From contig OZ024752.1 of assembly GCA_964016885.1 (NCBI GenBank), forward strand, positions 42,656,001-42,720,000: a stretch of 64,000 nucleotides of DNA, in the 5' to 3' direction. Shown in pieces: positions 1-64,000 of this stretch. Within the stretch, counting starts at the first letter, position 1. The number at the start of each line of letters is the position of its first letter. A model generated the notes under the pieces. It was not told the DNA's origin, searched no databases, and saw only the letters and a program-made list of their open reading frames with translations. The position numbers were made by a program, and so were the translations under genes. The DNA is from Eledone cirrhosa. Taxonomy: Eukaryota.

Positions 1-434
1 TGATAAAATAAAATACCAGTAATGCACTGAAGTAATTACTGGCCTTGTGCCAAAAGTAGAAACATAATTTATTATTATCTCCAAGACGGGGTCGATAAAA
101 TAAAGTACCAGTAATGTACTGGAGTAATTGCTGGCCATGTGCCAAAAGTAGAAACATAATTTATTATCATCTCCAAGAATCAGACCGAAAATTTAAAAAG
201 GTTCACGAAAAACTAAGTGCACCATCTGTCTCAGATCTTTCTAGAAATTACCAACATTGAATTGTTTCTCAAATTCTGATGTTTATATGGGTAAATTAAT
301 AGAAGCTAGGGTGTTCATGTACATTATAAAATGGGTTTATGGCGGCATATGAGTTCATTGTTATTGTTTTATTAAAATTAAATTAACCAAAAATGGTCGA
401 TCCGGTATTTAGTTCATCTCTGTGTGTGTAAATA

Positions 435-538
435 CAGAGTGTCCTCCAAAAAATGTATGCACACTTCAACAGCATTCTAATAAATATTGCCTGTACATGT
501 AATCAAAGTGTGTATACATTTTTGGGGGAGGACACTGT
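435..538. mobile_element. Tc1/mariner-type MITE; longer copy at 18623-18848
   Basis: CAG(A/G)GTGTCC terminal inverted repeats, TA flank, shared internal sequence. Confidence 0.6.
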
Positions 539-543
539 GTGTG

Positions 544-585
<42 letters not shown>

Positions 586-964
586 GTCAGTGAAAACATC
601 CACCAAGAATCTATCTTAACTACCCTTAACTAAATTGTGGAGATCAGTAAAGCTTTGTGTTTTTGTTTTGTTTTGCTTTTAGTTCCACATACGACGAACT
701 TGCAGACAATTTCCGTCTATGAAATTCTACTCACATGGCATTAATCAATAAATGTGAGGCTATGGTAGAAAGAGGCACTTGCCTAAGGTATCAAACAGTA
801 GGATCAAATACAGAACCATGTGGTTTGCGAAGCTAGCTTTTTAATCACAAAGCCACGCCTGCAATCATTCTAAATCATAAAATGCACGAATATTTGTCAC
901 ACACACCTTCTCTCACTCTTCTCAATTGAAATAAAAGGCTGCCAAATTATTATTTTTTCTCTTT

Positions 965-1060
965 TCTATACTATATAATACTATATAATACGCAAGAACC
1001 AACCCGGCGAAATTTTCAACCAGGGGCCTCTTTGCAAGCTTAATCTGCCCCTACTTAATA
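965..1060 (+). mobile_element. Possible Helitron 5' terminus
   Basis: TCTATACTATATATAATAC start typical of non-autonomous Helitrons; no matching 3' end found. Confidence 0.3.
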
Positions 1061-1278
1061 AACATCGTACTTTCTAACAGTGACTAGTATGGTACAAGGC
1101 CAGCCATTTTTTTGTGGGAGAGAGAGTTTTAGTCGCTTACATCCGACCCCAGTATTTGACTGGTACTTCGTTTGATCGACCCCCCCATCCATCCATCCCC
1201 GGCTCGTCGGAGAAAGGATAACAGGTAAAATTGTCCCCGTCAATAAAAATTAAAAACAAAACGAGAGATAAGACTTAC

Positions 1279-2360
1279 GTGTGGAGGAGGTAAACACAGA
1301 TGTAGAGATGTTATTACCAAACAGTGTGTCGGTCTCGAATACCAAGTTGAAATGATGTTGATTACTTTATTATTATCATTGGTTGCTAAATAAATAAGTT
1401 ATGTCAGTGTCTGAAGAGGTTCCACCTGGATATTATGATCAGGTCAGAAACACAATATTATTTATGATTAACAACATAACACTCGAATCTCGACCAAATT
1501 GACTAAGGTCAAGGACGAGTTTTTAAACAATTCTGTCGTCGTTATTTCCTTTAGCTTTCGACTTTCGTTTTGAATTTTTTTTTTTTTTTTTCCAATTAAG
1601 AAAATTTAGGGCTGAAAAATATTTAAAAAAAACAGTTCCTGGCTTCTATAGACACAATATCAAAGAATCCACGATAGTGTAAACAAGGCTTGCGGGTTTC
1701 TTGTTGTTGTTGTTCTCTGCGAGGGTCTCGGCTTGAAGCAGGGTTCCACCCACAGCTTGCTTGCTTGTTGGCTAGCTTGTTAGCTTGTTAGCTTGCTTGC
1801 TGGTTAGCTTGCTTGCTTGTTAGCTTGCTTGCTTGTTAGCTTGCTTGCTTGTCAGCCAAATTAGTAGGCGGGGACCAAAATCTTGACGTATGGCTTTTGT
1901 TATGATGAGTAAGGTCGTCTTTGATTTGTTTGGTTTGTTGTCTTTTAGAAATAGTCTCTTTTCAAAGATGAATGGATTATCTTGTTTTGAGGAAGCTTTG
2001 CAATTCCTTTCGACTGTAGTAGCACTAGAATTCGCTGGTATCGTCCCATCAGTGAGAAAGGACGGGAAAGATAGAAAAGCTGTTTGTAAGCACGAAGTAG
2101 CGACATGAAATCCAGAGTTATACACCAAAACACCATAGATTAAAACCTAACCACAAGCTCTTTAAAGTTGCTTGTGTTTTTCCCCCTAGATAAAAAGGTT
2201 AACTTGCTGTTTATCTACGTTAAATAATACTTTTTACTAAATATTGTTATTCTCTGTTTCAGTAAATCTTATTTTGTCTGGTAAGAGATAATTCCGATGA
2301 CAGACATCACATTTCTAAAATCGTTGTATATAATATATAAACATGCGCATGCGCATCACT
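1279..2360 (-). promoter_or_regulatory. Probable promoter and long non-coding first exon of a gene running off the left edge
   Basis: NRF1-type TGCGCATGCGCA at 2344-2355; relatively CpG-rich unique sequence; GTAAGT donor at 1278-1273. Confidence 0.45.
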
Positions 2361-2419
2361 TAAAGCACGTATACATGTACACCCCCCTTCCTCCTTGTTT
2401 ATGTTTTGCCTAGCTCTCT

Positions 2420-2900
2420 CTCTCTATCTCCCTCTATCTATCTATTTGTCTTTCTATTCTCTATCTATCTATTTGTCTTTCTATTCTCTATCTCCCTCTA
2501 TCTATCTATTTGTCTTTCTATTCTCTATCTCCCTCTATCTATCTATTTGTCTTTCTATTCTCTATCTCCCTCTATCTATCTATTTGTCTTTCTATTCTCT
2601 ATCTCCCTCTATCTATCTATTTGTCTTTCTATTCTCTATCTCCCTCTATCTATCTATTTGTCTTTCTATTCTCTATCTCCCTCTATCTATCTATTTGTCT
2701 TTCTATTCTCTATCTCCCTCTATCTATCTATTTGTCTTTCTATTCTCTATCTCCCTCTATCTATCTATTTGTCTTTCTATTCTCTATCTCCCTCTATCTA
2801 TCTATTTGTCTTTCTATTCTCTATCTCCCTCTATCTATCTATTTGTCTTTCTATTCTCTATCTCCCTCTATCTATCTATTTGTCTTTCTATTCTCTATCT
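2420..2900. repeat. 37-bp CT/CTAT-rich minisatellite, about 12 copies, followed by (CT)n low complexity to about 3310
   Basis: Unit ctatctccctctatctatctatttgtctttctattct. Confidence 0.95.
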
Positions 2901-2912
2901 TCCTCTCCTCTC

Positions 2913-2946
<34 letters not shown>

Positions 2947-3098
2947 CTTTTTCTAGCACCCTCACACTCTCTATTTTAATCTCTCCCTTTCCTCGTCTCC
3001 CCCTCTCTCTCTTACTCACTCTCTGCTTACTTTTTAATATTTCTCTCTTACCCTCATACTCTGTCTCTTTCTGTTGTTTTCTTCATACTCTCTCTCTC

Positions 3099-3132
<34 letters not shown>

Positions 3133-3929
3133 GCTTTCTTTCTATTCCCTCTGTGTCTCTCTCTCACTCTCGCTTTCTTTTTGTTCCCTCTCTGTCTCTC
3201 TCTCTGTCTCTCTCTCTCTCCCTCTCTCGCTTTCTTTCTGTTCCCTATCTATTCTATCTCTCTCTCGCTTTCTTTCTATTCTCTCTCTCTCACTCTCTCT
3301 TCTATCCCTTTACTATTAATCTTCGTATTTTTCTCTTTCCATCTATACTGTCATTAAATATATCACCATACATGATACATAGCTGCTATACTTAACACTA
3401 GCAAGCTCTTCATAAATTATATGACCTGGATATTTATCTATTTATTTGTTTATTTATCTATTTATTTATTAGTGATAATTATTTTATTCCAATTATAGCT
3501 TATGTAATGTTTCTGATATGCAAATATAAAAAAAAATCAATTATTAAAAAGAAACGGAAAGAAGAGAGAAAAAAATTGAGAGAAGACATGCACCCTCAAC
3601 TATATAATAATAGACAATATTGGTGCTTCCTTCTACAAATATTTGAAGCAAGTCAAACATTTGGGCACACAGTAGGTAGGCGCAGGGTCTATGAGAGAGA
3701 AGGGGACGTCCGGCCGGTACTTTGTTCCGGGGAACCAAGAGCTAAGAAGGTCCCACAGCAACCATGCAACATCCATTTTGAGAGAAATCTTTGCCTGCTT
3801 CATTTCAGGCTGCCCAAATGAGTCTTGTACCGCCTTGCAAATGTTTGAAGCAAGTCAAGACACACAGCATTACTACGTATGCCGTCATCTTCTTCTTCTT
3901 CTTCTTCTTCTTCTTGATATAATGATATA

Positions 3930-4840
3930 ATGAAATTATTGTGTACAGTGCTCAGGTGCACTACAACTCGTCAAAGGTGCATGTATAGTACACAGAATAA
4001 TACACACATGTCAGGGAAGTGAATAGTGTATGAGTCATGATATACATGTTTGTATGTGTATGGAGGGGGATCATTAGGTGTAGTGTTGGCGAATCTCGGG
4101 AAGCATGGAGGCCTTAAAGGATGCAGTGTCTCGACAGCTAACAACCGATGCAGGTAGTTTGTTCCATGGAGGCCTTAAAGGATGCAGTGTCTCGACAGCT
4201 AACAACCGATGCAGGTAGTTTGTTCCATGGAGGCCTTAAAGGATGCAGTGTCTCGACAGCTAACAACCGATGCAGGTAGTTTGTTCCATGGAGGCCTTAA
4301 AGGATGCAGTGTCTCGACAGCTAACAACCGATGCAGGTAGTTTGTTCCATGGAGGCCTTAAAGGATGCAGTGTCTCGACAGCTAACAACCGATGCAGGTA
4401 GTTTGTTCCATGGAGGCCTTAAAGGATGCAGTGTCTCGACAGCTAACAACCGATGCAGGTAGTTTGTTCCATGGAGGCCTTAAAGGATGCAGTGTCTCGA
4501 CAGCTAACAACCGATGCAGGTAGTTTGTTCCATGCTTCAGCAACTCTGAGCGTGAAAAAATGTTTCCGAAAGTCATGAGAACTGTACTGTTTTCTGACTT
4601 TGTGGGCATGCCCACGTGTGTTAGACACATGGAATTCAAAAAGGTGCTCAGGGTTGTTGTTGGCAAGATGGTTAACAATTTTGTGGGTGTTTACCAAGTC
4701 AGCTTTCACGCGTCGGAGCTTCAATGTGTCCATGCCCAGGGAAGCAAGGCGCTCAGAGTATGGTAGATGCCTGATGTAGGGTATTCGCTTGGTTGCACGT
4801 CTCTGAACTTCTTCTTCTTGGACTGCCAATCCAAGCACTT
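3930..4840 (-). mobile_element. CR1-clade LINE 3' fragment containing a 61-bp x7 internal tandem (4104-4534)
   Basis: TLKLRR..ADL..THKI...TRGH...RKHFFTLRVAEAWNKLP is the CR1/L2 ORF2 C-terminus; matching 3' end also at 26044-26292 (+). Confidence 0.85.
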
Positions 4841-5029
4841 TTAAATAATTGTTTCTACTTTTGGCACAAGGCCAACAATAACCTCCAGTACATTACTGGT
4901 ACTTTATTTTATCGACCGCGTAAGGATGAAAGGCAAAGTTATAGATTCGATATTATGTGAGATAAGTATGTAAATGCTAAAGGGTTAATATGTTTAAAGA
5001 TGACCCACACCAGATACCACGTCAACTCC

Positions 5030-6195
5030 CTGAAGTGCTTGGGTCATGAGAAAACCATCCTCAATCACTTGCATGCAATAAGGAAATTATCCAAGCTGGA
5101 CCAATGGGTACCCCACAATCGGGTGGCAGCTGCGGCTTCTCTGTTCTCCTACCATGGCACAACCAACTGGTTACATTCTATTGAAATCATATCCGCTCTC
5201 TTGCTCTGGAACCCTGACTGACTCCAGCCTGACTAGGAGTAGGAAGCTGTCATTCCCTGATGTTATCTCTAGGGATACGGGAATCAGTAGACAGGACCTG
5301 GGGGCAGCGATGGGGGACAGGGAATTCTGGGGCACGAGAGTGAGATCCATCATCTCGACAGTAGTCGACGAGTGGTGATGATGATGACATTCTATTGTCA
5401 TCCGACTGACCGCAATCGTGAATGTTGGGCGGCGGCTGCGGTTTTTCTGATCTCCTACCATGGCACAACCAACTGGTTACGTTCCATTATCTCTAGCAAA
5501 GAGTTACGGCCCTTGCCATTCTGAGTTCAAATCCCGCCGAGGTTAACTTTGCCTTTCATCCTTACGGGGTCGATAAAATAAAGTACCAGTAATGTACTGG
5601 GTAATTGCTGGCCTTGTGCCTAAAATAGAAACAATTATCTCTAATAATGAAAATGGTGTCTCTACATTAATGTCAAGTACTTGGCGATTGTGGGTTGATA
5701 AATAAGTGTGTGCCATAACAGCAAGCAAAGGCTGGTCTCCACCCTCGCAAGACCCTACTGAGCATTAGGTGGGACTGGAAAGGTGTCAGCATTAAGAGAT
5801 ACTTCCACCAAACACCAGCATAACTTCTTATATTTATTGCCACCAACTTGACAGATTAGTGGCAAAAATCGCACAGGTGCACCCACACTGAGGTCCTGTT
5901 TGATTCCTTCATGTTAATACTCAGCTGCATACACCAAGGAAGACTCGCGAGGAGTTGCTGTAGCTAGTTTGAGAGGTTCTCTTTCCTCACCTGATACATT
6001 CCCCTGACTTCGCACCTACAGACCATCACCTTTTTCGCTTAACAAGCAATGCAATGTAGTCAAAGGCGTTTGCCAATGAAGACCAGTTAAATCAGTGGCT
6101 GACAGAATTCTTTGTATCGAAGCCTGAAGAATTCTATAGAGATGGAATCATATGTCTTCCTAAACGATTTCAGATGGTAATCACAAATGATTAGT
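5030..6195 (+). pseudogene. Decayed mariner transposase interrupted by RTE and SINE insertions
   Basis: KLDQWVPH (about 5090-5117), HSPDFAPTDHHLF (about 5997-6035, cf. YSPDLAPSDYHLF) and FFVSKPEEFYRDGIICLPKRF. Confidence 0.85.
5185..5388 (+). mobile_element. RTE-like LINE 3' end
   Basis: LLLWNP...SFPDVISRDTG...AMGDREFW followed by a (GAT)n tail. Confidence 0.55.
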
Positions 6196-6293
6196 CAGAA
6201 TGTGACAACTCATCTAACCTATGCAAGCATGGAAAACAGACGTTGTCAACAGCGACGATGACAATGATGATGATGATGATATCTACTTCATAT

Positions 6294-6339
<46 letters not shown>

Positions 6340-6599
6340 CTCAACAGAAACGTAATAGATTAGATTTTTGTATCAAAATATTGTATCTACTTTTGGTACA
6401 AGGCCAGCAATTATCTCCAGTGCATTACTGGTGCTCTATTTATATCGTAACTGGCAAAATATTTTAAATATTTTGTATCAAAATATTAAAAATATCACAC
6501 CAGTTACGATATATTTTGTATCAAAATATTAAAAATATCACGCCAGTTACGATATATATATGTAATCTTTGTTTCGTGTTCTGTCATGTTATCTCTTGT

Positions 6600-7095
6600 T
6601 ATCTTCTTGGCGGTTTTCCTCTGTACAGTGGCTATGGTGAAAGAGGTTATGTGGTGGACAAGATTGAGAGGACTGAGGACAGATGCCTTTCTCTCCGGAC
6701 AACAATTGATCCCCTTCTTTAAGTATCACTTTAGAAGGAGAATCAGAGTGGAGAGAGAGAGGCACTGCACCCCAGTAAATTTACTGAAAGGTGGGTGAAT
6801 GAAACGAAAATGACCCGAGTGATTGGGCCTTCTCTGTTTATAAGCCTGAAGGTTAAAGAATAGAGCAAAAGGAAGAAGGGAGCACTTGCACAACACGCTC
6901 CTGGAGTTGAGGGTTGTTCTATCGACGGGGTATTAAACAACAAATTTTGGGGCGTTTCCCCCCTATTGGGGATTTCGATTGTTGTAATTGTTTGTTTTTA
7001 TATTTTTTACATGACTGTATGTAAAATCCCCGGCATGTCTTTGTATTGTCCCCTTTCTTGTGTGCCCTTGTGGCAAATAAAGAAATCTATCTATA
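6600..7095 (+). mobile_element. Tx1/L1-clade LINE 3' end; related 3' UTR at 22445-22690 (-)
   Basis: AVFLCTVAMVKEVMWWTR...FFKYHFRRRIRVER, then a 3' UTR ending tgtggcAAATAAAGAAA. Confidence 0.65.
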
Positions 7096-7754
7096 GCTTT
7101 TATCCTCTTATTTTTCTTATTTTCCTTTCTTTGATTTTCACTAATATTTTGTATTATCTCGGGAAGGGAGGGGGTGTTTTCTTTTGTTTTCTTAGTACTT
7201 CCATCTTCATTTTCATTCATGTGAAATGAGAATATAATTTTTAGTATAAAAGACAGAATCCTTGAGTTAATTTCTTTACCTAATACAACACAATTGTAAT
7301 TGAAAGTGTTGTCACCCCAATGCAGATGACTATAATAATTGTTTCTACTTTTGGCACAAGGCCAGCAATTAACCCATGCAAACGTGGAACATGGACGTTA
7401 AACGATGATGATGATGATGATGATATATATATGTATGTAAAAGGTAAACAGAAATAACAACACAATATATATATATATGAAGAAAGCTCTCTTATGAAAG
7501 CAGATCTACGTCTTACTTTCTATCTGCATGCAGTTTACTATCTCAGAGAACAGACATTAGAAATTAGTGAGAAACAAAGGATCTATTGTCCTAATAAGTT
7601 ACTGTTAACTTAGGAGTTAGTTAACAGCAAGACCTGTAAATGGCTTTGGTCTAGGAACTGCACTGAGTTGTTGCTGTTGTTCTTGTTGTTGCTGTTGTAT
7701 GACATTATTACTATTATTGACTGTGTATATATAACCAGCTAATATTACATGAGA

Positions 7755-8355
7755 GGGTGATGGTAGAGAGAGAAAGAGAAAAGGAAAAGAGGGGGGTATT
7801 AGGAAGAAGGATGATGGTAGAGAGAGAGAGTAAAGGAAAAGAGGGGGGAATTAGGAAGAAGGTGATGGTAGAGAGAGAGAGAGTAAAGGAAAAGAGGGGG
7901 GAATTAGGAAGAAGGTGATGGTAGAGAGAGAGAGAGAGAGTAAAGGAAAAGAGGCGGGAATTAGGAAGAAGGTGATGGTAGAGAGAGAGAGTAAAGGAAA
8001 AGAGGGGGGAATTAGGAAGAAGGTGATGGTAGAGAGAGAGAGTAAAGGAAAAGAGGGGGGAATTAGGAAGATGGTGATGGTAGAGAGAGAGAGAGAAAAG
8101 GAAAAGAGGGGGGGATTAGGAAGAAGGGTGATGGTAGAGAGAGAGAGAGAGTAAAGGAAAAGAGGGGGGAATTAGGAAGAAGGGTGATGGTAGAGAGAGA
8201 GAGAGTAAAGGAAAAGAGGGGGGAATTAGGAAGAAGGGTGATGGTAGAGAGAGAGAGAGAGAGAGAAGGAAAAGAGGGGGGAATTAGGAAGAAGGGTGAT
8301 AGTAGAGAGAGAGAGAGAGAAGGAAAAGAGGGGGGAATTAGGAAGAAGGGTGATA
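7755..8355. repeat. Purine-rich minisatellite (about 55-60 bp) with variable (AG)n
   Basis: Unit ggtgatggta(ga)n gtaaaggaaaagaggggggaattaggaagaa. Confidence 0.9.
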
Positions 8356-8570
8356 GGGAGTGAAGGGAGAGATGGAGTAAGTGGGGAGGAGAGAGAGAGA
8401 GTGTGTGAAAAAGAGGATGAAATAGAGAGGTGGTGGAGAAAGGGTTCTTGAGGGATGTGTATGGAGAGAGAGAGAGAGAGAGAGAGCTTGGGAAGAGAAT
8501 GCTATAAAGATAGTGCAAGATGGTGGAAACAGAGTGAGTGAGAGGGGGAGGGAGAGAGAGTGAGTGAGAG

Positions 8571-8626
<56 letters not shown>

Positions 8627-8628
8627 AG

Positions 8629-8674
<46 letters not shown>

Positions 8675-8789
8675 CGTGTGTGTGTGTGTGATTCGGAGAG
8701 CTATATTGTATGTATGTTTGTGAGTAGCTCAGAAAGATAATAGCAAACTTTATACAAATAAACAATATGTCTGCTCATATCCTTGTTGC

Positions 8790-9330
8790 AGCAGATAGCA
8801 ACATACATGTGTGTGTATATAACAGATAACATATATACATGTGTGTATATACATACATATATATATAAGTGTGTGTGTGTTTGTGTGCATATATAACAGA
8901 TAGCATATATACATGTGTGTATATACATACATACATATATATATGTGTGTGTGTGTTTGTGTGCATATATAACAGATAACATATATACATGTGTGCATAT
9001 ACATACATATATATATATATGTGTGTGAGTTTGTGTGCATATATAACAGATAGCACCATATATCTGTGTATATAACAGATAACATATATACATGTGTGTA
9101 TATACATACATATATATATATGTGTGTGTGAGTTTGTGTGCATATATAACAGATAGCACCATATATCTGTGTATATAACAGATAACATATATACATGTGT
9201 GTATATACATACATATATATATATGTGTGTGTGTTTGTGTGCATATATAACAGATAGCACCATATATGTGTATATAACAGATAACATATATATATGTGTG
9301 CAAGTAGCAGATAGTAACACATATATGTGT
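8790..9330. repeat. TA/TG-rich compound minisatellite
   Basis: Recurring atataacagata(a/g)ca units. Confidence 0.9.
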
Positions 9331-9372
9331 ATATGTCAATGCATAAAATGTATGTTTGTATATAGCAGACAT

Positions 9373-9715
9373 TCATTTCATTTTTCATTTCATTTTACGT
9401 CCACTTTTCCCTGCTTGCAAGGGTGGGACGGGAACTGATTCTGGCTTGATTTCTACAGCTGGATGCCCTTCCTAACACTAACCTCATTTACAGTGAGTGC
9501 TGGGTGCTTTTTTGCCATGGCACCTCCACGACCACTTTGCAGTGGAATGATAGGGACCCCAGTCCCTATCATCTCATTTCTACAGCTGAGTAAACTGGAG
9601 CAATGTGAAATAAAGTGTCTTGCTCAAGGAAACAACACATCACCCGGTCTGAGAATTGAACTCACAACCTTTCGATTGCAAGGCCAATGCTCTAACCACT
9701 AAGCCATGTGCCTCC
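9373..9715 (-). mobile_element. Young tRNA-derived CORE-type SINE with RTE-like tail (family A)
   Basis: A/B-box tRNA-like head, CORE-like ccttgagcaagacact, (GAT)n tail; near-identical copies at 18258-18594, 36047-36397, 36968-37305, 43348-43694, 44812-45147 (all -) and 41796-42146 (+). Confidence 0.9.
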
Positions 9716-9867
9716 ACAGTATTATATATATAGTTCAAATCCCGCCGAGGTTGACTTTGCCTTTCATCCTTACGGGGTCGATAAAATAAAGTACCAGTAA
9801 TGAACTGGGTAATTGCTGGCCTTGTGCCTAAAGTAGAAACAAGTATTATATATATATATATATATAG

Positions 9868-10060
9868 GGCGGTGGATTGGCAGTATCGGTAGAGTGTCGG
9901 ACGCCATGCTTTGCAGCAAAGAGTTACGGCCCTTTGTGGTCTGAGTTCAAATCCCGCCGAGGTTAACTTTGCCTTTCATCCTTACGGGGTCGATAAAATA
10001 AAGTACCAGTAATACACTGCGATAGTTGCTGGCCTTGTGCCTAACGTAGAAACAAGTATT
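9868..10060 (+). mobile_element. tRNA-derived SINE family B (about 190 bp), the most abundant repeat in the window
   Basis: B-box gagttcaaatcc plus gcctttcatccttacggggtcgataaaataaagtaccag; copies or fragments near 1, 4848, 5500, 9733, 15062, 15598, 20060-20640, 23711, 24689, 31065, 35615, 43735, 52575, 53718, 61755. Confidence 0.9.
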
Positions 10061-10307
10061 ATATATATCATATATATCATCTTCATCATCATCATCATCA
10101 TTTTACGTCCGCTTTTCCCTGCTTGCAAGGGTGGGACAGGTCCTATTCAGCACACCATCTTTCCACTTGTCATCTCCTCTGCGATCTGAGGTCCGCTCTC
10201 ACCACCTCCGCCCATGTTTTTCGTGGTCTTTCTCTACTGCGTCTTCCTTCTACTGGGATTTCTTGGCACTTCTTTACCCAGCGGTCATCCTCCATGCTGT
10301 GACATTG

Positions 10308-11220
10308 TTGGTGATGGGAAGGGCAACTAGCCATGGAGGACTTGACAGCCTCTCTAGTGTTTAGTGAGGTGCACGATAAACGCAGCCAGTACATTGTGTA
10401 AAGTGGTTGGTGATGGGAAGGGCAACTAGCCATGGAGGACTTGACAGCCTCTCTAGTGTTTAGTGAGGTGCACGATAAACGCAGCCAGTACATTGTGTAA
10501 AGTGGTTGGTGATAGGAAGGGCAACTAGCCATGGAGGACTTGACAGCCTCTCTAGTGTTTAGTGAGGTGCACGATAAACGCAGCCAGTACATTGTGTAAA
10601 GTGGTTGGTGATAGGAAGGGCAACTAGCCATGGAGGACTTGACAGCCTCTCTAGTGTTTAGTGAGGTGCACGATAAACGCAGCCAGTACATTGTGTAAAG
10701 TGGTTGGTGATGGGAAGGGCAACTAGCCATGGAGGACTTGACAGCCTCTCTAGTGTTTAGTGAGGTGCACGATAAACGCAGCCAGTACATTGTGTAAAGT
10801 GGTTGGTGATAGGAAGGGCAACTAGCCATGGAGGACTTGACAGCCTCTCTAGTGTTTAGTGAGGTACACGATAAACGCAGCCAGTACATTGTGTAAAGTG
10901 GTTGGTGATGGGAAGGGCAACTAGCCATGGAGGACTTGACAGCCTCTCTAGTGTTTAGTGAGGTGCACGATAAACGCAGCCAGTACATTGTGTAAAGTGG
11001 TTGGTGATGGGAAGGGCAACTAGCCATGGAGGACTTGACAGCCTCTCTAGTGTTTAGTGAGGTGCACGATAAACGCAGCCAGTACATTGTGTAAAGTGGT
11101 TGGTGATGGGAAGGGCAACTAGCCATGGAGGACTTGACAGCCTCTCTAGTGTTTAGTGAGGTGCACGATAAACGCAGCCAGTACATTGTGTAAAGTGGTT
11201 GGTGATAGGAAGGGCATCCA
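10308..11220. repeat. 99-bp minisatellite, about 9 copies, SINE-derived
   Basis: 33-aa periodic ORF; unit includes ggaagggca..agc and tgtaaagtggttggtg. Confidence 0.95.
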
Positions 11221-11433
11221 GCTGCAGAAATATTGCCAAACAAACGATTTAGAGAACCCTTGGTTGTATCAAAGACAGGCCAACATTTCCTGTGCACTCT
11301 GTAGAATGTGAGAGTGTACATAAGCAAGACACGAGTCCCTGGCCTGTCCGGGAGATCAGTAGCTCTGCTTCAGTACTGACATGGTCTTTGTAGACCCATC
11401 CAACCCCTGCTAGTAGGAAAATGACATATATGC

Positions 11434-11483
<50 letters not shown>

Positions 11484-11601
11484 TGGAAAGTGTATAGTTA
11501 ATAAACACACTGCTATATATATATATATATATATATAAATATATATATATATAGTTATAGTTATAGGAATAACCAAAGAGTGCTTAGAGATACATTGTTT
11601 T

Positions 11602-11654
11602 ATTAGCTCACAGTGTTTCATCCATACAGCATGGCAGGTATCTTCAGAGCCTAT
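11602..11654 (-). ncRNA. Hammerhead-like motif, probably inactive
   Basis: ggct-CTGAAGA...ccat/atgg...GAAAC-act-GTG-agct-AATAAA; GUG breaks the NUH cleavage rule. Confidence 0.55.
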
Positions 11655-11731
11655 AAACATGAAATATATATATATATACATATATATACACATACATATA
11701 TATATATTTATATATATATATATATACACAC

Positions 11732-11786
<55 letters not shown>

Positions 11787-11789
11787 GTA

Positions 11790-11960
11790 AAGGCGCATGG
11801 CTTAAGCTGAAAATGGATACCAGCAATAGCTGGAGGTTTAACCCTGCGATGGACTGGCGTCCTGTCCAGGGGGGAGTCTTGTATTCTCAGTCACTTCATG
11901 CCATGAAACCGGGATAAGCACCGCCCAAATGAGCTTTCTGGCTTAAGACCGACTTTTTTT
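11790..11960 (+). mobile_element. SINE fragment with a Meta/V-like domain
   Basis: ccctgcgatggactggcgtcctgtccagggggg...cttcatgccatgaaaccgggataag. Confidence 0.55.
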
Positions 11961-12307
11961 TTTTATATACTGTATATATATACCAGGGAGTATATAGTTA
12001 GAAAACGCACTGCCATATATATACTGGAGAGTGTAAAGTTAGTAAACATACAACTTCACTATATATATGCCAGAGAGTGTATATTTAGTAAACAAACTAC
12101 TTCAAAGTTGTTGAAAATGTTTCCATTGAGATAAATACTACATTAATCATGATTGACAGTAACTGTTATACAATATACTTAGTTGGATGTTATTGTAATG
12201 GACATATTTACCTAGAGAGGTCACTGGTGTATTTTACTTACATACACACTTGCACACAATATATATATATATATATATATATAACCAAATGAAAAAGATA
12301 TATGTAT

Positions 12308-12367
<60 letters not shown>

Positions 12368-12592
12368 CAGACATACATATGAAAAACTGAAAACAAAAAT
12401 GGAGAACAATTTTCAAAGAATGTGATTAGGTTAACACTTGTGTATGCATACACACACACACATACATACACATGCATATATATATATATATGCACTCTTT
12501 GTTATTGTTCTTGTTTTTTACTTATATATATACATATATATACACACACATATATTATATACATATATTATATATATGTATATATATAGTAA

Positions 12593-13279
12593 TATACGTG
12601 AACGGCAAAGCATAAACGAACTAAGGGAGAAATTAGGATAAGAGGGATCAGATGTTGTTTACTCGAGAGAAGGCTACGTTGGTATGGTCACGTGATGCGC
12701 ATGAAAGACGACAGCTGTATAAAAAAGTGCAGGGCAATAAAAATAGACGGCAACCACGGAGTAGGCAGACCCAGAAAAACCTGGGACGACTTGATAAATT
12801 CCGACCTCACACACTTACACCTCTCCAAGTCAATGTCACTGGACCGAGATCTTTGGCGCTACACAGTAATACAGAAGACCCGCCTTACCTAAGTACAATG
12901 TGAAACCTACTACAGTCAGTAGGCACCTCTAACAAAATACACCCCCGTCCCACTACCCCCACCCCATCCACACCACCCCCTTCAATGTGAAGTTATGTTG
13001 GTACCACAACATCCAGCCCGAAACAAATGAGGTCGTGTAGGTGTCACGACAAAAAAACACACAGTCCACGCTGTAATGTGGCCGTGTAGGTCACACGGTA
13101 AAAACCTCCCAGCCCCACACTGTAAACGTGGTTGGTGTTAGGAAAGGCATCCAGCCGTAGAAAACCCGCCAGACAGTCCTATACGAGCAAGACAACCACT
13201 CTTGCCTCAAGTGGGAAAACTCCCGTCCAAACCCATGCAAGCATGGAATATGGACGTTAAACGATGATGATGATGATGA

Positions 13280-13282
<3 letters not shown>
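12593..13282 (+). mobile_element. 5'-truncated RTE LINE (young family); copies at 15884-16422 (-), 30408-31018 (+), 51922-52571 (+)
   Basis: [12 protein letters not shown]...GRPRKTW ORF2 end, common 3' UTR, (GAT)n tail, variable 5' ends. Confidence 0.9.
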
Positions 13283-13344
<62 letters not shown>

Positions 13345-13715
13345 TATACATGTATGTATGTATGAAAGCAGATTTTATGTTTATTTTGTGCAAAAGGCAA
13401 TGCTGCAAGGAAGTGAGTCTTGGGTTCTGTGTGAAGGAGACCTACAAAGATTGGAAAGAAATGAAGTTTGCATGCTCTGAACTATGTGTACATAAATGGT
13501 GAATTGTTAATAAAATAAGAGAGAATTTGGGCATAAGTGTGGTAAGATCCTGTGTGCAGGAGAAGAGACTGTGGTAGAGTGGACATGTGATGTGTATGGA
13601 AGATAATAGCTGTATAAAAACAGCAGGGTACTTCAAGTTGGTGGAAACTATGGAAGAAGAAGAACTATAGAAGCTTGTAATGATGTAGTAAAAGGTAAAA
13701 GATGACCTCATACAA

Positions 13716-14580
13716 TTAACCATTTAGCATTTAAACCAGCCACATCCGGCCAGAATTCTCTCACCTCTTTCTGTTCAAACCGGCTGTAACTTGCTACTCA
13801 TACTGATGTTAAGGTATTGTTCTCAAAATAAATAATATCAAAATCTCAAAGATTCAATATTATGTGAGGTAAAGTGTTTACCTTGAAAATATAATAGTAA
13901 ATATAGAGTAATGTAAATGATAAAGGGTTAAACCAGCCAGAATTCTTTCTCCTGTTTCTGTTCAAATCAGCTGCACATACTGATGTTAAGGTATTGTTCT
14001 CAACATAAATAATATCAAAATCTCAAAGATTCAATATTATGTGAGGTAAAGTGTTTACCTTGAAAATATAATAGTAAATATAGAGTAATGTAAATGATAA
14101 AGGGTTAAACCAGCCAGAATTCTTTCTCCTGTTTCTGTTCAAATCAGCTGCACATACTGATGTTAAGGTATTGTTCTCAACATAAATAATATCAAAATCT
14201 CAAAGATTCAATATTATGTGAGGTAAAGTGTTTACCTTGAAAATATAATAGTAAATATAGAGTAATGTAAATGATAAAGGGTTAAACCAGCCAGAATTCT
14301 TTCTCCTGTTTCTGTTCAAATCAGCTGCACATACTGATGTTAAGGTATTGTTCTCAACATAAATAATATCAAAATCTCAAAGATTCAATATTATGTGAGG
14401 TAAAGTGTTTACCTTGAAAATATAATAGTAAATATAGAGTAATGTAAATGATAAAGGGTTAAACCAGCCAGAATTCTTTCTCCTGTTTCTGTTCAAATCA
14501 GCTGCACATACTGATGTTAAGGTATTGTTCTCAACATAAATAATATCAAAATCTCATAGATTCGATATTATGTGAGATAG
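13716..14580. repeat. 177-bp tandem array (about 4.5 units) of a piggyBac-type MITE
   Basis: gggttaaaccagccagaattc recurs at 13925, 14102, 14279, 14456. Confidence 0.9.
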
Positions 14581-14691
14581 ATATGTAAGGTAAAGCCTTT
14601 ACCATGAAATGGGTTAGGGTTAGGGTTAATATATATAGATATATATATATTATCGTCATCGTTTTACGTCTGTTTTTCCACACTTCCATGG

Positions 14692-14722
<31 letters not shown>

Positions 14723-14760
14723 CCGATATATTGTATTGGCTGATAGTACTTCTTGCGGTT

Positions 14761-14808
14761 TTGATTGCCCTGATGAGTCCTTAATAGGACGAAACATTGT
14801 TGGCTAAT
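14761..14808 (+). ncRNA. Minimal type I hammerhead ribozyme
   Basis: attgcc-CTGATGA-gtcct(taat)aggac-GAAAC-att-GTT-ggctaat: core, 5-bp stem II, minimal stem III, GUU site, bulged stem I; AATAAA follows. Confidence 0.75.
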
Positions 14809-14849
14809 AAAGACTTTTGATGTATTGAAGGCTTCTTTGTTTTATTTTC

Positions 14850-14893
<44 letters not shown>

Positions 14894-14968
14894 AATACAT
14901 ATTAATGTAGATATGTGTATATCAATATATGCTATTCCACTAAACAGTTATATATACATACACACGAA

Positions 14969-15784
14969 TCTAAACTATAATAAAGTAAGGAGCGCAGGAC
15001 TGCGTACGGTTTATAATTTTTTATCCCATCAGTAAAATAAGTTGGATTACTTTGAATAAATAATTGTTTCTACTTTTGGCACAAGGCCAGCAATTACCCA
15101 GTACATTACTGGTACTTTATTTTATCGACCCCGTATGGATGAAAGGCAAAGTTAACCTCAGCGGGATTTGAACTCAGATCATAAAGGGACGTAACTATGC
15201 TGGAAAGCATGTCCGAGCCTCTACCGATACTGCCAATTCACCGCCCTACTTTGAATAAATAATTGTTTCTACTTTAGGCACAAGGCCAGCAATTACCCAG
15301 TACATTACTGGTACTTTGAATAAATAATGAACGAATATTACATAATTTATCTACTAAATTTCGTGGCTGTTCATTAAATATATTTTATTTATTTAAAGAT
15401 TCACTTCTTTCAAATTTATGAAATGTCAACACTTCCGGTTGGCCATCGCTTAAATAAACATTCTAATTTTCTCCTAATGCAGTTTATAGATAATTTCGTC
15501 TTTTTTTAATGTATCATGGATTACGTTACTGATTACATAAGACAGTGTAACGCAGTCTTCATTCAATTTCTATGTATTATATATTGTCATTATGATTTTA
15601 ACTTTGCCTTCCATCCTTACGGGGTCGATAAAATAAAGTACCAGTAATGCACTGGGTAATTGCTGGCCTTGTGCCTAACGTAGAAACAATTATGATTTTA
15701 TTTTATGCATCATATCTACCTGCGTATAATATACACACTACACATGCTAGCAGAAAACCACCCGAAGAGTGGTTTTTCTGCTAG
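14969..15784 (+). mobile_element. Non-autonomous Helitron, interrupted by SINEs
   Basis: A|TCTAAACTATAATAAA 5' end; subterminal hairpin and CTAG|T 3' end; A/T insertion site. Confidence 0.55.
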
Positions 15785-17488
15785 TATATATAATATATAT
15801 ATATACATACACACAAATACATATAAATGTAGACATGTGTATTATATATTGTCATTATGATTTTATTTTATGCATCATACATATCATCATCATCATCATC
15901 ATCATCGTTTAACGTCCGTGTTCCATGCTTGCATGGGTTTGGACGGGAGTTTTCCCACTTGAGGCAAGAGTAGTTGTCTTGCTCGCATAGGACTGTCTGG
16001 CGGGTTTTCTACAGTTGGATGCCCTTTCTAACACCAACCACATTTACAGTGTGGGACTGGGAGGTTTTTACCGTGTTACCTACACGGTCACATTACAGCG
16101 TGGACTGTGTGTTTTTTTGTCGTGACACCTACACGATCTCATTTGTTTTGGCCTGTATTTTGTGGCACCAACATAACTTTACATTGAAAGGGGGGGGTGG
16201 ATGGGGTGGGGGTGTATTTTGTTAGAGATGCCTACTGACTGTAGTAGGTTTTACTTTGTATTTAGGTAACGCGGGTCTTCTCTATTACTGAGTACCGCCA
16301 AAGCTCTCGGTCCAGTGACATTGTCTTGGAGAGGTGTAAGTGTGTGAGGTCGGAATTTATCAGATTGTCCCAGGTTTTTCTGGGTCTGCCTACTCCGTGG
16401 CTACCGTCTATCTTTATTGCCCTATATATATATATACCTGCGTATAATATACACACTACACATGCTAGCAGAAAACCACCCGAAGAGTGGTTTTTCTGCT
16501 AGTATATATAATATATATATATACATACACACAAATACATATAAATGTAGACATGTGTATATGAAAATATGACTATTCCACTAAACAGTTGTATTGATTC
16601 ACACAAGTCAGTGTCTATTTTTCTCTCTCTTTCTTATCTCTGTTATTGGTTGATTTGTTTATTTATATTTATAATTTGTTTATTTATATTTATAATTTGT
16701 TTATTTATATTTTGCACTTTCTTAGTTTCTAAGTTTGTTTCATGTACTCCACTATCTCAGTCTGAGAATGTCTAGTTTATTGTCATTAGACATCTATCAT
16801 CATCATCATCATCATTTAACTCTTTAGCATTTAAACCAGCCGTATCCGACCAGAATTCTCTCACCGTTTTCTGTTCAAACTGGCTTTAACTGGCCACTCA
16901 TACTGATGTTAAGGTATTTTTCTCAAAATAAATAATACCAAAATCTCTTAGATTTGATATTATGTGAGATAATTATGTGAGGTAAAGCCTTTACCATGAA
17001 AATACAACAGTAAATATAGAGTAATGTAAATGTTATGTGAGATAATTATGTGAGGTAAAGCCTTTACCATGAAAATACAACAGTAAATATAGAGTAATGT
17101 AAATGCTATGTGAGATAATTATGTGAGGTAAAGCCTTTACCATGAAAATACAACAGTAAATATAGAGTAATGTAAATGCTAAAAAGTTAATGTCCAGGGT
17201 TTTCCTGCTATGAAAAGTTCCACAGGTTATCCCAGACGAAGCCAGTACTCAGTTGGTGCTACTGACATCTCAGTTGGGCCAGCATCTCACACCTCACTTA
17301 CATACATTCTTGAACTCTACAGAGTGCACTGGGTGCATTTTATCGTTGCACCAGAACTCGGAGTGTTGTTATGTCTTTGATACAACTGAAAAGCCCTCTC
17401 ATCTTTTTGTTTCACAAGCTCTCTACAGCTGGATGCCCTTCCTATTACCAACCACTTTACAGAGTCTACTGGTTTACAGTTTGTGTGT

Positions 17489-17720
17489 ATCTGGTAGATC
17501 TCTGTCTGTGGACATCTGGTAGATCTCTGTCTGTGGACATCTGGTAGATCTCTGTCTGTGGACATCTGGTAGATCTCTGTCTGTGGATATCTGGTGGTTG
17601 ACTGTCTGTGGACATCTGGTGGTTGACTGTCTGTGGACATCTGGTAGTTGACTGTCTGTGGACATCTGGTAGTTCACTGTCTGTGGACATTTGGTGGTTG
17701 ACTGTAGATATCTGGTAGTT
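17489..17720. repeat. 25-bp minisatellite, about 9 copies
   Basis: Unit atctggtagatctctgtctgtggac. Confidence 0.9.
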
Positions 17721-19440
17721 TGTGTTTATATATGTGTGTGTGTGTGCCAATGTGGTTGGCATTAGGACAAGCATATCCAGATGTAAAAACCAAGCTCAAA
17801 ACAGTTCTGTATGAGCAAGAGTCATCTGATCTGGTTTGTCTCACGATGGGACAACTTGTTTAACTTATGATAATGTAGAAAAATGGATGCTAACTCTTTA
17901 GCATTTACATTACTCTATACATACTATTCTATTTTTGTGGTAAATATTTTATCTCACATAATATCGCACATAATATTGAATCTATGAGATTTTGAAAGTA
18001 TTTATTTTGAGAACAATACCTTAACATCAGTTTGAGCGACCAGTTACAGCCAGTTTCAACAGGAAGAGGTGAGAGAATTCTGGCCGCTTTGAACATTAGA
18101 GGGTTAACATCAGTATGAGTGGCCAGTTATGACCAGTTTGAACAGAAAGAGGTGAGAGAATTCTGGCCGGATATGGCCGGTTTAAATGCTAAAGGGTTAA
18201 ACACTGATGAGGATGGTGAGGAGGATATATGTGGCTGTGTGTGTGTTTATATACATATCATCATCATCATTTTACGTCCGCTTTTCCTTGCTTGCAAGGG
18301 TGGGACGGGAACTGATTCTGGCTTGATTTCTACAGCTGGATGCCCTTCCTAACACCAACCTCATTTACAGTGAGTGCAGAGTGCTTTTTTTTGCCGTGGC
18401 ACCTCCACGACCACTTTGCAGTGGAACGATAGGGACCCCAGTCCCTATCATCTCATTTCTACAGCTGAGTAAACTGGAGCAATGTGAAATAAAGTGTCTT
18501 GCTCAAGGAAACAACACATCACCCGGTCTGAGAATTGAACTCACAACCTTTCGATTGCAAGGCCAATGCTCTAACCACTAAGCCATGTGCCTCCATCATA
18601 TATATATATATATACACACACACAGGGTGTCCCCAAAAAGTCTATACGCACTTTGATTACATGTACAGGTAATATTTATTAAAATGCACAGTTTTTTCCC
18701 AAAATAAAATGATCTACAGACATAATTCTATTGTCTGTAAATACCCAAAAATGTTTACATAATTTAAATAATAAATATAAAATAGAATTTATTTTAATGC
18801 ATTTTTTTTTTGTGGTTGAAGTATGTATACATATTTTGGGACACCCTGTACATCATCATCATCATCATTTAACGTCTATCTTCCACGCTAGCATGGGTTA
18901 GACGGGAATTGTCCCATTTGAGGTAAGATTGGTCAGGTGACACACACACAACCACAGTAAAGTACTCAATATATAACAGAGTATAAATGTTTAATATAGA
19001 AACGCCTTCTACAAGACTAGAACTAATATTATCCTTCGAATAAAACAGTTCTAGACCTGTAGAAGCCATTTCTGTATTATATATATATATATATATACAG
19101 CAGCTGCCATATCACTCACTACAGTCATGTACTCCACCTAACAATAGCTCCCTTTGCCAATTAACCCTAATTATTTATTAATTAAATGCCATTGAATTAG
19201 ATGGCATTCTTTTGATTAATTTATCAGGCAGGCAAGGTGGAGTAGTCAGTGACTTTCACAGGTCCTTTAATGAAGCTAACAATTCTAGGTAACCACTAAG
19301 TATGTCAACACTGACTTAACTGTTTTGTTTTTCCTGCAGAAGGCGTCCTTGGGTATTCCTCTCCTACCCTTTATCTAATTTGTAAGAACTTCCATCTTCC
19401 CCGTTGACTTGAAGTTCTGGATAAAAAAATAATTTACTAC

Positions 19441-19690
19441 ATCCAGCCCACACTGTAAAGTGGTCGTGTAGGAGACACGACAGAAAGCACCCAGCCCACA
19501 CTGTAAAGTGGTCGTGTAGGAGACACGACAGAAAGCACCCAGCCCACACTGTAAAGTGGTCGTGTAGGAGACACGGCAAAAAGCACGCAGCCCACACTGT
19601 AAAGTAGTCGTGTAGGAGACACGGCAAAAAGCACGCAGCCCACACTGTAAAGTAGTCGTGTAGGAGACATTGCAAAAAGCACCCAGCCCA
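19441..19690. repeat. 48-bp minisatellite x5, SINE/RTE-UTR-derived
   Basis: Unit cagcccacactgtaaagtggtcgtgtaggagacacgacagaaagcacc. Confidence 0.9.
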
Positions 19691-20976
19691 CATATATCCC
19701 AAAATTCAAGACTTATGAATATGTGCAGCATATAGAAAATAACACTACTAGACATTGCACACATATTATAAAGAGTAGTCTCGATGTAATAGACAGAACA
19801 ACACTGCACAAACACGAAGCACATAGAATTGTGCTCGGTAATGCAATGACGACATGCAATACAAGCCTTCCGGTGCTAAGGGGCTTAAGTCCCTCCAATA
19901 ATTTGTTTCAATATACTTGTGCTTTGGTTTTTTTTCTACACTCGTATTGACTTTAAATACATATGTTAGTATGATCATGTTTTTAATTTCTTTCTTATGT
20001 TAGTCTCGTATTCGTGATAAAGACAAAAAGTGTGAGCAAATAATAATAATAATGATTTCAAGGCCAGTAATTTGTGGGGAGGGGAAAGTCGATTAAATCG
20101 ACCCTAGTACATTACTGGTGCTTTATTTTATCGACTCCGTAAGGATGAAAGGTAAAGTTAACCTCGACGGCATAATACAAATGTACAGTATATATACTTA
20201 AGGCTCCCCCATCCGATTCCAAAGCTGTAACGGAAGCTCTGAATAATAATATTTTTACTTTTTGGCACAAGGTCAGCAATTATCTCAGTACATTACCGGT
20301 GCTTTATTTTATCGACCCCGTAAAGATGAAAGGCAAAGTTAACCTCGGTGGATTTGAACAGAACGCAAAGGGCCATAACTCCATGTCGCAAAGCATGTTG
20401 TCTGACGCTTTACTTATACTGCCAAACTACCGTTGTTTCTACTTTAGGCACAAGGCCAGCAATTTGAAGGGGTGGAGGAGTCGATTAAATCGATCCCTTC
20501 AATGCATTACTGGTGCTTTATTTTATCGACCCCGTAAGGATGAAAGGCAAAGTTAACCTCGGCGGCATTTGAACTCAGAACGTAAAGGGCCGTAACTCAA
20601 AGCCGCGAAGCATGTTGTCCGACACTTTACCGATACTGCCATAATATTAATAATAAACAAGAATTAATTTTTTTCCCGGATTGCTTCACGTCACGTTCAG
20701 ACTACACACATTGACATAAACACATCGAATTACTATAAAAGTAGAATGTAAACAAAGGCTACTAATCATAACAACAGACGACATTTCTACAGCTTGTAAA
20801 CAGACGTGGCTGTGTGGTTGAGGAGGCGTTCGCTTTGCAACCACGTGGTTTTTGGGTTGAACCAAAAAAAAACACAAATTGGGCGCGTGCCACTCCCTTC
20901 TATATAGCTTCATGTTGACACAAATACCTTATATATATATAGCAAATTGCACTCATATAGTTATTATTTATTTCAA

Positions 20977-21007
<31 letters not shown>

Positions 21008-21120
21008 ATACATACACACGAGAAGGTGATTCCCTTGAAAGGACTTGTAAAAGATGAGTTGAAACGGCTGGGCTTGCCCTTGGGTTCTTGCTTCTTTATA
21101 TATATATATATATATATATA

Positions 21121-21295
21121 GGAGAAAGTATGACCCCGACGACAGAGCTCAAGCCGTTTCGACGGCTATTTCTGGACTAAAGTCAGAAATAGCCGTCGGG
21201 GTCATACTTTCTCCTATTACCCACTCTACTACCCTAAGTATTGAGCACTCTGGTGCGTTATGGTCCATCTGGTTCCTTACCACAACTTCTCCGTT
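21121..21295 (-). mobile_element. GC-rich foldback element between (TA)n tracts; related copy at 63607-63782
   Basis: Shared about 85-bp body plus a palindrome containing GAAACGGCTTGAGCTC. Confidence 0.6.
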
Positions 21296-21489
21296 ATATA
21301 TATCATCATCATCATCGTCGTTTAACGTCTATCTTCCACACTAGCATGGGTTAGGCGGGAATTGTCCCACTTGAGGCAAGATTAATCGGGTGACCGTGTC
21401 TCGCTCGTATAGGACTATATATATATATATATTGTCCGTTCCCTTGTCGTTTTAACTGGGATTGCCTCGGGAACGTAACCTTATGTACG

Positions 21490-21567
21490 AAGCTGTCTGA
21501 TGATGTCACGGCACTGGGTACACGGAATCGTGTGGCCACTGTCGTCATTGAAATATGTATCAGTCTT
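21490..21567 (+). ncRNA. Hammerhead-like motif with long stem II
   Basis: CTGATGA 21497-21503, extended hairpin, GAAATATGTATC 21550-21561, AATAAA 21571; stem I imperfect. Confidence 0.5.
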
Positions 21568-21597
21568 ATCAATAAAAGTAGTTTCAGATGTTAAAGT

Positions 21598-21657
<60 letters not shown>

Positions 21658-24297
21658 TGGCTGTCAACTCGTTTTCGAGTACGGCCACTAGTTTATATCG
21701 ATGTAGGAGAAACCCTACTGATGCGCTGAACGAGTGTGACTTTTTAGTCCAGCCAGCGACTTGAAAACTCTGGTACAAACACTACACTTGTGACAATTAC
21801 TGACACATAGTGCTAGGCCCATGGTACCATGTGACAACAAGTGCAGAGAGATCTCCAGATATAAAGCAATGCCTGTGCCGTGAAGCTTTTATAGTGAGCA
21901 AAGGCACTGCACAAAGCCAGTCCCACTCTCTTAACCAAGATGATATTTACCAAAAAGAAGAACAAGTCAACATCATTGGATACCATCAGGGTTGCAGGTG
22001 TTATATCAGAGTTTTCCTTCTCCTAGAATTCTGCCTTGACAAAGGCTAAGGGGTCATCTCTCCCGGTGATTCTGGATGGCCATTGACTCTTAAGAGGTCC
22101 TTTGCCCTTTTGATATGTATATACATATATATATATATACATATACAATGTGGTCTATATATATATGCATGTAGGTATAACAATGCCATGCCAGATTAGG
22201 TTAGTTACTCCTGACCACTCATCTGGCAAAAGTGAATTATACCTGTAAATCAAAGGGCCAGCCTTGGCACAAGATGCCGCGTTAAAACCCGCTAAGAATT
22301 ATATTAAGGCTACACGTGTCTATGAAATGTCCAGCTACTTGCACGTTAATTTTATGAGCCGGCTGTTCTCTAGGCCTTAATAAAGAAAATATTTCTACTA
22401 TGGTAAGCTGAAATATATAGATAGGTTTCTTTGGTAAACTGAGATAGATATCTTTCTTTATTTGCCACAGGGGCGTACAAAAATGGGACATTAGAAGACG
22501 TGACGGCGGGTGTTTTACATAAATCTTTAACAATGATGAATAACAATAAACTATATATAAAATAAAACAATCGAAATCCTCATTAGGGGGCAACGTTACT
22601 GCGGGGTTGTTTTACACCCCGTGGATAGAACAACCCTCAACACCAGGAACACGTTTTGTAGGTGTTCCCGTCTTCCCTCTGTTTATCTTCCTCAACCTAC
22701 AGAGAAGGCCCAAGATAGATTTCTTTCTTTATTTGCCACAAGACAGGCAGATATACACGCACACGCCTAGCTGCTATTTCTAGCATATCAAACAACCGGG
22801 TGTAGAGTGAGGCTCCGCAGAAAATGTAGGTCAGGTGTGTTGTCTTTATTAAACAGACAGCAGGTTTAGCAGCTACAATGAAAAAGCCAGGTGGCAGGAA
22901 AACGTCTAAAGTTTCCATTAATATGTAGTAGCATCCACGTGGTGCATATTGACATGAGGTAGACTGAGGCAAGAAGTACTTTTGTTAAATAAAGTTGTTT
23001 ACAAGCAACAAAAGCAGACCTAATCATGGAAGAGGGGGGAGTGAGGGAGGATATGGGAAGGTAAAAGTTTGTATAAGGAGGGGGAGGGGGTAATCATTTA
23101 TGGTATCGGGAGGGGAGAGATAAGCGTTTATATGGGAAGGAAGGAGAGGGTAGTGGATTGTAGAGGGAGGGGCTTACAGTTATATGATGGAGAGGGAGGG
23201 GGTAGAGGTTTATGAGACAGACGAGGTGGGAGAGATGTGCTTAGTATAAGAATTAGGAATGGGGGGGGGGGGGGGGAACTAATGGTTTATAGACGAAGGA
23301 GGAGGAAGAACAAATTTGAAGGTGAAGGTTGACAAAACTGCTGACTACGGCCATTAAAGTTGTTGACAGGTTAACTACATAGTAGTGTGGTTAACAAGTT
23401 CGGTTGGCAATCATGAGGTCTGGGGTTCGATCTCACTGTATTGTGTGATATCTTGGGCGAGTATCTTTATCTAGGGTTAATCGAGCGCAAAAGTTGCGAG
23501 TGAAATTCAGCAGACAAAGACTGTATCAAACTTCAAATATTCACAATGTGAAGGTTCACTAGTAAAGATACTACGAATATTTGAATTAACAAACTAGTTT
23601 TTAGATATTTTCTGTTAAATCATTAGGTCCACTAGTAAACATACTATAAACATTTAAATTAACAAACCTGCTTTTATTTTCGCTTAATTCTTACAGAATG
23701 TTAAAGAGATAATTGTTTCTACTTTAGGCACAAGGCCAGCAATTATCCAGTGCATTACTGGTACTTTATTTTATCGACCCCGTAAGGATGAAAGGCAAAG
23801 TTAACCTCGGCGGGATTTGAACTCAGATCGTAAAGGGACGTAACTCTTTGCATCAAAGCATGGCGTCCGACCCTCTACTGATACTGCCAATCCATTAAAG
23901 AGATAATGCTGTAAATTTTCACAGCAATCTGTTCAATAGTAAAGATACTATAAGCATTTATATTAACAGAATTGTTTTTAAATATTTTTTGCTAAATCAT
24001 TACAAAATGCTAAGAGTTAATATCACAAACATTTCCCAAATATAATTACTTGATAGATCTTCATTAAAATTGCAAAAGATATATGACTGATTAAATCTAA
24101 AAACTAAATTAAAATTACCGTATATGTCAGTGTATAAGTCGATCCGGCGGATAGGTCGACTCCTGGTTTGGGAGAGATATTTTTAGGCTTCAAATGTCGA
24201 CATGTACGCTGGCATATACAATATGTTGATTTTTAGAAATTCAGTTATTGAAGTGATTTACTTCATTAAGAATATCAAATAAACGTATATCTATATA

Positions 24298-24584
24298 CAA
24301 GGGCCTTGTTTCAGCGGGGTACCAGCCCCTCCCCCACACACAAACACTTTTTTCAAAAATCTCTGTTTTATTTTTTGTTTATTTGATATAATAAATTCTT
24401 TTTAAGCTTATTTTTTTTTATATCTAAACTTCATTTGAATATATAAAATTTAATTAGTGTAAAATTTTACTTATGTGATAGGGTCCGGGAAAAAAGGGAC
24501 CATAAGCAATACTAACATGCTCCTTTAAGAATCAACAAATGTTGGTTTGTCCCCCTCACATTTTTAAGGTAAACAAGGCCCCTG
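24298..24584. mobile_element. hAT-type MITE with 8-bp TSD
   Basis: TIR caagggccttgttt/aaacaaggcccctg; TSD tctatata at 24290-24297 and 24585-24592. Confidence 0.85.
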
Positions 24585-26529
24585 TCTATATAGAACCTGG
24601 GTGTGCGATGACCCCCAGCTTTGTTTTTAAACCACCAATACAAATACTGCAACACTAAATATGGTGAGACCAGGAGCAACAATAAATAATTGTTTCTACT
24701 TTAGGCACAAGGCCAGCAATTACCCCAGTACATTACTGGTACTTTATTTTATCGACCCCCGTAAGGATGAAAGGCAAAGTTAACCTTGGCGGGATTTGAA
24801 CTCAAAGCAACAATAAATAATGTTTGAAAGGACTGTTCTGTCTATGACAGATTCTCATGAAAAATGCACCCAGTTCACTCTGTTAGGTGGTTGGTGTTAG
24901 GAAGGGCATCCAGCCATAGCAAATATGGAATGTAATAAGCAAGATGAGGTTGCTTCAACCCATCTGGTCTCAGATTGTAACTACTTGTATGACTAATGCT
25001 GGTTTGGAAAGCAAACATGAAATGATGATGATGATGGTGATGGTGGTGGTAAGATACGGGAGGTTTGGGGTTGTGAAAACCTCCCTCTTTACTTTATCAT
25101 GTTCACCACAAGTGAACTAAGTCCTGCTCCACTGGACTCGAGTTTACAAGGCCACAGATTATATAGATAGATAAAAAATAGATATTATATGATGACCCTG
25201 AAGCTATTGTGAATATTGAGAAGATAAGTGAAATAAAATATTAAACATACAACTGAGAATCGAGAGTTTGGTGATGAGGAGGGACAAGGTCAAAAGATTA
25301 GCGCTACTCTGATATTTAACATAATCTAAACTAATCAATAAATCAATAAGGTTTAGCCAAAGTAAATATAACTAATTTAACACTAATATTATCATGGTTC
25401 AAATGTAAGCAAATTGATAAGAGATTAAATCATTTTTCCAAGAAAATGTATTTCGAGCATATAGGAACATAATGAGGTCACTCCAACCCTAACAACCTAT
25501 ATGATTCATGCTGGTGTGGAAAGTGAACATGAAATGATGATGATGGCAAGATAAGTGAGGTTTGGGGTTGTGAAAACCTATAAAGCTCTCCTCTGGATGG
25601 AACACCAGTCTGCTTCATAATTAAAATGTTTGGAGCCTAGAGGCTCATTAGGCTGGAATTTATCCCAATTCCAATCATGTCAACCCTTTAGATACCAACC
25701 CACCTAAATCTACCTCTGGTTCTACAATGCAAAACTTGTTTATAAAACCTGCCATGAAAATAATTATGTAAGAACCTTTTAGTTTATGTTCCAAAGCTCA
25801 GTTTGATTATAAAAATAAGTTAGTTATATTACTAAATCTTTCCAAATTCTTGATATTGAAAATTATTTGAAAACTATAATCTGTGTTTTTCATTGGAAAT
25901 ATGGTAACAACAGGGTTAAATGACAGAAAGTACAAGACTTCCTCTAGATGAGACATCAGTCTGATACATATGTGGACAGAACCAACATGAAATGGAACCC
26001 CTGACCTTATGATAATAAGCTCAACACACCTGAATGATTAAATAAACTACCTGCATCAGTTGTTAGCTACTGGGACACTGCATCCTTTAAAACCTCCATG
26101 CTTCCTGAAGTTCACCAACACTACACCTGATATTTCACCTCCATACACACGCACGCATGTATCTGTGTGTATATCTTGACTCATACACTGTTCACTTTCC
26201 TGACATTTGTACATTATTCTATGCACAATACATGCACCTTTGATGAGTTGTAGTGCACCAGAGCAATGTACACAATAATTTCATTATTATTATAGAATAA
26301 AATAAGGTCATGTTTGTTAACTGAGAAGAAAGCAAGCATTTGTCCTCCATGCTTGAGTGAGCAAATAGTAGATTAGATATAAAAATATTTCCACTCTATT
26401 TAAGAGAATACGAGAAAAATGCTTGCTATGTTACCACAAAAACTGGATATATGGAGACATGGAGACAACAAAGCAGAGTTTTTTTTTCTTTGTTGAAAAT
26501 TATGACTTGCTATTTTCATTGAAAAATAA

Positions 26530-26845
26530 TTGAAGATGATAGGAATAGAGCCAGTGATGAATATTATGAATAGAAATGGAGTGAGATGGTTAGGTCATGT
26601 GTTGAGGAAGGATGAAAGTGGCTGGGTGAGAGGAATAGAGCCAGTGATGAGAAATGGAGCGAGATGGTTAGGTCATGTGTTGAGGAAGGATGAAAGTGGC
26701 TGGGTGAGAGGAATAGAGCAAGTGATGAGAAATGGAGCGAAATGGTTAGGTCATGTGTAGAGGAAGGATGAAAGTGACTGGGTGAAAAAAGTGATGGAAA
26801 TGAATGTGGAAGACCAAAAAACACATAGGTGGGGTTGATGAAGGG
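26530..26845 (+). mobile_element. RTE fragment with a 78-bp x3 tandem
   Basis: [10 protein letters not shown] repeated three times. Confidence 0.7.
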
Positions 26846-27989
26846 CAAAACTAATCAAGAGGGGAGATATAAATGTTTGGAAAAAGTGAAGAAGTTTGTC
26901 ATAAAAGACACAAGGCCATTTTCTCTGCTTTAACCCTTTAGCATTTACATTACTTTATATATACCATTGTATTTTTGTGGTAAAGGCCTTTATCTTACAT
27001 AATTATCTCACATAATATAGAATCTACGAGATTTTGATGTTACTTATTTTGAGAACAATACCTTAATGTCAGTATGAGTGGCCAGTTACAGTTGGTTTGA
27101 AGAGTAAGAGGTGAGAGGATGTAATTTATTTTGAGAACAATACCTTAATGTCAGTATGAGTGGCCAGTTAGAATTGGTTTGAAGAGAGAATTCTGGCCGG
27201 ATACGGCTGGTTTAAATGCTAAAGGGTTAAGTTAAATATTATTGTTAACAATTAAAAATAATAAATTGTTTTGTCAGTTATTAAATAATCATGTTTATTA
27301 TTGGAACTTTACATTCTATTTCTTTTATACAAGAAAAGTACAATTTTTAGATAAAGTTTTTATAATTTCCATTAATGCAATTTTTTTAACAAATAATTCC
27401 TTGGAGCATTGTTGTAAAATATTATTATTATTATTATGCTTTGTGGTATTTAGTTATGAGATCCTAATGTTCTGAGTTCAAATCCCACCAACTGGGTGTA
27501 CAAGACTTACCCCTGGCGTGGATGCTAGTCTGTCACATGATTAACTCCCAACTGCTGCTGCTAGTACCAATTTTTCTACTTGAGTAATGTGAAATGAAGT
27601 GATTTGCTTAAGGATACAATGTGTCACTTGGTCTTGGAATAAAACTTACAACTTTATGATGATGAGCCCAACACCCTAGTCACTAGGTAATACGCCTTCA
27701 CTAGAGTTTTAATTTAAGACAAAAAGCAAGTATCTTGGAAGGAGTTAAACTCCTTCCTGGCCAGGAGAGTCTGAAACAGCTTCACCTGCTAGTTATATAA
27801 GCTTTTTAATTCACTTTTAACTCAAATACCTTTCATATCATTGTCACATATTCTCAGTAAGGGAGAAAAAAAGGAGCTAATTGTAAAATGGAATACAGGA
27901 AACAATGTTTCCATTCCTGATACTGTCCACGAGTTGCAGCTCCAGGTAGGAGAAGGTGGGATTTGAACTCAGAATTGTAGCACTCCATA

Positions 27990-28570
27990 GGAGTTCTTAT
28001 TTGCTGATTTGGTCCTTAGAGTTAAATCCATAGAGGAGATTTTTTGCAAAATTACAGACATGAAGGAAGAGGAATCTGGACTGAAGTAAGTTTGGCAAAG
28101 ACTAGGGTTTTGAAAGGTGGAGAGGAGGACAGGAACTTGATACCATCAGAGAAGTAGCCTTGTTTGATATGTTGAAGAGTGGTGTGCAGAAGTTTCATAA
28201 GGTGCAAACAGTGTAATAATCTATGGATGCAGAAATGTAGTGGGATTATAGGTAGGTTGATGGAGAAAAAGCATCAGGACCATATATGAAATAGATCCCC
28301 TCAATTACCTAGAAGGTTCCCGAGTGGGTGACCGAGTCAGGAATAGGGAGAAGAGTGTTCTAAAAGTGTAGTAGCAGGAGCAAGAAAGGGTTGGAGGAAG
28401 TTTAGGGAGCTAGTACCTCTACTGATAACAGGGAGTTTCTCTCTCTTGGAGTTATGTGTAGGTTGCGTAATGCTTGCATGCAAGCAATGATGCTGCCTAG
28501 CAGAGATAGACAAGGGTCTTGACTGCAAAGGATCTGAGGTCTATAGGAAGTTGAGACAAGTGTGCTCATC
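27990..28570 (+). pseudogene. Highly decayed RTE reverse-transcriptase fragment
   Basis: Remnants resembling GLK-SLAKT, a Cys-rich insert, and ARKGWRKFRELVPLL. Confidence 0.55.
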
Positions 28571-29275
28571 AGTCAAATCAATGACCAACAGCTTCCCTAG
28601 TGTTGGTACCAGTATACTGTGAGGTGGTCAGTGTTGGGAGGGATCTCTAGCAATAGAAACCATGCCATGACAACCTCTCTTGTGCTGGTGCCATGAACAA
28701 TGCACCAAACATACCCTGTAAGGTGGCTGGTGATAGAAAAGGCATCTAGCTGTAGAAGCCATGCCAAAAAAAAAAAAAAATGTTGAGAGGACTCTTTAGT
28801 TGTGACAAGGGCACGACCATCTCTCTGGTGTTAGTGATCTGTACAATAAACACACTAACGTGGTTGGCCATAGAAAGCTTGCCAAACAAGGGGTAGAGAG
28901 GATTCTTCTGCTGTGTCTAAGACATGACAACCTCCTTAATGCTGGTATCACAATAAAACAGTGTACTGTACTCTGTAGGACATGTGTAGGACATATGTAA
29001 GTGAAATGTAGTCCCTGGCCTCTCTGAGAAATCAGTAGCTACAATTAAGTACTGACTTCGTCTATGATGACCCATCCAACCCTTGCTAACAGAGAAAACA
29101 TTATTGTGAAAAGCAATGTGAAATGAAGCATCTTGCTCAAGAACACAATGCATCACACGGGCTGATCAAGGAGTTGAACTCACAACCTTACAATTACGAG
29201 TCCAACAACCACTAAGCAATGCATCTTCATATATGTTAGATAACAAATAACAAAAAAATGTTGACCTAAAAATTA

Positions 29276-29281
29276 TTTATT
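29276..29281 (-). terminator. Candidate proximal polyadenylation signal of POLDIP3
   Basis: AATAAA about 70 nt after the stop, followed by U-rich sequence; the motif is common in AT-rich DNA. Confidence 0.4.
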
Positions 29282-29350
29282 TAAAGATTGGGTTGGGAAA
29301 TCAGGGGTAAGTTAGTCAGAAAGTCAAAATGGGACATTTGACTGAGGTCG

Positions 29351-29585
29351 TCAAATTTTGACAGTAAAGGTCACAGGCCGACTCCCAGCTGGAGTAGATG
29401 CTGTGGTACTGCTACTCCCAGTATTGGAACTTTTGTTGCTAAAGAGCGCTTTATGGATTAGATTCACATCAACTACAGCAGCCGAGGAACTGGAAGAACT
29501 TTGGGCGTTGGTTCCACCACGGCTTGAAGTAGCAGAGTCCAGTTTAGGGTTGCTGCCACTACTACTATTTAAATCTTTCCGGAAC
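29351..29585 (-). CDS. POLDIP3: POLDIP3 exon 9, terminal
   Basis: ttttcag acceptor; ...[11 protein letters not shown]...RPVTFTVKI then TGA at 29353-29351. Confidence 0.93.
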
Positions 29586-32500
29586 CTGAAAACATAAACA
29601 AGTGTGTCAGTTTAATAAGGCAACAAATGAAACAGGTGTCAAAATTTCGATAACCTTTTTCTGACTACATTTTTAAGGAAATACATTATACTTAAATTAG
29701 TTAATGAATAATTTTGAAAGATTTACAAAAATTATCAATTATAGTAACATAACATCTGTTGGAAGACTTCAATTAAAACAGGAACCCTTTAAAATGGGTG
29801 ATTTTGTTTCACAGATGGTAACTTAAATATAGTTCTTATATAAAATTGTGTTGGAAGATTTTTATTTAAACAGGAACCCTTTAAAAAGGATGGTTTAAGG
29901 GGCATGAATGGACCAGATCACATCTTTAATGCTGATAGTTAAGTCTTCTCCAGTACCTCATGCTGCCAATCCTTACAGTCTTTTGTCATCTCTGCTATGA
30001 AATTCAGCTTCAGCTTCCAAAGATTGGTCTTCACAACTTCACATCCCATATCTTCCTGGGTCTACCACATCCCTGAATCCCATTTACCTCCATAACCCCC
30101 ATGCTGGATGCTTTTAGCATCTCGGCAACTCTACCAGATGGTCAAACTACCTTCCCTACCTCCACAATTACCATGCTGGATGTTTTTAGCATCTCAGCAA
30201 CCCTATCAGATGGTCAAATGCCTTCCCTATCTTCATAAGTCGATAAAAGAATTAAAACTAAAATACATACTTGAGAGGTTCTCCTAGGGATTTTGGTATT
30301 GCAGAACTGGAGTGGAGAGAAAAAACCGGAGCTGCAGGGGTTGTCAATTTGACTGCCATTGGCTGACCTAAAAATAGAGATATAGAAAAACTTAAATTAC
30401 CATCTTCATTGAGGGATCAGATGATGTTTACTCGAGAGAAGGCTGCGTTGGTATGGACACGTGATGCGCATGAAAGTCGATAGCTGTATAACAAAGTGCA
30501 GGGCAATGAAGATAGACGGTAGCCACGGAATAGGCAGACCTAGAAAAACCTGGGATGAGCTGATAAACTCCGACCTCACACACTTACACCTCTCCAAGAC
30601 AATGTCACTGGACCGAGACCTTTGGCGGTACTCAGTAACAGAGAAGCCCCGCCTTGTCAGCAGGCATCTCTAACAAAATACACCCCGTCCCGCCACCATC
30701 CCCACCCCATTCTATGTAAAGTCATGTTGGTGCCGCGCCATCCAGGCCGAAACAAATGAGATCGTGTAGGTGTCACGACAAAAAAAAACACACAGTCCAC
30801 GCTGTAATGTGGCCGTGTAGGCAACACGGTAAAAACCTCCCAGACCCACACTGTAAATGTGGTTGGTGTTAGGAAGGGCATCCAACTGTAGAAAACCTGC
30901 CAGACAGTCCTATGCGAGCAAGACAATCACTCTTGCCTCAAGTGGGAAAACCCCCGTCCAAACCCATGCAAGCATGGAACACGGACGTTAAACGTTGATG
31001 ATGATGATGATGATGATGAATACCATCATCATCACCAATGCCACCATTGTCTTCATCACCAATTAATTGTTTCTACTTTTGGCACAAGGCCAGCAATTAC
31101 CCAGTACATTACTGGTACTTTATTTTATCGACCCCGTAAGGATGAAAGGCAAAGTTAACCTCGGCGGGATTTGAACTCAGAATGGCAAGGGCCATAACTC
31201 TATGCGTCAAAGCATGGTGTCCAACCCTCTCCCGATACTACCAATTCACGGCCATCACCAATTAATGTCCACCTTTCCTGCTTACATAATTTGGTTGGGT
31301 CAGCAGAGACCAAATTAACACTCGATCTGAACCACTGTCCTCACAGATAGAATGATGACCCCCCCCCCTCATCTCACACATGTTCCTACACTTGACATAA
31401 TGTACTGGGTTTTTTTTTTATTGTGACAGCAGCACTACAGAGTGTACTGGGTGCATTTTATAGTGGCACCAGTGCTACCATTTTACAGAGTGTACTAGAT
31501 GCATTTTATAGTAGAATCAGTACTACCATTTTACAGAGTGTACTGGGTGCATTTTATAGTGGCACTAATGCTACCATTTTACAGAGTGTACTGGGTGCAT
31601 TTTATTGTTGCACCAGTGCTACCATTTTACAGAGTGTACTAGATGCATTTATAGTAGCATCAGTACTACCATTTTACAGAGTGTACTGGGTGCATTTTAT
31701 AGTGGCACTAATGCTACCATTTTACAGAGTGTACTGGGTGCATTTTATTGTTGCACCAGTGCTACCATTTTACAGAGTGTACTAGATGCATTTTATAGTA
31801 GCATCAGTACTACCATTTTACAGAGTGTACTGGGTGTATTTTATTGTTGCACCAGTGCTACCATTTTACAGAGTGTACTGGGTGCATTTTATTGTTGCAC
31901 CAGTGCTACCATTTTACAGAGTGTACTGGGTGCATTTTATTGTTGCACCAGTGCTACCATTTTACAGAGTGTACTGGGTGCATTTTATTGTTGCACCAGT
32001 GCTACCATTTTACAGAGTGTACTGGGTGCATTTTATTGTTGCACCAGTGCTACCATTTTACAGAGTGTACTGGGTGCATTTTATTGTTGCACCAGTGCTA
32101 CCATTTTACAGAGTGTACTGGGTGCATTTTATTGTTGCACCAGTGCTACCATTTTACAGAGTGTACTGGGTGCATTTTATTGTTGCACCAGTGCTACCAT
32201 TTTACAGAGTGTACTGGGTGCATTTTATTGTTGCACCAGTGCTACCATTTTACAGAGTGTACTAGATGCATTTTATAGTAGAATCAGTACTACCATTTTA
32301 CAGAGTGTACTGGGTGCATTTTATAGTGGCACTAATGCTACCATTTTACAGAGTGTACTGGGTGCATTTTATTGTTGCACCAGTGCTACCATTTTACAGA
32401 GTGTACTAGATGCATTTTATAGTAGAATCAGTACTACCATTTTACAGAGTGTACAGGGTGCATTTTATAGTGGCACTAATCCTACCATTTTACAGAGTGT

Positions 32501-35500
32501 ACTGGGTGCATTTTATTGTTGCACCAGTGCTACCATTTTACAGAGTGTACTAGATGCATTTTATAGTAGCATCAGTACTACCATTTTACAGAGTGTACTG
32601 GGTGCATTTTATAGTGGCACTAATGCTATTGTTTCATAGAGTGGGCAGTAGCACTATGGAGATCATTGTGTCCTCAGTTGAGTAGAGAAGCAGTGACGGA
32701 TATGTGGTTGAGAGGGGTGAAAGACGGGTGGATGTAACAAAGTGAAAATCATAGGCGTTAGCTTTTATTAGAAATACGGTAAGAAAAGGGTAAATAAGGT
32801 CAATATAACAAAACCATTAAAACAACCTAAAGTCTTATTGTCCTGATTTTCTAGATTTATTTGATATCTAAAATCAATAATATAGAGCTGGGCAACAGAT
32901 GGTAGCTTCCCAATAAGTTTATTGGACAAAATATATCTAACCACTTGAAAACACAATAGTGAAAAATTTGTAAACAACTTGTGACCTTGTGCTTGACTTA
33001 TGATTGTTAAGTCATTGGTTCAATTCCAAGACAGTTTATTTCACATTGTTCCAGTCTGCATGCATGCATGGATGGTTCCATAACTGCTGAGGGGGTTGCA
33101 GAGGTGCCATATTAGCATACAGCGTTTCTAGGGCATGTTTAACCCTTTAGCCTTTACATTACTCTATATATATACTATTGTATTTTCGTGGTAAAGGCTC
33201 TATCTCACATGATATCGAACCTACGAGATTTTCATATTATATATTTTGAGGACAATACCTTAATATAAGTATGAACAACCAGTTAAAGGCAGTTTGAACA
33301 GAAAGAGGTGAGAAAATTCTGGCCGGATATGGCCAGTTTAAATGCTAAAGGGTTAAACCCGGCTGAGTTGATGATCTCCTCTCTCCAGGTTTGAACACAG
33401 TAGATTTCTTCCAGAGAAGAAAAGAGAGAGTGAGAGAATGGAAGCGAGAAAGAAACAGAGGAAAAATGGACCCCAATACTACACTGGTACTTTTTCTTTT
33501 ATTGATTTCAAAAGGGTTAAAGGCAAAGGTGACCTCGGCGAGATTTGAAATCTGAGCGTCAGGAGCTGAAACGAATAATGCAAAGCAGTCTATCCAATGT
33601 TCTAATGACTGTCAGTTTGCTGCCTTTGTTCCAGTCTATTCAACTGAAATATATAAGTACCAGCATCAGTTGGGGATTAGTTGTGCAATAGACTGGTGCC
33701 CCGTCCTTAACATCAATAGAGAGAAATGAAGCGAGCATGTTTCGCTGAATGTATAATGTTAGTGAACATGATCAAAAAAGTATGGGTGAGCTGAGAGAAA
33801 AAAACTGGGACATATGAGGAATCAGATGTAGTGTACGAGAGGGAAGACTGCACTGCTATGGACATGTGACGTATATGAATGATGATCGGCGGGTAAAGGA
33901 GTACCAAAAGATGCCAGCGGAAGGAAGTTGTAGGAAAGGAAGACCGAGGAAAAGCTGGGCAGAGGTGGTTAGATCTAATTTCAAAACAGTGAGTCTCACA
34001 AAGGAGATGACAAAGGTATGCAGCAAGTGGAAGAATGCTATGCTAGAGAGAACCTGTCTGATCTATGCAAGTATAAAAAAAATGGACATGAAACGTTGAT
34101 GATGATGATGATGATGATGAAACCAGGATAAGTCCTAACCTGAGGAGCCTCTGGGTATGGGACAGACTTTAACTTAAGTCTGGAAGAAAGGAAGAAATAG
34201 AAAGAAAGCATTCCATACCATCAAGTTCTCTGTTGTGATATTTGGTAACCGCTGCAACTGCATCATTGTAGGATAAATAGACAACTTCTGCACAACCGGC
34301 TTTCAAGAGATGCGCCTTTTTTAGTGCACCAACTGCACCAAATAACTCCTAGAACAAACAACAAATAGATAATATCAGTTACATCCCCATCATTGTCACC
34401 CCACCACCTCCACTACCATCATTACCCCCATCACCACTTCCACCTCAAACAAACATTACCCCACCATCCTTGTCACCCTGCCTCCACTATTGTCATTACC
34501 TCCATCACCACTCCCACCACAAACATTACTCCCTCATCCACCACAAACATTACCCCCTCATCATTATCTCCATCACCCACCCACCCACCACAAACAACAT
34601 TACTCCACCATCCTGGTCACCCAGCCTCCACTATCATCATTACCTCCATCACTACTGTCTCCACAAACACCATTACCTCCATCACCAACTCACCACCAGC
34701 CTCCACTTCCACCACAAACACCATTACCCCCACCATCATAATTTTACATCAACTTTCTGTGCTAGCATGGAGTGGAAAGGTTGTGACAGTCTGAGCAAAT
34801 CCTTATTGGGAGTTGCTGCACCCAGAAAACAGGTCAGAGGACTATGCGAGTCTACTGGGTGCATTTTATCGTGATATCAGTGCTATCACTTTACAGAATG
34901 GACTCAGTGCATTTTATCATGGCACCAACACTAACACTTTACAGAATGCACTACATTTTGTTTTGACAACACTAACACTTTACAGAATGCACTACATTTT
35001 GTTTTGACAACACTAACACTTTACAGAATGCACTACATTTTGTTTTGACAACACTAACACTTTACAGAATGCACTACATTTTGTTTTGACAACACTAACA
35101 CTTTACAGAATGCACTACATTTTGTTTTGACAACACTAACACTTTACAGAATGCACTACATTTTGTTTTGACAACACTAACACTTTACAGAATGCACTAC
35201 ATTTTGTTTTGACAACACTAACACTTTACAGAATGCACTACATTTTGTTTTGACAACACTAACACTTTACAGAATGCACTACATTTTGTTTTGACAACAC
35301 TAACACTTTACAGAATGCACTACATTTTGTTTTGACAACACTAACACTTTACAGAATGCACTACATTTTGTTTTGACAACACTAACACTTTACAGAATGC
35401 ACTACATTTTGTTTTGACAACACTAACACTTTACAGAATGCACTACATTTTGTTTTGAAGACAGTGAGTTAAGTTTGAAATTGAGGTCATATTTGTGCAT

Positions 35501-38500
35501 AACTTTTGTAATAACTCCAAAAATTCCTGCTTTGTGCTAGGACAAAACAATCGTTAGTTATTAAACATTTGAAAGATTAAACACCCTTTCATTATTATTT
35601 ACATTGTATATATCAACCCGCCGAGGTTAACTTTGCCTGTCATCCTTACGGGGTCGATAAAATAAAGTACCAGTAATACACTGGGTAATTGCTGGCCTTG
35701 TGCCTAACGTAGAAACAATTATTATTTACATTGTATATATCATCATCATCATCATCGTTTAACGTCTACCTTCCACGCTAGCATGGGTTAGACGGGAATT
35801 GCCCCACTTGAGGCAAGATTGGTCGGGTGACCGTGTCTCGTTCATATGGGACTGCCTGGCAGGTTTTCTACGGCTGGATGCCCTTCCGAACACCAACCAC
35901 ATTGACAGTGTGGACTGGGAGCTTTTTACCGTGTTACCTACACGACCACATTACAGCGTGGACTGTGTGTTTTTTTGTCATGACCCCTACACGACCTCAT
36001 TAGTTTAGTTTTATATATATATATGATAGGCTCCATACAGACACTATCATCATCATCATCATCATCATTTCCTTTTACGTCCGTTTTTTTCCCTGCTTGC
36101 AAGAGTGGGACGGGAACTGATTCTGGCTTGATTTCTACAGCTGGATGCCCTTCCTAACACCAACCTCATTTACAGTGAGTGCTGGGTGCTTTTTTTCCGT
36201 GGCACCTCCACGACCACTTTGCAGTGGAATGATAGGGACCCCAGTCCCTATCATCTCATTTCTACAGCTGAGTAAACTGGAGCAATGTGAAATAAAGTGT
36301 CTTGCTCAAGGAAACAACACATCACCCGGTCTGAGAATTCAACTCACAACCTTCCGATTGCAAGGCCAATGCTCTAACCACTAAGCCATGTGCCTCCATT
36401 ATATCAACTAAAATCACGCAACCACCACTACAACTACTTGTAAACATTCTTTTACTATCAACTGAAATAACCTCCAAAAGAACGAACGTAGACCAATTGA
36501 TTAACTACAATCTCTCTACACCCCACCCCAATTCTCTCTCATAACTTGGTCTCCCTCTCTCAGATCTTTGCTTCTCTCACTCTTATTCAGATCCCACCCT
36601 CCCACACACACAAGATTAATATCATACTCTTCCCAAGGTAATCAATAGTGTTATTGTTTACGACACAAACACACTCTTGTTTGTATTATTTCACGACTTT
36701 TCAAAATATAGATGACCTCAATATCTCGATATATATATTACAAGTTGAAAGATTGAAAGATTGTTACATAAATACTCTTACAAACTATCAAATCATCATC
36801 GTTGTTTAACACTTTAGCATTTCAACTGGCAGTAACCAACCATTCATACCTATGTTAAGGTATTGTTCTCAAAATAAATAATATCAAAATTTCGTAGATT
36901 CTATATTATGTGGGATAATTATGTGAGGTAAGGTGTTTACTGTGAAAATATATAGAGTTAAGGAATAATCATCATCATCATTTCATTTTACGTCCGCTTT
37001 TTCCCTGCTTGCAAGGGTGGGACGGGAACTGATTCTGGCTTGATTTCTACAGCTGGATGCCCTTCCTAACACCAACCTCATTTACAGTGAGTGCTGGGTG
37101 CTTTTTTGCCGTGGCACCTCCATGACCACTTTGCAGTGGAATGATAGGGACCCCAGTCTCTATCATCTCATTTCTACAGCTGAGTAAACTGGAGCAATGT
37201 GAAATAAAGTGTCTTGCTCAAGGAAACAACACATCACCCGGTCTGAGAATTCAACTCACAACCTTTCGATTGCAAGGCCAATGCTCTAACCACTAAGCCA
37301 TGTGTAAATACTAAAGGGTTAAGCCAGCTGTATCCGGCCAGAATTCCTCAGCTCTTTCAGTTCAAACTGGCCATAACTAGCCATTCATACTGATGTTAAG
37401 GTATTGTTTCCAAAATAAATAATATCAAAATATCATAGATTTGATATTATGTAAGATAAAGCCTTTACCACGAAAATACAGTAGTTTATATAGAGTAAAG
37501 TAAATCTATTTTCCCTGCTAGCAAGGGTTAGATGGGTTGTCACAAATCAAACTCAGTACTTAAACGGAGCTACTGACCCCTAAGATAGCTTGTACAAGGG
37601 AAGGGGACATCCAAATTAGGTTTCCGTACTCTACAGCAGCAGTCTGGTGGTCCGAGAGAAAATTTGGACATTATTGGCAATTTTTATGTTTTATTAAAAA
37701 TAAAACAAAATTGGGTTGTCCCATTTGAGGCAAGTTGGGTCAGGTGACCATATCCTGCTCATAAAGCAGTGTTTCTGGCTAGATGCCCTTCCTAATGCTA
37801 ACCCCATTTACAGTGTGTGCTGGGTGCTTTTTGCCATGACACCTACATGGCCACTTTACAGTGTGTGCTAGGTGCTTTTTGCTACAACACCTACATGACC
37901 ACTTTACAGTGTGTGGTGGGTGCTTTTTGCCGTGACACCTACATGACCACTTTACAGTGTGTGGTGGGTGCTTTTTGCCATGACACCTACATGGCCACTT
38001 TACAGTGTGTGGTGGGTGCTTTTTGCCATGACACCTACATGGCCACTTTACAGTGTGTGCTGGGTGCTTTTTGCCATGACACCTACATGGCCACTTTACA
38101 GTGTGTGCTAGGTGCTTTTTGCTACAACACCTACATGACCACTTTACAGTGTGTGGTGGGTGCTTTTTGCCGTGACACCTACATGGCCACTTTACAGTGT
38201 GTGGTGGGTGCTTTTTGCCATGACACCTACATGGCCACTTTACAGTGTGTGCTGGGTGCTTTTTGCCATGACACCTACATGGCCACTTTACAGTGTGTGC
38301 TGGGTGCTTTTTGCCATGACACCTACATGGCCACTTTACAGTGTGTGCTGGGTGCTTTTTGCCATGACACCTACATGGCCACTTTACAGTGTGTGCTGGG
38401 TGCTTTTTGCCATGACACCTACATGGCCACTTTACAGTGTGTGCTGGGTGATTTTTGCCATGACACCTACATGGCCACTTTACAGTGTGTGCTGGGTGCT

Positions 38501-39538
38501 TTTTGCCATGACACCTACATGGCCACTTTACAGTGTGTGCTGGGTGCTTTTTGCCATGACACCTACATGGCCACTTTACAGTGTGTGCTGGGTGCTTTTT
38601 GCCATGACACCTACATGGCCACTTTACAGTGTGTGCTGGGTGCTTTTTGCCATGACACCTACATGGCCACTTTACAGTGTGTGCTGGGTGCTTTTTGCCA
38701 TGACACCTACATGGCCACTTTACAGTGTGTGCTGGGTGCTTTTTGCCATGACACCTACATGGCCACTTTACAGTGTGTGCTGGGTGCTTTTTGCCATGAC
38801 ACCTACATGGCCACTTTACAGTGTGTGCTGGGTGCTTTTTGCCGTGACACCTACATGGCCACTTTACAGTGTGTGCTGGGTGCTTTTTGCCGTGACACCT
38901 ACATGGCCACTTTACAGTGTGTGCTGGGTGATTTTTGCCATGACACCTACATGGCCACTTTACAGTGTGTGCTGGGTGCTTTTTGCCATGACACCTACAT
39001 GGCCACTTTACAGTGTGTGCTAGGTGGTTTTTGCCGCAACACCTACATGGCCACTTTACAGTGTGTGCTGGGTGCTTTTTGCCGCAACACCTACATGGCC
39101 ACTTTACAGTGTGTGCTGGGTGCTTTTTGCCATGACACCTACATGACCACTTTACAGTGTGTGCTAGGTGCTTTTTGCCGCAACACCTACATGGCCACTT
39201 TACAGTGAAAAGACTGTACTAATGTTATATAAATACTACAACAGCCCATGTTTGAAGATAAAGTTTATAGAACTAAAAATAAACATTGAAACAGTGTCAG
39301 AGAGTAGTAGACAGATATATAGGCACATCAACAACTTAGCATTTAAAACCTGTTGAACAATGTAACATTGCTTGTAACAGATGGCATGTTATAGGTATAT
39401 ATATATATATATCTACACATATATATATATACATATATATACATACATATATATATATACACATATGTATATATATACATATATATATATATACACATAT
39501 GTATATATATACATATATATACATACATATATATATCT

Positions 39539-39576
<38 letters not shown>

Positions 39577-41580
39577 TTATATCCACATATCTGCAAAGAC
39601 ACACATACATACATAAATATACACACACAAATACACAGGCAAATAGATTTAAAAGAATAATAGTAATGTTATTCTTAATCCTATTAGACAGCCAGGTAAA
39701 TATGACCCAAACCAACAGACCCACACATCAACGGTGGATTTAATAGTCTTTATAATGCTGTGGTATTAATTCGGGTTCCTTGCATCCTTAGTTCAAACCC
39801 CGCTGAGAGAAACTTTCATCGTTCAACGTCCATGTTCCATGCTAGAATTGGTTAGATGGGCAGTCATGTAATGAAGCTATACTGGTCAGGTGACTAAGTC
39901 CAGCTTGTACGCTGTGTTTGGCATGGTTTCAATGACTGGATGTCCTTCCTAACACCAACCACTTTACAGCATGTACTGGAAGCATTTTATCATGACTGGC
40001 ACTACCACCTTTCAAGATGAACTGGGTGTTTTGTTTTTTTTCATCGTGGCACCAGCATTACCACCCTACTGGGTGGATGGGGTGCTTTTTACCATGGTAC
40101 CAGCATTAACACTTTACAGAGTGAACTAGATATTTTTTTTCATCATGGCACCAGCACTACCACCTTACAAAGTGGACTGGGTGTCTTTTTTCCATCATGG
40201 CACCAGCACTACCACCTTACAGAATGAACTGGGTCTTTTTTTCATCATGGCACCAGCACTACCACCTTACAGAGTGAACTAGATGTATTTTTTCATCATG
40301 GCACCAGCACTACCACCTTACAGAATGAACTGGGTCTTTTTTTCATCATGGCACCAGCACTACCACCTTACAGAGTGAACTAGATGTATTTTTTCATCAT
40401 GGCACCAGCACTACCACCTTACAGAATGAACTGGGTCTTTTTTTCATCATGGCACCAGCACTACCACCTTACAGAATGAACTGGGTCTTTTTTTCATCAT
40501 GGCACCAGCACTACCACCTTACAAAGTGGACTGGGTGTCTTTTTTCCATCATGACACCAGCACTACCACCTTACAGAATGAACTGGGTCTTTTTTTCATC
40601 ATGGCACCAGCACTACCACCTTACAGAGTGAACTGGGTCTTTTTTTCATCATGGCACCAGCACTACCACCTTACAGAATGAACTGGGTCTTTTTTTCATC
40701 ATGGCACCAGCACTACCACCTTACAAAGTGGACTGGGTGTCTTTTTTCCATCATGACACCAGCACTACCACCTTACAGAATGAACTGGGTCTTTTTTTCA
40801 TCATGGCACCAGCACTACCACCTTACAGAATGAACTGGGTCTTTTTTTCATCATAGCACCAGCACTACCACTTTACAGAGTGAACTAGATGGGGTTTTTT
40901 ATCATGGCACCAGCACTACCACCTTTCAGAGTGAACTAGATGGGTTTTTGTTTTCATCACGGCACCAGGACTACCACCTTACAGAATGGACGGGGTGCTT
41001 TTTATCATGGTGCCAGCATTAGCACTTTACAGAGTGGGCTAGGTGAATTTTATCGTAGCACCAGCCTTACCTCATTACAACACTTGCAGGCTCAATGTGT
41101 TCTTGGATAGAGTGGGGGTCGCCTGATCAGTGTATAAACAAGAGGGGTGCAGGCTATTTGCTGGGGTATAAGAGACGCCTCATGATGGGAATGAAAATGC
41201 TAGGTCATGGATGTGGCCTTGAAACAAGTGGGTGATTTGTCCCTGTTTTCCATGTTGGACTGGGTTGGACAGGGAAAGTGAATAAAAGAATCTTCATCCT
41301 AGCTTTCCACACTAACATGGGTTGGACGAAGAAAAGGAGGAAGGGGAGTATACTGGCAGATGGAGGCCTGAGTGCTGTACCACCTCACTGCTTCTTCAGG
41401 GTTAGAGTAGAGGAAAGAGATGGGAGCCATCCTCCCAATGCTCATTTCAGAGAGAGAGAACTGATAAAAGACATCAAGGATCAACTTGAAGTATGCAGAA
41501 CCTCCTGGGGTCTAAAAGTAAACCCTAACAAATGCAAGGCTTTTTTGACAACAGAATCTGTAACTTTAATTCTGTCAATG

Positions 41581-41654
<74 letters not shown>

Positions 41655-43308
41655 TTTAGATACCAATGTTGCTTGAATTCAGCTCTTTGTAATAATTTTC
41701 TGCACAGAGTTACAGGCACTCCCTTCTCAGTTTTGTCACCAGAAACAACAGTATACCAGTAATTGGGCTGCTTGTAAATTGTAACTAACAATAGTGGAGG
41801 CACATGGCTCAGTGGTTAGAGCATTGGCCTTGCAATCGAAAGGTTGTGAGTTGAATTCTCAGACCGAGTGATGTGTTGTTTCCTTGAGCAAGACACTTTA
41901 TTTCACATTGCTCCAGTTTACTCAGCTGTAGAAATGAGATGATAGGGACTGGGGTCCCTATCATTCTACTGCAAAGTGGTCGTGGAGGTGCCACGGCAAA
42001 AAAGCACCCAGCACTCACTGTAAATGAGGTTGGTGTTAGGAAGGGCATCCAGCTGTAGAAATCAAGCCAGAATCAGTTCCCGTCCCACCCTTGCAAGCAG
42101 GGAAAAGTGGACGTAAAATGAAATGATGATGATGATGATGATGATGAATAACTGGTATTCAACAATTGCGAAATGGAAAAATAAACAAAAGCTACAATGC
42201 AAGCTAAACCTTATAAAAGGGGAGATAATAAAAAAATTAGCTAAACCTATCCACAGAATTTTGTGTATTAAGCTTAATTGCTATAAATTAATGTTTTGTG
42301 TCTTGTCTCTTACTCCACTGGACAGCGTTTGGCTTCTGTCAGACACTGTGGACCTGGGTGGACTAGCAGTACCATTGTTAGGGGTCGAAACTGCCAAAGT
42401 TCATCTCAAAGGTCGATAACCATGGAGTTCTGTACCCTGCATTTGTATATTTATTAAAAAAAAAAAAAATTTTAAGGTTTTTTTTCCCCTTAACTTACAT
42501 CATTTATTCAGGTTGGGAATGTCTGAGCAGAAGTGTAAGATATTGTCATGGCTTACACCTATGAAGGTTTAACTAGAGAACCAATACTGAGTGGAGCTAG
42601 CATCAGTTTGGCCGGATCCGAGGCGGAGGAGTAGAGACCATAGAAGTAGTTTCTGGTAATATTTTTAAAGCTGTCTAGATTTGAGAGGTGGCAAACTGGC
42701 AGAGCTGTTAGAATGTTGGAGAGATGGTTTTATGGTAGTCGTTTAAGTTCACTGATCTCCGAGTTCAAATTTTGCTTTTCATTCTTCTGAGGTCAATAAA
42801 GTACCAGTCCAGTCCCGAGATCTCTCTCCCTCTCCCAGGAAGTAATTGGCTGTTCTCAGACTTGGAGAAGGAAGAACTCTGCCAGGATTAAATATCCATG
42901 ACCCAATACTAGTATATCTGGATGGCACCTTTAGAACTCAATCAGGAGTTAAGGGTGTTTGGACAGATTTTGTAAAATTGAAACATATATATATAATAAA
43001 AAGATATAGCCTTTTATTATATATATAAGAAAAATGGAGTGCTGCGTGGTTGTTGCACATGGGTTACATATGAATAAAATTAGTCCTTCATCAGTGATCT
43101 TCCAACCTTCATTGGTATTTCATTGATTTAAAAATCATATACCTCTGGTTGGTGCGAGCAGTAACTAAATAAAGTTATTGGGACAAGTAAAATAGGGTGA
43201 AGCGAGTGAGACATGTAAACAAACAAAGATGGTATTGCAACAGAAAGATAGGAAGAGACAAGTACATGATATCTATAAGCTTAAGCTTGGTGAAATCATG
43301 GACGAGAG

Positions 43309-43350
<42 letters not shown>

Positions 43351-43923
43351 TCATTTCATCATCATTTCATTTTACGTCCGCTTTTTCCCTGCTTGCAAGG
43401 GTGGGACGGGAACTGATTCTGGCTTGATTTCTACAGCTGGATGCCCTTCCTAACACCAACCTCATTTTACAGTGAGTGCTGGGTGCTTTTTTGCCGTGGC
43501 ACCTCCACGACCACTTTGCAGTGGAATGATATGGACCCCAGTCCCTATCATCTCATTTCTACAGCTGAGTAAACTGGAGCAATGTGAAATAAAGTGTCTT
43601 GCTCAAGGAAACAACACATCACCCGGTCTGAGAATTGAACTCACAACCTTTCGATTGCAAGGCCAATGCTCTAACCACTAAGCCATGTGCCTCCATATGT
43701 GTGCGTATATATATATATATATATACGCACACATAATTGTTTCTACGTTTGCCACAAGGCCAGCAATTATCCCAGTGTATTACTGGTACTTTATTTTATC
43801 GACCCCCTAAGGATGAAAGGCAAAGTTAACCTCGGCGGGATATGAAATCAGAATGGCAGGGGCCGTAACTCTATACGTCAAAGCATGGCATCCAACCCTC
43901 CACCGATACTGCCAATCCACCGC

Positions 43924-43986
<63 letters not shown>

Positions 43987-44504
43987 ATAAAAGGATGATT
44001 TGTTATGTCTTCATTATGTTTATTGAGTGGTGACGTATGTTTCGCTATTGATCAGCTCAAGGTTCGATCTGTATTGATCTGGCCCCACTATGGAATCAAA
44101 AGCTCGTTGGGCCTCTGTTGTGGTAATGACAGAATGAACTGCATGTTACACTCTCTAGATATATATATATATATATATATATATATGGTTTGAGTGTTGC
44201 ACTTACAATTGTGAGGTTGTGAGTTCAATTCCCAGACTGGGTAATGTGTTGTGTCGTTGAGCAAGACACTTTATTTCACGTTGCTCCAGTCCACGCAGCT
44301 GTAGAAGTGAGTTGCGACGTTACAGGTGCCAAGCTGTATCGGACATTGCCTTTCTCTTGGACAATATCAGTGGTGTAGAAAAGGGAGACTGATATGCATG
44401 GGTGACTGCTGGTTGGCCTTCCACAACCAACTTTGCCCAGACTTGTGCCTCGGAAGGGGAACTTTCTAGGTGCAAATCCCATGGTCTTGTGTGACCGAAG
44501 GGGG

Positions 44505-44564
<60 letters not shown>

Positions 44565-47500
44565 TATACAATATATTAAAAATGGAAACTATATTTATAA
44601 AACCATAAATATTTTATTATATATATTTCAAGGGCTACCAAGGCAGTCTTGGTGCGCTTTCATCAGATAAAATACAAGATTTGTTTTATAAATATTGACA
44701 TAACCGTGGAAAAACTCGAGTAATCTGTTGAGTGCTTTATATCAGTTAGAAACTTTTAAGCTTGTTGGAATCCCAACAAATTAAATATAACTTCTGCATG
44801 TATATATACATATCATCATCATTTCATTTTACGTCCGCTTTTCCCTGCTTGCAAGGGTGGGACAGGAACTGATTCTGGCTTGATTTCTACAGCTGGATGC
44901 CCTTCCTAACACCAACCTCATTTAGAGTGAGTGCTGGGTGCTTTTTTTTGCCGTGGCACCTCCACAACCACTTTACAGTGGAATGATAGGGAACCCAGTC
45001 CCTATCATCTCATTTCTACAGCTGAGTAAACTGGAGCAATGTGAAATAAAGTGTCTTGCTCAAGGAAACAACACATCACCCGGTCTGAGAATTGAACTCA
45101 CAACCTTTCGATTGCAAGGCCAATGCTCTAACCACTAAGCCATGCCTCAAAGTAAAGTAAAATGTTTTTTGACTTACGATGATGTCATCTTGAGTAACAA
45201 TTGGGTGAAGATTGGTAACCAACACACGGTAGCCAGATGAAGATGAGGAATTGGAGAGAATGTCAGAAGAAAACTGAAACAAATCAAATGTTATTTCCAA
45301 TTAGAGAATGAGAAGACAAAAAATCTGAAATTCATAGCTCATGCTTATGTATGTAATGATGCTAAGTAAATGAGTCGCGAATATTCTTTGCTTTACTCAG
45401 GACTTTATTACAGAAGCAATGACAAAAAAAAGTTCTTAGCATGTCTAAGTCCATGAGTGCGCCATTTGCAAAGTGCCGAAAGAGCTTTGATGTTTAACGA
45501 AGAAGAGTTCCGCAACAAAGGGAGATAAGGGGCGAGCATGTACGCTCTATTGTATAAGCACATAAGAAATACAATCGATGAAATGACGATTTGGTAGAGA
45601 ACAAATGAACAAATGGTAAACTGCATGCAACATGGAATGGAACTAAAACAACAACAATGGAACATGCACAGCCCGAGTCATGCATGTGGAGTAGCAGAGA
45701 AGGTTGGAAAGAACAGGAATTTAGAATGATCCAATCGGTTAGTTGAGAAGAGACAATGAATCAGAGAAGACGATAGAAATAGAGCCAGTGGTAAATGTTG
45801 TGAAGAGAAATGGAAATGGTTGGGTCATGTGTTGAGGAAGAAGGATAGAAGTGACTCGGTGAGAAGAATAGAATCAGTGATGAATGCTGAAAAGAGATAT
45901 TTGGGCGATGTGTTGAGGATGGATGAATGGTGTGACGAGAAATGGAATGTGATGGTTGAGTCATGTGGTAAGGAAAGATGAATGTGATGACTGTTGTGCA
46001 CAGAGTTGGAATGAGATACCTGGGTGGAGATAGTTGAGGAAAGATGAAAGCGGCAGGGTGAGAGAAGTGATGGAAATAGAAAACCAAGAAATATATAGCT
46101 GGGGGGTGATAAAAGGGGAAAGGAAAGCCAGAGGTTGCAACCAAGAAATATATAGCTGGGGGTGATAAAAGGAGAAAGGAAAGCCAGAGATTGCAGACAA
46201 ACAAGAAATATATAGCTGGGGGTGATAAAAGGAGAAATGAAAGCCAGAGATTGCAGACAAACAAGAAATATATAGCTGGGGGTGATAAAAGGAGAAAGGA
46301 AAGCCAGAGATTGCAGACAAACAAGAAATATATAGCTGGGGGTGATAAAAGGAGAAAGGAAAGCCAGAGATTGCAGACAAACAAGAAATATATAGCTGGG
46401 GGTGATAAAAGGAGAAATGAAAGCCAGAGATTGCAGACAAACAAGAAATATATAGCTGGGGGTGATAAAAGGAGAAAGGAAAGCCAGAGATTGCAGACAA
46501 ACAAGAAATATATAGCTGGGGGTGATAAAAGGAGAAAGGAAAGCCAGAGATTGCAGACAAACAAGAAATATATAGCTGGGGGTGATAAAAGGAGAAATGA
46601 AAGCCAGAGATTGCAGACAAACAAGAAATATATAGTTGGGGGTGATAAAAGAAGAAAGGAAAGCCAGAGATTGCAGACAAACAAGAAATATATAGTTGGG
46701 GGTGATAAAAGGAGAAATGAAAGCCAGAGGGTTCGGGAGGAGGTTGCAGTCAAGAAATATATAGCTGGGGGGTGATAAAAGGGGAAAGGAAAGCCAGAGG
46801 TTGCAGCCAAGAAATATATAGCTGGGGGTGATAAAAGGAGAAAGGAAAGCCAGAGGTTGCAGCCAAACAAGAAATATATAGTTGGGGGTGATAAAAGGGG
46901 AAATGAAAGCCAGAGGTTGCAGCCAAGAAATATATAGATGGGGGTGATAAAAGGGGAAATGAAAGCCAGAGGTTGCAGTCAAGAAATATATAGATGGGGG
47001 TGATAAAAGGGGAAAGGAAAGCCAGAGGTTGCAGCCAAGAAATATATAGATGGGGGTGATAAAAGGGGAAAGGAAAGCCAGAGGTTGCAGACAAGAAATA
47101 TATAACTGGGGGTGATAAAAGGGGAAAGGAAAGCCAGAGGTTGCAGCCAAGAAATATATAGCTGGGGGTGATAAAAGGGGAAAGGAAAGCCAGAGATTGC
47201 AGACAAACAAGAAATATATAGCTGGGGGTGATAAAAGGAGAAAGGAAAGCCAGAGGTTGCAGACAAACAAGAAATATATAGCTGGGGGTGATAAAAGGGG
47301 AAAGGAAAGCCAGAGGTTGCAGACAAACAAGAAATATATAGATGGGGGTGATAAAAGGGGAAAGGAAAGCCAGAGGTTGCAGACAAACAAGAAATATATA
47401 GCTGGGGGTGATAAAAGGAGAAAGGAAAGCCAGAGATTGCAGACAAACAAGAAATATATAGCTGGGGGTGATAAAAGGAGAAAGGAAAGCCGGAGATTGC

Positions 47501-50500
47501 AGACAAACAAGAAATATATAGCTGGGGGTGATAAAAGGAGAAAGGAAAGCCGGAGATTGCAGACAAACAAGAAATATATAGCTGGGGGTGATAAAAGGAG
47601 AAAGGAAAGCCGGAGATTGCAGACAAACAAGAAATATATAGCTGGGGGTGATAAAAGGAGAAAGGAAAGCCAGAGATTGCAGACAAACAAGAAATATATA
47701 GCTGGGGGTGATAAAAGGGGAAAGGAAAGCCAGAGGTTGCAGACAAACAAGAAATATATAGCTGGGGGTGATAAAAGGGGAAAGGAAAGCCAGAGGTTGC
47801 AGACAAACAAGAAATATATAGCTGGGGGTGATAAAAGGGGAAAGGAAAGCCAGAGGTTGCAGACAAACAAGAAATATATAGCTGGGGGTGATAAAAGGGG
47901 AAGGAAAGCCAGAGGTTGCAGACAAACAAGAAATATATAGCTGGGGGTGATAAAAGGGGAAAGGAAAGCCAGAGGTTGCAGACAAACAAGAAATATATAG
48001 CTGGGGGTGATAAAAGGGGAAAGGAAAGCCAGAGGTTGCAGACAAACAAGAAATATATAGCTGGGGGTGATAAAAGGGGAAAGGAAAGCCAGAGGTTGCA
48101 GACAAACAAGAAATATATAGCTGGGGGTGATAAAAGGAGAAAGGAAAGCCAGAGGTTGCAGACAAACAAGAAATATATAGATGGGGGTGATAAAAGGGGA
48201 AAGGAAAGCCAGAGGTTGCAGACAAACAAGAAATATATAGCTGGGGGTGATAAAAGGAGAAAGGAAAGCCAGAGGTTGCAGACAAACAAGAAATATATAG
48301 ATGGGGGTGATAAAAGGGGAAAGGAAAGCCAGAGGTTGCAGACAAACAAGAAATATATAGCTGGGGGTGATAAAAGGGGAAATGAAAGCCAGAGGTTGCA
48401 GCCAAGAAATATATAGCTGGGGGTGATAAAAGGGGAAAGGAAAGCCAGAGGTTGCAGACAAACAAGAAATATATAGATGGGGGTGATAAAAGGGGAAAGG
48501 AAAGCCAGAGGTTGCAGACAAACAAGAAATATATAGATGGGGGTGATAAAAGGGGAAAGGAAAGCCAGAGGTTGCAGACAAACAAGAAATATATAGATGG
48601 GGGTGATAAAAGGGGAAAGGAAAGCCAGAGGTTGCAGACAAACAAGAAATATATAGATGGGGGTGATAAAAGGGGAAAGGAAAGCCAGAGGTTGCAGACA
48701 AACAAGAAATATAAAGCTGGGGGTGATAAAAGAGAAAAGGAAAGCCAGAGATTAGGGAGCCAATAGAGAAAAATTATCGATGTTCGTTGTTGTTGATATT
48801 AAGAGTAGACTGATGGTCACGCGGGAATTACTTACCTGGTCATGTGAGTCAACATTGCTTGCAGGTTTCATGCGTTTCGTTGCTGAGGGAACAACCCCAA
48901 AATCTCTGGACTGCCGAGGAAATTTGATAAGACTGTCCCGATCTAAAGGTAAGGAAGATTTCGATGGATTGCTACCCACTTCATATTTGTCTCGACGATT
49001 CATCGACGGAGGAGAGAGTACAGAACTGTTGCTAAGCCGTAACGACCATGGAGATGATGATGATGATGATGATGATGACTGTTGTTGTTGTGGTGGTGGT
49101 GGTGGTGGTGGTGGTGGTGGTGGTGGTGGGGATGATGGTGATGTCATATGTCTAGCAGAGGAGGTGAGAGAGGAGTAACCGGAAGTACTCAAATGTTCAT
49201 AATCATAGTCTATGGGGGCTTTGGGGGCTGGCATCTTCTCCCGGTAATGATCATTCTTCAGTTGTATAACAGGACCCCTCAAGGGTTCGTATGTAGCGAT
49301 GTTGGATCTTTCATCACTCTGAAATAGTTGCAAAATGTAAAAATTAAAGTGATCAGAAACTATAAAAACAGATTTAACACTTTCACCAGCAAGTGTGACA
49401 TTGTTGAACCCATGAAATACAGATAGGGACTTCAAAACAGTTTCTTTCTACCCAATTTCACTCACAATGCTTGGATTAACCCTTTAATGTTCAAACCGGC
49501 CAGAATTCTCTACCTCTTTCTGTTGAAACTGGCAGTATCTGGCCACTCATACTGATGTTAAGGTATTGTTCTGAAAATAAATACTTTCAAAATCTTATAG
49601 ATTCGATATTATGTGAAATAAAGCCTTTACCATGAACATACAATAGTATAAATAGAGTAATATGAATGCTGAAGGGTTAAGCCAAGACTATGTTAACCCT
49701 TTAGCATTTAAACCGGCCGTATCTGGCCAGAATCCTCTCACCTTTCTTTTCAAACTGGCTGCTCATACTTATGTTACGGTATTGTTCTCAAAATAAATAA
49801 TATCAAAATCTCATAGATTCGATATTATGCGAGATAATTACCATGGAAATATAATAGTAAATATAGAGTAATGTAAATACTAAAGTGCTGAACAAAGCCC
49901 AAGATGCCCCACAGTGGGAGATCGAAGCTGAGAGTTATGATTGAGAAGCAAACATTTTAACCATTCAGCCACGTTATGTTCAAAACACAGATATGCATAC
50001 ACACACACACAGATATGTATACACAGATACACACACACAGATACGCATACACACACACTCACATGGGTAGCTGAGATGAGATTTTTTTTTTTAGTTTAGT
50101 TTTTTAACATATTTACCTTGTTTGGAACATTTAATCTATTGGGAATATTTTTATTAATCTGAAGTCTTTTATTGGTGTCAATTTGTGAACGGAGGTGTAG
50201 TGAGCTGACATCAAATTGGGAGGTCATTGCACCAGCATTTGGTGACAGAATACCACTGTCAGATGGTGCTAACTCATTGGTCAACTGAAATACAACAGAA
50301 ATTTTAGGTCCCGAAATATTAGGACAGAAGAAAGAACAGCAACAACAAACAAAACAAAAGATTACCAGGTAACTTACTTTTTCGTTACCTCATCTTACTA
50401 TCCATTTTACATTGTTTAGCCTTATACCTCTTTCCACATTATATCTCATATACAATGCTTCAAGCAAACTACATTTTATTATAACAAGATTATTTACATA

Positions 50501-53500
50501 ATAATTACCCATGCTGTCAACAATGATAACAATAGCCTTATGTTTAAATTTTGGAGTCCAGGATTGTCATCTAGTCTAGCAGTGGAGCCTTTTCCTGATA
50601 CAACTGGGCCTCTATCATTGGCATACCTAAAACCTAGTGATTGGCATTCTCATATGAGGCTAGCTAAACCTGTATGGGTGTGAGCTGTAACAACAACATG
50701 ATAGAACTGGGGGTCCCCACCTATCATTAAACCAATCAAGAAACTTCCTATAAGATGTAATCTTGTGGAAGGCCAGTTTAACCTACATGTAAGCATAAAT
50801 AAATGTCTGTGATTTTAAATAACTTGCATTTCAACATTAGTTGACACATGGACGAGACACATTTGTTTGAAAACTTACTCAGAAAGAACTCCATAATGAG
50901 TATAAAGCCTGTCAAGGGGCCTAAGACCTGAAAGGTTTAACCCTTGCACTTGCAGGGAAAATGGCTTTAACCCTTTAGCATTTAAACCGGCCAGAATTCT
51001 CTCACCTCTTTCTGTTCAAACTGGCTGTAACTGGTCACTCATACTGTCATTGAGGTATTGTTCTCAAAATAAATAATATCAAAATCCCATAGATTCAATA
51101 TTATGTGAGATAATTATGAGGGATAAAGCCTTTACTGCGAAAATACAATAGTATATATAGAGTACTGTAAATGCTAAAGGGTTAAAATGCTTGTTGTTGT
51201 GTTGTCACAACGTATAAAGTCATCGTTGTTTTGTATCAGATTTTCCCCTACCCCATGTATAAAGTCACCATTGTTTTGTATCAGATTCTCCATACATCAT
51301 GCTAGCCTACATTATTTAACATCACAAGGCATTCATACTAATGTACTTTCATTTTTGCCTCTCCCTACTTTTTTCTGCTCTGGATAAATGGTAAACTTTG
51401 TATGATCAAAACCAGACAACACAATATAGTTTTTAATGACACCAATTTACTGCCAATAGACAAAGCAAGCAAAAAGTAAAATTAAACTGAAAACTTACAG
51501 TTCTCTTTAGACTCACACCAACATCACCTGATGAGTGAAGTCTTGATTGATGTCTGTTATTCACCTAGCAATAAGATAATATATATATATAAGTGTGTGT
51601 GTAAAAAGTAAACAGAAATAACAAAGCAAACAACACAATACTATAAAGAAATATATTAGTTAAATGCTCATTTATATATATTTGGTAGGTTTTTGCCTAA
51701 ACTTTTCCTACATTTGCTAAAACCTATCACAGTATCTTGTCAGTATATTTATGTATAACATTCAATGTTTTTATATATATATCATTGTCATCACCATTTT
51801 ACGTCAATTTTTCCATGCTAGGGGAAGTGAAAGATGCGCTGTGCTGTGCTGAATATGCCCCGTCCCACCCTTACAAGCAGGGAAAAATGATGGTGAGGAT
51901 GATATATATATATATATATATATAGACGGTAGCCACGGAGTAGGCAGACCCAGAAAAACATGGGACGAGCTGATAAATTCCGACCTCACACGCTTACACC
52001 TCTCCAAGACAATGTCACTGGACCGAGACCTTTGGCGGTACTCAGTAATAGAGAAGACCCGCCTTACCTAAATACAAAGTAAAAACCTACTACAGTCAGT
52101 AGGCACCTCTATCAAAACACACCCCCGTCCCACCACCTCCACACCGCCCCTTTCAATGTAAAGTTATGTTGGTCCCACAACATCCAGGCCGAAACAAATG
52201 AGATCGTGTAGGTGTCACGACAAAAAAACACACAGTCCACGCTGTAAATGTGGCCGTGTAGGCAACACGGTAAAAACCTCCCAGCCCCACACTGTAAATG
52301 TGGTTGGTGTTAGGAAGGGCATCCAGCTGTAGAAAACCCGCCAGACAGTCCACGCTGTAATGTGGCCGTGTAGGCAACACGGTAAAAACCTCCCAGCCCC
52401 ACACTGTAAATGTGGTTGGTGTTAGGAAGGGCATCCAACTGTAGAAAACCCGCCAGACAGTCCTATGCGAGCAAGACAACCACTATTGCCTCAAGTGGGA
52501 AAACCCCCGTCCAAACCCATGCAAGCGTGGAACACGGACGCTAAACCTGATGATGATGATGATGATGATGATAAATACTTGTTTCTACTTTAGGCACAAG
52601 GCCAGCAATTACCCAGTGCATTACTGGTACTTTATTTTATCGACCCCGTAAGGATGAAAGGCAAAGTCAACCTCGGCGGGATTTGAACTCAGATCGTAAA
52701 GGGACGTAACTATGCTTGAAAGCATGGCGTCCGACCCTCTACCGATACTGCCAATCCACCGCATATATATAAATACTGATTACATTACAAATCTCCATAT
52801 ACACACAAACATATGCAAAGATTCTTTACTCCAATACACAAAAAAAAAAGAAGAAAAAAAAAAACGATATTTACTGTCCGGATAATATTGGCTCCAGCTG
52901 TAGCAATTTTCCCTGATACAGACTCCTTAAAGGGTTGAGGTTTTCCTAAACCCATTATTGTCACCTTGGGGCTGTTTGAACTATTGAGATTTAATTTGTG
53001 ATTCATGATAATTTTCTTTCTTGCATCTTGAACATATTTCTTTGCCTGTGAGTTCTGAATTTTCTGTCTAGCATCAACCACATTACTTCCAATTTTCTCC
53101 CTGGCATCTTTGAAGGATTTTGAGGACAGTTTTAAGCGGGCATCAAACTGAAGTAAGGGTGGCTTTCGTTGTGGAACTTTAGTATGTTGATTGTAAACCT
53201 GTTGTTTATGACTTGTAGGAATCTGACTACTGGTACCACTGAGCCGTTGTTTAACTGGTGTTCTCTGATTTGAATGGTAAAGTGGCTTCCTTGTTATAGG
53301 TTTGCGAGAAGTTAATGTGCTTTTCAATAATGGCTGTGAACGTTTATTTTTCCAAGGTTTTCCCTGCCTGAAATTAAATCAAATTGAAGAAAATATTTAA
53401 TAAATTTAAATAAAATGATATCTGAAAGTGATGGATTTGAAAATGAATTATGCTAATGAATGAAAACATAATATTCAAATTTTCATTATCATATCTTGAT

Positions 53501-55101
53501 TGAAAAGCACTGCCAATTTTCAAATAATCAAGAATTTAAAAAGATTTAATATAACTTCCTCATTATTAAGCTGGTATTTAGAAGGTAATTTAAATGTCCT
53601 TACATAAATATAAGCAGTTTTATATTTTAAAAATCAATGGCAGTTTCAGGTGGTTTGGTACTGAAAGGGCTAACCTATTTGACACCAAACTGCCTGAAAC
53701 TGCTGTTTCTGAAATATATTTGTTTCTACTTTAGGCACAAGGCCAGCAATAACCCAGTTCATTACTGGTACTTTATTTCATCGACCCCGTAAGGATGAAA
53801 GGCAAACACCTTATAATATCTAAAAGCAGGGTCATTAATTCAAATATTTATAGTGGATAAGTATCACACTTATAATGTGATACTAAGGTGCATGGCATAG
53901 TGGTTAGAGCATTGAGCTTGTAATTGGAAGGTTGTGAGTTCAATTCTCGGACCGGGTGATGCATTGTATCCTTGAGCAAGACACTTCATTTCACGTTGCT
54001 CCAGTTTACTCAGCTGTACAAATGAGTAGCGGTGTCACTGGTGTCAAGCTGTATCGGCCATTGCCTTTCTCGATGGACAACAACGGTGGTGTGGAGAGGG
54101 GAGACTGGTATGTATGGGCGACTGCTGGTCTTCCACAAACAACTTTGACTGGACTTGTGCCACGGAGGGAAACTTTCTAGGTTTAAAGGGGGTCTTTTCT
54201 CTTTACAGTCATAGTGCTGTTTTGCACATGACAAGAATGTTTTGCTAATGTAGTTTCATGGTGTACTGTACATGGATTTAAGAGTTAATGTGTTTATATT
54301 TATATAAAAACCTTCCATCATAATTTTATGTAAGAACGTTTCTTAAGTTATGTTCCAAACATCAGATAAATAACGAGAAAATTTGTTATATCACTAAATA
54401 TCTCCAAATTCTTTATGATTTTCAAAATGATTTGAAAATAATAGGGCAGAGTCTTTCATTAGAAATATGGTAATGAAAGGATTAAAGTGTTTATATTTGG
54501 CGGCTCGCCTAACAGAGGTAACTGGCGATGCTCGCGAGGGCGCTTGGCTGTTCCAGCGCATCATCCTCGCCATCACCCGAGGTAAACGCTGCAAGGGTTG
54601 GCTTGCCTCAAAAATTATTAGAGAAGTTCCAGTGCTCCTCGCGATATCTGTTCTGGCAGTGTTTCGTTTGTCCACCCCTTTCGCTTTCTATTTGATGTAT
54701 GTGGTCCAACGTGTGTGTATTACCGGCTGGTGGTTTTATTTTATTTTATTTGTCTTACTTGTACGAATATTTATACAATTGTGAATAAAATTGAAGAGAT
54801 TGTTTTCAAATAATCCTCTTAAAAATACCCTTCCATCATAATCTAACGAAAAAAACCTTTGATATGTTCCAAAGACAAGCTTTAATAACGAGACAGTTAC
54901 TTGCAAATCCCTCCAACTTCTTGATTATTTAAAAAACACATTTGAAAATCATATGCATTATCTTTTATTAGAAATATGGTATCGTAAGGGTGAAAGTCAA
55001 CACATCTATATGGAACCTTACTCAGAAACACTAAATGACAGTCAACCTGCCTAGACACTCGGAGAAAACCAAATAAAAAATACAGTTGACGTCTCTTTAA
55101 A

Positions 55102-55147
<46 letters not shown>

Positions 55148-56376
55148 GCCTTAATAAATTAGCTATTCAACCCTTTCATTACCAGATTTCTAATGAAAGA
55201 CACTGGCTATGATTTTCAAATAATTTTGAAAACAAACCAAAAATTTGGAGGGATTTTAATAATATAACTATATCATTATTAAGCTAGTTTTGAACATAAC
55301 AAACAAAGAAAGGTTCTTACATAGAATTATGATAGAAAGGTTTTTTTTTTAGATAAATATAAACATTTAAACCCTTTCGTTACTATATTTCTAATGAAAC
55401 ACGACCCAGGATTTTCAAACTAACTAAAATCGATATATTCCAATGATAGTGTTATATAATATTTCTTCTTGTAGTCAACAAAACCAATAAAATACATCAA
55501 CTGTATTAGATATACTTTTAGTTTAGTCAAAGGAAAAATGTCAAAAAGGCCGAGAATACGGTGATCGAATATAATTTGAATTTTTTATCCCGTCAGGTTT
55601 CATGTTATAAATGCATAATCAGCGAATCTTTATCATTCAAGGTTGTACATAATGAATAACTAGAGGTATATTTAACCCCTTTTTCATACCAAACTACTCT
55701 AAATTGGCCCTGGTTCTACGATACGGAACTATGTTTATATTTATCCAAAAACCTTCCACCATAATTTTATGTAAGAACGTTTCTTAAGTTATGTTCCAAA
55801 CATAATGAGAAAGTTAGTTATGCTATTAAATCCCTCCAAATTCTTGGTTATTTTCAAGTGTCTTTCATTAGAAATACAGTAACGAAACAGTTAATGTCAA
55901 AGAGCTATTTAAAAAGAAATAAAATCTAAAAGAATATATTTACATAAAGTATAAAACACAGCTGAAAGATATTCCTAAATAAAATATTTAAAGATATGGC
56001 GCTGAGGCGACAGATTTAATGTAAGGTATTTTGGAAACAAAACATAATTAAAGAGAGGCATTCTCAAGACAGATTTCTTAAGAAATAAATGAATTCAGTA
56101 GAAAATACAATTTATTTGTGAGTATTTCGAGAGGAATAAATAAATATACATGTGTCCGCGTAAACTAAACAGTTGAATTACTTGAGGAAGAAGAGAAGAG
56201 TCGGCAAAGAAAATAAAAGAAACAACGACGATACATATATATATGAATTAAATTTTGTGGAAAAGAATAGGAAAGGAAGGTATCGAATACGAAAAGTAAA
56301 TGGAAGTATAAATAACTCACAATTCACGCGAACGAAAATCATTCTTGATGTAATCGTCAAGAGATAGGTCCGCCAT
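29351..56376 (-). CDS. POLDIP3: Polymerase delta-interacting protein 3 (POLDIP3/SKAR), 9 coding exons, 1824 nt, 607 aa
   Basis: Joined exons 56376-56321, 53367-52875, 51564-51499, 50284-50117, 49318-48836, 45273-45178, 34348-34219, 30367-30271, 29585-29351 give one open frame. It has the N-terminus [11 protein letters not shown], repeated DAR motifs ([28 protein letters not shown]), an RRM ([30 protein letters not shown]...[11 protein letters not shown]) and the C-terminus LIHKALF...FTVKI*, all resembling human POLDIP3 as recalled. Confidence 0.95.
30271..30367 (-). CDS. POLDIP3: POLDIP3 exon 8 ([14 protein letters not shown]...)
   Basis: ctatttttag acceptor at phase 1, GTATGT donor at phase 2. 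Confidence 0.92.
31430..32630. repeat. 48-bp minisatellite, about 25 copies
   Basis: Unit ttttacagagtgtactgggtgcattttattgttgcaccagtgctacca. Confidence 0.95.
33715..34119 (+). mobile_element. Older RTE LINE 3' end
   Basis: YGHV...[11 protein letters not shown], then ggacatgaaacgtt(gat)n tail. Confidence 0.75.
34219..34348 (-). CDS. POLDIP3: POLDIP3 exon 7 (RRM core)
   Basis: gttctag acceptor, G|GTATGG donor; [43 protein letters not shown]. Confidence 0.95.
34928..35458. repeat. 41-bp minisatellite, about 13 identical copies
   Basis: Unit ttacagaatgcactacattttgttttgacaacactaacact. Confidence 0.95.
37805..39207. repeat. 48-bp minisatellite, about 29 copies
   Basis: Unit tttacagtgtgtgctgggtgctttttgccatgacacctacatggccac. 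Confidence 0.95.
39960..41070. repeat. Minisatellite of about 50 bp, about 20 copies
   Basis: Unit catcatggcaccagcactaccaccttacagaatgaactgggtcttttttt. Confidence 0.95.
41796..42146 (+). mobile_element. SINE family A, full length, opposite orientation to its neighbours
   Basis: ggaggcacatggctcagtggttagagc...ggacgtaaaatgaaat(gat)n. Confidence 0.9.
43348..43694 (-). mobile_element. SINE family A, full length
   Basis: Near-exact reverse complement of 41796-42146. Confidence 0.9.
44025..44116 (-). ncRNA. Degenerate hammerhead-like motif
   Basis: CCAACGA (decayed CUGANGA)-gct...agc-GAAAC-atac-GTC-accactc-AATAAA, between TA tracts. Confidence 0.4.
44610..44674 (-). ncRNA. Minimal type I hammerhead ribozyme (sense in POLDIP3 intron 6)
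   Basis: tattttat-CTGATGA-aagcgcaccaag(actgc)cttggtagccctt-GAAA-tatat-ATA-ataaaata: perfect 8-bp stem I, long stem II, palindromic stem III. Confidence 0.75.
45178..45273 (-). CDS. POLDIP3: POLDIP3 exon 6 (RRM start, RNP2-like VLVTNL)
   Basis: tgtttcag acceptor, GTAAGT donor; [19 protein letters not shown]. Confidence 0.93.
46085..48750. repeat. 56-60-bp minisatellite, about 45 copies, in POLDIP3 intron 5
   Basis: Unit caagaaatatatagctgggggtgataaaaggagaaaggaaagccagagattgcagacaaa; source of the 958-aa and 651-aa ORFs. Confidence 0.97.
48836..49318 (-). CDS. POLDIP3: POLDIP3 exon 5 (low-complexity, poly-Pro/Gln/Ser)
   Basis: tatttcag acceptor, CAG|GTAAGT donor, 161 codons, phase 0/0. Confidence 0.88.
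50117..50284 (-). CDS. POLDIP3: POLDIP3 exon 4 (LTNELAPS...NVPNK)
   Basis: tatttcag acceptor, AAG|GTAAAT donor, phase 0/0. Confidence 0.85.
50968..51185. mobile_element. piggyBac-type MITE (TTAA|CCCTTTAGCATTTA TIR)
   Basis: TTAA TSD at both ends; other copies near 16816, 17890, 26930, 33139, 36808, 37308, 49477, 49693, 59098. Confidence 0.85.
51499..51564 (-). CDS. POLDIP3: POLDIP3 exon 3, 66 nt ([22 protein letters not shown])
   Basis: ttattgctag acceptor, GTAAGT donor, phase 0/0, no stops; not in ORF track. Confidence 0.8.
52875..53367 (-). CDS. POLDIP3: POLDIP3 exon 2 (DAR-motif region)
   Basis: tttcag acceptor; phase 2 matches exon 1; ends ACA|GTAAAT; overlaps ORF 52785-53327. Confidence 0.92.
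53888..54195 (+). mobile_element. SINE family C (family A head/CORE with a different 3' half); copies at 44188-44505 (+) and 57395-57645 (-)
   Basis: Head and CORE shared with family A, then gtcactggtg(c/t)caagctgtatcgg...aactttctaggt. Confidence 0.8.
54290..55895. mobile_element. Cluster of a second TTAA/CCCTTTC MITE family in alternating orientations; copy at about 25690-25918
   Basis: Recurring accttccatcataatt...ttatgttccaaa...ttcattagaaatatggtaacgaaagggttaa. Confidence 0.65.
54495..54790 (+). mobile_element. CRE-clade-like non-LTR retrotransposon 3' end
   Basis: [26 protein letters not shown] resembles the CRE C-terminal TGD.RE..FL.QR.S.A.QRGN motif; AATAAA at about 54784. Confidence 0.6.
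56321..56376 (-). CDS. POLDIP3: POLDIP3 exon 1 ([18 protein letters not shown]), ends phase 2
   Basis: aactATGGCG start; GTGAGT donor at 56320-56315; resembles human MADISLDELI. Confidence 0.92.
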
Positions 56377-56430
56377 AGTTGGATGTTTAATTGGAAACTG
56401 ACTTCCGTCTTAGATTTCTAACTTCCGCTA
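56371..56430 (-). promoter_or_regulatory. POLDIP3 core promoter/5' UTR with two ETS-type sites and a YY1-like site over the ATG
   Basis: CGGAAGT twice (56401-56407, 56421-56427), plus ATGGCGG. Confidence 0.6.
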
Positions 56431-56489
56431 AATTACATTGTCACCACTAAAGCATATGAAAACATATTGTTTCTTGTATATAGTGAATT

Positions 56490-57250
56490 GAAAATCTTCC
56501 ATCTACTGAGGTTATCCCAACAATAAGTAGACAAAAACTCCCTCCTCAGAATGTTACAAATATTTTTAAAAAATTTATATAGAAAATAGTTTCTCTAATA
56601 TATAAGGTAGTGGGTAGAAAATCTTCCATCTACTGAGGTTATCCCAGCAATAAGTAGACAAAAACTCCCTCAGAATGTTACAAATATTTTTAAAAAATTA
56701 TATAGAAAATAGTTTCTCTAATATATAAAGTAGTGAGTAGAAAATCTTCCATCTACTGAGGTTATCCCAGCAATAAGTAGACAAAAACTCCCTCAGAATG
56801 TTACAAATATTTAAACAAATTTATATAGAAATTAGTTTCTCTAATATTTAAAGTAGTGAGTAGAAAATCTTCCATCTACTGAGGTTATCCCAACAATAAG
56901 TAGACAAAAACTCCCTCAGAATGTTACAAATATTTTTAAAAGATTATATAGAAAATAGTTTCTCTAATATATAAGGTAGTGGGTAGAAAATCTTCCATCT
57001 ACTGAGGTTATCCCAACAATAAGTAGACAAAAACTCCCTCAGAATGTTACAAATATTTAAAAAAATTTATATAGAAAATAGTTTCTCTAATATATAAAGT
57101 AGTGAGTAGAAAATCTTCCATCTACTGAGGTTATCCCAGCAATAAGTAGACAAAAACTCCCTCAGAATGTTACAAATATTTAAAAAAAATTATATAGAAA
57201 ATAGTTTCTCTAATATATAAGGTAGTGGGTAGAAAATCTTCCATCTACTG
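56490..57250. repeat. 123-bp tandem repeat x6 immediately upstream of POLDIP3
   Basis: gaaaatcttccatctactg at 56490, 56617, 56740, 56863, 56986, 57109, 57232. Confidence 0.95.
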
Positions 57251-59123
57251 GGATTATACAAAGGGTATGCAATATCTTGCATTGATGGAGTAAAGACAAT
57301 TTTCATCATCATCATTTAACATCCACTTTGCCTTCCAGCAAGGGTTGGATAACACCAGGCACCACCCAGTCACACACACACACGTACACATAAGTACTAG
57401 CAAGGTTGTTTGTGGAAGACCAGCAGTCGCCCATACGTACCAATTTCCCCTCTTCACACCACGAATGTTGTCCAAAGGTTTTCCCTTGGATAACGCCAAA
57501 GACCGATACAGCTAGGCACCAGTGACGATACAGATGAGTGAACTTGAGCAACAGGAAAAAAAGTGTCTAGTTCACAATGCAGGAATCGAACTCACAATCT
57601 TACGATTACAAGCCCAACGCCCTAACCACTAAGCCATGCGTCTTCACACACACATACATATATATTTTCCTTGCTAGCAGGGGTTGGATGGGTGGTAAAA
57701 GTCAGTCCTCAAGTGGGGCTACTAATCTGTCAGATGTGCCAGAGGGCTGTATCTTGCTTATGTTCTTGAACTCTATCAGGTATTTTGGCAAGCCAGTACT
57801 GCATCCTGCTTATAAAACGTTCCCATACTCTACTGAGAGCATTTTATCATGGTACCCAAACTATGTAAGTTATACCTTCGGCAGAGCAGAAGAGTCTTCC
57901 TGATTATTTGTTTGGCATACATCACCCCCTTTACAGAGTATGCTGGGTGCATTTATCGTTTAAATCATCAACACTGGGGAAGTTGTTATGCTTTAAACAC
58001 AGCTGAAGAAAAAGTACCCAGCCCACACTGTAAATGTGCTTGGCGCTAGGAAGAGCATCCTTCCGTAGAAAACCAACCAGAAACAGTCTTATATGAGTGA
58101 GACACGGTCACTCGACCCAACTTGCCTCTAAATAGGACGAACCCGTCTAACCCATGCTAGCGTGGAAGATGGACGTTAAACAATGATGATGGTGATGATG
58201 AAGAGTCATCCCAGCGCTTTATTTGGCAGGTTTTCTATGGCTGGATGTTCTTCCTATCATCAATCCCTTTACAGAGTAGACTGGGTTAAAATGGTTTAAA
58301 TGATACAAGGGTTTCAAAGACACAAGAACCAGTGAAGTTATCTTTTGCTTGATTTCTATTTTTTTTTTCTTCTATGCAATAATATAGTTGTCTCTTTAAG
58401 TCAGCGCTTCTAAAAGTAGTCCATTTAGAACAATAAGGCGAATAAAAGCTTAGAGATCCACAGAGAGTGAATCTTTTCCTCCTCGCGACGCTGCTTGTCT
58501 TATATTTTTATACATGGCTTAGACATTATATTTGTAATGTTCATCTGAAAGAATTGCGAGCAATTTATAATGTTATTTATGTATATATCTAAAGCATATT
58601 TGTAATGTTATTCAACTGTAAATTTATACAACTTAATAAACCTACTAAGATAGTAATTATGTTAAACGCTGGTATATTGACAATATAATAATTTATATTC
58701 AATTTATAGTTCATGGATTTTTTTTGTGTTTGGACTTGGTGAATATATGTGTATATGTGGGAGAGAATGAGTATTTGGTAGTATCTACATTTTTTTCACT
58801 GTATGTCTAGTTTACTTTCTCTTTAAGATAGCGTTTGTTTATTGATTCTTTTTTCATCTAAGTTGTATTAAATATTGGTAAATTAGTTAAGTTTTGTAAT
58901 TTTATGTTCGATTCGTTTGTTTGTTTTTTTTATTATTTATTTTCATTTTTCATTTTTTGGGGAGGGGTGTTAAATAGAAATTAGATTTCGTTACATTGCC
59001 AAATCGAAGAGTAAAATCAAAACAACGTGTTTAAGCAGAGTTATTCCCCCTGCAACACATCCATCTTGTCCGTGACTGAAATTGTTCAAAATTATATTTA
59101 ACCCTTTAGCATTTACATTACTC

Positions 59124-59378
59124 CAAGGGTCTTGTTTCAGTGGGGTACCACTTTTTCAAACGTCTATATTTTATTTTTTGTTTATTTGATATAATAAATT
59201 ATTTTTAAGCTTATTTTTTTTATATCTGAACTTCATTTGAATATACAAAATTTAATTAGCGTAAAATTTTACATATGTGATAGGGTCTGGGAAAGGCACC
59301 ATAAGCAATTATGCTCTTTTAAGAATCAACAAATGTAGGTTTGTACCCCTCACATTTTAAAGGCAAACGAGGCCCCTG
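59124..59378. mobile_element. hAT-type MITE nested in a piggyBac-type MITE (59098-59573)
   Basis: TSD cattactc at 59116-59123 and 59379-59386; homologous to 24298-24584. Confidence 0.85.
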
Positions 59379-59836
59379 CATTACTCTATATATACTATTG
59401 TATTTTCACGGTATAGCCTTTATCTCACATAACATCGAATCTCTGAGATTTTAATATATATTTTGAGAACAATACTTTAACATCAATATGTGTTGCCAGT
59501 TAGGGCCGGTTTGAACAGAAAGAGGTGAGAGAATTCTGGCCAGATATGGCCGGTTTAAATGCTAAAGGGTTAAGCATAGGTTCGTATATGGTGAGAATAT
59601 TTACTAAATTTAAATGCACTCTTAATCGTGTTATTTTTTCTGTAATCTGCAACCAACAAATATTTTGGCTGGATGGTTGGTGAGCTGGCTGGTTGGTAGT
59701 TTCCTGTCCATTATTTATTCGATAGAGCTGTTGTTACTAATGAGACTGTTGCTGTCACTAATGTTACTGTTGTTGTCACTAATGTTATCATAATTATTAT
59801 TACTACTGCTGCTATTACTGCCAACACTGCTGCTGT

Positions 59837-59869
<33 letters not shown>

Positions 59870-60419
59870 ATGACCTAATTGCTTGGGTGTCCCAAGAAAA
59901 GCCAAAACCTCCTCTGGCTCCTAAAAGAAGGAAGTGTCTTTGGAGAGTTTAGTGCCTGGATGACCAATATTGAATGGCGGAAGAAAAAACATCCTCACTC
60001 TCACACACTAATCTGGTGCAAGGAGGGGATAAGATAAGACCAGGTGTTTTGTTTTGAATTTTGGAGGGTTTGGTTGTACAAAAAAAAAAAAAAAAAAAAA
60101 AAAAAACGAATAAAAAAATTACAAATTTATTTTTGAGTCCTTCTCTTTTCACTGGCACCATACCTAATGATTCATCTATGTGTGAAGCATTACATATGCT
60201 AACTGTAAAAGGGAGTAATATTCAAAAGAACACCACTGGACAAAACCAATAATATTTTTATCTAAATCCTTTGTCTTGAACAAGCAACAATGAAAATTCT
60301 GCTATAATTCCTACTGTGGAAATAGAGTAATCCTATTTTATTGATCTTCTTCCTTTCTTCGCCCACTTATTTTTGAGAGGGTTGTGGGGACATTGTTCTC
60401 AAACACTCCCTCTAGTGGG

Positions 60420-61730
60420 TCATACCAGAAGCAATCGTCTCCAACTGATCCGGCTGGATCCCCAAGTGTGACCAGCCAAGCTCATGGATGTTATCCAACC
60501 ATCTTGCACGGAGTCTACCCCTGGGTCTCCTACCTGTTGGTTTTGCCTGTAAAATCTGTCCAGCAATTCTTTCTTAAGACATTCTAACCACATGCCCATA
60601 GTATCGGAGCTGTGACCTCTCAATTCAGTGATTCTTTTCTGAGATATTCTAACCACATGTCCATAGTATTGGAGCTGTGATCTCTCAATTCAGTGATTCT
60701 TTCCTGAGATATTCTAACCACATGCCCATAGTATCGGAGCTGTGATCTCTCAATTCAGTGATTCTTTCCTGAGATATTCTAACCACATGCCCATAGTATC
60801 GGAGCTGTGATCTCTCAATTCAGTGATTCTTTTCTGAGACATTCTAACCACATGCCCATAGTATCGGAGCTGTGACCTCTCAATTCAGTGATTCTTTCCT
60901 GAGATATTCTAACCACATGCCCATAGTATCGGAGCTGTGATCTCTCAATTCAGTGATTCTTTCCTGAGATATTCTAACCACATGCCCATAGTATCGGAGC
61001 TGTGATCTCTCAATTCAGTGATTCTTTCCTGAGATATTCTAACCACATGCCCATAGTATCGGAGCTGTGATCTCTCAATTCAGTGATTCTTTTCTGAGAC
61101 ATTCTAACCACATGCCCATAGTATCGGAGCTGTGACCTCTCAATTCAGTGATTCTTTTCTGAGACATTCTAACCACATGCCCATAGTATCGGAGCTGTGA
61201 CCTCTCAATTCAGTGATTCTTTTCTGAGACATTCTAACCACATGCCCATAGTACCGGAGCTGTGACCTCCCAATTCAGTGATTCTTTTCTGAGACATTCT
61301 AACCACATGCCCATAGTATCGGAGCTGTAATCTCTTCAGCATTCGGTAATCAGAAGAAGGGAAGTAGGTGTAAAAGCTAAACTCACTATCTTCAATTTGG
61401 TATTCATGCCAACCTTTACCTATGGCCATGAATTTTGGATAATGACTGAAAGAATGCAATCGCGAATACAAATGGCTGAAATGGGGTTCCTCGAAAGGGT
61501 CTTTGGAATAATATTTACTTGATAAAGTGCATAGCTTGGAGATCAGATTCACTCCAGGTAGAACTACTACTCCAAATTAAGAGATCACAGCTTTGATATT
61601 ACAGGTATATGGTTAGAATGTCTCAGAAAAGAAGTGCAAGACAGATTTTACAAGCAAAACCAACTGGCAGGAGAGCCAAGGGGAGCCCCCCCCCCCAGCA
61701 AGATTTTTTGATAACATCTATGAGCTTGGC
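60420..61730. mobile_element. Rex3/Expander-like RTE fragments in inverted arrangement, with a 65-bp x11 tandem (60581-61335)
   Basis: Plus strand: PTFTYGHEFWIMTERMQSRIQMAEMGFL...KPTGRR. Minus strand: QLRYYGHVVRMSQKR. Confidence 0.8.
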
Positions 61731-62020
61731 TGCTGAATCAACTGGCTCTTTATGATCTGAGTTCAAATCCCGCCGAGGTTAACTTTATCTTTCATCCTTA
61801 CGGGGTCGATAAAATAAAGTACCAATGATACACTGGTGTAATTGCTGACCTTGGGCCAAAAGTAGAAACAATTATTTGGAAACAGTTGCTTCTAATTGGA
61901 CCCATTGGAAAGAAAGAATGTTTGAAGATTCTGCATTCGCGGCCATCTGGGGAATAAGACGAAGAAGAAGAACCAAAATATATTGTTGCTTTCATAAAAT
62001 ACCTAGGCATTTGCCGGGTC

Positions 62021-62051
62021 CCTCTGCTAGTAAAATGCGAATGAAAGAAAG
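62021..62051 (+). mobile_element. Helitron 3' terminus
   Basis: Hairpin-like cctaggcatttgccggg, then CTAG|T about 8 nt later. Confidence 0.45.
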
Positions 62052-62089
62052 GAAAGGGTGAGAAGAGAAGAAAGGAAGAGTAAGAATAC

Positions 62090-62220
62090 AATACGTAAGT
62101 AGGTCATTAGAATGACAGCAGTTTGAATAATGTACGCATGCGTGGGAATGTGGAAGCGTTGACTTCCGGTTCTATTTGTATATTCTATTGCTTGGCGTAC
62201 TGAATGAGTAGGTTAGCGTA
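62090..62220. promoter_or_regulatory. Probable housekeeping-type promoter of a neighbouring gene
   Basis: NRF1-like ACGCATGCGT (about 62135-62143) and ETS ACTTCCGGT (62162-62170), with plus-strand donor-like GTAAGT and GTTAGC nearby. Confidence 0.4.
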
Positions 62221-62606
62221 TACACTGGTAATAATTGAAGAGAAAAAGGTCAGTGCGCGTATATTTTTTTGGTGTATATCTCTTTTCATTCACTACTTAG
62301 TATTTTTACTCCAATATATATATATATTGTATATATTTGGACAGTTTTATCATTTTTCCATCTATGTTTATCGTTGTTGTGTTTTTTTGGCAATTAGATT
62401 ACCATTAATTACTGACGTGTGTGTGTGTGGTGATTCACAGGTGAAAACTATACATTAGATCTAGTTGTTTAGATGAGATGAAACAACATATTTGAAAATC
62501 AAACATACACACACCGTCTAGTGAGTTCGTAAGAAGACTAACTGTATAAGATCGCCCTGCTGTTGAAGAAAAATGTTTAGTAGGGAAAATGCTAATGGTG
62601 TGTGTA

Positions 62607-62654
<48 letters not shown>

Positions 62655-62656
<2 letters not shown>

Positions 62657-62873
62657 TTCCGGGTTCAATCGGGGGTAACGCCAGTAAGTAAAGTACTCAA
62701 TACATAGAGTATTTACAAGATTTAATACAGGAATGGCTTCTACAGGACTAGAACTATTTCATTCGAAGGAAATCATCAGGGCTTTCGTGATGATTTCATC
62801 ATCAGTTCCTGATGATTTCATACAAATGAAACAGTTTTAGTCCTGTAGAAGCTTTTTCTATATTAAATCTTCG

Positions 62874-62875
<2 letters not shown>
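62655..62875. mobile_element. Palindromic TA-inserted element with inverted CTGATGA..GAAA..GTC motifs (Penelope pLTR-like); related copy at 18955-19078
   Basis: Inverted arms of about 60 bp; AAAGTACTCAATA motif; (TA)n flanks. Confidence 0.5.
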
Positions 62876-62907
<32 letters not shown>

Positions 62908-63400
62908 GGTAAAGAAATGTTACACTCTAATCAACATGTATTGAGTGCTTATTCAATTTATGTTTGAATATAAGTACAGGCAGATTTTGACAACAAATGT
63001 GATAGGTCTTATACAGCGGAAAATAGGATACTTAGAAGAAGGTGGGAACTATTTCAGATATGTACTTTGTTAGGCTTCGTGCTGTTTAGTTTGTCTATTA
63101 TTTTCGGGGTGTTTTGATCATATTTCCCTAATTATTATTACATATTTACTACTTTTCAGTTAACTTCTTCCCTTTCACTCGAGTTAAAATAATACGTTAC
63201 AATATATATATGTATATATATATATATACATTTGATCACACACATACATACATACATACATACATACATGCATGCATGCATGCATGCATGCATGTGTGTG
63301 ATGCCAAAATGGGACAAAAACTAGGAAGACTAGGTTTTATATATATATATATAAATGAAGGTATAGAAATTGTTTTAGCGAGAAGCTAATAGTATTCTAT

Positions 63401-63446
<46 letters not shown>

Positions 63447-63571
63447 GAGAAGAGGTTACAATATATATATATATTTATGTATGTCTTACCATTCTAACAA
63501 TGCTAAGTGAACAGCTTATTGGGCAATTCTTTAAGACGTCGTACCCTAATTCTCTCTCTCTACATACACAC

Positions 63572-63606
<35 letters not shown>

Positions 63607-63608
<2 letters not shown>

Positions 63609-63782
63609 CGAAGGAAATGTGGTAAGGAACCAGATGGACCATAACGCACCAAAGTACTCAATACTTAGGGTAGTAGAGTGGGTAATAGGAACGAGTAGGA
63701 CCCCGACGGCTGAGCTCAAGCCGTTTCGCCAGAATTAGCCGTCGAAACGGCTTGAGCTCAGCCGTCGGGGTCCCACTCGTTC
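63607..63782 (+). mobile_element. GC-rich foldback element, same family as 21121-21295
   Basis: Near-perfect inverted repeat of about 40 bp (63689-63782); (TA)n flanks. Confidence 0.6.
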
Positions 63783-63849
63783 ATATATATATATATATAT
63801 ATATACACAATATATTAATAAATGGAAACTATATTTATAAAACCATATT

Positions 63850-63915
63850 TATTTTATTATACATATTTCAAGGGCAACCAAGGTAAATTATGGTGCGCTT
63901 TCATCAGATAAAATA
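63850..63915 (-). ncRNA. Minimal type I hammerhead ribozyme, same family as 44610-44674
   Basis: Same core and stem I; differences fall mainly in loop II, distal stem II and loop III. Confidence 0.72.
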
Positions 63916-64000
63916 CAGATTTGTTTTATAAATAAATATTGACATACCCGGAAAAAAAGACAACCTTAACGGTTGGAGCTTCCTGGATAGTATATATATA

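What the first reader, a model, noticed from the sequence alone, without database searches (positions are those of the whole stretch)
11550..63992. Several unrelated 110-230 bp elements at (TA)n tracts share a minimal hammerhead ribozyme architecture
Seen: at least five sequence-distinct short inserts (11552-11663, 14719-14852, 21432-21600, 43985-44160, and 44568-44800 with its relative 63808-63992) lie in or beside (TA)n runs. Each reads stem I-CUGANGA-stem II-GAAA-tiny stem III-NUH-stem I (some decayed), mostly followed at once by AATAAA. Two more palindromic families (62655/18955 and 21121/63607) carry inverted or half motifs. Many share an AAG(T/C)ACTC motif (11578, 18960, 21240, 44730, 62690, 63652). 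Known: minimal type I hammerheads that cleave as dimers occur in Penelope-like element pLTRs and in retrozymes. Inference: a diverse, TA-associated population of non-coding ribozyme retroelements (solo pLTR or retrozyme-like) at roughly one per 7 kb, invisible to ORF annotation.
Basis: partly seen in the sequence, partly recalled or inferred. Interest (0 to 1): 0.85.

Follow-up and report, generated by a model that had tools for sequence, protein, structure and literature searches.

The report
Penelope retroelement stumps carrying hammerhead ribozymes
These short inserts are broken-off tail ends of Penelope-type jumping genes that sit in TA repeats and carry a predicted self-cutting RNA, which is a known arrangement; the new detail is a small shared hairpin that likely marks where copying starts.

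Summary
The inserts and hammerhead motifs are real. Only three window copies (14764, 44610, 63850) keep an intact type I fold. The seven families are not independent non-coding retrozymes. They are 5'-truncated 3' ends (pLTRs) of Penelope-like elements. Longer copies of four families run into a Hydra-clade ORF, a 77% relative does so for a fifth, and two are unlinked. Head-to-tail repeats are rare (4 of 803 arms); inverted pairs are common (204). Hydra elements with hammerheads in (TA)n are published (PMC8557442).

Three additions:
(1) The 'AAG(T/C)ACTC' motif is, at 5 of 6 sites, the reverse strand of a 2-nt-bulged hairpin behind the ribozyme. All seven families have it, and copies end either just before it or well after it. 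It likely sets where reverse transcription starts.
(2) Two abundant lineages carry damaged cores (C3·A8, U4C).

This scan reported all of these except (2) before, on other DNA. Cleavage and expression are untested.

The parts
11554..11664 (-). Family B pLTR stump, short-end type; hammerhead 11605-11652 with the triplet decayed to GUG
   Evidence: same-strand Hydra-type ORF 1918 nt upstream plus an inverted pLTR in L139
14719..14853 (+). Family A pLTR stump, short-end type; intact minimal type I hammerhead 14764-14808 (GUU triplet, bulged stem I)
   Evidence: ORF ends 1564-1611 nt upstream in 8 of 8 extended loci, and L134 holds three pLTRs in tandem
18950..19077 (-). Family F fold-back stump, hammerhead core lost; bulged hairpin 18964-18982
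21121..21296 (+). Family G fold-back stump holding only 3' pieces of the hammerhead; hairpin 21223-21246 with one change
21432..21600 (+). Family C pLTR stump; long-stem-II hammerhead 21492-21563 lacking 2 nt at the cleavage site, with a small inversion after AATAAA
   Evidence: family shares about 1.2 kb of non-coding upstream sequence, ORF link not shown
43028..43317 (-).
43983..44159 (-). Family D pLTR stump; long-stem-II hammerhead 44025-44115 with a decayed core (family mode is the U4C variant)
   Evidence: family upstream sequence joins a Hydra-type endonuclease ORF in L354, L342 and, inverted, L333
44568..44800 (-). Family E inverted composite: intact hammerhead 44610-44674 on the minus strand, joined to the tail on the plus strand with a damaged hairpin 44714-44733
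   Evidence: a 77% relative flanks a Hydra-type ORF in L147
62653..62874 (-). Family F fold-back stump with two opposed, junction-damaged hammerheads (62735-62782 minus, 62805-62852 plus) and hairpin 62695-62710
   Evidence: intact F hammerheads in L148 and L238; ORF link not shown
63608..63783 (-). Family G fold-back stump: 3' half of the hammerhead 63699-63728, hairpin 63656-63679, tail
   Evidence: full hammerhead and an upstream Hydra-type ORF in longer copies
63806..63990 (-). Family E relative; intact hammerhead 63850-63915

Best explanation
The inserts are 5'-truncated 3' ends (pLTRs) of several Penelope-like element families that sit in (TA)n, each carrying a predicted type I hammerhead followed by a shared bulged hairpin, and they were likely made when reverse transcription primed at a TA target started at fixed internal points next to that hairpin and stopped early. 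Shown: fixed 3' ends, variable 5' ends, Hydra-type ORFs upstream in longer copies of A, B, D and G, two end classes on either side of the hairpin, and frequent inverted pairs. Inferred steps: (1) a tandem pLTR-ORF-pLTR copy is transcribed; (2) the RT/GIY-YIG protein binds the bulged hairpin (two copies in the full-length RNA of family A); (3) it nicks (TA)n and starts cDNA about 6-12 nt 5' of hairpin 1 or hairpin 2, giving the short end and the tailed end; (4) priming on both target strands joins two short cDNAs into the palindromes. The hammerhead is likely a passenger in these stumps, able to cut mainly as a dimer in tandem transcripts.
For: Copy structure: 10 of 30 A loci share at least 1,488 nt upstream and 3 of 25 B loci share at least 1,400 nt. 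The A ORF ends 1564-1611 nt upstream in 8 of 8 extended loci. G: ORF about 1.2 kb upstream in 5 of 30 loci. D: 3 loci. B: 1 of 5 extended loci. E: a 77% relative in L147.

Clade: the family A protein shows RWR, DKT, CxCx5C, CxxC and CxH, and no CCHH (RWR and DKT read by eye from the DNA). These are the Hydra hallmarks in PMC8557442 section 11. GIY-YIG passes the Pfam cut-off in L134.

Arrangement: 4 head-to-tail against 204 inverted pairs among 803 arms.

Hammerhead structure: E clan, 16 sequences, 97.9% of cells paired, 24 two-sided cells against 7.4 shuffled (0/500), including the stem III palindrome.

Hairpin: 35 in the 400-kb sample against 1-9 in 10 shuffles. Of 697 arms, 273 have it whole, 386 end before it and 38 are partial. 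A second copy lies 6-8 nt behind the long end in full-length A. It is visible by eye in published Hydra-2_Amil and Hydra-1_Ajap. Internal initiation at two sites and a dispensable hammerhead were shown for a Poseidon element (PMC11167929).
Against: C and F were not tied to an ORF, and E only through a relative. Pfam found no RT domain in 8 translated pieces, and no tree was built. In the E clan stem I has no two-sided change, and 8 of 500 shuffles reached the observed number of covarying pairs; those sequences were picked by a core-containing pattern. The hairpin descriptor enforces pairing, so its family-to-family covariation is partly by construction. About half of the 35 sample hits are family G, and bulge-free hairpins were more numerous (48) than any bulged class (not examined). 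The twin arrangement was seen in only 1 of the 7 families, plus 2 other families. Loci were chosen by similarity to short queries, so class proportions are biased. No enzyme or RNA data.
Confidence: 0.88

Rival explanations
1. The seven families are retrozyme-like non-coding elements that replicate through small circular or tandem RNAs cut by their own hammerheads.
For: Most copies are short and ORF-less, and cores are well kept in A, B, C and E. Animal retrozymes derive from pLTRs and include monomers (10.64898/2026.07.22.740005, parts 1-2).
Against: Only 4 of 803 arms are head-to-tail within 600 nt. 5' ends vary and run into ORFs. Copies end 15-60 nt or more past the cleavage site, not at it.
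Confidence: 0.06
2. The fold-back stumps (E, F, G) are themselves re-copied as whole short units, a SINE-like second tier that uses the PLE protein.
For: G makes about 19 loci in 400 kb, nearly all short. Several dispersed copies share a junction, and two arm differences are one-sided (6 vs 0 and 7 vs 1 among the 90 palindromic copies counted).
Against: Junctions take dozens of forms and both arms carry the same subfamily variants. Long parents exist. One-sided differences would also arise from a tandem master whose two pLTRs differ. Shared junctions were enriched by my query.
Confidence: 0.2
3. They are solo pLTRs left by recombination between the two pLTRs of full-length elements.
For: Each retains the pLTR part with its hammerhead and lacks the ORF (one search finds no ORF hit in the window).
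Against: Recombination would give family-fixed 5' ends. Observed 5' ends range from a few bases to over 1.5 kb, and many copies are fold-backs.
Confidence: 0.03
4. The motifs are chance matches in AT-rich repeats.
For: With a wide descriptor the window count alone was reached by a shuffle. Several window copies are decayed.
Against: 31 hits against 0-2 in the 400-kb sample, covariation, and the same position in published PLEs.
Confidence: 0.01

Closest known systems
Hydra clade of C-terminal EN+ Penelope-like elements (Craig et al. 2021, PMC8557442; passages, section 11 and supplement tables S1/S2 plus sequence passages read)
   Same: RT followed by GIY-YIG, DKT, CxCx5C linker, no CCHH, type I hammerhead in the pLTR, (TA)n insertion, tail at one end, inverted 5' copies. 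The U.U pair closing stem II is already in their hammerhead table, and an octopus member (Hydra-1_Obim) is listed.
   Different: New families. Family A reads RWR rather than RWK and has a 3' non-coding region of about 1.6 kb. Stem II regions of 45-65 nt occur in C, D and G. The bulged tail hairpin is present in two of their consensus sequences but was not mentioned in the parts I read.
Minimal type I hammerheads of PLE pLTRs (Cervera and de la Pena 2014, PMC4209133; parts 1-2 of 4 read)
   Same: Many sequence-distinct families per genome, mostly single motifs attributed to truncated PLEs, opposite-strand pairs 100-700 bp apart, palindromic stem III, U3-A8 variant.
   Different: Density looks far higher here: a rough 2 x 10^5 motifs against about 4,000-9,000 in coelacanth and Xenopus, with different descriptors. 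F and G have 4-6 bp stems III. A C3.A8 core is not among the variants in the passages I read.
Poseidon element PAc of Anolis (Frangieh et al. 2024, PMC11167929; parts 1-2 of 4 read)
   Same: Two internal start sites that define the tail, AT-rich targets, both strands nicked and extended, hammerhead not needed for insertion in vitro.
   Different: Different clade. Its starts lie in an AC-rich stem-loop inside the ORF, whereas here the ends lie just 5' of a conserved bulged hairpin in the non-coding leader.
Non-LTR retrozymes of animals (Li, Clavereau, Pollet 2026, 10.64898/2026.07.22.740005; parts 1-2 of 5 read)
   Same: Non-coding, type I hammerhead, pLTR-related.
   Different: Defined by tandem units each with a hammerhead, which families A-G lack. 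Family H has tandem units but a permuted hammerhead.
Type-SGC non-circularly permuted hammerheads (Eckert et al. 2023, PMC10085705; passages read), for family H only
   Same: Block order site-GAAA-CUGANGA, with stems I and III crossing.
   Different: Found there in metagenome and metatranscriptome data, not in an animal repeat. Here stem II is not one helix: its two halves each pair with an upstream strand.

Membership tests
Penelope-like element (EN+) | RT plus GIY-YIG ORF upstream of the pLTR in longer copies | tested here: met
   A 8 of 8 extended loci, G 5 of 30, D 3, B 1 of 5
Penelope-like element (EN+) | Same ORF link for families C, E and F | tested here: inconclusive
   E only through a 77% relative (L147). 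C: one decayed ORF beyond a microsatellite. F: none in L148, L363 or L364
Penelope-like element (EN+) | Partial tandem and inverted arrangement, tail at one end | tested here: met
   L134, L139, L147, L366; two end classes in all seven families
Hydra clade | DKT, CxCx5C linker, CxxC/CxH, no CCHH | tested here: met
   Family A. Linker and endonuclease motifs also in the ORFs linked to B, G and the E relative
Hydra clade | N-terminal RWK motif | tested here: inconclusive
   Family A reads RWR (by eye); not seen for the other families
Hydra clade | Phylogenetic placement of the RT | not tested
   No reference proteins were available as tool sequences; similarity to the published alignment judged by eye
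Hydra clade | (TA)n insertion preference | tested here: met
Type I hammerhead ribozyme | Core, three stems and NUH at family level | tested here: met
   A, B, C, E, F canonical; D modal core U4C; G U3-A8 or C3.A8
Type I hammerhead ribozyme | Self-cleavage as monomer or dimer | not testable with these tools
   needs in vitro transcription
Non-LTR retrozyme (families A-G) | Head-to-tail short units, each with a hammerhead | tested here: not met
   4 of 803 arms
Non-LTR retrozyme (family H) | ORF-less tandem unit with a hammerhead in each unit | tested here: met
   unit of about 600 nt, partial tandems in L010 and L302, terminal redundancy in L089
Non-LTR retrozyme (family H) | Type I hammerhead and circular RNA | tested here: not met
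   the fold is S-G-C permuted, not type I; circular RNA could not be tested
Type-SGC hammerhead (family H) | S-G-C order with covarying stems I and III | tested here: met
   15 sequences, 96% of cells paired, 12 of 30 pairs with two-sided change, 0/500
Type-SGC hammerhead (family H) | Stem II formed directly between blocks C and G | tested here: not met
   each half pairs with an upstream strand instead; those two helices show little covariation
Naiad clade (family H) | Link to an N-terminal-EN ORF | tested here: inconclusive
   no such ORF upstream of 21 copies; five H motifs did not match a Naiad consensus in the Craig supplement

The most novel reading that the evidence does not exclude
Hydra-clade Penelope elements share, across families and phyla, a twin 2-nt-bulged hairpin that is the protein's recognition signal and fixes both internal start sites of reverse transcription, while the hammerhead is dispensable, since lineages with C3.A8 and U4C cores still spread widely. 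The same TA niche also holds an ORF-less tandem retroelement with an active non-circularly permuted hammerhead, a form so far described only outside animal genomes.
Probability: 0.45. Interest if true: 0.7.

Novelty: new member of a known kind. Interest (0 to 1): 0.42.

Why it matters
The headline is known biology: Penelope pLTR hammerheads in (TA)n. The extras make open questions testable. What sets the internal start of Penelope reverse transcription is not known in general; the bulged hairpin gives a small mutable candidate with exact predicted start points. Whether the hammerhead helps or merely rides along can be tested with natural core variants that amplified anyway. Family H would extend non-circular hammerhead permutations to an animal repeat. 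For annotation, a rough 10^5 such stumps are largely invisible to Rfam (1 sub-threshold hit in this window).

Tried and rejected

A pattern search for an intact G hammerhead that assumed a perfectly paired stem II found 0. A longer-arm query returned fold-back or short truncated copies only. The intact form was found through an unselected sample copy.

ADAR editing of the palindromes was considered after note e1-8806526. Arm mismatches are balanced transitions (33 G.T, 31 A.C), many at CpG, with no A-to-G excess, so it was rejected.

The U.U pair closing stem II looked new but is published (PMC3088659 section 8; Craig File S2). U3-A8 and U4C are also published.

A MAFFT alignment of the hairpins was unusable, and two of its 17 rows had wrong coordinates. 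The family F alignment was not counted because fold-back junctions corrupt stem I. The BLAST end mapping ran into TA flanks for C and E and was redone by class. The family A core tally failed through a pattern error, so A's core is. Pfam gave nothing for four window ORFs.

Literature: searches for a description of the hairpin returned no paper describing it; most subscription papers are outside the library. Lunse et al. 2017 was seen only as cited in PMC6765202 (passages). bioRxiv supplements were closed and may bear on the retrozyme comparison. The species was not determined; 'octopus' and 'cephalopod' were search terms on a hunch.


Full report
Observation. The window is repeat-rich animal DNA (contig C12 of a 3.0-Gb assembly) with no Penelope ORF hit. 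All inserts are at the stated places, in or beside (TA)n. I name them A (14719), B (11554), C (21432), D (43983), E (44568 and 63806), F (62653 and 18950) and G (63608 and 21121). A strict type I descriptor finds 2 window hits against a mean of 0.015 in 200 shuffles. A wider one finds 2 against 0.11, with one shuffle or more reaching 2. In 40 evenly spaced 10-kb stretches the wider descriptor finds 31 hits in 399,600 bases against 0-2 in 20 shuffles: 5 in the 200 kb from the six first contigs and 26 in the other 200 kb. 24 of 31 are within 150 nt of (TA)6+ against a 20.9% background. Only A, E and the E relative are intact in the window. B has GUG, C lacks 2 nt at the site, D's core is decayed, F's motifs are damaged at the fold-back junction, and G holds only the 3' half.

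What they are. Each family has about 960-5,400 first-look candidates in the genome, of which 40 were scored per search (not copy numbers). Copies share 3' ends and differ in 5' length. For A, all 8 extended loci show an ORF ending 1564-1611 nt upstream, and L134 has three pLTRs in tandem around an RT/GIY-YIG ORF. That protein has RWR, DKT, YRDD, CxCx5C, CxxC and CxH and lacks CCHH. This matches the Hydra clade of PMC8557442, whose members carry hammerheads and insert in (TA)n and include an octopus family. B links to such an ORF in 1 of 5 extended loci, G in 5 of 30 loci, D in 3 loci, and a 77% relative of E in L147. C shares about 1.2 kb of non-coding upstream sequence and F up to about 0.8 kb, but neither was tied to an ORF. 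Among 803 arms in all loci held, 4 are head-to-tail within 600 nt and 204 pairs are inverted. So A-G are truncated pLTR ends, not retrozymes as defined in 10.64898/2026.07.22.740005.

The hammerheads. In the E clan (16 sequences) 97.9% of cells pair, with 24 two-sided cells against 7.4 in shuffles (0/500). The changes lie in stem II and in the self-complementary stem III, as a dimer would need; stem I has one-sided changes only. Canonical cores: B 30 of 32, C 54 of 60, E 54 of 55, F at least 45 of 62. D's commonest core is the U4C form (20 of 65 matches, some spurious). A relative of D has the canonical core and a compensated stem II. G's full motif has a long stem II. Its core is U3-A8 in 6 of 42 copies and C3.A8 in 34, but 30 loci were picked with a C3.A8 query, so the ratio is biased. 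U3-A8, U4C and the U.U closing pair are published. I did not see C3.A8 in those passages. That a lineage with this mismatch is abundant and 99% alike suggests, by inference, that cleavage is not needed for spread, as shown in vitro for PAc. A working ribozyme in the master's other pLTR is not excluded.

The shared motif. Read on the ribozyme's strand, 5 of the 6 'AAG(T/C)ACTC' sites are the 3' arm of a hairpin, RCUC - upper stem - 2-nt bulge - GAGY, 25-63 nt behind the cleavage site. It is present in the tails of all seven families. It occurs 35 times in the 400-kb sample against 1-9 in 10 shuffles; about half are family G. It occurs in 18 families with two or more copies. Bulges TT, CT, TA and TC gave 26, 13, 11 and 9 hits, the other 12 dinucleotides 0-4, and bulge-free hairpins 48. 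Of 697 arms, 386 end before the hairpin (mostly 3-18 nt before it), 273 hold it whole and 38 are partial. In full-length A a second hairpin follows the long end at the same 6-8 nt spacing as the first follows the short end, and two other families also show twins. By eye the same hairpin is in the published Hydra-2_Amil and, twice, Hydra-1_Ajap. Two paper searches found no description of it. An earlier scan note (e1-9568397) gave me this lead and its reading; I tested position and enrichment here.

Mechanism. Shown: the anatomy above. Inferred: the protein made from a tandem copy binds the hairpin, nicks (TA)n and starts cDNA just 5' of hairpin 1 or hairpin 2. Early stops give 110-300 bp stumps, and priming on both strands gives palindromes with one short and one tailed arm. 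This fits the two start sites and two-strand extension reported for PAc. I put the identity at 0.88 and the hairpin's role at about 0.55. Re-copying of palindromic stumps as whole units is possible in addition (0.2).

43028-43317 (minus strand, TA on both sides) belongs to a family H in which the cleavage site comes first, then GAAA, then CUGAUGA. A six-helix crossed structure pairs in 96% of cells across 15 sequences, with 12 of 30 pairs changed on both sides (0/500). The structure was drawn from these sequences, and the two helices that replace stem II show little covariation. The order is that of type-SGC hammerheads (PMC10085705). H is an ORF-less unit of about 600 nt found in partial tandems and lacks the bulged hairpin. 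The window copy is partial and has two changes in one helix. Earlier notes tie this fold to Naiad elements; I could not confirm that.

Verdict. Real and correctly spotted, but mostly a known system: new Hydra-clade families. The hairpin, the damaged-core lineages and family H add testable points. The scan had already noted the system, the hairpin and the permuted fold on other DNA. No cleavage or expression was shown.

Noticed in passing
   Followed up: partly
window 62905-62990 (+): Lone bulged hairpin (62924-62946) with a tail-like remnant right after a TA tract, probably an old stump of a further family.
   Followed up: no
window 16437-16511: Small palindrome between TA tracts, possibly another fold-back stump.
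   Followed up: no
window 9649-9706, 18528-18585, 43628-43685, 45085-45142, 41805-41862, 37243-37300: Weak tRNA-like matches (23-28 bits, below the gathering score), likely heads of an abundant tRNA-derived SINE.
   Followed up: no
window 21571-21600: The family C copy has a 30-nt micro-inversion right after AATAAA relative to its family.
   Followed up: no
L199-L238 (400-kb sample): At least eight further type I hammerhead families, including a U3-A8 family and one with an 18-nt stem III hairpin; density was five times higher outside the six first contigs.
   Followed up: partly
L270-L299: Young family G lineage (99% alike) fixed for a C3.A8 core, with U3-A8 in sister copies.
   Followed up: partly
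many loci, e.g. L006, L008, L009, L027, L177: Stumps of different families are stacked in the same TA tract, and tRNA-type SINEs often abut family D ends.
   Followed up: no
window 10170-11369, 31569-32639, 37779-39218, 45825-48773: Long open frames that are translations of minisatellites, not genes.
   Followed up: no
window 48752-49447 (-), 52785-53378 (-): Non-repetitive open frames, possibly exons of a host gene; no Pfam match.
   Followed up: partly

Follow-up and report, generated by a model that had tools for sequence, protein, structure and literature searches.

A complete-core type I hammerhead between (TA)n tracts in an octopod genome, likely the 3' remnant of a Penelope-like element

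Hammerheads of type I with a small palindromic helix III have been reported from the pLTRs of endonuclease-bearing Penelope-like elements (PLEs), mostly as single motifs of scattered truncated elements, and they are predicted to cleave as dimers (Cervera and de la Pena, 2014, PMC4209133). The metazoan type I/PLE hammerheads are reported to show little or no cleavage as single motifs, and weak cleavage as dimers (PMC4209133, PMC6765202). The Hydra clade of PLEs, which includes Hydra-1_Obim of Octopus bimaculoides, has (TA)n as its target and a canonical hammerhead near the 3' end, in which stem III is a palindrome with a 1-nt centre and U17 is common (Craig et al., 2021, PMC8557442). In File S2 of that paper the hammerhead lies at most 150 nt from the 3' end in 23 of 25 Hydra families, and U17 is found in 10 of the 25. 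According to the same source PLE hammerheads lie near the 3' end, (TA)n is a favoured target of both Naiad and Hydra (the octopus families with this preference being Hydra-1_Obim, Naiad_Obim and Naiad_Ovul), and PLE insertions are strongly truncated at their 5' ends, an inverted truncated copy and a 30-40 bp tail at one end being frequent. PLEs are known in coleoids (PMC8967140), and in Octopus vulgaris some of them are recent, hammerheads being unmentioned in the main text of that report (PMC13282606).

Another group of elements which carries a canonical-looking type I hammerhead, lacks coding capacity and occurs in molluscs is the non-LTR retrozymes (Cervera and de la Pena, 2020, PMC7229834; bioRxiv 10.64898/2026.07.22.740005). 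Abundant linear and circular RNA is one of their traits. As will be seen below, this group supplies the main rival explanation for the locus described here.

The motif lies on the + strand of a window of 64 kb (the whole stretch of Eledone cirrhosa DNA that was analysed) and is a real type I hammerhead whose core is complete. At 14770-14801 all fixed core positions agree with the consensus in hammerhead numbering, i.e. C3 U4 G5 A6 U7 G8 A9 with U as N7, the pairs G10.1-C11.1, A15.1-U16.1 and C15.2-G16.2, the bases G12 A13 A14, and U17 at 14801; the open end of the hammerhead is in stem I. We consider it quite probable that the island which carries it is the 3' end of a 5'-truncated PLE, or of a non-autonomous derivative of one, likely inserted into (TA)n, and that cleavage after U14801 is to be predicted only for two copies joined by pairing between their palindromic stems III. 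This reading is based on the (TA)n flanks, the position at a 3' end, the dimer type of stem III and a layout which recurs across the window. The coordinates are given in Table 1.

Table 1. Features of the hammerhead island, of related islands and of the gene found in the window
Feature	Positions	Strand	Remarks
Left (TA)n tract	14692-14719	.	14 units; putative insertion target
Island, 133 nt	14720-14852	+	putative pLTR remnant, the 3' end of a 5'-truncated Penelope-like element
5' junction	14717-14745	+	two near-palindromic 12-mers 17 nt apart
Stem I, 5' strand	14757-14769	+	proximal GCC, followed outwards by ATT and by a distal GGTTTT
Catalytic core C3-A9	14770-14776	+	CUGAUGA (DNA CTGATGA)
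Stem-loop II	14777-14790	+	GTCCT 14777-14781 / AGGAC 14786-14790
GAAAC	14791-14795	+	
Core G12-A13-A14	14791-14793	+	
Palindromic stem III, ACA-U-UGU (A15.1 to U16.1)	14794-14800	+	predicted 6-pair dimer helix around a U-U mismatch
ATT, then GTT	14796-14798, 14799-14801	+	
Position 17 (U)	14801	+	predicted cleavage 3' of the base (GUU site)
Stem I, 3' strand	14802-14815	+	includes AATAAA 14806-14811
U-rich 3' tail	14816-14852	+	ends at the TA tract
Right (TA)n tract	14853-14885	.	16.5 units
Diverged relative of the island	11554-11663	-	between (TA)n tracts
Island, 168 nt	21433-21600	+	between (TA)n tracts; perfect core
Two-copy family starting at (TA)n	21121-21300, 63608-63782		longer tail on one arm
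Second hammerhead family, two copies	44560-44700, 63806-63950	-	ending in (TA)n
Inverted pair of hammerhead-bearing 3' ends	62654-62874		between (TA)n tracts
POLDIP3-like gene	56376 to 29354	-	8 exon matches (tblastn); large exons ~79-84% identical

Stem II is perfect and can be read in two registers, 5 bp with a 4-nt loop or 4 bp with the 6-nt loop UUAAUA, which is identical to the Rfam consensus CAAAUA at four of six positions. It is predicted to be firm (pair probabilities 0.95-1.0), as is the proximal GCC/GGC part of stem I, 14767-14769 with 14802-14804 (0.92-0.98). Stem I is predicted to run on with GGUUUU/AAAGAC, 14757-14762 with 14810-14815; in the register without a bulge there is a U at position 1.7 and only three clean pairs. 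The AATAAA in its 3' strand is possibly a polyadenylation signal. The hammerhead is in sense orientation and 44-48 nt from the 3' end of the island. GUU is a slower cleavage site than GUC. In PMC3138052 GUU appears among the active sites and GUG as an uncleavable one.

An initial annotation of this DNA had already pointed to the hammerhead. The parts it named (the core, stem II, GAAAC, GTT and GCC/GGC) are all found where it placed them, and its view that this is the best match in the window agrees with a rank of 1 among 146 hammerhead-like candidates by a tolerant score. Some details have to be changed. The island does lie between (TA)n tracts, but it is 133 nt long and runs from 14720 to 14852 instead of being 135 bp with a start at 14719. 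The att/aat pairing in stem I can form, but only with U14805 bulged. Three nucleotides (ATT) do follow GAAAC as it said, but they are better read as part of the palindromic stem III ACA-U-UGU than as a loop.

One may ask whether a match to the hammerhead consensus could arise by chance in DNA which is AT-rich and rich in repeats. The Rfam model RF00163 (Hammerhead_1) gives a full-length match of 29.1 bits (E 2.9e-5 for 401 nt, 0.0047 for the 64 kb), which is below the gathering score of 34 bits and to that extent speaks for chance; a scan of the window at the gathering level gave no match. It should be noted that the gathering score is a database threshold and not a biochemical feature. Among the 89 Rfam matches listed for the 64-kb window the motif at 14770 is the sole hammerhead. 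A strict descriptor matches once in the window and in none of 400 block-wise dinucleotide shuffles, and a pattern of the core and stem II with at most 3 mismatches has a single match in the window, while 0 of 100 shuffles have any; both were composed after the motif had been seen, but the margin is wide nonetheless. The tolerant score of the island, 31.5, was attained in 0 of 100 shuffles. Together with the relative at 11554-11663, which keeps 11 of 11 fixed core positions and has a stem I pair changed on both sides, the shuffles in substance refute a chance match, and we give this explanation almost no credence.

How does the hammerhead compare with the known systems? With RF00163 it shares the full-length match, the complete core, G10.1-C11.1, the open end in stem I, and a GUCC/GGAC stem II with a consensus-like loop of 6 nt; it differs in a shorter stem III loop, in GUU for GUC and in an irregular stem I with a bulged U. 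Like the hammerheads of the PLE pLTRs it is of type I with a small palindromic helix III and is predicted to cleave as a dimer, but it has neither the long helix II of the minimal PLE type nor the extra unpaired base typical of that type, which stands between A9 and 10.1. The island has no coding region attached, for which reason we class it as a likely PLE remnant and assign it to no named clade. The Hydra clade is defined by RT/EN motifs (RWK, DKT, a CxCX5C linker and the absence of CCHH). The (TA)n flanks, the canonical hammerhead near the 3' end, the palindromic stem III with its 1-nt centre and U17 are as in the Hydra clade (PMC8557442). The stem III span is however 7 nt, compared with 9-10 nt in all 25 Hydra families of that paper, which is a regularity and no formal criterion, and the 3' end of Hydra-1_Obim given there has a different sequence. 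Four motifs of the island gave no match in the PLE consensus files of PMC8557442, in which line breaks can hide matches, and six motifs from the window gave none in its supplement.

The question of monomer and dimer was approached with fold energies for 14757-14815, computed with a nearest-neighbour model which ignores the tertiary core. As a monomer the hammerhead fold has -9.6 kcal/mol, compared with -14.4 for the minimum fold, in which U4-G8 are paired with bases of stem III (probabilities 0.39-0.86) and the core is blocked. The model gives the monomer hammerhead fold a probability of 4e-5 and the stem III pairs one of 0.002. The stem III palindrome permits six pairs between two copies, and the two-strand double hammerhead has -28.9 kcal/mol compared with -19.2 for two monomer hammerheads, a gain of about 10. 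Two inactive folds have -28.8 and the best co-fold -31.6, and from these energies dimerisation would lift the penalty without winning outright. The hammerhead at 14770 is predicted to cleave only as a pair of copies.

In these calculations the opinion of the initial annotation that stem III is too short for a stable monomer finds support (-9.6 against -14.4 kcal/mol, and the gain of about 10 in the dimer), and its type I cleavage site after 14801 holds up as a prediction, position 17 being the U of GUU. A functioning dimer or trans ribozyme at this locus, which it also implied, is not supported by the results: even the dimer merely comes out level with two inactive folds, and the hammerhead has no other intact copy, and so no partner on the same strand, in the 64-kb window, the nearest relative being on the opposite strand and having G17. 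With no such partner in the window and a fold that is mostly core-blocked, the lone copy is probably silent. The annotation did not propose a (TA)n-targeting PLE as the likely source of the motif.

This nearest relative, at 11554-11663, can be aligned with the island from stem I through the 3' end. It has an intact CUGAAGA and GAA, keeps the fixed core positions mentioned above, has ACA-C-UGU as stem III and shows a compensatory U-A for C-G in the first pair of stem I; its stem II is decayed with 2 of 5 pairs left. From position 17 to the 3' end there are 57 nt in the relative and 51 nt in the island, whereas the 5' end is 16 nt from the core in the relative and ~50 nt in the island. A common 3' end and a differing 5' start, seen here with one relative, are what 5' truncation would predict. 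The alignment score was attained in 0 of 5000 shuffles, that of the part 3' of position 17 in 31 of 5000 and that of the part 3' of AATAAA in 291 of 5000, which is not significant; at three further places the window does as well against the island as the relative. We hold with moderate confidence that the aligned sequences are homologous. We also considered whether the islands at 11.6 kb and 14.8 kb could be the inverted ends of one 3-kb element, and rejected it: stem II is too different, and the intervening DNA consists of microsatellites, dispersed repeats and a 177-bp satellite. A candidate third relative, more decayed, lies at 35502-35613 (+), antisense in a POLDIP3 intron; it has E 3.4e-6 with a model which includes the TA ends and is absent once these are trimmed.

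The survey with the tolerant score suggests that the layout is common in the window. Since the scoring was set after several islands had been seen, the figures which follow for the 146 candidates are optimistic. The top six (cores at 14770+, 63907-, 44666-, 21497+, 11647- and 62809+) all have a perfect core and (TA)n 27-62 nt downstream. A tract within 100 nt is found for 8 of the 10 top candidates and for 9 of the 136 others; 7 of 14 candidates with a perfect core, three of the 14 being one locus, are near a tract compared with 10 of 132 with an imperfect core (Fisher p 1.7e-4). As background, a tract lies within 60 nt of 6.2% of the positions in the window and within 100 nt of 9.3%. Six real candidates score 18.5 or more, while 100 shuffles gave 0.44 on average and never more than 3. 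With a relaxed descriptor there are three matches, all of them 51-62 nt upstream of (TA)n (shuffle mean 0.07, maximum 2).

Two families are present twice, one at 44.6 and 63.9 kb and one at 21.1 and 63.7 kb. The copies of the former have a perfect core, 8-9 bp of stem I, a long stem II, a palindromic stem III and A17; they differ mainly in loop II, where the differences cluster, and neither is detected by Rfam. The copies of the latter contain an inverted repeat of the 3' half of a hammerhead (GAAA, a 6-bp stem III and GUC). The 168-nt island has a long stem II, a palindromic stem III and AATAAA, and its stem I is decayed. Three islands are inverted pairs with the break inside the hammerhead or at it, and two of them, at 21.1 and 63.7 kb, have a longer tail on one arm. 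The pairs at 62717-62871, 63689-63782 and 21118-21217 end in (TA)n; in the one at 62654-62874 the arms (62717-62780 and 62808-62871) are 86% complementary and joined at the core. Such pairs have their counterpart in the inverted, 5'-truncated PLE copies of PMC8557442. Several PLE 3' ends in the window are apparently uncatalogued, most of them being invisible to Rfam. Decayed hammerhead-like islands between (TA)n tracts were also seen, by eye only, at 43983-44158 (-) and 21008-21096 (+).

Returning to the island itself, the sequence flanking it on the right occurs again at 15809 and 16527, both times with no island, which indicates that the right (TA)n marks the end of the element. As a candidate for a partial terminal repeat the island has only the short one at the 5' junction; partial tandem or inverted terminal repeats are present in other islands of the window. 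The junction also folds as a hairpin of 13 pairs and resembles the 3' half of a hammerhead, and its best internal direct-repeat score was attained in 2 of 1000 shuffles. A rearrangement of the junction, or a partial tandem copy of some age, may lie behind it. The short reading frame of the island gave 0 matches in one protein search, and as a gene it was rejected after a second search gave only two false matches driven by repeats.

The main rival explanation of its origin is that the island is a non-LTR retrozyme monomer, solo and truncated, the short unit of a tandem repeat with a canonical type I hammerhead being transcribed, self-cleaved, circularised and reinserted with enzymes borrowed from PLEs. 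Stem II of the form GUCC-N6-GGAC with a loop ending in AUA follows the canonical Rfam consensus, a type which PMC7229834 assigns mostly to retrozymes; stem I of the island can be long with bulges, retrozymes of 350-390 bp are reported from mussel (PMC7229834), and so are solo monomers (bioRxiv 10.64898/2026.07.22.740005). We nevertheless consider this origin unlikely, as the window of 64 kb holds one copy and no tandem array, the 133 nt of the island fall short of the hammerhead-bearing units of 150-450 bp described in PMC7229834, and the common 3' end, the variable 5' end and the (TA)n flanks are PLE traits (PMC8557442), while no preference for (TA)n was seen in the parts of the retrozyme reports consulted. 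As the above preprint derives retrozymes from PLE pLTRs, this explanation shades into the PLE reading.

Quite a different proposal would be a domesticated ribozyme, selected for processing a host transcript, whose cleavage as a monomer is aided by a contact between stem I and loop II. Position 1.7 is the Hoogsteen contact site of canonical type I hammerheads, and the island has U1.7, in the unbulged register only, and a loop II which ends in A. For canonical type I hammerheads the Hoogsteen contact between stem I and loop II has been stated in general (PMC6155905). The core and stem II are moreover intact, most other islands in the window being decayed, but a copy which is simply younger would also be expected to stand intact among many decayed ones. 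The register which provides U1.7 offers only three clean pairs in stem I, the nearest-neighbour model hardly ever forms the monomer hammerhead (4e-5), and the sole gene found, the POLDIP3-like gene, is on the other strand with its last coding exon 14.5 kb from the hammerhead (small exons of other genes may escape the gene search). Domestication is therefore very improbable.

The preferred origin as a PLE remnant would, from what is known of PLE biology, work as follows. A GIY-YIG nick in (TA)n would prime reverse transcription from the 3' end of the element, and if this halted after ~130 nt a stub would be left. In the parent element tandem pLTRs would supply two hammerheads on one transcript; these would fold together, and the double hammerhead would cut the precursor RNA. 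A link to a PLE coding region was sought with Pfam in 300 frames, 3 of them beside islands and 297 taken from the 317 non-repetitive frames of at least 50 aa; no RT or GIY-YIG domain was matched, although broken frames would escape such a scan. This result counts against the PLE reading; for a stub of 133 nt the absence of RT and GIY-YIG is however expected.

The single locus matters little, since PLE hammerheads, the dimer design and the (TA)n targeting in octopus have been published (PMC4209133, PMC8557442), and the island is likely an ordinary kind of genomic fossil. A much bolder idea is that PLE hammerheads are spread through octopod genomes at a density of ~1 per 10 kb (at least 6-7 perfect cores from ~5 families in 64 kb), and that some lone copies still cut RNA, either in trans via the palindromic stem III or as monomers with a long stem I, and in this way shape intronic and intergenic transcripts genome-wide. 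As it stands we find this improbable. For the giant squid genome 235 Hammerhead_1 matches have been reported (PMC6962438), and a literature search for octopus or cephalopod together with hammerhead found no paper devoted to octopus hammerheads, which does not prove that there is none. The density of PLE 3' ends in the window would make octopods good for counting PLE hammerheads, and also suited to asking whether the hammerheads serve the element or merely ride on it, a question left open by PMC8557442. The compact and intact copy at 14770 would be an easy substrate for a monomer-versus-dimer assay.

As to the neighbourhood, the RRM exon of the POLDIP3-like gene, 34172-34348, was found by the Pfam scan. 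A 48-aa query from it matches POLDIP3 of Octopus sinensis with 98% identity over 92% of its length, the first of 10 matches, and these exons show the window to be octopod DNA. A C2H2-like frame (21718-21888) and a scan for bacterial promoters yielded nothing relevant. No homologues of the hammerhead were found in phages or plasmids. A collection of prokaryotic genomes contains one exact match to the pattern, on a contig of a Parcubacteria MAG (L001 2978-3026), and this was rejected as a homologue, being a different and unrelated hammerhead of type III layout; it is compact, with a GUC site, a hairpin stem I and the stem II GUCC-GAAA-GGAC. A 177-bp tandem array of 99%-identical units lies directly to the left of the island (13799-14576), and a Helitron-like fragment is present at 59879-60034 (+) (Pfam Helitron_like_N, E 1.3e-5). 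Four identical weak tRNA-like matches at 9649-9706, 18528-18585, 43628-43685 and 45085-45142 (-) are probably the heads of a tRNA-derived SINE.
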